From the NCBI GenBank assembly GCA_009914755.4, contig CP086569.2, forward strand, positions 60,896,001 to 60,960,000: DNA of 64,000 bases, written 5' to 3'. Of this stretch, positions 1-64,000 are shown one piece after another. Origin of the DNA: the human T2T-CHM13v2.0 reference genome, Homo sapiens. A program made the translations under genes and the position numbers. Each line of letters begins with the position of its first letter. The first letter of the stretch is position 1. The notes beneath the pieces were generated by a model, which saw only the letters and a list, made by a program, of their open reading frames with translations, ran no database searches and had not been told where the DNA came from.

Positions 1-3000
1 TCATTGACTGGAAAGGCTGGGTGTCGAAAGGAATTGACTCCAATGGAATGGAATCGAATGGAGTGGAAGTGAATAGAATCGAACTACATCGAATGGAATG
101 GAATTGATAGGAACGGAATGGAAAGGAATGCAATGATTTGGCACGGAATGGAATCGAATGGCATCGAATGGAATGGAATGGAATGCAATGGAATGGAACG
201 TATTAGAATGTAATGAACTTTAATGGAATGTACTCGAATGGATTCGACTGGAATGGAATGTTCTGGAAGTGAATGGACTCCAATGGAATGGATTCAAAAG
301 GAATGGAATCGTACGGAATGGAATCTAATGGAATGGAATTAAATGGAAATGAATCAAATTGAATAGCATGGAATTGAATTGAATGGAATCGAATGCAATG
401 GTATCTAATGAAACGGAAAGGAAAGGAATGGAATGGAATGGAATGGGCTGGAATGGAAAGGAATCGAAACGAATGGAATGGAATCGAACTGAAGAGACTG
501 GAATGGAATGCACTGGAATGGAAGGGAGTGTAATGGAAGGTTCTCGAAAAAAATGGAATCGAATGGAATGGAATTGAATGGAACGGAATAGAGTCGAATG
601 GAATTGAATGGAATGGAATGGACTAGAGTGAAATGGAATCGAACCACAAGGAATGGACAGGAATAGAATGGTCTCGAATTGAATGGAATCGTATGGAATG
701 GCATCAAACGGAATGGAATGGACAGCCACGGAATGGAATGCACTCGAATGCAATGGAGTCGAAACTAATGGACTGGAATAGAATGGACTCGACTGGTACG
801 GACTCCAATGGAATGGAATCGAATGGAAGGGAATCGAACGGAATGGACTCGAAGGGAAAAGACTGCAATGGAAAGGTCTCGAATGGAATGGAAATAAATG
901 GAATGGAATGGAATCGAATGAAATGGAGTCAAAAGGAATGGAATTGAATGGCAAGAAATCGAATGTAATGGAATCGCAAGGAATTGATGTGAACGGAACG
1001 GAATGGAATGGAATCCAAAGGAATGGAATAGAATGGAATGGAATCGAATGGAAAGGACTCGAATGGAAATCACTCGAATAGAATGCAATTTAATAAAATA
1101 GGACCAAATGAAATGGAATGGAATGGAAAGGAATCGAAACGAAAGGAATGGAGACAGATGGAATGGAATGGAGCAGAGAGCAATGGTATAGAATGGAATG
1201 GAATCATCTGGAATGGAATTGAATGGAATGGAATAATATGAAATGGAATGGAATGGAATGGAATGGAATGCCCTTGAATTAAATGGACTGGAATGGAATG
1301 GACTCGAACAGAGTGGAATGGAAAGTGTTGAGATAGAATGGAATGGACTCGTTTGGAATGGTCTAGTATGCAATGCAATCGACTGGCAGGGAATCAAAAG
1401 GAATGTAATCGAATGGATTGGACTGGAATGCAATGGACTCGAATAGATTGCAAACGGAATGCAAAGGAATGGAATGGAATAGTATGGAATGGAATGGAAA
1501 GGAATGGAGTGGAATAGACTAGAGTGGAATGGAATGGACTGGAAAGCAATGGACTGGAATGGAACTTTCTTGAATGGACTGGAATCAAACGGAATGGAAT
1601 GCAATGCAATCAAATGGCATGGAATAAAATAGAATGAAAGAGAATGAAATGGAATTGAATCGAATGGAATCGAATGGATTGGAAAGGAATAGAATGGAAT
1701 GGAATGGAATTGACTCAAATGGAATGGACTAGAATGGAATGGATTCGAATGGAAGGCAAAGGAATGGAATCTATTGGAATGGACTGTAATGGAATGGAAT
1801 GGAAGGGATTGGAATGGACTCGAATGGAATGGACTGCAATAGAAAGGATTCGAATGGAATGAAAAAGAATTGAATGGAATAGAACAGAATGGAATCAAAT
1901 CGAATGAAATGGAATGGAATAGAAAGGAATGGAATGAAATGGAATGGAAAGGATTCGAATGGAATGCAATCGAATGGAATGGAGTCGAACGGAATGGAAT
2001 AAAATGGAAGAAAACTGGCAAGAAATGGAATCGAAATGAATGGAGTGTTATGGAACGGACTCAAAAGGAATTGAATGTAATAGAATGGAGTGGAGTGGAC
2101 TCGAATATAATGGACTGGAATGGAATGAAATCACATGGAATGGGAACGAATGGAATGGAATGGAAAGGAATGGAATCGAATGGAAAGGAATCGAATGGAA
2201 GGGAATGAAATTGAATCAACAGGAATTGTAGGGAATAGAATAGACGGTAATGGAATGGACTCGAATAGAATGGACACGAATGCTCAAATTGAATGGACTC
2301 GAATGGAATGGAAACGAAAGGAATGTCATCGAATGGAATTGAATCGATTGGAATCAAATCGCATAGAATGGAGTGGAATCAAATGGAATTGAATCGAAAG
2401 GAAAGGAAGCGAATGGACTGAAATGAAATGGAATGGAATTGAATGGAAAGTAATGCAATGGAATAGAATGGAACGAAATTTCACGGAATGGAATCAAACT
2501 GAATGGAATCAAATCAATGGAATCAAATCAAATGGAATGGAAAGGAATTGAATGGAGTAGATTGGATTGGATGGGATTGGAATGAAATGTACTGGAAAGG
2601 ACTCGAATTTCATGAAACGGAATGGAATGAATTGGAACGGAATGGACTCGAATGGAATGGAATGTCATGGAATGGCATCAAATGGAATGGCATCAAATGG
2701 AATGGAATCGAATGCAATGGAATGCTATGGAATGGAATGGAATGCATTGGAATGGAATGTCCTCTAATGGAATGGATTCGAGTGGAATGGAATCGAATAT
2801 AATGGAGTCGAATGAAATGGAATTGAAAGGAATGGGATCGAATACAATGGAATATACTGGAATGTAATGTAATGAACTCGAATGTAATTGACTGGAATGG
2901 AATGTACATGAATGGAATGTAATCGAATGGAAAGTAATCCAATGGAATACAATCTAATGCAATAAAATCGACTCAGATAGAGTAGAATGTAATGGAATGG

Positions 3001-3564
3001 AGTGCAGTGCAATGGAATGGAATGGAATGGAATGCAATGGAATGGAATGGAATGGAATGGAATGGAATGGGATGGAATGGGATGGAATGTTATGGAATGG
3101 ATAGTAATGGACTGGAGTGAAATGGACTGGAAAGGAATGGACTCAAATTAAAAGGGCTCGAAAGGAATGCAGTCAAATGGAATGGTCTGGAATGGAATGA
3201 ACACGAAAGTAATGCAATCCAATAGAATGGAATCGAATGGCATGGAATATAAAGAAATGGAATCGAAGAGAATGGAAACAAATGGAATGGAATTGAATGG
3301 AATGGAATTGAATGGAATGGGAACGAATGGAGTGAAATTGTATGCAGTAGAAGGGAATAGAATGGAATGCAAGCGAAAGGAAAGGAATGGATTGGAATGG
3401 AATGGAATTCATTGGAATGGAAGGGAATGTAGTGTAATGGACAGGCCTGCAATAAAGTGGAATGCTACGGTCTCGAATGGAATAAAAATGTATGGAATGG
3501 AATGCAATGAAACGGAATCGAATGTCATAGAATGTAATGGAATGCAAAAAAATGGAATCCAAAA
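1..3564. repeat. HOR unit 1 (3564 bp), haplotype A
   Basis: Anchor 'tcattgactgg' at 1 and 3565. Carries the 'ggaccaaatgaaatgg' variant (~1091). The 418-aa artefactual reverse ORF (765..2021) is intact. Shares private variants with unit 4 ('gaactacatcgaatgg', 'gaatggaacgtattag', 209-aa ORF 325..954). Confidence 0.85.
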
Positions 3565-6500
3565 TCATTGACTGGAAAGGCTGGGTGTCGAAAGGAATTG
3601 ACTCCAATGGAATGGAATCGAATGGAATGGAAGTGATAGAATCGAACTAAATCGAATGGAATGGAATTGATAGGAACGGAATGGAAAGGAATGCAATGAT
3701 TTGGCATGGAATGGAATCAAATGGCATCGAATGGAATGGTATGGAATGCAACGGAATGGAATGTATTAGAATGTAATGAACTTTAATGGAATGTACTCGA
3801 ATGGATTCGACTGGAATGGAATGTTCTGGAAGTGAATGGACTCCAATGGAATGGATTCAAAAGGAATGGAATCGTTCGGAATGGAATCTAATGGAATGGA
3901 ATTAAATGGAAATGAATCAAATTGAATAGCACGGAATTGAATTGAATGGAATGGAATGCAATGGAATCTAATGAAACGGAAAGGAAAGGAATGGAATGGA
4001 ATGGAATGGGCTGGAATGGAAAGGAATCGAAACGAATGGAATGGAATCGAACTGAAGAGACTGGAATGGAATGCACTGGAATGGAAGGGAGTGTAATGGA
4101 AGGTTCTCGAAAAAAATGGAATCGAATGGAATGGAATTGAATGGAACGGAATAGAGTCGAATGGAATTGAATGGAATGGAATGGACTAGAGTGAAATGGA
4201 ATCGAACCACAAGGAATGGACAGGAATAGAATGGTCTCGAATTGAATGGAATCGTATGGAATGGCATCAAACGGAATGGAATGGACAGCCACGGAATGGA
4301 ATGCACTCGAATGCAATGGAGTCGAAACTAATGGACTGGAATAGAATGGACTCGACTGGTACGGACTCCAATGGAATGGAATCGAATGGAAGGGAATCGA
4401 ACGGAATGGACTCGAAGGGAAAAGACTGCAATGGAAAGGTCTCGAATGGAATGGAAATTAATGGAATGGAATGGAATCGAATGAAATGGAGTCAAAAGGA
4501 ATGGAATCGAATGGCAAGAAATCGAATGTAATGGAATCGCAAGGAATTGATGTGAACGGAACGGAATGGAATGGAATCCAAAGGAATGGAATAGAATGGA
4601 ATGGAATCGAATGGAAAGGACTCGAATGGAAATCACTCGAATAGAATGCAATTTAATAAAATAGGACCAAATGAAATGGAATGGAATGGAAAGGAATCGA
4701 AACGAAAGGAATGGAGACAGATGGAATGGAATGGAACAGAGAGCAATGGTATAGAATGGAATGGAATCATCTGGAATGGAATTGAATGGAATGGAATAAT
4801 ATGAAATGGAATGGAATGGAATGGAATGGAATGCCCTTGAATTAAATGGACTGGAATGGAATGGACTCGAACAGAGTGGAATGGAAAGTGTTGAGATAGA
4901 ATGGAATGGACTCGTTTGGAATGGTCTAGTATGCAATGCAATCGACTGGCAGGGAATCAAAAGGAATGTAATGGAATGGATTGGACTGGAATGCAATGGA
5001 CTCGAATAGATTGCAAACGGAATGCAAAGGAATGGAATGGAATAGTATGGAATGGAATGGAAAGGAATGGAGTGGAATAGACTAGAGTGGAATGGAATGG
5101 ACTGGAAAGCAATGGACTGGAATGGAACTTTCTTGAATGGACTGGAATCAAACGGAAAGGAATGCAATGCAATCAAATGGCATGGAATAAAATAGAATGA
5201 AAGAGAATCAAATGGAATTGAATCGAATGGAATCGAATGGATTGGAAAGGAATAGAATGGAATGGAATGGAATTGACTCAAATGGAATGGACTAGAATGG
5301 AATGGATTCGAATGGAAGGCAAAGGAATGGAATCTATTGGAATGGACTGTAATGGAATGGAATGGAAGGGATTGGAATGGACTCGAATGGAATGGACTGC
5401 AATAGAAAGGATTCGAATGGAATGAAAAAGAATTGAATGGAATAGAACAGAATGGAATCAAATCGAATGAAATGGAATGGAATAGAAAGGAATGGAATGA
5501 AATGGAATGGAAAGGATTCGAATGGAATGCAATCGAATGGAATGGAGTCGAACGGAATGGAATAAAATGGAAGAAAACTGGCAAGAAATGGAATCGAAAT
5601 GAATGGAGTGTTATGGAACGGACTCAAAAGGAATTGAATGTAATAGAATGGAGTGGAGTGGACTCGAATATAATGGACTGGAATGGAATGAAATCACATG
5701 GAATGGGAACGAATGGAATGGAATGGAAAGGAATGGAATCGAATGGAAAGGAATCGAATGGAAGGGAATGAAATTGAATCAACAGGAATTGTAGGGAATA
5801 GAATAGACGGTAATGGAATGGACTCGAATAGAATGGACACGAATGCTCAAATTGAATGGACTCGAATGGAATGGAAACGAAAGGAATGTCATCGAATGGA
5901 ATTGAATCGATTGGAATCAAATCGCATAGAATGGAGTGGAATCAAATGGAATTGAATCGAAAGGAAAGGAAGCGAATGGACTGAAATGAAATGGAATGGA
6001 ATTGAATGGAAAGTAATGCAATGGAATAGAATGGAACGAAATTTCACGGAATGGAATCAAACTGAATGGAATCAAATCAATGGAATCAAATCAAATGGAA
6101 TGGAAAGGAATTGAATGGAGTAGATTGGATTGGATGGGATTGGAATGAAATGTACTGGAAAGGACTCGAATTTCATGAAACGGAATGGAATGAATTGGAA
6201 CGGAATGGACTCGAATGGAATGGAATGTCATGGAATGGCATCAAATGGAATGGCATCAAATGGAATGGAATCGAATGCAATGGAATGCTATGGAATGGAA
6301 TGGAATGCATTGGAATGGAATGTCCTCTAATGGAATGGATTCGAGTGGAATGGAATCGAATATAATGGAGTCGAATGAAATGGAATTGAAAGGAATGGGA
6401 TCGAATACAATGGAATATACTGGAATGTAATGTAATGAACTCGAATGTAATTGACTGGAATGGAATGTACATGAATGGAATGTAATCGAATGGAAAGTAA

Positions 6501-7127
6501 TCCAATGGAATACAATCTAATGCAATAAAATCGACTCAGATAGAGTAGAATGTAATGGAATGGAGTGCAGTGCAATGGAATGGAATGGAATGGAATGCAA
6601 TGGAATGGAATGGAATGGAATGGAATGGAATGGGATGGAATGGGATGGAATGTTATGGAATGGATAGTAATGGACTGGAGTGAAATGGACTGGAAAGGAA
6701 TGGACTCAAATTAAAAGGGCTCGAAAGGAATGCAGTCAAATGGAATGGTCTGGAATGGAATGAACACGAAAGTAATGCAATCCAATAGAATGGAATCGAA
6801 TGGCATGGAATATAAAGAAATGGAATCGAAGAGAATGGAAACAAATGGAATGGAATTGAATGGAATGGAATTGAATGGAATGGGAACGAATGGAGTGAAA
6901 TTGTATGCAGTAGAAGGGAATAGAATGGAATGCAAGCGAAAGGAAAGGAATGGATTGGAATGGAATGGAATTCATTGGAATGGAAGGGAATGTAGTGTAA
7001 TGGACAGGCCTGCAATAAAGTGGAATGCTACGGTCTCGAATGGAATAAAAATGTATGGAATGGAATGCAATGAAACGGAATCGAATGTCATAGAATGTAA
7101 TGGAATGCAAAAAAATGGAATCCAAAA
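3565..7127. repeat. HOR unit 2 (3563 bp), haplotype A
   Basis: Anchor at 3565 and 7128. 'gaactaaatcgaatgg' variant shared with unit 3. GGCC at 7007-7010 in the 'ggcctgcaat' context, as in unit 1. Confidence 0.85.
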
Positions 7128-10100
7128 TCATTGACTGGAAAGGCTGGGTGTCGAAAGGAATTGACTCCAATGGAATGGAATCGAATGGAATGGAAGTGAT
7201 AGAATCGAACTAAATCGAATGGAATGGAATTGATAGGAACGGAATGGAAAGGAATGCAATGATTTGGCATGGAATGGAATCAAATGGCATCGAATGGAAT
7301 GGTATGGAATGCAACGGAATGGAATGTATTAGAATGTAATGAACTTTAATGGAATGTACTCGAATGGATTCGACTGGAATGGAATGTTCTGGAAGTGAAT
7401 GGACTCCAATGGAATGGATTCAAAAGGAATGGAATCGTTCGGAATGGAATCTAATGGAATGGAATTAAATGGAAATGAATCAAATTGAATAGCACGGAAT
7501 TGAATTGAATGGAATGGAATGCAATGGAATCTAATGAAACGGAAAGGAAAGGAATGGAATGGAATGGAATGGGCTGGAATGGAAAGGAATCGAAACGAAT
7601 GGAATGGAATCGAACTGAAGAGACTGGAATGGAATGCACTGGAATGGAAGGGAGTGTAATGGAAGGTTCTCGAAAAAAATGGAATCGAATGGAATGGAAT
7701 TGAATGGAACGGAATAGAGTCGAATGGAATTGAATGGAATGGAATGGACTAGAGTGAAATGGAATCGAACCACAAGGAATGGACAGGAATAGAATGGTCT
7801 CGAATTGAATGGAATCGTATGGAATGGCATCAAACGGAATGGAATGGACAGCCACGGAATGGAATGCACTCGAATGCAATGGAGTCGAAACTAATGGACT
7901 GGAATAGAATGGACTCGACTGGTACGGACTCCAATGGAATGGAATCGAATGGAAGGGAATCGAACGGAATGGACTCGAAGGGAAAAGACTGCAATGGAAA
8001 GGTCTCGAATGGAATGGAAATTAATGGAATGGAATGGAATCGAATGAAATGGAGTCAAAAGGAATGGAATCGAATGGCAAGAAATCGAATGTAATGGAAT
8101 CGCAAGGAATTGATGTGAACGGAACGGAATGGAATGGAATCCAAAGGAATGGAATAGAATGGAATGGAATCGAATGGAAAGGACTCGAATGGAAATCACT
8201 CGAATAGAATGCAATTTAATAAAATAGGACCAAATGAAATGGAATGGAATGGAAAGGAATCGAAACGAAAGGAATGGAGACAGATGGAATGGAATGGAAC
8301 AGAGAGCAATGGTATAGAATGGAATGGAATCATCTGGAATGGAATTGAATGGAATGGAATAATATGAAATGGAATGGAATGGAATGGAATGGAATGCCCT
8401 TGAATTAAATGGACTGGAATGGAATGGACTCGAACAGAGTGGAATGGAAAGTGTTGAGATAGAATGGAATGGACTCGTTTGGAATGGTCTAGTATGCAAT
8501 GCAATCGACTGGCAGGGAATCAAAAGGAATGTAATGGAATGGATTGGACTGGAATGCAATGGACTCGAATAGATTGCAAACGGAATGCAAAGGAATGGAA
8601 TGGAATAGTATGGAATGGAATGGAAAGGAATGGAGTGGAATAGACTAGAGTGGAATGGAATGGACTGGAAAGCAATGGACTGGAATGGAACTTTCTTGAA
8701 TGGACTGGAATCAAACGGAAAGGAATGCAATGCAATCAAATGGCATGGAATAAAATAGAATGAAAGAGAATCAAATGGAATTGAATCGAATGGAATCGAA
8801 TGGATTGGAAAGGAATAGAATGGAATGGAATGGAATTGACTCAAATGGAATGGACTAGAATGGAATGGATTCGAATGGAAGGCAAAGGAATGGAATCTAT
8901 TGGAATGGACTGTAATGGAATGGAATGGAAGGGATTGGAATGGACTCGAATGGAATGGACTGCAATAGAAAGGATTCGAATGGAATGAAAAAGAATTGAA
9001 TGGAATAGAACAGAATGGAATCAAATCGAATGAAATGGAATGGAATAGAAAGGAATGGAATGAAATGGAATGGAAAGGATTCGAATGGAATGCAATCGAA
9101 TGGAATGGAGTCGAACGGAATGGAATAAAATGGAAGAAAACTGGCAAGAAATGGAATCGAAATGAATGGAGTGTTATGGAACGGACTCAAAAGGAATTGA
9201 ATGTAATAGAATGGAGTGGAGTGGACTCGAATATAATGGACTGGAATGGAATGAAATCACATGGAATGGGAACGAATGGAATGGAATGGAAAGGAATGGA
9301 ATCGAATGGAAAGGAATCGAATGGAAGGGAATGAAATTGAATCAACAGGAATGGTAGGGAATAGAATAGACGGTAATGGAATGGACTCGAATAGAATGGA
9401 CACGAATGCTCAAATTGAATGGACTCGAATGGAATGGAAACGAAAGGAATGTCATCGAATGGAATTGAATCGATTGGAATGAAATCGCATAGAATGGAGT
9501 GGAATCAAATGGAATTGAATCGAAAGGAAAGGAAGCGAATGGACTGAAATGAAATGGAATGGAATTGAATGGAAAGTAATGCAATGGAATAGAATGGAAC
9601 GAAATTTCACGGAATGGAATCAAACTGAATGGAATCAAGTCAATGGAATCAAATCAAATGGAATGGAAAGGAATTGAATGGAGTAGATTGGATTGGATGG
9701 GATTGGAATGAAATGTACTGGAAAGGACTCGAATTTCATGAAACGGAATGGAATGAATTGGAACGGAATGGACTCGAATGGAATGGAATGTCATGGAATG
9801 GCATCAAATGGAATGGCATCAAATGGAATGGAATCGAATGCAATGGAATGCTATGGAATGGAATGGAATGCATTGGAATGGAATGTCCTCTAATGGAATG
9901 GATTCGAGTGGAATGGAATCGAATATAATGGAGTCGAATGAAATGGAATTGAAAGGAATGGGATCGAATACAATGGAATATACTGGAATGTAATGTAATG
10001 AACTCGAATGTAATTGACTGGAATGGAATGTACATGAATGGAATGTAATCGAATGGAAAGTAATCCAATGGAATACAATCTAATGCAATAAAATCGACTC

Positions 10101-10690
10101 AGATAGAGTAGAATGTAATGGAATGGAGTGCAGTGCAATGCAATGGAATGGAATGGAATGCAATGGAATGGAATGGAATGGAATGGAATGGAATGGAATG
10201 GAATGGGATGGAATGGTATGGAATGGATAGTAATGGACTGGAGTGAAATGGACTGGAAAGGAATGGACTCAAATTGAAAGGGCTCGAAAGGAATGGAGTC
10301 AAATGGAATGGTCTGGAATGGAATGAACACGAAAGTAATGCAATCCAATAGAATGGAATCGAATGGCATGGAATATAAAGAAATGGAATCGAAGAGAATG
10401 GAAACAAATGGAATGGAATTGAATGGAATGGAATTGAATGGAATGGGAACGAATGGAGTGAAATTGTATGCAGTAGAAGGGAATAGAATGGAATGCAAGC
10501 GAAAGGAAAGGAATGGATTGGAATGGAATGGAATTCATTGGAATGGAAGGGAATGTAGTGTAATGGACAGGCCTGGAATAAAGTGGAATGCTACGGTCTC
10601 GAATGGAATAAAAATGTATGGAATGGAATGCAATGAAACGGAATCGAATGTCATAGAATGTAATGGAATGCAAAAAAATGGAATCCAAAA
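7128..10690. repeat. HOR unit 3 (3563 bp), haplotype A
   Basis: Anchor at 7128 and 10691. From this unit onward the HaeIII context is 'ggcctggaat' (10570) instead of 'ggcctgcaat'. Confidence 0.85.
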
Positions 10691-13600
10691 TCATTGACTG
10701 GAAAGGCTGGGTGTCGAAAGGAATTGACTCCAATGGAATGGAATCGAATGGAGTGGAAGTGAATAGAATCGAACTACATCGAATGGAATGGAATTGATAG
10801 GAACGGAATGGAAAGGAATGCAATGATTTGGCACGGAATGGAATCGAATGGCATCGAATGGAATGGAATGGAATGCAATGGAATGGAACGTATTAGAATG
10901 TAATGAACTTTAATGGAATGTACTCGAATGGATTCGACTGTAATGGAATGTTCTGGAAGTGAATGGACTCCAATGGAATGGATTCAAAAGGAATGGAATC
11001 GTACGGAATGGAATCTAATGGAATGGAATTAAATGGAAATGAATCAAATTTAATAGCATGGAATTGAATTGAATGGAATCGAATGCAATGGAATCTAATG
11101 AAACGGAAAGGAAAGGAATGGAATGGAATGGAATGGGCTGGAAGGGAAAGGAATCGAAACGAATGGAATGGAATCGAACTGAAGAGACTGGAATGGAATG
11201 CACTGGAATGGAAGGGAGTGTAATGGAAGGTTCTCGAAAAAAATGGAATCGAATGGAATGGAATTGAATGGAACGGAATAGAGTCGAATGGAATTGAATG
11301 GAATGGAATGGACTAGAGTGAAATGGAATCGAACCACAAGGAATGGACAGGAATAGAATGGTCTCGAATTGAATGGAATCGTATGGAATGGCATCAAACG
11401 GAATGGAATGGACAGCCACGGAATGGAATGCACTCGAATGCAATGGAGTCGAAACTAATGGACTGGAATAGAATGGACTCGACTGGTACGGACTCCAATG
11501 GAATGGAATCGAATGGAAGGGAATCGAACGGAATGGACTCGAAGGGAAAAGACTGCAATGGAAAGGTCTCGAATGGAATGGAAATAAATGGAATGGAATG
11601 GAATCGAATGAAATGGAGTCAAAAGGAATGGAATCGAATGGCAAGAAATCGAATGTAATGGAATCGCAAGGAATTGATGTGAACGGAACGGAATGGAATG
11701 GAATCCAAAGGAATGGAATAGAATGGAATGGAATCGAATGGAAAGGACTCGAATGGAAATCACTCGAATAGAATGCAATTTAATAAAATAGGACCAAATG
11801 AAATGGAATGGAATGGAAAGGAATCGAAACGAAAGGAATGGAGACAGATGGAATGGAATGGAACAGAGAGCAATGGTATAGAATGGAATGGAATCATCTG
11901 GAATGGAATTGAATGGAATGGAATAATATGAAATGGAATGGAATGGAATGGAATGGAATGCCCTTGAATTAAATGGACTGGAATGGAATGGACTCGAACA
12001 GAGTGGAATGGAAAGTGTTGAGATAGAATGGAATGGACTCGTTTGGAATGGTCTAGTATGCAATGCAATCGACTGGCAGGGAATCAAAAGGAATGTAATG
12101 GAATGGATTGGACTGGAATGCAATGGACTCGAATAGATTGCAAACGGAATGCAAAGGAATGGAATGGAATAGTATGGAATGGAATGGAAAGGAATGGAGT
12201 GGAATAGACTAGAGTGGAATGGAATGGACTGGAAAGAAATGGACTGGAATGGAACTTTCTTGAATGGACTGGAATCAAACGGAATGGAATGCAATGCAAT
12301 CAAATGGCATGGAATAAAATAGAATGAAAGAGAATCAAATGGAATTGAATCGAATGGAATCGAATGGATTGGAAAGGAATACAATGGAATGGAATGGAAT
12401 TGACTCAAATGGAATGGACTAGAATGGAATGGATTCGAATGGAAGGCAAAGGAATGGAATCTATTGGAATGGACTGTAATGGAATGGAATGGAAGGGATT
12501 GGAATGGACTCGAATGGAATGGACTGCAATAGAAAGGATTCGAATGGAATGAAAAAGAATTGAATGGAATAGAACAGAATGGAATCAAATCGAATGAAAT
12601 GGAATGGAATAGAAAGGAATGGAATGAAATGGAATGGAAAGGATTCGAATGGAATGCAATCGAATGGAATGGAGTCGAACGGAATGGAATAAAATGGAAG
12701 AAAACTGGCAAGAAATGGAATCGAAATGAATGGAGTGTTATGGAACGGACTCAAAAGGAATTGAATGTAATAGAATGGAGTGGAGTGGACTCGAATATAA
12801 TGGACTGGAATGGAATGAAATCACATGGAATGGGAACGAATGGAATGGAATGGAAAGGAATGGAATCGAATGGAAAGGAATCGAATGGAAGGGAATGAAA
12901 TTGAATCAACAGGAATGGTAGGGAATAGAATAGACGGTAATGGAATGGACTCGAATAGAATGGACACGAATGCTCAAATTGAATGGACTCGAATGGAATG
13001 GAAACGAAAGGAATGTCATCGAATGGAATTGAATCGATTGGAATCAAATCGCATAGAATGGAGTGGAATCAAATGGAATTGAATCGAAAGGAAAGGAAGC
13101 GAATGGACTGAAATGAAATGGAATGGAATTGAATGGAAAGTAATGCAATGGAATAGAATGGAACGAAATTTTACGGAATGGAATCAAACTGAATGGAATC
13201 AAATCAATGGAATCAAATCCAATGGAATGGAAAGGAATTGAATGGAGTAGATTGGATTGGATGGGATTGGAATGAAATGTACTGGAAAGGACTCGAATTT
13301 CATGAAACGGAATGGAATGAATTGGAACGGAATGGACTCGAATGGAATGGAATGTCATGGAATGGCATCAAATGGAATGGCATCGAATGCAATGGAATGC
13401 TATGGAATGGAATGGAATGCATTGGAATGGAATGTCCTCTAATGGAATGGATTCGAGTGGAATGGAATCGAATATAATGGAGTCGAATGAAATGGAATTG
13501 AAAGGAATGGGATCGAATAGAATGGAATATACTGGAATGTAATGTAATGAACTCGAATGTAATTGACTGGAATGGAATGTACATGAATGGAATGTAATCG

Positions 13601-14249
13601 AATGGAAAGTAATCCAATGGAATAGAATCTAATGCAATAAAACCGACTCAGATAGAGTAGAATGTAATGGAATGGAGTGCAGTGCAATGGAAGGGAATGG
13701 AATTGAATGCAATGGAATGGAATGGAATGGAATGGAATGGAATGGAATGGAATGGGATGGAATGGGATGGAATGGTATGGAATGGATAGTAATGGACTGG
13801 AGGGAAATGGACTGGAAAGGAATGGACTCAAATTGAAAGGGCTCGAAAAGAAGGGAGTCAAATGGAATAGTCTGGAATAGAATGAACACGAATGTAATGC
13901 AATCCAATAGAATGGAATCGAATGGCATGGAATATAAAGAAATGGAATCGAAGAGAATGGAAACAAATGGAATGGAATTGAATGGAATGGAATTGAATGG
14001 AATGGGAACGAATGGAGTGAAATTGTATGCAGTAGAAGGGAATAGAATGGAATGCAAGCGAAAGGAAAGGAATGGATTGGAATGGAATGGAATTCATTGG
14101 AATGGAAGGGAATGTAGTGTAATGGACAGGCCTGGAACAAAGTGGAATGCTACGGTCTCGAATGGAATAAAAATGTATGGAATGGAATGCAATGAAACGG
14201 AATCGAATGTCATAGAATGTAATGGAATGCAAAAAAATGGAATCCAAAA
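10691..14249. repeat. HOR unit 4 (3559 bp), haplotype A, with a 15-bp deletion
   Basis: Anchor at 10691 and 14250. Closely resembles unit 1 (209-aa ORF 11015..11644; 'ctacatcgaatgg'). One 'aatggcatcaaatgg'-type 15-bp unit is missing near 13371-13395 (ORF 13193..13477 is 94 aa instead of 99 aa). Confidence 0.85.
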
Positions 14250-17200
14250 TCATTGACTGGAAAGGCTGGGTGTCGAAAGGAATTGACTCCAATGGAATGG
14301 AATCGAATGGAATGGAAGTGAATAGAATCGAACTAAATCGAATGGAATGGAATTGATAGGAACGGAATGGAAAGGAATGCAATGATTTGGCATGGAATGG
14401 AATCGAATGGCATCGAATGGAATGGAATGGAATGCAATGGAATGGAATGTATTAGAATGTAATGAACTTTAATGGAATGTACTCGAATGGATTCGACTGG
14501 AATGGAATGTTCTGGAAGTGAATGGACTCCAATGGAATGGATTCAAAAGGAATGGAATCGTACGGAATGGAATCTAATGGAATGGAATTAAATGGAAATG
14601 AATCAAATTGCATAGCACGGAATTGAATTGAATGGAATCGAATGCAATGGAATCTAATGAAACGGAAAGGAAAGGAATGGAATGGAATGGAATGGACTGG
14701 AATGGAAAGGAATCGAAACGAATGGAATGGAATCGAACTGAAGAGACTGGAATGGAATGCACTGGAATGGAAGGGAGTGTAATGGAAGGTTCTGGAAAAA
14801 AATGGAATCGAATGGAATGGAATTGAATGGAACGGAATAGAGTCGAATGGAATTGAATGGAATGGAATGGACTAGAGTGAAATGGAATCGAACCACAAGG
14901 AATGGACATGAATAGAATGGTCTCGAATTGAATGGAATCGTATGGAATGGCATCAAACGGAATGGAGTGGACAGCCACGGAATGGAATGCACTCGAATGC
15001 AATGGAGTCGAAACTAATGGACTGGAATAGAATGGACTCGACTGGTACGGACTCCAATGGAATGGAATCGAATGGAAGGGAATCGAACGGAATGGACTCG
15101 AAGGGAAAAGACTGCAATGGAAAGGTCTCGAATGGAATGGAAATTAATGGAATGGAATGGAATCGAATGAAATGGAGTCAAAAGGAATGGAATCGAATGG
15201 CAAGAAATCGAATGTAATGGAATCACAAGGAATTGATGTGAACGGAACGGAATGGAATGGAATCCAAAGGAATGGAATAGAATGGAATGGAATCGAATGG
15301 AAAGGACTCGAATGGAAATCACTCGAATAGAATGCAATTTAATAAAATAGGATCAAATGTAATGGAATGGAATGGAAAGGAATCGAAACGAAAGGAATGG
15401 AGACAGATGGAATGGAATGGAACAGAGAGCAATGGTATAGAATGGAATGGAATCATCTGGAATGGAATTGAATGGAATGGAATAATATGAAATGGAATGG
15501 AATGGAACGGAATGGAATGCCCTTGAATTAAATGGACTGGAATGGAATGGACTCGAACAGAGTGGAATGGAAAGTGTTGAGATAGAATGGAATGGACTCG
15601 TTTGGAATGGTCTAGTATGCAATGCAATCGACTGGCAGGGAATCAAAAGGAATGTAATGGAATGGATTGGACTGGAATGCAATGGACTCGAATAGATTGC
15701 AAACGGAATGCAAAGGAATGGAATGGAATAGTATGGAATGGAATGGAAAGGAATGGAGTGGAATAGACTAGAGTGGAATGGAATGGACTGGAAAGCAATG
15801 GACTGGAATGGAACTTTCTTGAATGGACTGGAATCAAACGGAATGGAATGCAATGCAATCAAATGGCATGGAATAAAATAGAATGAAAGAGAATCAAATG
15901 GAATTGAATCGAATGGAATCGAATGGATTGGAAAGGAATAGAATGGAATGGAATGGAATTGACTCAAATGGAATGGACTAGAATGGAATGGATTCGAATG
16001 GAAGGCAAAGGAATGGAATCTATTGGAATGGACTGTAATGGAATGGAATGGAAGGGATTGGAATGGACTCGAATGGAATGGACTGCAATAGAAAGGATTC
16101 GAATGGAATGAAAAAGAATTGAATGGAATAGAACAGAATGGAATCAAATCGAATGAAATGGAATGGAATAGAAAGGAATGGAATGAAATGGAATGGAAAG
16201 GATTCGAATGGAATGCAATCGAATGGAATGGAATCGAACGGAATGGAATAAAATGGAAGAAAACTGGCAAGAAATGGAATCGAAATGAATGGAGTGTTAT
16301 GGAACGGACTCAAAAGGAATTGAATGTAATAGAATGGAGTGGAGTGGACTCGAATATAATGGACTGGAATGGAATGAAATCACATGGAATGGGAACGAAT
16401 GGAATGGAATGGAAAGGAATGGAATTGAATGGAAAGGAATCGAATGGAAGGGAATGAAATTGAATCAACAGGAATGGAAGGGAATAGAATAGACGGTAAT
16501 GGAATGGACTCGAATAGAATGGACAGGAATGCTCAAATTGAATGGACTCGAATGGAATGGAAACGAAAGGAATGTCACCGAATGGAATTGAATCGATTGG
16601 AATGAAATCGCATAGAATGGAGTGGAATCAAATGGAATTGAATCGAAAGGAAAGGAAGCAAATGGACTGAAATGAAATGGAATGGAATTGAATGGAAAGT
16701 TATGTAATGGAATAGAATGGAACGAAATTTCACGGAATGGAATCAAACTGAATGGAATCAAATCAATGGAATCAAATCAAATGGAATGGAAAGGAATTGA
16801 ATGGAGTAGATTGGATTGGATGGGATTGGAATGAAATGTACTGGAAAGGACTCGAATTTCATGAAACGGAATGGAATGAATTGGAACGGAACGGACTCGA
16901 ATGGAATGGAATGTGATGGAATGGCATCAAATGGAATGGCATCAAATGGAATGGAATCGAATGCAATGGAATGCTATGGAATGGAATGGAATGCATTGGA
17001 ATGGAATGTCCTCTAATGGAATGGATTCGAGTGGAATGGAATCGAATATAATGGAGTCGAATGAAATGGAATTGAAAGGAATGGGATCGAATAGAATGGA
17101 ATATACTGGAATGTAATGTAATGAACTCGAATGTAATTGACTGGAATGGAATGTACATGAATGGAATGTAATCGAATGGAAAGTAATCCAATGGAATAGA

Positions 17201-17803
17201 ATCTAATGCAATAAAATCGACTCAGATAGAGTAGAATGTAATGGAATGGAGTGCAGTGCAATGGAATGGAATGGAATGGAATGCAATGGAATGGAATGGA
17301 ATGGAATGGAATGGAATGGAATGGAATGGTGTGGAATGGATAGTAATGGACTGGAGTGAAATGGACTGGAAAGGAATGGACTCAAATTGAAAGGGCTCGA
17401 AAGGAATGGAGTCAAATGGAATGGTCTGGAATGGAATGAACACGAATGTAATGCAATCCAATAGAATGGAATCGAATGGCATGGAATATAAAGAAATGGA
17501 ATCGAAGAGAATGGAAACAAATGGAATGGAATTGAGTGGAATGGAATTGAATGGAATGGGAACGAATGGAGTGAAATTGTATGCAGTAGAAGAGAATAGA
17601 ATGGAATGCAAGCGAAAGGAAAGGAATGGATTGGAATGGAATGGAATTCATTGGAATGGAAGGGAATGTAGTGTAATGGACAGGCCTGGAATAAAGTGGA
17701 ATGCTACGGTCTCGAATGGAATAAAAATATATGGAATGGAATGCAATGAAACGGAATCGAATGTCATAGAATGTAATGGAATGCAACAAAATGGAATCCA
17801 AAA
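14250..17803. repeat. HOR unit 5 (3554 bp), first haplotype-B unit
   Basis: Anchor at 14250 and 17804. 'ggatcaaatgtaatgg' (~15341) replaces 'ggaccaaatgaaatgg'. The 418-aa artefactual ORF splits into 107 aa + 305 aa (15014..15337, 15353..16270). Still carries the A-type 'ctcgtttggaatggtctag' (15591). Confidence 0.85.
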
Positions 17804-20800
17804 TCATTGACTGGAAAGGCTGGGTGTCGAAAGGAATTGACTCCAATGGAATGGAGTCGAATGGAATGGAAGTGAATAGAATCGAACTAAATCGAATGGA
17901 ATGGAATTGATAGGAACGGAATGGAAAGGAATGCAATGATTTGGCATGGAATGGAATCGAATGGCATCGAATGGAATGGAATGGAATGCAATGGAATGGA
18001 ATGTATTAGAATGTAATGAACTTTAATGGAATGTACTCGAGTGGATTCGACTGGAATGGAATGTTCTGGAAGTGAATGGACTCCAATGGAATGGATTCAA
18101 AAGGAATGGAATCGTACGGAATGGAATCTAATGGAATGGAATTAAATGGAAATGAATCAAATTGAAAAGCACGGAATTGAATTGAATGAAATGGAATGCA
18201 ATGGAATCTAATGAAACGGAAAGGAAAGGAATGGAATGGAATGGAATGGGCTGGAATGGAAAGGAATCGAAACGAATGGAATGGAATCGAACTGAAGAGA
18301 CTGGAATGGAATGCACTGGAATGGAAGGGAGTGTAATGGAAGGTTCTCGAAAAACATGGAATCGAATGGAATGGAATTGAATGGAACGGAATAGAGTCGA
18401 ATGGAATTGAATGGAATGGAATGGACTAGAGTGAAATGGAATCGAACCACAAGGAATGGACAGGAATAGAATGGTCTCGAATTGAATGGAATAGTATGGA
18501 ATGGCATCAAACGGAATGGAATGGACAGCCACGGAATGGAATGCACTCGAATGCAATGGAGTCGAATCTAATGGACTGGAATAGAATGGACTCGACTGGC
18601 ACGGACTCCAATGGAATGGAATCGAATGGAAGGGAATCGAACGGAATGGACTCGAAGGGAAAAGACTGCAATGGAAAGGTCTCGAATGGAATGGAAATTA
18701 ATGGAATGGAACGGAATCGAATGAAATGGAGTCAAAAGGAATGGAATCGAATGGCAAGAAATCGAATGTAATGGAATCGCAAGGAATTGATGTGAACGGA
18801 ACGGAATGGAATGGAATCCAAAGGAATGGAATAGAATGGAATGGAATCGAATGGAAAGGACTCGAATGGAAATCACTCGAATAGAATGCAATTTAATAAA
18901 ATAGGATCAAATGTAATGGAATGGAATGGAAAGGAATCGAAACGAAAGGAATGGAGACAGATGGAATGGAATGGAACAGAGAGCAATGGTATAGAATGGA
19001 ATGGAATCATCTGGAATGGAATTGAATGGAATGGAATAATATGAAATGGAATGGAATGGAATGGAATGGAATGCCCTTGAATTAAATGGACTGGAATAGA
19101 ATGGACTCGAACAGAGTGGAATGGAAAGTGTTGAGATAGAATGGAATGGACTCCTTTGGAATGGTGTAGTATGCAATGCAATCGACTGGCAGGGAATCAA
19201 AAGGAATGTAATGGAATGGATTGGACTGGAATGCAATGGACTCGAATAGATTGGAAACGGAATGCAAAGGAATGGAATGGAATAGTATGGAATGGAATGG
19301 AAAGGAATGGAGTGGAATAGACTAGAGTGGAATGGAATGGACTGGAAAGCAATGGACTGGAATGGAACTTTCTTGAATGGACTGGAATCAAACGGAATGG
19401 AATGCAATGCAATCAAATGGCATGGAATAAAATAGAATGAAAGAGAATCAAATGGAATTGAATCGAATGGAATCGAATGGATTGGAAAGGAATAGAATGG
19501 AATGGAATGGAATTGACTCAAATGGAATGGACTAGAATGGAATGGATTCGAATGGAAGGCAAAGGAATGGAATCTATTGGAATGGACTGTAATGGAATGG
19601 AATGGAAGGGATTGGAATGGACTCGAATGGAATGGACTGCAATAGAAAGGATTCGAATGGAATGAAAAAGAATTGAATGGAATAGAACAGAATGGAATCA
19701 AATCGAATGAAATGGAATGGAATAGAAAGGAATGGAATGAAATGGAATGGAAAGGATTCGAATGGAATGCAATCGAATGGAATGGAATCGAACGGAATGG
19801 AATAAAATGGAAGAAAACTGGCAAGAAATGGAATCGAAATGAATGGAGTGTTATGGAACGGACTCAAAAGGAATTGAATGTAATAGAATGGAGTGGAGTG
19901 GACTCGAATATAATGGACTGGAATGGAATGAAATCACATGGAATGGGAACGAATGGAATGGAATGGAAAGGAATGGAATCGAATGGAAAGGAATCGAATG
20001 GAAGGGAATGAAATTGAATCAACAGGAATGGAAGGGAATAGAATAGACGGTAATGGAATGGACTCGAATAGAATGGACAGTAATGCTCAAATTGAATGGA
20101 CTCGAATGGAATGGAAACGAAAGGAATGTCACCGAATGGAATTGAATCGATTGGAATGAAATCGCATAGAATGGAGTGGAATCAAATGGAATTGAATCGA
20201 AAGGAAAGGAAGCAAATGGACTGAAATGAAATGGAATGGAATTGAATGGAAAGTTATGTAATGGAATAGAATGGAACGAAATTTCACGGAATGGAATCAA
20301 ACTGAATGGAATCAAATCAATGGAATCAAATCAAATGGAATGGAAAGGAATTGAATGGAGTAGATTGGATTGGATGGGATTGGAATGAAATGTACTGGAA
20401 AGGACTCGAATTTCATGAAACGGAATGGAATGAATTGGAACGGAATGGACTCGAATGGAATGGAATGTCATGGAATGGCATCAAATGGAATGGCATCAAA
20501 TGGAATGGAATCGAATGCAATGGAATGCTATGGAATGGAATGGAATGCATTGGAATGGAATGTCCTCTAATGGAATGGATTCGAGTGGAATGGAATCGAA
20601 TATAATGGAGTCGAATGAAATGGAATTGAAAGGAATGGGATCGAATAGAATGGAATATACTGGAATGTAATGTAATGAACTCGAATGTAATTGACTGGAA
20701 TGGAATGTACATGAATGGAATGTAATCGAATGGAAAGTAATCCAATGGAATAGAATCTAATGCAATAAAATCGACTCAGATAGAGTAGAATGTAATGGAA

Positions 20801-21367
20801 TGGAGTGCAGTGCAATGGAATGGAATGGAATGGAATGCAATGGAATGGAATGGAATGGAATGGAATGGAATGGAATGGAATGGAATGGAATGGTGTGGAA
20901 TGGATAGTAATGGACTGGAGTGAAATGGACTGGAAAGGAATGGACTCAAATTGAAAGGGCTCGAAAGGAATGGAGTCAAATGGAATGGTCTGGAATGGAA
21001 TGAACACGAATGTAATGCAATCCAATAGAATGGAATCGAATGGCATGGAATATAAAGAAATGGAATCGAAGAGAATGGAAACAAATGGAATGGAATTGAG
21101 TATAATGGAATTGAATGGAATGGGAACGAATGGAGTGAAATTGTATGCAGTAGAAGAGAATAGAATGGAATGCAAGCGAAAGGAAAGGAATGGATTGGAA
21201 TGGAATGGAATTCATTGGAATGGAAGGGAATGTAGTGTAATGGACAGGCCTGGAATAAAGTGGAATGCTACGGTCTCGAATGGAATAAAAATGTATGGAA
21301 TGGAATGCAATGAAACGGAATCGAATGTCATAGAATGTAATGGAATGCAACAAAATGGAATCCAAAA
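17804..21367. repeat. HOR unit 6 (3564 bp), haplotype B
   Basis: Anchor at 17804 and 21368. 'ctcctttggaatggtgtag' variant (~19141). Confidence 0.85.
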
Positions 21368-24300
21368 TCATTGACTGGAAAGGCTGGGTGTCGAAAGGAA
21401 TTGACTCCAATGGAATGGAGTCGAATGGAATGGAAGTGAATACAATCGAACTAAATCGAATGGAATGGAATTGATTGGAACGGAATGGAAAGGAATGCAA
21501 TGATTTGGCATGGAATGGAATCGAATGGCATCGAATGGAATGGAATGGAATGCAATGGAATGGAATGTATTAGAATGTAATGAACTTTAATGGAATGTAC
21601 TCGAGTGGATTCGACTGGAATGGAATGTTCTGGAAGTGAATGGACTCCAATGGAATGGATTCAAAAGGAATGGAATCGTACGGAATGGAATCTAATGGAA
21701 TGGAATTAAATGGAAATGAATCAAATTGAATAGCACGGAATTGAATTGAATGGAATGGAATGCAATGGAATCTAATGAAACGGAAAGGAAAGGAATGGAA
21801 TGGAATGGGCTGGAATGGAAAGGAATCGAAACGAATGGAATGGAATCGAACTGAAGAGACTGGAATGGAATGCACTGGAATGGAAGGGAGTGTAATGGAA
21901 GGTTCTCGAAAAACATGGAATCGAATGGAATGGAATTGACTGGAACGGAATAGAGTCGAATGGAATTGAATGGAATGGAATGGACTAGAGTGAAATGGAA
22001 TCGAACCACAAGGAATGGACAGGAATAGAATGGTCTCGAATTGAATGGAATCGTATGGAATGGCATCAAACGGAATGGAATGGACAGCCACGGAATGGAA
22101 TGCACTCGAATGCAATGGAGTCGAAACTAATGGACTGGAATAGAATGGACTCGACTGGCACGGACTCCAATGGAATGGAATCGAATGGAAGGGAATCGAA
22201 CGGAATGGACTCGAAGGGAAAAGACTGCAATGGAAAGGTCTCGAATGGAATGGAAATTAATGGAATGGAACGGAATCGAATGAAATGGAGTCAAAAGGAA
22301 TGGAATGGAATGGCAAGAAATCGAATGTAATGGAATCGCAAGGAATTGATGTGAACGGAACGGAATGGAATGGAATCCAAAGGAATGGAATAGAATGGAA
22401 TGGAATCGAATGGAAAGGACTCGAATGGAAATCACTCGAATAGAATGCAATTTAATAAAATAGGATCAAATGTAATGGAATGGAATGGAAAGGAATCGAA
22501 ACGAAAGGAATGGAGACAGATGGAATGGAATGGAACAGAGAGCAATGGTATAGAATGGAATGGAATCATCTGGAATGGAATTGAATGGAATGGAATAATA
22601 TGAAATGGAATGGAATGGAATGGAATGGAATGCCCTTGAATTAAATGGACTGGAATGGAATGGACTCGAACAGAGTGGAATGGAAAGTGTTGAGATAGAA
22701 TGGAATGGACTCCTTTGGAATGGTGTAGTATGCAATGCAATCGACTGGCAGGGAATCAAAAGGAATGTAATGGAATGGATTGGACTGGAATGCAATGGAC
22801 TCGAATAGATTGGAAACGGAATGCAAAGGAATGGAATGGAATAGTATGGAATGGAATGGAAAGGAATGGAGTGGAATAGACTAGAGTGGAATGGAATGGA
22901 CTGGAAAGCAATGGACTGGAATGGAACTTTCTTGAATGGACTGGAATCAAACGGAATGGAATGCAATGCAATCAAATGGCATGGAATAAAATAGAATGAA
23001 AGAGAATCAAATGGAATTGAATCGAATGGAATCGAATGGATTGGAAAGGAATAGAATGGAATGGAATGGAATTGACTCAAATGGAATGGACTAGAATGGA
23101 ATGGATTCGAATGGAAGGCAAAGGAATGGAATCTATTGGAATGGACTGTAATGGAATGGAATGGAAGGGATTGGAATGGACTCGAATGGAATGGACTGCA
23201 ATAGAAAGGATTCGAATGGAATGAAAAAGAATTGAATGGAATAGAACAGAATGGAATCAAATCGAATGAAATGGAATGGAATAGAAAGGAATGGAATGAA
23301 ATGGAATGGAAAGGATTCGAATGGAATGCAATCGAATGGAATGGAATCGAACGGAATGGAATAAAATGGAAGAAAACTGGCAAGAAATGGAATCGAAATG
23401 AATGGAGTGTTATGGAACGGACTCAAAAGGAATTGAATGTAATAGAATGGAGTGGAGTGGACTCGAATATAATGGACTGGAATGGAATGAAATCACATGG
23501 AATGGGAACGAATGGAATGGAATGGAAAGGAATGGAATCGAATGGAAAGGAATCGAATGGAAGGGAATGAAATTGAATCAACAGGAATGGAAGGGAATAG
23601 AATAGACGGTAATGGAATGGACTCGAATAGAATGGACAGTAATGCTCAAATTGAATGGACTCGAATGGAATGGAAACGAAAGGAATGTCACCGAATGGAA
23701 TTGAATCGATTGGAATGAAATCGCATAGAATGGAGTGGAATCAAATGGACTTGAATCGAAAGGAAAGGAAGCAAATGGACTGAAATGAAATGGAATGGAA
23801 TTGAATGGAAAGTTATGTAATGGAATAGAATGGAACGAAATTTCACGGAATGGAATCAAACTGAATGGAATCAAATCAATGGAATCAAATCAAATGGAAT
23901 GGAAAGGAATTGAATGGAGTAGATTGGATTGGATGGGATTGGAATGAAATGTACTGGAAAGGACTCGAATTTCATGAAACGGAATGGAATGAATTGGAAC
24001 GGAATGGACTCGAATGGAATGGAATGTCATGGAATGGCATCAAATGGAATGGCATCAAATGGAATGGAATCGAATGCAATGGAATGCTATGGAATGGAAT
24101 GGAATGCATTGGAATGGAATGTCCTCTAATGGAATGGATTCGAGTGGAATGGAATCGAATATAATGGAGTCGAATGAAATGGAATTGAAAGGAATGGGAT
24201 CGAATACAATGGAATATACTGGAATGTAAGGTAATGAACTCGAATGTAATTGACTGGAATGGAATGTACATGAATGGAATGTAATCGAATGGAAAGTAAT

Positions 24301-24926
24301 CCAATGGAATAGAATCTAATGCAATAAAATCGACTCAGATAGAGTAGAATGTAATGGAATGGAGTGCAGTGCAATGGAATGGAATGGAATGGAATGCAAT
24401 GGAATGGAATGGAATGGAATGGAATGGAATGGAATGGAATGGAATGGAATGGTGTGGAATGGATAGTAATGGACTGGAGTGAAATGGACTGGAAAGGAAT
24501 GGACTCAAATTGAAAGGGCTCGAAAGGAATGGAGTCAAATGGAATGGTCTGGAATGGAATGAACACGAATGTAATGCAATCCAATAGAATGGAATCGAAT
24601 GGCATGGAATATAAAGAAATGGAATCGAAGAGAATGGAAACAAATGGAATGGAATTGAGTATAACGGAATTGAATGGAATGGGAACGAATGGAGTGAAAT
24701 TGTATGCAGTAGAAGAGAATAGAATGGAATGCAAGCGAAAGGAAAGGAATGGATTGGAATGGAATGGAATTCATTGGAATGGAAGGGAATGTAGTGTAAT
24801 GGACAGGCCTGGAATAAAGTGGAATGCTACGGTCTCGAATGGAATAAAAATGTATGGAATGGAATGCAATGAAACGGAATCGAATGTCATAGAATGTAAT
24901 GGAATGCAACAAAATGGAATCCAAAA
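21368..24926. repeat. HOR unit 7 (3559 bp), haplotype B
   Basis: Anchor at 21368 and 24927. A 5-bp (one pentamer) deletion near 21781-21810 fuses artefactual ORFs (181 aa, 21570..22115). Confidence 0.85.
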
Positions 24927-27900
24927 TCATTGACTGGAAAGGCTGGGTGTCGAAAGGAATTGACTCCAATGGAATGGAGTCGAATGGAATGGAAGTGAAT
25001 AGAATCGAACTAAATCGAATGGAATGGAATTGATTGGAACGGAATGGAAAGGAATGCAATGATTTGGCATGGAATGGAAACGAATGGCATCGAATGGAAT
25101 GGAATGGAATGCAATGGAATGGAATGTATTAGAATGTTATGAACTTTAATGGAATGTACTCGAGTGGATTCGACTGGAATGGAATGTTCTGGAAGTGAAT
25201 GGACTCCAATGGAATGGATTCAAAAGGAATGGAATCGTACGGAATGGAATCTAATGGAATGGAATTAAATGGAAATGAATCAAATTGAATAGCACGGAAT
25301 TGAATTGAATGGAATGGAATGCAATGGAATCTAATGAAACGGAAAGGAAAGGAATGGAATGGAATGGAATGGGCTGGAATGGAAAGGAATCGAAACGAAT
25401 GGAATGGAATCGAACTGAAGAGACTGGAATGGAATGCACTGGAATGGAAGGGAGTGTAATGGAAGGTTCTCGAAAAACATGGAATCGAATGGAATGGAAT
25501 TGAATGGAACGGAATAGAGTCGAATGGAATTGAATGGAATGGAATGGACTAGAGTGAAATGGAATCGAACCACAAGGAATGGACAGGAATAGAATGGTCT
25601 CGAATTGAATGGAATCGTATGGAATGGCATCAAACGGAATGGAATGGACAGCCACGGAATGGAATGCACTCGAATGCAATGGAGTCGAAACTAATGGACT
25701 GGAATAGAATGGACTCGACTGGCACGGACTCCAATGGAATGGAATCGAATGGAAGGGAATCGAACGGAATGGACTCGAAGGGAAAAGACTGCAATGGAAA
25801 GGTCTCGAATGGAATGGAAATTAATGGAATGGAACGGAATCGAATGAAATGGAGTCAAAAGGAATGGAATCGAATGGCAAGAAATCGAATGTAATGGAAT
25901 CGCAAGGAATTGATGTGAACGGAACGGAATGGAATGGAATCCAAAGGAATGGAATAGAATGGAATGGAATCGAATGGAAAGGACTGGAATGGAAATCACT
26001 CGAATAGAATGCAATTTAATAAAATAGGATCAAATGGAATGGAATGGAATGGAAAGGAATCGAAACGAAAGGAATGGAGACAGATGGAATGGAATGGAAC
26101 AGAGAGCAATGGTATAGAATGGAATGGAATCATCTGGAATGGAATTGAATGGAATGGAATAATATGAAATGGAATGGAATGGAATGGAATGGAATGCCCT
26201 TGAATTAAATGGACTGGAATGGAATGGACTCGAACAGAGTGGAATGGAAAGTGTTGAGATAGAATGGAATGGACTCCTTTGGAATGGTGTAGTATGCAAT
26301 GCAATCGACTGGCAGGGAATCAAAAGGAATGTAATGGAATGGATTGGACTGGAATGCAATGGACTCGAATAGATTGGAAACGGAATGCAAAGGAATGGAA
26401 TGGAATAGTATGGAATGGAATGGAAAGGAATGGAGTGGAATAGACTAGAGTGGAATGGAATGGACTGGAAAGCAATGGACTGGAATGGAACTTTCTTGAA
26501 TGGACTGGAATCAAACGGAATGGAATGCAATGCAATCAAATGGCATGGAATAAAATAGAATGAAAGAGAATCAAATGGAATTGAATCGAATGGAATCGAA
26601 TGGATTGGAAAGGAATAGAATGGAATGGAATGGAATTGACTCAAATGGAATGGACTAGAATGGAATGGATTCGAATGGAAGGCAAAGGAATGGAATCTAT
26701 TGGAATGGACTGTAATGGAATGGAATGGAAGGGATTGGAATGGACTCGAATGGAATGGACTGCAATAGAAAGGATTCGAATGGAATGAAAAAGAATTGAA
26801 TGGAATAGAACAGAATGGAATCAAATCGAATGAAATGGAATGGAATAGAAAGGAATGGAATGAAATGGAATGGAAAGGATTCGAATGGAATGCAATCGAA
26901 TGGAATGGAATCGAACGGAATGGAATAAAATGGAAGAAAACTGGCAAGAAATGGAATCGAAATGAATGGAGTGTTATGGAACGGACTCAAAAGGAATCGA
27001 ATGTAATAGAATGGAGTGGAGTGGACTCGAATATAATGGACTGGAATGGAATGAAATCACATGGAATGGGAACGAATGGAATGGAATGGAAAGGAATGGA
27101 ATCGAATGGAAAGGAATCGAATGGAAGGGAATGAAATTGAATCAACAGGAATGGAAGGGAATAGAATAGACGGTAATGGAATGGACTCGAATAGAATGGA
27201 CACGAATGCTCAAATTGAATGGACTCGAATGGAATGGAAACGAAAGGAATGTCATCGAATGGAATTGAATCGATTGGAATGAAATCGCATAGAATGGAGT
27301 GGAATCAAATGGAATTGAATCGAAAGGAAAGGAAGCGAATGGACTGAAATGAAATGGAATGGAATGGAATGGAAAGTAATGCAATGGAATAGAATGGAAC
27401 GAAATTTCACGGAATGGAATCAAACTGAATGGAATCAAATCAATGGAATCAAATCAAATGGAATGGAAAGGAATTGAATGGAGTAGATTGGATTGGATGG
27501 GATTGGAATGAAATGTACTGGAAAGGACTCGAATTTCATGAAACGGAATGGAATGAATTGGAACGGAATGGACTCGAATGGAATGGAATGTCACGGAATG
27601 GCATCAAATGGAATGGCATCAAATGGAATGGAATCGAATGCAATGGAATGTTATGGAATGGAATGGAATGCATTGGAATGGAATGTCCTCTAATGGAATG
27701 GATTCGAGTGGAATGGAATCGAATATAATGGAGTCGAATGAAATGGAATTGAAAGGAATGGGATCGAATAGAATGGAATATACTGGAATGAAATGTAATG
27801 AACTCGAATGTAATTGACTGGAATGGAATGTATATGAATGGAAGGTAATCGAATGGAAAGTAATCCAATGGAATAGAATCTAATGCAATAAAACCGACTC

Positions 27901-28486
27901 AGATAGAGTAGAATGTAATGGAATGGAGTGCAGTGCAATGGAATGGAATGGAATGGAATGCAATGGAATGGAATGGAATGGAATGGAATGGAATGGAATG
28001 GGATGGAATGGTATGGAATGGATAGTAATGGACTGGAGTGAAATGGACTGGAAAGGAATGGACTCAAATTGAAAGGGCTCGAAAGGAATGGAGTCAAATG
28101 GAATGGTCTGGAATGGAATGAACACGAATGTAATGCATTCCAATAGAATGGAATCGAATGGCATGGAATATAAAGAAATGGATTCGAAGAGAATGGAAAC
28201 AAATGGAATGGAATTGAATGGAATGGAATTGAATGGAATGGGAACGAATGGAGTGAAATTGTATGCAGTAGAAGGGAATAGAATGGAATGCAAGCGAAAG
28301 GAAAGGAATGGATTGGAATGGAATGGAATTCATTGGAATGGAAGGGAATGTAGTGTAATGGACAGGCCTGGAATAAAGTGGAATGCTACGGTCTCGAATG
28401 GAATAAAAATGTATGGAATGGAATGCAATGAAACGGAATCGAATGTCATAGAATGTAATGGAATGCAACAAAATGGAATCCAAAAT
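24927..28486. repeat. HOR unit 8 (3560 bp), haplotype B
   Basis: Anchor at 24927 and 28487. Confidence 0.85.
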
Positions 28487-31400
28487 CATTGACTGGAAAG
28501 GCTGGGTGTCGAAAGGAATTGACTCCAATGGAATGGAATCGAATGGAATGGAAGTGAATAGAATCGAACTAAATCGAATGGAATGGAATTGATAGGAACG
28601 GAATGGAAAGGAATGCAATGATTTGGCATGGAATGGAATCGAATGGCATCGAATGGAATGGAATGGAATGCAATGGAATGGAATGTATTAGAATGTAATG
28701 AACTTTAATGGAATGTACTCGAATGGATTCGACTGGAATGGAATGTTCTGGAAGTGAATGAACTCCAATGGAATGGATTCAAAAGGAATGGAATCGTACG
28801 GAATGGAATCTAATGGAATGGAATTAAATGGAAATGAATCAAATTGAATAGCACGGAATTGAATTGAATGAAATGGAATGCAATGGAATCTAATGAAACG
28901 GAAAGGAAAGGAATGGAATGGAATGGAATGGGCTGGAATGGAAAGGAATCGAAACGAATGGAATGGAATCGAACTGAAGAGACTGGAATGGAATGCACTG
29001 GAATGGAAGGGAGTGTAATGGAAGGTTCTCGAAAAAAATGGAATCGAATGGAATGGAATTGAATGGAACGGAATAGAGTCGAATGGAATTGAATGGAATG
29101 GAATGGACTAGAGTGAAATGGAATCGAACCACAAGGAATGGACAGGAATAGAATGGTCTCGAATTGAATGGAATCGTATGGAATGGCATCAAACGGAATG
29201 GAATGGACAGCCACGGAATGGAATGCACTCGAATGCAATGGAGTCGAAACTAATGGACTGGAATAGAATGGACTCGACTGGTACGGACTCCAATGGAATG
29301 GAATCGAATGGAAGGGAATCGAACGGAATGGACTCGAAGGGAAAAGACTGCAATGGAAAGGTCTCGAATGGAATGGAAATTAATGGAATGGAATGGAATC
29401 GAATGAAATGGAGTCAAAAGGAATGGAATCGAATGGCAAGAAATCGAATGTAATGGAATCGCAAGGAATTGATGTGAACGGAACGGAATGGAATGGAATC
29501 CAAAGGAATGGAATAGAATGGAATGGAATCGAATGGAAAGGACTCGAATGGAAATCACTCGAATAGAATGCAATTTAATAAAATAGGATCAAATGTAATG
29601 GAATGGAATGGAAAGGAATCGAAACGAAAGGAATGGAGACAGATGGAATGGAATAGAACAGAGAGCAATGGTATAGAATGGAATGGAATCATCTGGAATG
29701 GAATTGAATGGAATGGAATAATATGAAATGGAATGGAATGGAATGGAATGGAATGCCCTTGAATTAAATGGACTGGAATGGAATGGACTCGAACAGAGTG
29801 GAATGGAAAGTGTTGAGATAGAATGGAATGGACTCCTTTGGAATGGTGTAGTATGCAATGCAATCGACTGGCAGGGAATCAAAAGGAATGTAATGGAATG
29901 GATTGGACTGGAATGCAATGGACTCGAATAGATTGGAAACGGAATGCAAAGGAATGGAATGGAATAGTATGGAATGGAATGGAAAGGAATGGAGTGGAAT
30001 AGACTAGAGTGGAATGGAATGGACTGGAAAGCAATGGACTGGAATGGAACTTTCTTGAATGGACTGGAATCAAACGGAATGGAATGCAATGCAATCAAAT
30101 GGCATGGAATAAAATAGAATGAAAGAGAATCAAATGGAATTGAATCGAATGGAATCGAATGGATTGGAAAGGAATAGAATGGAATGGAATGGAATTGACT
30201 CAAATGGAATGGACTAGAATGGAATGGATTCGAATGGAAGGCAAAGGAATGGAATCTATTGGAATGGACTGTAATGGAATGGAATGGAAGGGATTGGAAT
30301 GGACTCGAATGGAATGGACTGCAATAGAAAGGATTCGAATGGAATGAAAAAGAATTGAATGGAATAGAACAGAATGGAATCAAATCGAATGAAATGGAAT
30401 GGAATAGAAAGGAATGGAATGAAATGGAATGGAAAGGATTCGAATGGAATGCAATCGAATGGAATGGAATCGAACGGAATGGAATAAAATGGAAGAAAAC
30501 TGGCAAGAAATGGAATCGAAATGAATGGAGTGTTATGGAACGGACTCAAAAGGAATTGAATGTAATAGAATGGAGTGGAGTGGACTCGAATATAATGGAC
30601 TGGAATGGAATGAAATCACATGGAATGGGAACGAATGGAATGGAATGGAAAGGAATGGAATCGAATGGAAAGGAATCGAATGGAAGGGAATGAAATTGAA
30701 TCAACAGGAATGGAAGGGAATAGAATAGACGGTAATGGAATGGACTCGAATAGAATGGACACGAATGCTGAAATTGAATGGACTCGAATGGAATGGAAAC
30801 GAAAGGAATGTCATCGAATGGAATTGAATCGATTGGAATGAAATCGCATAGAATGGAGTGGAATCAAATGGAATTGAATCGAAAGGAAAGGAAGCGAATG
30901 GACTGAAATGAAATGGAATGGAATTGAATGGAAAGTAATGCAATGGAATAGAATGGAACGAAATTTCACGGAATGGAATCAAACTGAATGGAATCAAATC
31001 AATGGAATCAAATCAAATGGAATGGAAAGGAATTGAATGGAGTAGATTGGATTGGATGGGATTGGAATGAAATGTACTGGAAAGGACTCGAATTTCATGA
31101 AACGGAATGGAATGAATTGGAACGGAACGGACTCGAATGGAATGGAATGTCATGGAATGGCATCAAATGGAATGGCATCAAATGGAATGGAATCGAATGC
31201 AATGGAATGCTATGGAATGGAATGGAATGCATTGGAATGGAATGTCCTCTAATGGAATGGATTCGAGTGGAATGGAATCGAATATAATGGAGTCGAATGA
31301 AATGGAATTGAAAGGAATGGGATCGAATACAATGGAATATACTGGAATGTAATGTAATGAACTCGAATGTAATTGACTGGAATGGAATGTACATGAATGG

Positions 31401-32054
31401 AATGTAATCGAATGGAAAGTAATCCAATGGAATAGAATCTAATGCAATAAAATCGACTCAGATAGAGTAGAATGTAATGTAATGGAGTGCAGTGCAATGG
31501 AATGGAATGGAATGGAATGCAATGGAATGGAATGGAATGGAATGGAATGGAATGGAATGGAATGGAATGGAATGGAATGGTGTGGAATGGATAGTAATGG
31601 ACTGGAGTGAAATGGACTGGAAAGGAATGGACTCAAATTGAAAGGGCTCGAAAGGAATGGAGTCAAATGGAATGGTCTGGAATGGAATGAACACGAATGT
31701 AATGCAATCCAATAGAATGGAATCGAATGGCATGGAATATAAAGAAATGGAATCGAAGAGAATGGAAACAAATGGAATGGAATTGAGTGGAATGGAATTG
31801 AATGGAATGGGAACGAATGGAGTGAAATTGTATGCAGTAGAAGAGAATAGAATGGAATGCAAGCGAAAGGAAAGGAATGGATTGGAATGGAATGGAATTC
31901 ATTGGAATGGAAGGGAATGTAGTGTAATGGACAGGCCTGGAATAAAGTGGAATGCTACGGTTTCGAATGGAATAAAAATGTATGGAATGGAATGCAATGA
32001 AACGGAATCGAATGTCATAGAATGTAATGGAATGCAAGAAAATGGAATCCAAAA
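28487..32054. repeat. HOR unit 9 (3568 bp), haplotype B
   Basis: Anchor at 28487 and 32055. Confidence 0.85.
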
Positions 32055-35000
32055 TCATTGACTGGAAAGGCTGGGTGTCGAAAGGAATTGACTCCAATGG
32101 AATGGAGTCGAATGGAATGGAAGTGAATAGAATCGAACTAAATCGAATGGAATGGAATTGATTGGAACGGAATGGAAAGGAATGCAATGATTTGGCATGG
32201 AATGGAATCGAATGGCATCGAATGGAATGGAATGGAATGCAATGGAATGGAATGTATTAGAATGTAATGAACTTTAATGGAATGTACTCGAGTGGATTCG
32301 ACTGGAATGGAATGTTCTGGAAGTGAATGGACTCCAATGGAATGGATTCAAAAGGAATGGAATCGTACGGAATGGAATCTAATGGAATGGAATTAAATGG
32401 AAATGAATCAAATTGAATAGCACGGAATTGAATTGAATGGAATGGAATGCAATGGAATCTAATGAAACGGAAAGGAAAGGAATGGAATGGAATGGAATGG
32501 GCTGGAATGGAAAGGAATCGAAACGAATGGAATGGAATCGAACTGAAGAGACTGGAATGGAATGCACTGGAATGGAAGGGAGTGTAATGGAAGGTTCTCG
32601 AAAAACATGGAATCGAATGGAATGGAATTGAATGGAACGGAATAGAGTCGAATGGAATTGAATGGAATGGAATGGACTAGAGTGAAATGGAATCGAACCA
32701 CAAGGAATGGACAGGAATAGAATGGTCTCGAATTGAATGGAATCGTATGGAATGGCATCAAACGGAATGGAATGGACAGCCACGGAATGGAATGCACTCG
32801 AATGCAATGGAGTCGAAACTAATGGACTGGAATAGAATGGACTCGACTGGCACGGACTCCAATGGAATGGAATCGAATGGAAGGGAATCGAACGGAATGG
32901 ACTCGAAGGGAAAAGACTGCAATGGAAAGGTCTCGAATGGAATGGAAATTAATGGAATGGAATGGAATCGAATGAAATGGAGTCAAAAGGAATGGAATCG
33001 AATGGCAAGAAATCGAATGTAATGGAATCGCAAGGAATTGATGTGAACGGAACGGAATGGAATGGAATCCAAAGGAATGGAATAGAATGGAATGGAATCG
33101 AATGGAAAGGACTCGAATGGAAATCAATCGAATAGAATGCAATTTAATAAAATAGGATCAAATGTAATGGAATGGAATGGAAAGGAATCGAAACGAAAGG
33201 AATGGAGACAGATGGAATGGAATGGAACAGAGAGCAATGGTATAGAATGGAATGGAATCATCTGGAATGGAATTGAATGGAATGGAATAATATGAAATGG
33301 AATGGAATGGAATGGAATGGAATGCCCTTGAATTAAATGGACTGGAATGGAATGGACTCGAACAGAGTGGAATGGAAAGTGTTGAGATAGAATGGAATGG
33401 ACTCCTTTGGAATGGTGTAGTATGCAATGCAATCGACTGGCAGGGAATCAAAAGGAATGTAATCGAATGGATTGGACTGGAATGCAATGGACTCGAATAG
33501 ATTGGAAACGGAATGCAAAGGAATGGAATGGAATAGTATGGAATGGAATGGAAAGGAATGGAGTGGAATAGACTAGAGTGGAATGGAAAGGACTGGAAAG
33601 CAATGGACTGGAATGGAACTTTCTTGAATGGACTGGAATCAAACGGAATGGAATGCAATGCAATCAAATGGCATGGAATAAAATAGAATGAAAGAGAATC
33701 AAATGGAATTGAATCGAATGGAATCGAATGGATTGGAAAGGAATAGAATGGAATGGAATGGAATTGACTCAAATGGAATGGACTAGAATGGAATGGATTC
33801 GAATGGAAGGCAAAGGAATGGAATCTATTGGAATGGACTGTAATGGAATGGAATGGAAGGGATTGGAATGAACTCGAATGGAATGGACTGCAATAGAAAG
33901 GATTCGAATGGAATGAAAAAGAATTGAATGGAATAGAACAGAATGGAATCAAATCGAATGAAATGGAATGGAATAGAAAGGAATGGAATGAAATGGAATG
34001 GAAAGGATTCGAATGGAATGCAATCGAATGGAATGGAATCGAACGGAATGGAATAAAATGGAAGAAAACTGGCAAGAAATGGAATCGAAATGAATGGAGT
34101 GTTATGGAACGGACTCAAAAGGAATTGAATGTAATAGAATGGAGTGGAGTGGACTCGAATATAATGGACTGGAATGGAATGAAATCACATGGAATGGGAA
34201 CGAATGGAATGGAATGGAAAGGAATGGAATCGAATGGAAAGGAATCGAATGGAAGGGAATGAAATTGAATCAACAGGAATGGAAGGGAATAGAATAGACG
34301 GTAATGGAATGGACTCGAATAGAATGGACACGAATGCTGAAATTGAATGGACTCGAATGGAATGGAAACGAAAGGAATGTCATCGAATGGAATTGAATCG
34401 ATTGGAATGAAATCGCATAGAATGGAGTGGAATAAAATGGAATTGAATCGAAAGGAAAGGAAGCGAATGGACTGAAATGAAATGGAATGGAATTGAATGG
34501 AAAGTAATGCAATGGAATAGAATGGAACGAAATTTCACGGAATGGAATCAAACTGAATGGAATCAAATCAATGGAATCCAATCAAATGGAATGGAGTAGA
34601 TTGCATTGGATGGGATTGGAATGAAATGTACTGGAAAGGACTCGAATTTCATGAAACGGAATGGAATGAATTGGAACGGAATGGACTCGAATGGAATGGA
34701 ATGTCAGGGAATGGCATCAAATGGAATGGCATCAAATGGAATGGAATCGAATGCAATGGAATGTTATGGAATGGAATGGAATGCATTGGAATGGAATGTC
34801 CTCTAATGGAATGGATTCGAGTGGAATGGAATCGAATATAATGGAGTCGAATGAAATGGAATTGAAAGGAATGGGATCGAATAGAATGGAATATACTGGA
34901 ATGTAATGTAATGAACTCGAATGTAATTGACTGGAATGGAATGTACATGAATGGAAGGTAATCGAATGGAAAGTAATCCAATGGAATAGAATCTAATGCA

Positions 35001-35608
35001 ATAAAACCGACTCAGATAGAGTAGAATGTAATGGAATGGAGTGCAGTGCAATGGAATGGAATGGAATGGAATGCAATGGAATGGAATGGAATGGAATGGA
35101 ATGGAATGGAATGGAATGGAATGGGATGGAATGGTATGGAATGGATAGTAATGGACTGGAGTGAAATGGACTGGAAAGGAATGGACTCAAATTGAAAGGG
35201 CTCGAAAGGAATGGAGTCAAATGGAATGGTCTGGAATGGAATGAACACGAATGTAATGCATTCCAATAGAATGGAATCGAATGGCATGGAATATAAAGAA
35301 ATGGATTCGAAGAGAATGGAAACAAATGGAATGGAATTGAATGGAATGGAATTGAATGGAATGGGAACGAATGGAGTGAAATTGTATGCAGTAGAAGGGA
35401 ATAGAATGGAATGCAAGCGAAAGGAAAGGAATGGATTGGAATGGAATGGAATTCATTGGAATGGAAGGGAATGTAGTGTAATGGACAGGCCTGGAATAAA
35501 GTGGAATGCTACGGTCTCGAATGGAATAAAAATGTATGGAATGGAATGCAATGAAACGGAATCGAATGTCATAGAATGTAATGGAATGCAACAAAATGGA
35601 ATCCAAAA
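32055..35608. repeat. HOR unit 10 (3554 bp), haplotype B with a 15-bp deletion
   Basis: Anchor at 32055 and 35609. 'aatccaatcaaatggaatggagtagattgcattgg' at ~34571-34610 lacks 'aaaggaattgaatgg' (ORF 34557..34841 is 94 aa instead of 99 aa). Confidence 0.85.
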
Positions 35609-38600
35609 TCATTGACTGGAAAGGCTGGGTGTCGAAAGGAATTGACTCCAATGGAATGGAATCGAATGGAATGGAAGTGAATAGAATCGAACTAAATCGA
35701 ATGGAATGGAATTGATAGGAACGGAATGGAAAGGAATGCAATGATTTGGCATGGAATGGAATCGAATGGCATCGAATGGAATGGAATGGAATGCAATGGA
35801 ATGGAATGTATTAGAATGTAATGAACTTTAATGGAATGTACTGGAATGGATTCGACTGGAATGGAATGTTCTGGAAGTGAATGGACTCCAATGGAATGGA
35901 TTCAAAAGGAATGGAATCGTACGGAATGGAATCTAATGGAATGGAATTAAATGGAAATGAATCAAATTGAATAGCACGGAATTGAATTGAATGGAATGGA
36001 ATGCAATGGAATCTAATGAAACGGAAAGGAAAGGAATGGAATGGAATGGAATGGGCTGGAATGGAAAGGAATCGAAACGAATGGAATGGAATCGAACTGA
36101 AGAGACTGGAATGGAATGCACTGGAATGGAAGGGAGTGTAATGGAAGGTTCTCGAAAAAAATGGAATCGAATGGAATGCAATTGAATGGAACGGAATAGA
36201 GTCGAATGCAATTGAATGGAATGGAATGGACTAGAGTGAAATGGAATCGAACCACAAGGAATGGAGAGGAATAGAATGGTCTCGAATTGAATGGAATCGT
36301 ATGGAATGGCATCAAACGGAATGGAATGGACAGCCACGGAATGGAATGCACTCGAATGCAATGGAGTCGAAACTAATGGACTGGAATAGAATGGACTCGA
36401 CTGGTACGGACTCCAATGGAATGGAATCGAATGGAAGGGAATCGAACGGAATGGACTCGAAGGGAAAAGACTGCAATGGAAAGGTCTCGAATGGAATGGA
36501 AATTAATGGAATGGAATGGAATCGAATGAAATGGAGTCAAAAGGAATGGAATCGAATGGCAAGAAATCGAATGTAATGGAATCGCGAGGAATTGATGTGA
36601 ACGGAACGGAATGGAATGGAATCCAAAGGAATGGAATAGAATGGAATGGAATCGAATGGAAAGGACTCGAATGGAAATCACTCGAATAGAATGCAATTTA
36701 ATAAAATAGGATCAAATGTAATGGAATGGAATGGAAAGGAATCGAAACGAAAGGAATGGAGACAGATGGAATGGAATAGAACAGAGAGCAATGGTATAGA
36801 ATGGAATGGAATCATCTGGAATGGAATTGAATGGAATGGAATAATATGAAATGGAATGGAATGGAATGGAATGGAATGCCCTTGAATTAAATGGACTGGA
36901 ATGGAATGGACTCGAACAGAGTGGAATGGAAAGTGTTGAGATAGAATGGAATGGACTCCTTTGGAATGGTGTAGTATGCAATGCAATCGACTGGCAGGGA
37001 ATCAAAAGGAATATAATCGAATGGATTGGACTGGAATGCAATGGACTCGAATAGATTGGAAACGGAATGCAAAGGAATGGAATGGAATAGTATGGAATGG
37101 AATGGAAAGGAATGGAGTGGAATAGACTAGAGTGGAATGGAATGGACTGGAAAGTAATGGACTGGAATGGAATTTTCTTGAATGGACTGGAATCAAACGG
37201 AATGGAATGCAATGCAATCAAATGGCATGGAATAAAATAGAATGAAAGAGAATCAAATGGAATTGAATCGAATGGAATCGAATGGATTGGAAAGGAATAG
37301 AATGGAATGGAATGGAATTGACTCAAATGGAATGGACTAGAATGGAATGGATTCGAATGGAAGGCAAAGGAATGGAATCTATTGGAATGGACTGTAATGG
37401 AATGGAATGGAAGGGATTGGAAAGGACTCAAATGGAATTGACTGCAATAGAAAGGATTCGAATGGAATGAAAAAGAATTGAATGGAATAGAACAGAATGG
37501 AATCAAATCGAATGAAATGGAATGGAATAGAAAGGAATGGAATGAAATGGAATGGAAAGGATTCGAATGGAATGCAATCGAATGGAATGGAATCGAACGG
37601 AATGGAATAAAATGGAAGAAAACTGGCAAGAAATGGAATCGAAATGAATGGAGTGTTATGGAACGGACTCAAAAGGAATTGAATGTAATAGAATGGAGTG
37701 GAGTGGACTCGAATATAATGGACTGGAATGGAATGAAATCACATGGAATGGGAACGAATGGAATGGAATGGAAAGGAATGGAATCGAATGGAAGGGAATG
37801 AAATTGAATCAACAGGAATGGAAGGGAATAGAATAGACGGTAATGGAATGGACTCGAATAGAATGGACACGAATGCTCAAATTGAATGGACTCGAATGGA
37901 ATGGAAACGAAAGGAATGTCATCGAATGGAATTGAATCGATTGGAATGAAATCGCATAGAATGGAGTGGAATCAAATGGAATTGAATCGAAAGGAAAGGA
38001 AGCGAATGGACTGAAATGAAATGGAATGGAATTGAATGGAAAGTAATGCAATGGAATAGAATGGAACGAAATTTCACGGAATGGAATCAAACTGAATGGA
38101 ATCAAATCAATGGAATCCAATCAAATGGAATGGAGTAGACTGGATTGGATGGGATTGGAATGAAATGTACTGGAAAGGACTCGAATTTCATGAAACGGAA
38201 TGGAATGAATTGGAACGGAATGGACTCGAATGGAATGGAATGTCATAGAATGGCATCAAATGGAATGACATCAAATGGAATGGAATCGAATGCAATGGAA
38301 TGCTATGGAATGGAATGGAATGCATTGGAATGGAATGTCCTCTAATGGAATGGATTCGAGTGGAATGGAATCGAATATAATGGAGTCGAATGAAATGGAA
38401 TTGAAAGGAATGGGATCGAATACAATGGAATATACTGGAATGTAATGTAATGAACTCGAATGTAATTGACTGGAATGGAATGTACATGAGTGGAATGTAA
38501 TCGAATGGAAAGTAATCAAATAGAATAGAATCTAATGCAATAAAATCGACACAGATAGAGTAGAATGTAATGGAATGGAGTGCAGTGCAATGGAATGGAA

Positions 38601-39153
38601 TGGAATGGAATGCAATTGAATGGAATGGAATTGAATGGAATGGAATGGAATGGAATGGCATGGAATGGGATGGAATGGTATGGAATGGATAGTAATGGAC
38701 TGGAGTGAAATGGACTGGAAAGGAATGGACTCAAATTGAAAGGGCTCGAAAGGAATGGAGTCAAATGGAATGGTCTGGAATGGAATGAACACGAATGTAA
38801 TGCAATCCAATAGAATGGAATCGAATGGCATGGAATATAAAGAAATGGAATCGAAGAGAATGGAAACAAATGGAATGGAATTGAATGGAATGGAATTGAA
38901 TGGAATGGGAACGAATGGAGTGAAATTGTATGCAGTAGAAGGGAATAGAATGGAATGCAAGCGAAAGGAAAGGAATGGATTGCAATGGAATGGAATTCAT
39001 TGGAATGGAAGGGAATGTAGTGTAATGGACAGGCCTGGAATAAAGTGGAATGCTACGGTCTCGAATGGAATAAAAATGTATGGAATAGAATGCAATGAAA
39101 AGGAATCGAATGTCATAGAATGTAATGGAATGCAAAAAAATGGAATCCAAAAT
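35609..39153. repeat. HOR unit 11 (3545 bp), haplotype B with two 15-bp deletions
   Basis: Anchor at 35609 and 39154. Deletion of 'aaaggaatcgaatgg' at ~37781-37800 (ORF 37478..37801 is 107 aa instead of 112 aa). The same 15-bp deletion as unit 10 is at ~38111-38140. Confidence 0.85.
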
Positions 39154-42100
39154 CATTGAATGGAAAGGCTGGGTGTCGAAAGGAATTGACTGCAATGGAA
39201 TGGAATCGAATGGAATGGAAGTGAATAGAATCGAACTAAATCGAATGGAATGGAATTGATGGGAACGGAATGGAAAGGAATGCAATGATTTGGCATGGAA
39301 TGGAATCGAATGGCATCGAATGGAATGGAATGGAATGCAATGGAATGGAATGTATTAGAATGTAATGAACATTAATGGAATGTACTCGAATGGATTCGAC
39401 TGGAATGGAATGTTCTGGAATTGAATGGACTCCAATGGAATGGATTCGAAAGGAATGGAATCGAACGGAATGGAATCTAATGGAATGGAATTAAATGGAA
39501 ATGAATCAAATTGAATAGCACGGAATTGAATTGAATGGAATCGAATGCAATGGAATCTAATGAAACGGAAAGGAAAGAATGGAATGGAATAGAATGGGCT
39601 GGAATGGAAAGGAATCGAAACGAATGGAATGGAATCGAACTGAAGAGACTGGAATGGAATGCACTGGAATGGAAGGGAGTGTAATGGAAGGTTCTCGAAA
39701 AAAATGGAATCGAATGGAATGGAATTGAATGGAACGGAATAGAGTCGAATGGAATTGAATGGAATGGAATGGACTAGAGTGAAATGGAATCGAACCACAA
39801 GGAATGGACAGGAATAGAATGGTCTCGAATTGAATGGAATCGTATGGAATGGCATCAAACGGAATGGAATGGACAGCCACGGAATGGAATGCACTCGAAT
39901 GCAATGGAGTCGAAACTAATGGACTGGAATAGAATGGACTCGACTGGTACGGACTCCAATGGAATGGAATCGAATGGAAGGGAATCGAACGGAATGGACT
40001 TGAAGGGAAAAGACTGCAATGGAAAGGTCTCGAATGGAATGGAAATTAATGGAATGGAATGGAATCGAATGAAATGGAGTCAAAAGGAATGGAATCGAAT
40101 GGCAAGAAATCGAATGTAATGGAATCGCAAGGAATTGATGTGAACGGAACGGAATGGAATGGAATCCAAAGGAATGGAATAGAATGGAATGGAATCGAAT
40201 GGAAAGGACTCGAATGGAAATCACTTGAATAGAATGCAATTTAATAAAATAGGATCAAATGTAATAGAATGGAATGGAAAGGAATCGAAACGGAAGGAAT
40301 GGAGACAGATGGAATTGAATGGAACAGAGAGCAATGGTATAGAATGGAATGGAATCATCTGGAATGGAATTGAATGGAATGGAATAATATGAAATGGAAT
40401 GGAATGGAATGGAATGGAATGGAATGCCCTTGAATTAAATGGACTGGACTCGAACAGAGTGGAATGGAAAGTGTTGAGATAGAATGGAATGGACTCGTTT
40501 GGAATGGTGTAGTATGCAATGCAATCGACTGGCAGGGAATCAAAAGCAATGTAATGGAATGGATTGGACTGGAATGCAATGGACTCGAATAGATTGGAAA
40601 CGGAATGCAAAGGAATGGAATGGAATAGTATGGAATGCAATTGGAGGGAATGGAGTGGAATAGACTAGAGTGGAATGGAATGGACTGGAAAGCAATGGAC
40701 TGCAATGGAACTTTCTTGGATGGACTGGAATCAAACGGAATGGAATGCAATGCAATCAAATGGCATGGAATAAAATAGAATGAAAGAGAATCAAATGGAA
40801 TTGAATCGAATGGAATCGAATGGATTGGAAAGGAATAGAATGGAATGGAATGGAATTGACTCAAATGGAATGGACTAGAATGGAATGGATTCGAATGGAA
40901 GGCAAAGGAATGGAATCTATTGGAATGGACTGTAATGGAATGGAATGGAAGGGATTGGAATGGACTCGAATGGAATGGACTGCAATAGAAAGGATTCGAA
41001 TGGAATGAAAAAGAATTGAATGGAATAGAACAGAATGGAATCAAATCGAATGAAATGGAATGGAATAGAAAGGAATGGAATGAAATGGAATGGAAAGGAT
41101 TCGAATGGAATGCAATCGAATGGAATGGAATCGAACGGAATGGAATAAAATGGAAGAAAACTGGCAAGAAATGGAATCGAAATGAATGGAGTGTTATGGA
41201 ACGGACTCAAAAGGAATTGAATGTAATAGAATGGAGTGGAGTGGACTCGAATATAATGGACTGGAATGGAATGAAATCACATGGAATGGGAACGAATGGA
41301 ATGGAATGGAAAGGAATGGAATCGAATGGAAAGGAATCGAATGGAAGGGAATGAAATTGAATCAACAGGAATGGGAGGGAATAGAATAGACTGTAATGGA
41401 ATGGACTCGAATAGAATGGACACGAATTCTCAAATTGAATGGACTCGAATGGAATGGAAACGAAAGGAATGTCATCGAATGGAATTGAATCGATTGGAAT
41501 GAAATCGCATAGAATGGAGTGGAATCAAATGGAATTGAATCGAAAGGAAAGGAAGCGAATGGACTGAAATGAAATGGAATGGAATTGAATGGAAAGTAAT
41601 GCAATGGAATAGAATGGAACGAAATTTCACGGAATGGAATCAAACTGAATGGAATCAAATCAATGGAATCAAATCAAATGGAATGGAAAGGAATTGAATG
41701 GAGTAGATGGGATTGGATGGGATTGGAATGAAATGTACTGGAAAGGACTCGAATTTCATGAAACGGAATGGAATGAATTGGAATGGAATGGACTCGAATG
41801 GAATGGAATGTCATGGAATGGCATCAAATGGAATGGCATCAAATGGAATGGAATCGAATGCCATGGAATGCTATGGAATGGAATGGAATGCATTGGAATG
41901 GAATGTCCTCTAATGGAAGGGATTCGAGTGGAATGGAATCGAATATAATGGAGTCGAATGAAATGGAATTGAAAGGAATGGGATCGAATACAATGGAATA
42001 TACTGGAATGTAACGTAATGAACTCGAATGTAATTGACTGGAATGGAATGTACATGAATGGAATGTAATCGAATGTAAAGTAATCCAATGGAATAGAATC

Positions 42101-42720
42101 TAATGCAATAAAATCGACTCAGATAGAGTAGAATGTAATGGAATGGAGTGCAGTGCAATGGAATGGAATGGAATGGAATGCAATGGAATGGAATGGAATG
42201 GAATGGAATGGAATGGAATGGAATGGAATGGAATGGGATGGAATGGTATGGAATGGATAGTAATGGACTGGAGTGAAATGGACTGGAAAGGAATGGACTC
42301 AAATTGAAAGGTCTCGAAAGGAATGGAGTCAAATGGAATGGTCTGGAATGGAATGAACACGAATGTAATGCAATCCAATAGAATGGAATCGAATGGCATG
42401 GAATATAAAGAAATGGAATCGAAGAGAATGGAAACAAATGGAATGGAATTGAATGGAATGGAATTGAATGGAATGTGAACGAATGGAGTGAAATTGTATG
42501 CAGTAGAATAGAATAGAATGGAATGCAAGCGAAAGGAAAGGAATGGATTGGAATGGAATGGAATTCATTGGAATGGAAGGGAATGTAGTGTAATGGACAG
42601 GCCTGGAATAAAGTGGAATGCTACGGTCTCGAATGGAATAAAAATGTATGGAATGGAATGCAATGAAACGGAATCGAATGTCATAGAATGTAATGGAATG
42701 CAAAAAAATGGAATCCAAAA
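39154..42720. repeat. HOR unit 12 (3567 bp), divergent haplotype-B unit
   Basis: Anchor variant 'tcattgaatgg' at 39154 (also at 42721). Many private substitutions (e.g. 'ggaaagaatgg' 1-bp deletion ~39577; 'gcaatggaactttcttggatgg' ~40701). Mixed 'ctcgtttgg...gtgtag' marker at ~40491. Confidence 0.8.
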
Positions 42721-45700
42721 TCATTGAATGGAAAGGCTGGGTGTCGAAAGGAATTGACTCCAATGGAATGGAATCGAATGGAATGGAAGTGAATAGAATC
42801 GAACTAAATCGAATGGAATGGAATTGATAGGAACGGAATGGAAAGGAATGCAATGATTTGGCATGGAATGGAATCGAATGGCATCGAATGGAATGGAATG
42901 GAATGCAATGGAATGGAATGTATTAGAATGTAATGAACATTAATCGAATGTACTCGAATGGATTCGACTGGAATGGAATGTTCTGGAAGTGAATGGACTC
43001 CAATGGAATGGATTCCAAAGGAATGGAATCGTACGGAATGGAATCTAATGGAATGGAATTAAATGGAAATGAATCAAATTGAATAGCACGGAATTGAATT
43101 GAATGGAATGGAATGCAATGGAATCTAATGAAACGGAAAGGAAAGGAATGGAATGGAATGGAATGGGCTGGAATGGAAAGGAATCGAAACGAATGGAATG
43201 GAATCGAACTGAAGAGACTGGAATGGAATGCACTGGAATGGAAGGGAGTGTAATGGAAGGTTCTCGAAAAAAATGGAATCGAATGGAATGCAATTGAATG
43301 GAACGGAATAGAGTCGAATGGAATTGAATGGAATGGAATGGACTAGAGTGAAATGGAATCGAACCACAAGGAATGGACAGGAATAGAATGGTCTCGAATT
43401 GAATGGAATCGTATGGAATGGCATCAAACGGAATGGAATGGACAGCCACGGAATGGAATGCACTCGAATGCAATGGAGTCGAAACTAATGGACTGGAATA
43501 GAATGGACTCGACTGGTACGGACTCCAATGGAATGGAATCGAATGGAAGGGAATCGAACGGAAGGGAATCGAACGGAATGGACTCGAAGGGAAAAGACTG
43601 CAATGGAAAGGTCTCGAATGGAATGGAAATTAATGGAATGGAATGGAATCGAATGAAATAGAGTCAAAAGGAATGGAATCGAATGGCAAGAAATCGAATG
43701 TAATGGAATCGCAAGGAATTGATGTGAACGGAACGGAATGGAATGGAATCCAAAGGAATGGAATAGAATGGAATGGAATCGAATGGAAAGGACTCGAATG
43801 GAAATCACTCGAATAGAATGCAATTTAATAAAATAGGATCAAATGTAATGGAATGGAATGGAAAGGAATCGAAACGAAAGGAATGGAGACAGATGGAATG
43901 GAATGGAACAGAGAGCAATGGTATAGAACGGAATGGAATCATCTGGAATGGAATTGAATGGAAAGGAATAATATGAAATGGAAAGGAATGGAATGGAATG
44001 CCCTTGAATTAAATGGACTGCAATGGAATGGACTCGAACAGAGTGGAATGGAAAGTGTTGAAATAGAATGGAATTGACTCGTTTGGAATGGTCTAGTATG
44101 CAATGCAATCGACTGGCAGGGAATCAAAAGGAATGTAATCGAATGGATTGGACTGGAATGCAATGGACTCGAATAGATTGGAAACGGAATGCAAAGGAAT
44201 GGAATGGAATAGTATGGAATGGAATGGAAAGGAATGGAGTGGAATAGACTAGAGTGGAATGGAATGGACTCGAAAGCAATGGACTGGAATGGAACTTTCT
44301 TGAATGGACTGGAACCAAACGGAATGGAATGCAATGCAATCAAATGGCATGGAATAAGATAGAATGAAAGAGAATCAAATGGAATTGAATCGAATGGAAT
44401 CGAATGGATTGGAAAGGAATAGAATGGAATGGAATGGAATTGACTCAAATGGAATGGACTAGAATGGAATGGATTCGAATGGAAGGCAAAGGAATGGAAT
44501 CTATCGGAATGGACTGTAATGGAATGGAATGGAAGGGATTGGAATGGATTCGAATGGAATGGACTGCAATAGAAAGGATTCGAATGGAATGAAAAAGAAT
44601 TGAATGGAATAGAACAGAATGGAATCAAATCGAATGAAATGGAATGGAATAGAAAGGAATGGAATGAAATGGAATGGAAAGGATTCGAATGGAATGCAAT
44701 CGAATGGAATGGAATCGAACGGAATGGAATAAAATGGAAGAAAACTGGCAAGAAATGGAATCGAAATGAATGGAGTGTTATGGAACGGACTCAAAAGGAA
44801 TTGAATGTAATAGAATGGAGTGGAGTGGACTCGAATATAATGGACTGGAATGGAATGAAATCACATGGAATGGGAACGAATGGAATGGAATGGAAAGGAA
44901 TGGAATCGAATGGAAAGGAATCGAATGGAAGGGAATGAAATTGAATCAACAGGAATGGAAGGGAATAGAATAGACGGTAATGGAATGGACTCGAATAGAA
45001 TGGACACGAATGCTCAAATTGAATGGACTCGAATGGAATGGAAACGAAAGGAATGTCATCGAATGGAATTGAATGGATTGGAATGAAATCGCATAGAATG
45101 GAGTGGAATCAAATGGAATTGAATCGAAAGGAAAGGAAGCGAATGGACTGAAATGAAATGGAATGGAATTGAATGGAAAGTAATGCAATGGAATAGAATG
45201 GAACGAAATTTCACGGAATGGAATCAAACTGAATGGAATCAAATCAATGGAATCAAATCAAATGGAATGGAAAGGAATTGAATGGAGTAGATTGGATTGG
45301 ATGTGATTGGAATGAAATGTACTGGAAAGGACTCGAATTTCATGAAACGGAATGGAATGAATTAGAACGGAATGGACTCGAATGGAATGGAATGTCATGG
45401 AATGGCATCAAATGGAATGGTATCAAATGGAATGGAATCGAATGCAATGGAATGCTATGGAATGGAATGGAATGCATTGGAATGGAATGTCCTCTAATGG
45501 AATGGATTCGAGTGGAATGGAATCGAATATAATGGAGTCGAATGAAATGGAATTGAAAGGAATGGGATCGAATACAATGGAATATACTGGAATGTAATGT
45601 AATGAACTCGAATGTAATTGACTGGAATGGAATGTACATGAATGGAATGTAATCGAATGGAAAGTAATCCAATGGAATAGAATCTAATGCAATAAAATCG

Positions 45701-46299
45701 ACTCAGATAGAGTAGAATGTAATGGAATGGAGTGCAGTGCAATGGAATGGAATGGAATGGAATGCAATGGAATGGAATGGAATGGAATGGAATGGAATGG
45801 AATGGAATGGAATGGGATGGAATGGTGTGGAATGGATAGTAATGGACTGGAGTGAAATGGACTGGAAAGGAATGGACTCAAATTGAAAGGGCTCGAAAGG
45901 AATGGAGTCAAATGGAATGGTCTGGAATGGAATGAACACGAATGTAATGCAACCCAATAGAATGGAATCGAATGGCATGGAATATAAAGAAATGGAATCG
46001 AAGAGAATGGAAGCAAATCGAATGGAATTGAATGGAATGGAATTGAATGGAATGGGAACGAATGGAGTGAAATTGTATGCAGTAGAAGAGAATAGAATGG
46101 AATGCAAGCGAAAGGAAAGGAATGGATTGCAATGGAATGGAATTCATTGGAATGGAAGGGAATGTAGTGTAATGGACAGGCCTGGAATAAAGTGGAATGC
46201 TACGGTCTCGAATGGAATAAAAATGTATGGAATGGAATGCAATGAAACGGAATCGAATGTCATAGAATGTAATGGAATGCAAAAAAATGGAATCCAAAA
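42721..46299. repeat. HOR unit 13 (3579 bp) with a 15-bp duplication
   Basis: Anchor at 42721 and 46300. 'ggaagggaatcgaacggaagggaatcgaacgg' tandem duplication at ~43541-43575. Confidence 0.85.
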
Positions 46300-49200
46300 T
46301 CATTGACTGGAAATGCTGGGTGTCGAAAGGAATTGACTCCAATGGAATGGAATCGAATGGAATGGAAGTGAATAGAATCGAACTAAATCGAATGGAATGG
46401 AATTGATAGGAACGGAATGGAAAGGAATGCAATGATTTGGCATGGAATGGAATCGAATGGCATCAAATGGAATGGAATGGAATGCAATGGAATGGAATGT
46501 ATTAGAATGTAATGAACATTAATGGAATGTACTCGAATGGATTCGACTGGAATGGAATGTTCTGGAAGTGAATGGACTCCAATGGAATGGATTCAAAAGG
46601 AATGGAATCGTACGGAATGGAATCTAATGGAATGGAATTAAATGGAAATGAATCAAATTGAATAGCACGGAATTGAATTGAATGGAATGGAATGCAATGG
46701 AATCTAATGAAACGGAAAGGAAAGGAATGGAATGGAATGGAATGGGCTGGAATGGAAAGGAATCGAAACGAATGGAATGGAATCGAACTGAAGAGACTGG
46801 AATGGAATGCACTGGAATGGAAGGGAGTGTAATGGAAGGTTCTCGAAAAAAATGGAATCGAATGGAATGGAATTGAATGGAACGGAATAGAGTCGAATGG
46901 AATTGAATGGAATGGAATGGACTAGAGTAAAATGGAATTGAACCACAAGGAATGGACAGGAATAGAATGGTCTCGAATTGAATGGAATCGTATGGAATGG
47001 CATCAAACGGAATGGAATGGACAGCCACGGAATGGAATGCACTCGAATGCAATGGAGTCGAAACTAATGGACTGGAATAGAATGGACTCGACTGGTACGG
47101 ACTCCAATGGAATGGAATCGAATGGAAGGGAATCGAACGGAAGGGAATCGAACGGAATGGACTCGAAGGGAAAAGACTGTAATGGAAAGGTCTCGAATGG
47201 AATGGAAATTAATGGAATGGAATGGAATCGAATGAAATGGAGTCAAAAGGAATGGAATCGAATGGCAAGAAATCGAATGTAATGGAATCGCCAGGAATTG
47301 ATGTGAACGGAACGGAATGGAATGGAATCCAAAGGAATGGAATAGAATGGAATGGAATCGAATGGAAAGGACTCGAATGGAAATCACTCGAATAGAATGC
47401 AATTTAATAAAATAGGATCAAATGTAATGGAATGGAATGGAAAGGAATCGAAACGAAAGGAATGGAGACAGATGGAATGGAATGGAACAGAGAGCAATGG
47501 TATAGAATGGAATGGAATCATCTGGAATGGAATTGAATGGAATGGAATAATATGAAATGGAATGGAATGGAATAGAATGGAATGCCCTTGAATTAAATGG
47601 ACTGGAATGGAATGGACTCAAACAGAGTGGAATGGAAAGTGTGGAGATAGAATGGAATGAACTCCTTTGGAATGCTGTAGTATGCAATGCAATCGACTGG
47701 CAGGGAATCAAAAGGAATGTAATCGAATGGATTGGACTGGAATGCAATGGACTCGAATAGATTGGAAACGGAATGCAAAGGAATGGAATGGAATAGTATG
47801 GAATGCAATGGAAGGGAATGGAGTGGAATAGACTAGAGTGGAATGGAATGGACTGGAAAGCAATGGACTGGAATGGAACTTTCTTGGATGGACTGGAATC
47901 AAACGGAATGGAATACAATGCAATCAAATGGCATGGAATAAAATAGAATGAAAGAGAATCAAATGGAATTGAATCGAATGGAATCGAATGGATTGGAAAG
48001 GAATAGAATGGAATGGAATGGAATTGACTCAAATGGAATGGACTAGAATGGAATGGATTCGAATGGAAGGCAAAGGAATGGAATCTATTGGAATGGACTG
48101 TAATGGAATGGAATGGAAGGGATTGGAATGGACTCGAATGGAATGGACTGCAATAGAAAGGATTCGAATGGAATGAAAAAGAATTGAATGGAATAGAACA
48201 GAATGGAATCAAATCGAATGAAATGGAATGGAATAGAAAGGAATGGAATGAAATGGAATGGAAAGGATTCGAATGGAATGCAATCGAATGGAATGGAATC
48301 GAACGGAATGGAATAAAATGGAAGAAAACTGGCAAGAAATGGAATCGAAATGAATGGAGTGTTATGGAACGGACTCAAAAGGAATTGAATGTAATAGAAT
48401 GGAGTGGAGTGGACTCGAATATAATGGACTGGAATGGAATGAAATCACAAGGAATGGGAACGAAAGGAATGGAATGGAAAGGAATGGAATCGAATGGAAA
48501 GGAATCGAATGGAAGGGAATGAAATTGAATCAACAGGAATGGAAGGGAATAGAATAGACGGTAATGGAATGGACTCGAATAGAATGGACACGAATGCTCA
48601 AATTAAATGGACTCGAATGGAATGGAAACGAAAGGAATGTCATCGAATGGAATTGAATCGATTGGAATGAAATCGCATAGAATGGAGTGGAATCAAATGG
48701 AATTGAATCGAAAGGAAAGGAAGCGAATGGACTGAAATGAAATGGAATGGAATTGAATGGAAAGTAATGCAATGGAATAGAATGGAACGAAATTTCACGG
48801 AATGGAATCAAACTGAATGGAATCAAATCAATGGAATCAAATCAAATGGAATGGAAAGGAATTGAATGGAGTAGATTGGATTGGATGGGATTGGAATGAA
48901 ATGTACTGGAAAGGACTCGAATTTCATGAAACGGAATGGAATGAATTGGAACGGAATGGACTCGAATGGAATGGAATGTCATGGAATGGCATCAAATGGA
49001 ATGGCATCAAATGGAATGGAATCGAATGCAATGGAATGCTATGGAATGGAATGGAATGCATTGGAATGGAATGTCCTCTAATGGAATGGATTCGAGTGGA
49101 ATGGAATCGAATATAATGGAGTCGAATGAAATGGAATTGAAAGGAATGGGATCGAATACAATGGAATATACTGGAATGTAATGTAATGAACTCGAATGTA

Positions 49201-49908
49201 ATTGACTGGAATGGAATGTACATGAATGGAATGTAATCGAATGGAAAGTAATCCAATGGAATAGAATCTAATGCAATAAAATCGACTCAGATAGAGTAGA
49301 ATGTAATGGAATGGAGTGCAGTGCAATGGAATGGAATGGAATGGAATGCAATTGAATGGAATGGAATGGAATGGAATGGAATGGAATGGAATGGGATGGA
49401 ATGGTATGGAATGGAATGGAATGGGATGGAATGGTATGGAATGGATAGTAATGGACTGGAGTGAAATGGACTGGAAAGGAATGGACTCAAATTGAAAGGT
49501 TTCAAAAGGAATGGAGTCAAATGGAATGGTCTGGAATGGAATGAACACGAATGTAATGCAATCCAACAGAATGGAATCGAATGGCATGGAATATAAAGAA
49601 ATGGATTCGAAGAGAATGGAAACAAATGGAATGGAATTGAATGGAATGGAATTGAATGGAATGGGAACGAATGGAGTGAAATTGTATGCAATAGAAGGGA
49701 ATAGAATGGAATGCAAGCGAAAGGAAAGGAATGGATTGGAATGGAATGGAATTCATTGGAATGGAAGGGAATGTAGTGTAATGGACAGGCCTGGAATAAA
49801 GTGGAATGCTACGGTCTCGAATGGAATAAAAATGTATGGAATGGAATGCAATGAAATGGAATCGAATGTCATAGAATGTAATGGAATGCAACAAAATGGA
49901 ATCCAAAA
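46300..49908. repeat. HOR unit 14 (3609 bp, longest) with a 15-bp and a ~30-bp duplication
   Basis: Anchor at 46300 and 49909. The same 15-bp duplication as unit 13 at ~47131-47160. Additional tandem duplication 'ggaatgggatggaatggtatggaatgg' ×2 at ~49381-49440. Confidence 0.85.
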
Positions 49909-52900
49909 TCATTGACTGGAAAGGCTGGGTGTCGAAAGGAATTGACTCCAATGGAATGGAATCGAATGGAATGGAAGTGAATAGAATCGAACTAAATCGA
50001 ATGGAATGGAATTGATAGGAACGGAATGGAAAGGAATGCAATGATTTGGCTTGGAATGGAATCGAATGGCATCGAATGGAATGGAATGGAATGCAATGGA
50101 ATGGAATGTATTAGAATGTAATGAACTTTAATGGAATGTACTCGAATGGATTCGACTGGAATGGAATGTTCTGGAAGTGAATGGACTCCAATGGAATGGA
50201 TTCAAAAGGAATGGAATCGTACGGAATGGAATCTAATGGAGTGGAATTAAATGGAAATGAATCAAATTGAATAGCACGGAATTGAATTGAATGGAATGGA
50301 ATGCAATGGAATCTAATGAAACGGAAAGAAAAGGAATGGAATGGAATGGAATGGACTGGAATGGAAAGGAATCGAAACGAATGGAATGGAATCGAACTGA
50401 AGAGACTGGAATGGAATGCACTGGAATGGAAGGGAGTGTAATGGAAGGTTCTCGAAAAAAATGGAATCGAATGGAATGGAATTGAATGGAACGGAATAGA
50501 GTCGAATGGAATTGAATGGAATGGAATGGACTAGAGTGAAATGGAATCGAACCACAAGGAATGGACAGGAATAGAATGGTCTCGAATTGAATGGAATCGT
50601 ATGGAATGGCATCAAACGGAATGGAATGGACAGCCACGGAATGGAATGCACTCGAATGCAATGGAGTCGAAACTAATGGACTGGAATAGAATGGACTCGA
50701 CTGGTACGGACTCCAATGGAATGGAATCGAATGGAAGGGAATCGAACGGAATGGACTCGAAGGGAAAAGACTGCAATGGAAAGGTCTCGAATGGAATGGA
50801 AATTAATGGAATGGAATGGAATCGAATGAAATGGAGTCAAAAGGAATGGAATCGAATGGCAAGAAATCGAATGTAATGGAATCGCAAGGAATTGATGTGA
50901 ACGGAACGGAATGGAATGGAATCCAAAGGAATGGAATAGAATGGAATGGAATCGAATGGAAAGGACTCGAATGGAAATCACTCGAATAGAATGCAATTTA
51001 ATAAAATAGGATCAAATGTAATGGAATGGAATGGAAAGGAATCGAAACGAAAGGAATGGAGACAGATGGAATGGAATGGAACAGAGAGCAATGGTATAGA
51101 ATGGAATGGAATCATCTGGAATGGAATTGAATGGAATGGAATAATATGAAATGGAATGGAATGGAATGGAATGGAATGCCCTTGAATTAAATGGACTGGA
51201 ATGGAATGGACTCGAACAGAGTGGAATGGAAAGTGTTGAGATAGAATGGAATGGACTCCTTTGGAATGGTGTAGTATGCAATGCAATCGACTGGCAGGGA
51301 ATCAAAAGGAATGTAATCGAATGGATTGGACTGGAATGCAATGGACTCGAATAGATTGGAAACGGAATGCAAAGGAATGGAATGGAATAGTATGGAATGG
51401 AATGGAAAGGAATGGAGTGGAATAGACTAGAGTGGAATGGAATGGACTGGAAAGCAATGGACTGGAATGGAACTTTCTTGAATGGACTGGAATCAAACGG
51501 AATGGAATGCAATGCAATCAAATGGCATGGAATAAAATAGAATGAAAGAGAATCAAATGGAATTGAATCGAATGGAATCGAATGGATTGGAAAGGAATAG
51601 AATGGAATGGAATGGAATTGACTCAAATGGAATGGACTAGAATGGAATGGATTCGAATGGAAGGCAAAGGAATGGAATCTATTGGAATGGACTGTAATGG
51701 AATGGAATGGAAGGGATTGGAATGGACTCGAATGGAATGGACTGCAATAGAAAGGATTCGAATGGAATGAAAAAGAATTGAATGGAATAGAACAGAATGG
51801 AATCAAATCGAATGAAATGGAATGGAATAGAAAGGAATGGAATGAAATGGAATGGAAAGGATTCGAATGGAATGCAATCGAATGGAATGGAATCGAACGG
51901 AATGGAATAAAATGGAAGAAAACTGGCAAGAAATGGAATCGAAATGAATGGAGTGTTATGGAACGGACTCAAAAGGAATTGAATGTAATAGAATGGAGTG
52001 GAGTGGACTCGAATATAATGGACTGGAATGGAATGAAATCACATGGAATGGGAACGAATGGAATGGAATGGAAAGGAATGGAATCGAATGGAAAGGAATC
52101 GAATGGAAGGGAATGAAATTGAATCAACAGGAATGGAAGGGAATAGAATAGACGGTAATGGAATGGATTCGAATAGAATGGACACGAATGCTCAAATTGA
52201 ATGGACTCGAATGGAATGGAAACGAAAGGAATGTCATCGAATGGAATTGAATCGATTGGAATGAAATCGCATAGAATGGAGTGGAATCAAATGGAATTGA
52301 ATCGAAAGGAAAGGAAGCGAATGGACTGAAATGAAATGGAATGGAATTGAATGGAAAGTAATGCAATGGAATAGAATGGAACGAAATTTCACAGAATGGA
52401 ATCAAACTGAATGGAATCAAACCAATGGAATCAAATCAAATGGAATGGAAAGGAATTGAATGGAGTAGATTGGATTGGATGGGATTGGAATGAAATGTAC
52501 TGGAAAGGACTAGAATTTCATGAAACGGAATGGAATGAATTGGAACGGAACGGACTCGAATGGAATGGAATGTCATGGAATGGCATCAAATGGAATGGCA
52601 TCAAATGGAATGGAATCGAATGCAATGGAATGCTATGGAATGGAATGGAATGCATTGGAATGGAATGTCCTCTAATGGAATGGATTCGAGTGGAATGGAA
52701 TCGAATATAATGGAGTCGAATGAAATGGAATTGAAAGGAATGGGATCGAATACAATGGAATATACTGGAATGTAATGTAATGAACTCGAATGTAATTGAC
52801 TGGAATGGAATGTACATGAATGGAATGTAATCGAATGGAAAGTAATCCAATGGAATAGAATCTAATGCAATAAAATCGACTCAGATAGAGTAGAATGTAA

Positions 52901-53463
52901 TGGAATGGAGTGCAGTGCAATGGAATGGAATGGAATGGAATGCAATGGAATGGAATGGAATGGAATGGAATGGAATGGGATGGAATGGTGTGGAATGGAT
53001 AGTAATGGACTGGAGTGAAATGGACTGGAAAGGAATGGACTCAAATTGAAAGGGCTCGAAAGGAATGGAGTCAAATGGAATGGTCTGGAATGGAATGAAC
53101 ACGAATGTAATGCAATCCAATAGAATGGAATCGAATGGCGTGGAATAAAAAGAAATGGAATCGAAGAGAATGGAAACAAATGGAATGGAATTGAATGGAA
53201 TGGAATTGAATGGAATGGGAACGAATGGAGTGAAATTGTATGCAGTAGAAGGGAATAGAATGGAATGCAAGCGAAAGGAAAGGAATGGATTGGAATGGAA
53301 TGGAATTCATTGGAATGGAAGGGAATGTAGTGTAATGGACAGGCCTGGAATAAAGTGGAATGCTACGGTCTCGAATGGAATAAAAATGTATGGAATGGAA
53401 TGCAATGAAACGGAATCGAATGTCATAGAATGTAATGGAATGCAAAAAAATGGAATCCAAAAT
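49909..53463. repeat. HOR unit 15 (3555 bp)
   Basis: Anchor at 49909 and 53464. Shares the 'ggaatggactgg' (MDWNG) variant with unit 5 (~50345). Shorter pure (GGAAT)n tract ~52921-52990. Confidence 0.85.
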
Positions 53464-56400
53464 CATTGACTGGAAAGGCTGGGTGTCGAAAGGAATTGAC
53501 TCCAATGGAATGGAATCGAATGGAATGGAAGTGAATAGAATCGAACTAAATCGAATGGAATGGAATTGATAGGAACGGAATGGAAAGGAATGCAATGATT
53601 TGGCATGGAATGGAATCGAATGGCATCGAATGGAATGGAATGGAATGCAATGGAATGGAATGTATTAGAATGTAATGAACTTTAATGGAATGTACTCGAA
53701 TGGATTCGACTGGAATGGAATGTTCTGGAAGTGAATGGACTCCAATGGAATGGATTCAAAAGGAATGGAATCGTACGGAATGGAATCTAATGGAATGGAA
53801 TTAAATGGAAATGAATCAAATTGAATAGCACGGAATTGAATTGAATGGAATGGAATGCAATGGAATCTAATGAAACGGAAAGGAAAGGAATGGAATGGAA
53901 TGGAATGGGCTGGAATGGAAAGGAATCGAAACGAATGGAATGGAATCGAACTGAAGAGACTGGAATGGAATGCACTGGAATGGAAGGGAGTGTAATGGAA
54001 GGTTCTCGAAAAAAATGGAATCGAATGGAATGGAATTGAATGGAACGGAATAGAGTCGAATGGAATTGAATGGAATGGAATGGACTAGAGTGAAATGGAA
54101 TCGAACCACAAGGAATGGACAGGAATAGAATGGTCTCGAATTGAATGGAATCGTATGGAATGGCATCAAACGGAATGGAATGGACAGCCACGGAATGGAA
54201 TGCACTCGAATGCAATGGAGTCGAAACTAATGGACTGGAATAGAATGGACTCGACTGGTACGGACTCCAATGGAATGGAATCGAATGGAAGGGAATCGAA
54301 CGGAATGGACTCGAAGGGAAAAGACTGCAATGGAAAGGTCTCGAATGGAATGGAAATTAATGGAATGGAATGGAATCGAATGAAATGGAGTCAAAAGGAA
54401 TGGAATCGAATGGCAAGAAATCGAATGTAATGGAATCGCAAGGAATTGATGTGAACGGAACGGAATGGAATGGAATCCAAAGGAATGGAATAGAATGGAA
54501 TGGAATCGAATGGAAAGGACTCGAATGGAAATCACTCGAATAGAATGCAATTTAATAAAATAGGATCAAATGTAATGGAATGGAATGGAAAGGAATCGAA
54601 ACGAAAGGAATGGAGACAGATGGAATGGAATGGAACAGAGAGCAATGGTATAGAATGGAATGGAATCATCTGGAATGGAATTGAATGGAATGGAATAATA
54701 TGAAATGGAATGGAATGGAATGGAATGGAATGCCCTTGAATTAAATGGACTGGAATGGAATGGACTCGAACAGAGTGGAATGGAAAGTGTTGAGATAGAA
54801 TGGAATGGACTCCTTTGGAATGGTGTAGTATGCAATGCAATCGACTGGCAGGGAATCAAAAGGAATGTAATGGAATGGATTGGACTGGAATGCAATGGAC
54901 TCGAATAGATTGGAAACGGAATGCAAAGGAATGGAATGGAATAGTATGGAATGGAATGGAAAGGAATGGAGTGGAATAGACTAGAGTGGAATGGAATGGA
55001 CTGGAAAGCAATGGACTGGAATGGAACTTTCTTGAATGGACTGGAATCAAACGGAATGGAATGCAATGCAATCAAATGGCATGGAATAAAATAGAATGAA
55101 AGAGAATCAAATGGAATTGAATCGAATGGAATCGAATGGATTGGAAAGGAATAGAATGGAATGGAATGGAATTGACTCAAATGGAATGGACTAGAATGGA
55201 ATGGATTCGAATGGAAGGCAAAGGAATGGAATCTATTGGAATGGACTGTAATGGAATGGAATGGAAGGGATTGGAATGGACTCGAATGGAATGGACTGCA
55301 ATAGAAAGGATTCGAATGGAATGAAAAAGAATTGAATGGAATAGAACAGAATGGAATCAAATCGAATGAAATGGAATGGAATAGAAAGGAATGGAATGAA
55401 ATGGAATGGAAAGGATTCGAATGGAATGCAATCGAATGGAATGGAATCGAACGGAATGGAATAAAATGGAAGAAAACTGGCAAGAAATGGAATCGAAATG
55501 AATGGAGTGTTATGGAACGGACTCAAAAGGAATTGAATGTAATAGAATGGAGTGGAGTGGACTCGAATATAATGGACTGGAATGGAATGAAATCACATGG
55601 AATGGGAACGAATGGAATGGAATGGAAAGGAATGGAATCGAATGGAAAGGAATCGAATGGAAGGGAATGAAATTGAATCAACAGGAATGGAAGGGAATAG
55701 AATAGACGGTAATGGAATGGACTCGAATAGAATGGACACGAATGCTCAAATTGAATGGACTCGAATGGAATGGAAACGAAAGGAATGTCATCGAATGGAA
55801 TTGAATCGATTGGAATGAAATCGCATAGAATGGAGTGGAATCAAATGGAATTGAATCGAAAGGAAAGGAAGCGAATGGACTGAAATGAAATGGAATGGAA
55901 TTGAATGGAAAGTAATGCAATGGAATAGAATGGAACGAAATTTCACGGAATGGAATCAAACTGAATGGAATCAAATCAATGGAATCCAATCAAATGGAAT
56001 GGAGTAGATTGGATTGGATGGGATTGGAATGAAATGTACTGGAAAGGACTCGAATTTCATGAAACGGAATGGAATGAATTGGAACGGAATGGACTCGAAT
56101 GGAATGGAATGTCATAGAATGGCATCAAATGGAATGGCATCAAATGGAATGGAATAGAATGCAATGGAATGCTATGGAATGGAATGGAATGCATTGGAAT
56201 GGAATGTCCTCTAATGGAATGGATTCGAGTGGAATGGAATCGAATATAATGGAGTCGAATGAAATGGAATTGAAAGGAATGGGATCGAATACAATGGAAT
56301 ATACTGGAATGTAATGTAATGAACTCGAATGTAATTGACTGGAATGGAATGTACATGAATGGAATGTAATCGAATGGAAAGTAATCCAATGGAATAGAAT

Positions 56401-57006
56401 CTAATGCAATAAAATCGACTCAGATAGAGTAGAATGTAATGGAATGGAGTGCAGTGCAATGGAATGGAATGGAATGGAATGCAATGGAATGGAATGGAAT
56501 GGAATGGAATGGAATGGAATGGGATGGAATGGTATGGAATGGATAGTAATGGACTGGAGTGAAATGGACTGGAAAGGAATGGACTCAAATTGAAAGGGCT
56601 CGAAAGGAATGGAGTCAAATGGAATGGTCTGGAATGGAATGAACACGAATGTAATGCAATCCAATAGAATGGAATCGAATGGCATGGAATAAAAAGAAAT
56701 GGAATCGAAGAGAATGGAAACAAATGGAATGGAATTGAATGGAATGGAATTGAATGGAATGGGAACGAATGGAGTGAAATTGTATGCAGTAGAAGGGAAT
56801 AGAATGGAATGCAAGCGAAAGGAAAGGAATGGATTGGAATGGAATGGAATTCATTGGAATGGAAGGGAATGTAGTGTAATGGACAGGCCTGGAATAAAGT
56901 GGAATGCTACGGTCTCGAATGGAATAAAAATGTATGGAATGGAATGCAATGAAACGGAATCGAATGTCATAGAATGTAATGGAATGCAAAAAAATGGAAT
57001 CCAAAA
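53464..57006. repeat. HOR unit 16 (3543 bp, shortest) with a 15-bp deletion
   Basis: Anchor at 53464 and 57007. Same 'aatccaatcaaatggaatggagtag' 15-bp deletion as units 10 and 11, at ~55981-56010. Confidence 0.85.
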
Positions 57007-60000
57007 TCATTGACTGGAAAGGCTGGGTGTCGAAAGGAATTGACTCCAATGGAATGGAATCGAATGGAATGGAAGTGAATAGAATCGAACTAAATCGAAT
57101 GGAATGGAATTGATAGGAACGGAATGGAAAGGAATGCAATGATTTGGCATGGAATGGAATCGAATGGCATCGAATGGAATGGTATGGAATGCAATGGAAT
57201 GGAATGTATTAGAATGTAATGAACTTTAATGGAATGTACTCGAATGGATTCGACTGGAATGGAATGTTCTGGAAGTGAATGGACTCCAATGGAATGGATT
57301 CAAAAGGAATGGAATCGTACGGAATGGAATCTAATGGAATGGAATTAAATGGAAATGAATCAAATTGAATAGCACGGAATTGAATTGAATGGAATGGAAT
57401 GCAATGGAATCTAATGAAACGGAAAGGAAAGGAATGGAATGGAATGGAATGGGCTGGAATGGAAAGGAATCGAAACGAATGGAATGGAATCGAACTGAAG
57501 AGACTGGAATGGAATGCACTGGAATGGAAGGGAGTGTAATGGAAGGTTCTCGAAAAAAATGGAATCGAATGGAATGGAATTGAATGGAACGGAATAGAGT
57601 CGAATGGAATTGAATGGAATGGAATGGACTAGAGTGAAATGGAATCGAACCACAAGGAATGGACAGGAATAGAATGGTCTCGAATTGAATGGAATCGTAT
57701 GGAATGGCATCAAACGGAATGGAATGGACAGCCACGGAATGGAATGCACTCGAATGCAATGGAGTCGAAACTAATGGACTGGAATAGAATGGACTCGACT
57801 GGTACGGACTCCAATGGAATGGAATCGAATGGAAGGGAATCGAACGGAATGGACTCGAAGGGAAAAGACTGCAATGGAAAGGTCTCGAATGGAATGGAAA
57901 TTAATGGAATGGAATGGAATCGAATGAAATGGAGTCAAAAGGAATGGAATCGAATGGCAAGAAATCGAATGTAATGGAATCGCAAGGAATTGATGTGAAC
58001 GGAACGGAATGGAATGGAATCCAAAGGAATGGAATAGAATGGAATGGAATCGAATGGAAAGGACTCGAATGGAAATCACTCGAATAGAATGCAATTTAAT
58101 AAAATAGGATCAAATGTAATGGAATGGAATGGAAAGGAATCGAAACGAAAGGAATGGAGACAGATGGAATGGAATGGAACAGAGAGCAATGGTATAGAAT
58201 GGAATGGAATCATCTGGAATGGAATTGAATGGAATGGAATAATATGAAATGGAATGGAATGGAATGGAATGGAATGCCCTTGAATTAAATGGACTGGAAT
58301 GGAATGGACTCGAACAGAGTGGAATGGAAAGTGTTGAGATAGAATGGAATGGACTCCTTTGGAATAGTGTAGTATGCAATGCAATCGACTGGCAGGGAAT
58401 CAAAAGGAATGTAATGGAATGGATTGGACTGGAATGCAATGGACTCGAATAGATTGGAAACGGAATGCAAAGGAATGGAATGGAATAGTATGGAATGGAA
58501 TGGAAAGGAATGGAGTGGAATAGACTAGAGTGGAATGGAATGGACTGGAAAGCAATGGACTGGAATGGAACTTTCTTGAATGGACTGGAATCAAACGGAA
58601 TGGAATGCAATGCAATCAAATGGCATGGAATAAAATAGAATGAAAGAGAATCAAATGGAATTGAATCGAATGGAATCGAATGGATTGGAAAGGAATAGAA
58701 TGGAATGGAATGGAATTGACTCAAATGGAATGGACTAGAATGGAATGGATTCGAATGGAAGGCAAAGGAATGGAATCTATTGGAATGGACTGTAATGGAA
58801 TGGAATGGAAGGGATTGGAATGGACTCGAATCGAATGGACTGCAATAGAAAGGATTCGAATGGAATGAAAAAGAATTGAATGGAATAGAACAGAATGGAA
58901 TCAAATCGAATGAAATGGAATGGAATAGAAAGGAATGGAATGAAATGGAATGGAAAGGATTCGAATGGAATGCAATCGAATGGAATGGAATCGAACGGAA
59001 TGGAATAAAATGGAAGAAAACTGGCAAGAAATGGAATCGAAATGAATGGAGTGTTATGGAACGGACTCAAAAGGAATTGAATGTAATAGAATGGAGTGGA
59101 GTGGACTCGAATATAATGGACTGGAATGGAATGAAATCACATGGAATGGGAACGAATGGAATGGAATGGAAAGGAATGGAATCGAATGGAAAGGAATCGA
59201 ATGGAAGGGAATGAAATTGAATCAACAGGAATGGAAGGGAATAGAATAGACGGTAATGGAATGGACTCGAATAGAATGGACACGAATGCTCAAATTGAAT
59301 GGACTCGAATGGAATGGAAACGAAAGGAATGTCATCGAATGGAATTGAATCGATTGGAATGAAATCGCATAGAATGGAGTGGAATCAAATGGAATTGAAT
59401 TGAAAGGAAAGGAAGCGAATGGACTGAAATGAAATGGAATGGAATTGAATGGAAAGTAATGCAATGGAATAGAATGGAACGAAATTTCACGGAATGGAAT
59501 CAAACTGAATGGAATCAAATCAATGGAATCAAATCAAATGGAATGGAAAGGAATTGAATGGAGTAGATTGGATTGGATGGGATTGGAATGAAATGTACTG
59601 GAAAGGACTCGAATTTCATGAAACGGAATGGAATGAATTGGAACGGAATGGACTCGAATGGAATGGAATGTCATGGAATGGCATCAAATGGAATGGCATC
59701 AAATGGAATGGAATCGAATGCAATGGAATGCTATGGAATGGAATGGAATGCATTGGAATGGAATGTCCTCTAATGGAATGGATTCGAGTGGAATGGAATC
59801 GAATATAATGGAGTCGAATGAAATGGAATTGAAAGGAATGGGATCGAATACAATGGAATATACTGGAATGTAATGTAATGAACTCGAATGTAATTGACTG
59901 GAATGGAATGTACATGAATGGAATGTAATCGAATGGAAAGTAATCCAATGGAATAGAATCTAATGCAATAAAATCGACTCAGATAGAGTAGAATGTAATG

Positions 60001-60580
60001 GAATGGAGTACAGTGCAATGGAATGGAATGGAATGGAATGCAATGGAATGGAATGGAATGGAATGGAATGGAATGGAATGGAATGGAATGGAATGGGATG
60101 GAATGGTATGGAATGGATAGTAATGGACTGGAGTGAAATGGACTGGAAAGGAATGGACTCAAATTGAAAGGGCTCGAAAGGAATGGAGTCAAATGGAATG
60201 GTCTGGAATGGAATGAACACGAAAGTAATGCAATCCAATAGAATGGAATCGAATGGCATGGAATATAAAGAAATGGAATCGAAGAGAATGGAAACAAATG
60301 GAATGGAATTGAATGGAATGGAATTGAATGGAATGGGAACGAATGGAGTGAAATTGTATGCAGTACAAGGGAATAGAATGGAATGCAAGCGAAAGGAAAG
60401 GAATGGATTGGAATGGAATGGAATTCATTGGAATGGAAGGGAATGTAGTGTAATGGACAGGCCTGGAATAAAGTGGAATGCTACGGTCTCGAATGGAATA
60501 AAAATGTATGGAATGGAATGCAATGAAACGGAATCGAATGTCATAGAATGTAATGGAATGCAAAAAAATGGAATCCAAAA
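57007..60580. repeat. HOR unit 17 (3574 bp)
   Basis: Anchor at 57007 and 60581. Long pure (GGAAT)n tract at ~60031-60100. Confidence 0.85.
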
Positions 60581-63500
60581 TCATTGACTGGAAAGGCTGG
60601 GTGTCGAAAGGAATTGACTCCAATGGAATGGAATCGAATGGAATGGAAGTGAATAGAATCGAACTAAATCGAATGGAATGGAATTGATAGGAACGGAATG
60701 GAAAGGAATGCAATGATTTGGCATGGAATGGAATCGAATGGCATCGAATGGAATGGAATGGAATGCAATGGAATGGAATGTATTAGAATGTAATGAACTT
60801 TAATGGAATGTACTCGAATGGATTCGACTGGAATGGAATGTTCTGGAAGTGAATGGGCTCCAATGGAATGGATTCAAAAGGAATGGAATCGTACGGAATG
60901 GAATCTAATGGAATGGAATTAAATGGAAATGAATCAAATTGAATAGCACGGAATTGAATTGAATGGAATGGAATGCAATGGAATCTAATGAAACGGAAAG
61001 GAATGGAATGGAATGGAATGGAATGGAATGGGCTGGAATGGAAAGGAATCGAAACGAATGGAATGGAATCGAACTGAAGAGACTGGAATGGAATGCACTG
61101 GAATGGAAGGGAGTGTAATGGAAGGTTCTCGAAAGAAATGGAATCGAATGGAATTGAATTGAATGGAACGGAATAGAGTCGAATGGAATTGAATGGAATG
61201 GAGTGGACTAGAGTGAAATGGAATCGAACCACAAGGAATGGACAGGAATAGAATGGTCTCGAATTGAATGGAATCATATGGAATGGCATCAAACGGAATG
61301 GAATGGACAGCCACGGAATGGAATGCACTCGAATGCAATGGAGTCGAAACTAATGGACTGGAATAGAATGGACTCGACTGGTACGGACTCCAATGGAATG
61401 GAATCGAATGGAAGGGAATCGAACGTAATGGACTCGAAGGGAAAAGACTGCAATGGAAAGGTCTCGAATGGAATGGAAATTAATGGAATGGAATGGAATC
61501 GAATGAAATGGAGTCAAAAGGAATGGAATCGAATGGCAAGAAATCGAATGTAATGGAATCGCAAGGAATTGATGTGAACGGAACGGAATGGAATGGAATC
61601 CAAAGGAATGGAATAGAATGGAATGGAATCGAATGGAAAGGACTCGAATGGAAATCACTCGAATAGAATGCAATTTAATAAAATAGGATCAAATGTAATG
61701 GAATGGAATGGAAAGGAATCGAAACGAAAGGAATGGAGACAGATGGAATGGAATGGAACAGAGAGCAATGGTATAGAATGGAATGGAATCATCTGGAATG
61801 GAATTGAATGGAATGGAATAATATGAAATGGAATGGAATGGAATGGAATGGAATGCCCTTGATTTAAGTGGACTGGAATGGAATGGACTCGAACAGAGTG
61901 GAATGGAAAGTGTTGAGATAGAATGGAATGGACTCCTTTGGAATGGTGTAGTATGCAATGCAATCGACTGGCAGGGAATGAAAAGGAATGTAATGGAATG
62001 GATTGGACTGGAATGCAATGGACTCGAATAGATTGGAAACGGAATGCAAAGGAATGGAATGGAATAGTATAGAATGGAATGGAAAGGAATGGAGTGGAAT
62101 AGACTAGAGTGGAATGGAATGGACTGGAAAGCAATGGACTGGAATGGAACTATCTTGAATGGACTGGAATCAAACGGAATGGAATGCAATGCAATCAAAT
62201 GGCATGGAATAAAATAGAATGAAAGAGAATCAAATGGAATTGAATCGAATGGAATCGAATGGATTGGAAAGGAATAGAATGGAATGGAATGGAATTGACT
62301 CAAATGGAATGGGCTAGAATGGAATGGATTCGAATGGAAGGCAAAGGAATGGAATCTATTGGAATGGACTGTAATGGAATGGAATGGAAGGGATTGGAAT
62401 GGACTCGAATGGAATGGACTGCAATAGAAAGGATTCGAATGGAATGAAAAAGAATTGAATGGAATAGAACAGAATGGAATCAAATCGAATGAAATGGAAT
62501 GGAATAGAAAGGAATGGAATGAAATGGAATGGAAAGGATTCGAATGGAATGCAATCGAATGGAATGGAATCGAACGGAATGGAATAAAATGGAAGAAAAC
62601 TGGCAAGAAATGGAATCGAAATGAATGGAGTGTTATGGAACGGACTCAAAAGGAATTGAATGTAATAGAATGGAGTGGAGTGGACTCGAATATAATGGAC
62701 TGGAATGGAATGAAATCACATGGAATGGGAACGAATGGAATGGAATGGAAAGGAATGGAATCGAATGGAAAGGAATCGAATGGAAGGGAATGAAATTGAA
62801 TCAACAGGAATGGAAGGGAATAGAATAGACGGTAATGGAATGGACTCGAATAGAATGGACACGAATGCTCAAATTGAATGGACTCGAATGGAATGGAAAC
62901 GAAAGGAATGTCATCGAATGGAATTGAATCGATTGGAATGAAATCGCATAGAATGGAGTGGAATCAAATGGAATTGAATCGAAAGGAAAGGAAGCGAATG
63001 GACTGAAATGAAATGGAATGGAATTGAATGGAAAGTAATGCAATGGAATAGAATGGAACGAAATTTCACGGAATGGAATCAAACTGAATGGAATCAAATC
63101 AATGGAATCAAATCAAATGGAATGGAAAGGAATTGAATGGAGTAGATTGGATTGGATGGGATTGGAATGAAATGTACTGGAAAGGACTCGAATTTCATGA
63201 AACGGAATGGAATGAATTGGAACGGAATGGACTCGAATGGAATGGAATGTCATGGAATGGCATCAAATGGAATGGCATCAAATGGAATGGAATCGAATGC
63301 AATGGAATGCTATGGAATGGAATGGAATGCATTGGAATGGAATGTCCTCTAATGGAATGGATTCGAGTGGAATGGAATCGAATATAATGGAGTCGAATGA
63401 AATGGAATTGAAAGGAATGGGATCGAATACAATGGAATATACTGGAATGTAATGTAATGAACTCGAATGTAATTGACTGGAATGGAATGTACATGAATGG

Positions 63501-63630
63501 AATGTAATCGAATGGAAAGTAATCCAATGGAATAGAATCTAATGCAATAAAATCGACTCAGATAGAGTAGAATGTAATGGAATGGAGTGCAGTGCAATGG
63601 AATGGAATGGAATGGAATGCAATAGAATGG
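60581..63630. repeat. HOR unit 18, truncated at HOR offset ~3040
   Basis: Anchor at 60581. Collinear with the other units until ~63620. After that the sequence no longer follows offsets 3050-3564; it jumps to HOR offset ~1250. Confidence 0.8.
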
Positions 63631-63660
63631 AATTTAATGGAATGGAATGGAATGGAATGG
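63601..63660. other. Recombination or deletion junction inside the array, joining HOR offset ~3040 to HOR offset ~1250
   Basis: '...agtgcagtgcaatggaatggaatggaatggaatgcaat|agaatggaatttaatggaatggaatggaatggaatggaatgcccttgaattaaatggactgg'. The left flank is the offset ~3000-3040 region. The right flank is the offset ~1240-1290 region. Both flanks contain pure (GGAAT)n tracts. Confidence 0.75.
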
Positions 63661-64000
63661 AATGCCCTTGAATTAAATGGACTGGAATGGAATGGACTCG
63701 AACAGAGTGGAATGGAAAGTGTTGAGATAGAATGGAATGGACTCCTTTGGAATGGTCTAGTATGCAATGCAATCGACTGGCAGGGAATCAAAAGGAATGT
63801 AATCGAATGGATTGGACTGGAATGCAATGGACAGGAATAGATTGGAAACGGAATGCAAAGGAATGGAATGGAATAGTATGGAATGGAATGGAAAGGAATG
63901 GAGTGGAATAGACTAGAGTGGAATGGAATGGACTGAAAAGCAATGGACTGGAATGGAACTTTCTTGAATGGACTGGAATCAAACGGAATGGAATGCAATG
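63631..64000. repeat. Partial HOR unit that starts mid-unit (corresponds to HOR offsets ~1250-1620)
   Basis: 63651-64000 ('gaatgcccttgaattaaatggactggaatgg...ctttcttgaatggactggaatcaaacgg') matches 1258-1610 of unit 1. It does not match the expected offset 3050+ sequence. Confidence 0.8.

What the first reader, a model, noticed from the sequence alone, without database searches (positions are those of the whole stretch)
1..64000. Window is a human HSat3 (GGAAT)n array with a 3.56 kb higher-order repeat, DYZ1-like
There are seventeen complete units plus one truncated unit. The first unit is exactly 3564 bp. Each unit has one GGCC (HaeIII) site at fixed offset 3444 (unit 1 at 3444, unit 2 at 7007, unit 3 at 10570...) and one GAATTC at offset ~3405. 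This is the classical signature of the male-specific 3.56 kb DYZ1 family of Yq12: a HaeIII/EcoRI 3.4–3.56 kb ladder built from TTCCA pentamers. If so, the window comes from Y-chromosome heterochromatin, which is polymorphic in size between men. The alternative is an autosomal HSat3 array with a coincidentally similar HOR length.
Basis: partly seen in the sequence, partly recalled or inferred. Interest (0 to 1): 0.5.

Follow-up and report, generated by a model that had tools for sequence, protein, structure and literature searches.

The report
Human Y-chromosome DYZ1 satellite array

Summary
The window holds 17 complete repeat units of 3,544–3,609 bp and part of an 18th. Each complete unit has one HaeIII site, and each has one EcoRI site except unit 12, which has an extra one at 41424. 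Complete units are 98.2–99.7% identical to one another.

A cloned, published DYZ1 unit (3,564 bp) aligns end to end with every unit on the minus strand at 98.0–99.3% identity. Out-of-register alignments and two unrelated HSat3 contigs reach only about 70–73%. The published marker 24-mer for HSat3A6, the Y subfamily, occurs 34 times. The markers for the 13 other HSat2/3 subfamilies occur 0 times. GC content, CpG density, restriction-site counts and TTCCA counts all match published DYZ1 values. Chromosomal position could not be tested directly because no human assembly was available.

One correction: unit 18 is not simply truncated. At about 63,620–63,665 it jumps from unit offset ~3065 back to ~1266 inside a (GGAAT)n tract, which points to an out-of-register exchange.

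Variation among units fits pentamer slippage, unequal exchange and local homogenisation. This is a known satellite and of low interest.

The parts
1..60580 (-). Seventeen complete DYZ1 (HSat3A6) higher-order repeat units of 3544-3609 bp. The published TTCCA orientation is on the minus strand, so the + strand is the GGAAT, purine-rich strand.
   Evidence: Unit starts and pairwise identity of 98.2-99.7%. Full-length identity of 98.0-99.3% to the published DYZ1 clone on the minus strand. HSat3A6 marker 24-mer present about twice per unit.
60581..63620 (-). Canonical part of unit 18, covering unit offsets 1 to about 3040.
   Evidence: 13 substitutions and one 5-bp insertion against the 17-unit consensus over this stretch.
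63620..63665 (.). Out-of-register join inside (GGAAT)n tracts. The sequence passes from unit offset ~3040-3065 to unit offset ~1245-1266, a backward jump of about 1.8 kb.
   Evidence: The semi-global alignment to the consensus breaks down after 63,624. The sequence on both sides of the join is a perfect (GGAAT)n run.
63660..64000 (-). Second copy of unit offsets 1266-1606, lying after the join and cut off by the end of the window.
   Evidence: 329-337 of 341 positions identical to offsets 1266-1606 in 16 of the 17 complete units (318 in unit 12), against about 70% at the expected offset.
3444..3447 (.). HaeIII (GGCC) site that defines the classical 3.56 kb fragment. It recurs at 7007, 10570, 14129, 17683, 21247, 24806, 28365, 31934, 35488, 39032, 42600, 46179, 49788, 53342, 56886 and 60460.
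   Evidence: In silico HaeIII fragments are 3544-3609 bp.
3405..3410 (.). EcoRI (GAATTC) site, one per unit, 39 bp upstream of the HaeIII site.
41424..41429 (.). Extra EcoRI site, found only in unit 12, created by a G>T substitution (CGAATGCTC to CGAATTCTC).
3039..3068 (+). Main perfect (GGAAT)n tract of the unit, with 4-11 perfect copies depending on the unit. It is the main hotspot for length variation and one side of the join in unit 18.
   Evidence: Indel positions and tract copy numbers per unit.

Best explanation
The window lies inside one DYZ1 array (HSat3 subfamily A6) of the human Y-chromosome long-arm heterochromatin (Yq12). It reads as the reverse complement of the published TTCCA orientation. 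It is non-coding constitutive heterochromatin: degenerate GGAAT pentamers with a weak 15-bp sub-period, organised into a 3.56 kb higher-order unit repeated head to tail.

How the array is made and kept uniform:
1. Slippage or small unequal exchanges add and remove whole pentamers, or 15-bp triplets of pentamers, mostly in the perfect (GGAAT)n tracts.
2. Unequal sister-chromatid exchange and intra-array gene conversion duplicate, delete and homogenise whole units, so neighbouring units are the most alike.
3. Occasionally the exchange pairs two different (GGAAT)n tracts within the unit and creates a variant-length unit. The join at about 63.62-63.66 kb looks like such an event.
4. Point mutations accumulate, faster at methylated CpGs.

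What it does: most likely nothing that depends on its exact sequence. It packages as hypermethylated heterochromatin and accounts for much of the Y-length polymorphism between men. It also offers a very dense set of TEAD-core (GGAATG) sites. A testis transcript has been reported, but its function is unclear.

Shown here: family membership by sequence, the pattern of variation, and the join. Inferred: the Yq12 location, the exchange mechanisms, and any chromatin or transcription-factor role.
For: Family membership:
- The published DYZ1 clone (3564 bp) aligns full length with every unit at 98.0-99.3% identity. Out-of-register alignments give about 70%.
- Seven of eight published DYZ1 primers map about once per unit.
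- The HSat3A6 marker 24-mer has 34 exact hits. The 13 other HSat2/3 subfamily markers have 0 (markers from PMC4022460).
- GC is 38.8% with one CpG per 35.4 bp. Hallast et al. give 38% and 1 per 35 bp.
- HaeIII, EcoRI, TaqI, HinfI and other site counts, and 225-237 TTCCA per unit, match the published clone and PMC3925983 Tables 1 and 3.
- Independent DYZ1 copies, found as human contamination in six 'bacterial' assemblies, are 98.2-99.9% identical to the window consensus.
- Non-DYZ1 HSat3 contigs are about 70-73% identical.

Y-specificity, from the literature: the T2T-Y preprint calls DYZ1 'a Y-specific subfamily of HSat3' in ~3.6 kb nested repeats, with most units over 98% identical. Altemose 2014 describes a male-specific 3.6 kb unit.

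Mechanism:
- Almost all indels are 5, 10, 15 or 30 bp and cluster at a few tracts.
- The main tract has 4-11 perfect copies depending on the unit.
- Autocorrelation at lag 15 exceeds that at lags 5 and 10, and TRF reports period 15.
- Adjacent units differ by 33.1 substitutions, against 39.7 +/- 1.6 for shuffled order, p about 2e-4.
- Blocks of shared variants occur in neighbouring units 13-14, 1-4 and 5-7.
- The join lies between two (GGAAT)n tracts.
- CpG positions are 2.4 times more often variable than other positions.
- The literature reports unequal exchange, sister-chromatid exchange and gene conversion in Yq12.

Other features: GGAATG occurs 46 times per kb on the + strand, and TEAD binding to HSat3 has been reported. 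There are no Rfam families. The long ORFs are the pentamer read in frame.
Against: - No human assembly could be searched, so the chromosomal position rests on the literature's statement that this subfamily is Y-specific.
- Altemose 2014 lists HSat3A6 as 'Y, 7', which implies a minor non-Y localisation.
- Yq12 heterochromatin can sit on autosomes in carriers of Y;autosome translocations.
- The window contains no DYZ2 block or other Yq12 landmark.
- The exchange mechanisms are inferred from patterns, not observed.
- Some shared variants link non-adjacent units (10, 11 and 16; 5 and 15), so simple local duplication is not the whole story.
- The join could be an assembly error. It was not found in any other sequence.
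Confidence: 0.93

Rival explanations
1. The sequence is DYZ1-derived but does not lie in Yq12 proper. Candidates are the DYZ1-related arrays of the DYZ18 subregion at the Yq11/Yq12 border, the minor chromosome 7 localisation of HSat3A6, or a Yq12 block carried on an acrocentric short arm through a Y;autosome translocation.
For: Hallast et al. describe a 2.7 kb array in the DYZ18 subregion in which 77% of the unit is 97% identical to DYZ1. Altemose 2014 lists HSat3A6 as 'Y, 7'. Y;autosome translocations of the heterochromatin occur in healthy carriers. The window has no flanking landmark.
Against: The units are full-length 3.54-3.61 kb, not 2.7 or 3.1 kb. They are 98-99.3% identical to a DYZ1 clone over the whole unit. 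Yq12 holds about 20 Mb of exactly this repeat, so the prior for any other site is small. A translocated block would still be DYZ1 in origin.
Confidence: 0.04
2. The window is an autosomal HSat3 array (9q12, 15p, acrocentric or other) whose higher-order repeat length happens to be about 3.56 kb.
For: All HSat3 arrays share the GGAAT pentamer, and several have kilobase-scale repeat units.
Against: There are no exact hits to the marker 24-mers of HSat3A1-A5, HSat3B1-B5 or HSat2A1, A2 and B, against 34 hits for HSat3A6. Identity to a DYZ1 clone is 98-99.3% in register across 3564 bp. Real non-DYZ1 HSat3 contigs are only about 70-73% identical.
Confidence: 0.01
3. The window is a non-human great-ape Y or autosomal (AATGG)n satellite related to DYZ1.
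For: (AATGG)n repeats are male-biased and present on the Y chromosomes of other great apes.
Against: Identity to clones from human males is 98-99.3%. Identity to human contaminant copies in unrelated assemblies is 98.2-99.9%. Satellite turnover between apes is described as high. No ape sequence was available for a direct test.
Confidence: 0.01
4. The out-of-register join at 63.62-63.66 kb is an assembly or read-chimera artefact and not a real variant unit. This rival concerns the join only.
For: The join lies in a perfect low-complexity tract, where mis-joins are easiest. The window ends 341 bp later. The join sequence was not found elsewhere.
Against: The post-join sequence is about 98.5% identical to the other units, not 100% identical to any one of them. 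A real, independently diverged copy would look like this. The collections searched hold almost no human DNA, so absence from them says little.
Confidence: 0.25

Closest known systems
DYZ1 / HSat3A6, the 3.56 kb HaeIII repeat of human Yq12 (Cooke 1976; Nakahori 1986; Altemose 2014; T2T-Y)
   Same: Unit length, with a 3564-bp first unit. One HaeIII and one EcoRI site per unit. TTCCA pentamer make-up. 98-99.3% full-length identity to a published clone. The HSat3A6 marker 24-mer. GC content and CpG density. Inter-unit identity above 98%.
   Different: Nothing of substance. The window's HaeIII fragments are mostly 3554-3564 bp, whereas Hallast et al. found 3569 bp to be the commonest length. The last unit carries an out-of-register join.
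The 2.7 kb and 3.1 kb arrays and DYZ18 at the Yq11/Yq12 border (Hallast et al. 2023)
   Same: Y-linked, pentamer-derived and partly DYZ1-derived. 77% of the 2.7 kb unit is 97% identical to DYZ1.
   Different: Unit lengths of 2.7 and 3.1 kb, with a DYZ18-derived part. The window has full 3.56 kb units at higher identity to DYZ1.
Other Y-linked HSat3: DYZ17 and HSat3A3 near the centromere
   Same: GGAAT-based satellite on the Y chromosome.
   Different: A different subfamily. The HSat3A3 marker 24-mer has 0 hits even with 2 mismatches allowed.
Autosomal HSat3 arrays: HSat3B5 on 9q12, HSat3A5 on chromosome 15, HSat3A4 on the acrocentrics
   Same: The same ancestral pentamer, dense TEAD-core GGAATG motifs and heterochromatic packaging.
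   Different: Their marker 24-mers are absent. Two real non-DYZ1 HSat3 contigs are only about 70-73% identical and carry CAACCCGAGT-type motifs that the window lacks.

Membership tests
DYZ1 / HSat3A6 | Tandem higher-order unit of about 3.56 kb released by HaeIII, with one GGCC site per unit | tested here: met
   17 GGCC sites spaced 3544-3609 bp apart. In silico HaeIII fragments are 3544-3609 bp.
DYZ1 / HSat3A6 | High full-length sequence identity to a cloned DYZ1 unit | tested here: met
   98.0-99.3% identity over positions 1-3564 of clone MZT1a (PMC3925983, Additional file 1) for every complete unit, against about 70% out of register.
DYZ1 / HSat3A6 | Presence of the HSat3A6-specific 24-mer and absence of the markers of the other HSat2/3 subfamilies (Altemose 2014, Table 1) | tested here: met
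   34 exact hits for the HSat3A6 marker. 0 exact hits for each of the 13 others.
DYZ1 / HSat3A6 | Built from TTCCA pentamers and their derivatives, with roughly 184-235 exact TTCCA per unit in published clones | tested here: met
   225-237 TTCCA per HaeIII unit, against 235 in the published clone (Table 1 of PMC3925983).
DYZ1 / HSat3A6 | Published DYZ1 PCR primers anneal once per unit in the expected order | tested here: met
   Primers A-G of PMC3925983 Table 5 match with 0-2 mismatches in 13-18 units at consistent offsets. Primer H, printed without one base of the GGCC site, did not match within 2 mismatches.
DYZ1 / HSat3A6 | GC about 38% and about one CpG per 35 bp (Hallast et al.) | tested here: met
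   GC 38.8% and one CpG per 35.4 bp.
DYZ1 / HSat3A6 | Male-specific, located in Yq12 | not testable with these tools
   No human genome assembly or sex-stratified read set was available. The location is inferred from the literature.
DYZ1 / HSat3A6 | Arrays alternate with DYZ2 (HSat1B, about 2.4 kb, AT-rich and Alu-containing) blocks | tested here: inconclusive
   There is no DYZ2 or Alu sequence in the window, and every base aligns to the DYZ1 unit. Published DYZ1 arrays are 50 kb to 3.6 Mb long, so a 64 kb window lying wholly inside one array is expected.
Autosomal HSat3 subfamilies (A1, A2, A4, A5, B1-B5) | Presence of the subfamily-specific 24-mer | tested here: not met
   0 exact hits for each marker. 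Near matches appear only when 1-2 mismatches are allowed.
2.7 kb / 3.1 kb DYZ18-region arrays | Unit length of 2.7 or 3.1 kb, including a DYZ18-derived segment | tested here: not met
   All 17 complete units are 3544-3609 bp and align to DYZ1 over their whole length. No DYZ18 consensus was available for a direct comparison.

The most novel reading that the evidence does not exclude
The join at about 63.62-63.66 kb is real and marks the start of a variant DYZ1 higher-order unit. If the sequence beyond the window is canonical, this would be a unit of about 5.36 kb between HaeIII sites, or the seed of a 1.8 kb sub-array. Such a unit, created by exchange between two different (GGAAT)n tracts within the unit, would be a structural variant of Yq12. 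It could serve as a lineage marker and as a direct footprint of out-of-register exchange in a non-recombining chromosome.
Probability: 0.5. Interest if true: 0.2.

Novelty: already known. Interest (0 to 1): 0.1.

Why it matters
The result places the window in the largest heterochromatic block of the human genome. That block varies more than fivefold in length between men and was only recently assembled. Nothing here changes what is known about DYZ1.

The window does illustrate three things at single-base resolution:
- Whole-pentamer and 15-bp indels.
- Local homogenisation of neighbouring units.
- One out-of-register join.

There are also two practical points. The stop-free strand yields spurious ORFs of up to 418 aa. 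The same repeat appears as human contamination in 'bacterial' genome assemblies.

Tried and rejected
- The Y1.1 and Y1.2 primer sequences I recalled from memory were not found in the paper library. They match the window exactly in 14 and 16 units, about 155 bp apart. I count this only as a memory-based lead.
- The original Nakahori 1986 paper is not held.
- The apparent 96% identity of unit 18 was at first a puzzle. It turned out to be aligners forcing their way across the out-of-register join, not a diverged subtype.
- The provenance look-up with the 305-aa artefactual ORF product found nothing on record.
- The search for the join in other data failed twice. A 30-mer hit two metagenome contigs, but both proved to be unrelated HSat3 at about 70-73% identity, so the pattern was not specific enough. 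A 46-mer found nothing in viral contigs.
- No periodicity exists between 45 bp and 3.56 kb within the unit. No lag that is a multiple of 5 exceeds z = 3.
- Rfam gave no match.
- No multi-unit super-repeat was seen. Units 9, 16 and 17 are simply close to the consensus.
- A coding reading of the long minus-strand ORFs was rejected. They translate to degenerate IPFHS repeats.
Full report
**1. The observation**

The + strand is purine-rich: 40% A, 30% G, 21% T and 8% C. GGAAT occurs 4310 times on it and ATTCC 3 times.

GGCC occurs 17 times, at 3444, 7007, 10570... 60460. The spacing is 3544-3609 bp. GAATTC occurs once per unit, 39 bp upstream of each GGCC, plus one extra site at 41424. The extra site comes from a G>T change in unit 12.

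Anchoring on the first 24 bases gives 18 unit starts. That makes 17 complete units of 3544-3609 bp, the first exactly 3564 bp, and a 3420-bp remainder. The 17 complete units are 98.2-99.7% identical pairwise, with a mean of 98.9%. The only numerical nuance is that spacing is not fixed. It varies in steps of about 5 bp.

**2. What it is**

A paper on DYZ1 in monozygotic twins (PMC3925983) prints cloned 3564-bp HaeIII units of DYZ1 in its Additional file 1. It also lists eight DYZ1 primers.

- The MZT1a blood clone aligns over its full length, on the minus strand, with every HaeIII-to-HaeIII unit of the window at 98.0-99.3% identity.
- The same clone aligned out of register gives only about 70%. 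I take that as the background similarity of any pentamer-derived satellite.
- Seven of the eight primers map about once per unit at consistent offsets. Primer H, which as printed lacks one base of the GGCC site, did not match.

Altemose et al. 2014 (PMC4022460) list one diagnostic 24-mer for each of 14 HSat2/3 subfamilies. The HSat3A6 marker (DYZ1, 'Y, 7') is present 34 times, about twice per unit. The other 13 markers have no exact match.

Bulk properties also match:
- GC is 38.8% with one CpG per 35.4 bp. Hallast et al. give 38% and 1 per 35 bp for DYZ1.
- Counts of TaqI, HinfI, TfiI, TspEI and the single-cutter sites match the published clone and tables.
- Each unit has 225-237 TTCCA, against 235 in the clone.

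Two further controls came from public collections.
- A DYZ1 32-mer found six contigs in 'bacterial' genome assemblies. They are 98.2-99.9% identical to the window consensus. Two of them (3637 and 3604 bp) are one collapsed unit plus an assembly overlap. This is the human contamination that the T2T-Y paper describes.
- Two metagenome contigs that matched a short pattern by chance turned out to be other HSat3 types. They are only about 70-73% identical to the consensus.

The window is therefore DYZ1 and not merely DYZ1-like.

**3. Where it is**

The T2T-Y preprint describes DYZ1 as a Y-specific HSat3 subfamily in ~3.6 kb nested repeats. It reports over 20 Mb of DYZ1 in blocks of 80-1600 kb, with most units over 98% identical. 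Hallast et al. give DYZ1 array lengths of 50 kb to 3.6 Mb. A 64 kb window with no DYZ2 sequence is therefore expected inside one array.

I could not align the window to any human assembly, so the Yq12 location is an inference from these statements. Three alternatives remain and cannot be excluded by sequence alone:
- the minor 'chromosome 7' entry for HSat3A6;
- the DYZ1-derived 2.7 kb array near DYZ18;
- Y;autosome translocations of the heterochromatin.

All three have small priors. The 2.7 kb array is also contradicted by the unit length.

**4. Anatomy and variation**

- Within the consensus unit there is no intermediate periodicity. There is a 15-bp sub-period: identity at lag 15 is 0.695, against 0.65 at lags 5, 10 and 20. 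TRF also reports periods of 15, 30 and 45.
- Almost all indels between units are 5, 10, 15 or 30 bp. They recur at a few positions, above all the perfect (GGAAT)n tract at offset ~3039, which has 4-11 perfect copies depending on the unit. The indels outside perfect tracts are mostly 15 bp.
- 220 of 3564 consensus positions vary among the 17 units, and 162 of the variants are singletons. CpG positions are 2.4 times more often variable than other positions. This fits the reported hypermethylation.
- Adjacent units differ by 33.1 substitutions on average, against 39.7 +/- 1.6 when unit order is shuffled (p about 2e-4).
- Shared variants group units 1-4, 5-7 and 13-14. They also link non-adjacent units 10, 11 and 16, and units 5 and 15.

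**5. The end of the window**

Unit 18 follows the consensus up to about offset 3040 and then departs from it. From 63660 to 64000 it matches offsets 1266-1606 at 329-337 of 341 positions in 16 of the 17 complete units (318 in unit 12). At the expected offset the match is only about 70%.

Both sides of the join are perfect (GGAAT)n runs, at offsets ~3039-3078 and ~1245-1269. This is what an exchange between two mis-paired tracts would leave.

If the sequence beyond the window is canonical, the HaeIII fragment that starts at 60462 would be about 5.36 kb. This is my arithmetic from the offsets. I could not find the join elsewhere, so an assembly artefact is not excluded.

**6. How it works**

The pattern fits the standard model for satellite arrays, which the Y-chromosome literature also invokes:
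- pentamer-scale slippage;
- unequal sister-chromatid exchange;
- intra-array gene conversion.

In six father-son transmissions, 49 of 53 de novo Y variants lay in Yq12, and about 17% of the SNV events looked like gene conversion.

There is no evidence of a coding or structured-RNA function. Rfam gives nothing. The ORFs of up to 418 aa on the minus strand translate to degenerate IPFHS repeats, which is the pentamer read in frame.

The + strand carries 46 GGAATG (TEAD-core) sites per kb. A recent preprint reports TEAD binding to HSat3 in general. There are 52 canonical inverted heat-shock-element trimers in the 64 kb.

A testis-specific DYZ1 transcript joined to CDC2L2 has been reported, with unclear function. 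Men with very little Yq12 heterochromatin can be fertile.

My best reading is a largely neutral, self-homogenising heterochromatic array. Any transcription-factor sink or transcript role is unproven.

**7. Verdict**

The object is a textbook satellite and already known, so interest is low.

Noticed in passing
window 63620-64000: The 18th unit is not simply cut off by the window end. Inside a (GGAAT)n tract it jumps from unit offset ~3065 back to ~1266 and continues as a second copy of offsets 1266-1606, about 98.5% identical to the other units. If the rest is canonical this predicts a HaeIII fragment of about 5.36 kb.
   Followed up: partly
window 41424-41429 (unit 12): Extra EcoRI site created by a single G>T change. 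Single units have also lost their Bsp1407I, ClaI or DdeI site (HaeIII units 7, 12 and 10 respectively).
   Followed up: yes
whole window; e.g. unit offsets ~829, 2196, 2559, 2719: The pentamer array has a 15-bp (three-pentamer) sub-period. Autocorrelation at lag 15 exceeds that at lags 5 and 10, and the indels outside perfect tracts are mostly exactly 15 bp.
   Followed up: partly
window minus strand, e.g. 765-2021, 4328-5584, 15353-16270: 49 ORFs of at least 150 aa, up to 418 aa and all on the minus strand, translate to degenerate IPFHS repeats. They arise because the pentamer repeat lacks stop codons, and a gene caller could mistake them for genes.
   Followed up: yes
L001-L006 (BMRF01000076.1 Actinomadura cremea; BMTH01000092.1, BMUF01000112.1 and BMTN01000077.1 Streptomyces spp.; CALPCJ010000057.1 Senimuribacter sp.; CAYVXY010000078.1 Polyangiaceae MAG): Contigs in 'bacterial' genome assemblies are human DYZ1 at 98.2-99.9% identity to the window consensus. 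Two of them (3637 and 3604 bp) are one collapsed unit plus an assembly overlap. This looks like human male DNA contamination, as the T2T-Y paper reported for microbial databases.
   Followed up: partly
unit offsets ~449 and ~1119 in every unit (e.g. window 449 and 1119): The HSat3A6 marker 24-mer of Altemose 2014 occurs at two places 670 bp apart in most units. No wider internal duplication shows up at that lag.
   Followed up: partly
whole window: CpG positions are 2.4 times more often variable among units than other positions (13.5% against 5.7%), as expected for methylated satellite DNA. Units 10, 11 and 16 share a 15-bp deletion although unit 16 is not adjacent to the other two.
   Followed up: partly
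L007 (ERZ772935 contig) and L008 (OAUT01001111.1): Metagenome contigs made of non-DYZ1 HSat3 with CAACCCGAGT-type motifs, presumably human contamination. They are about 70-73% identical to DYZ1.
   Followed up: partly
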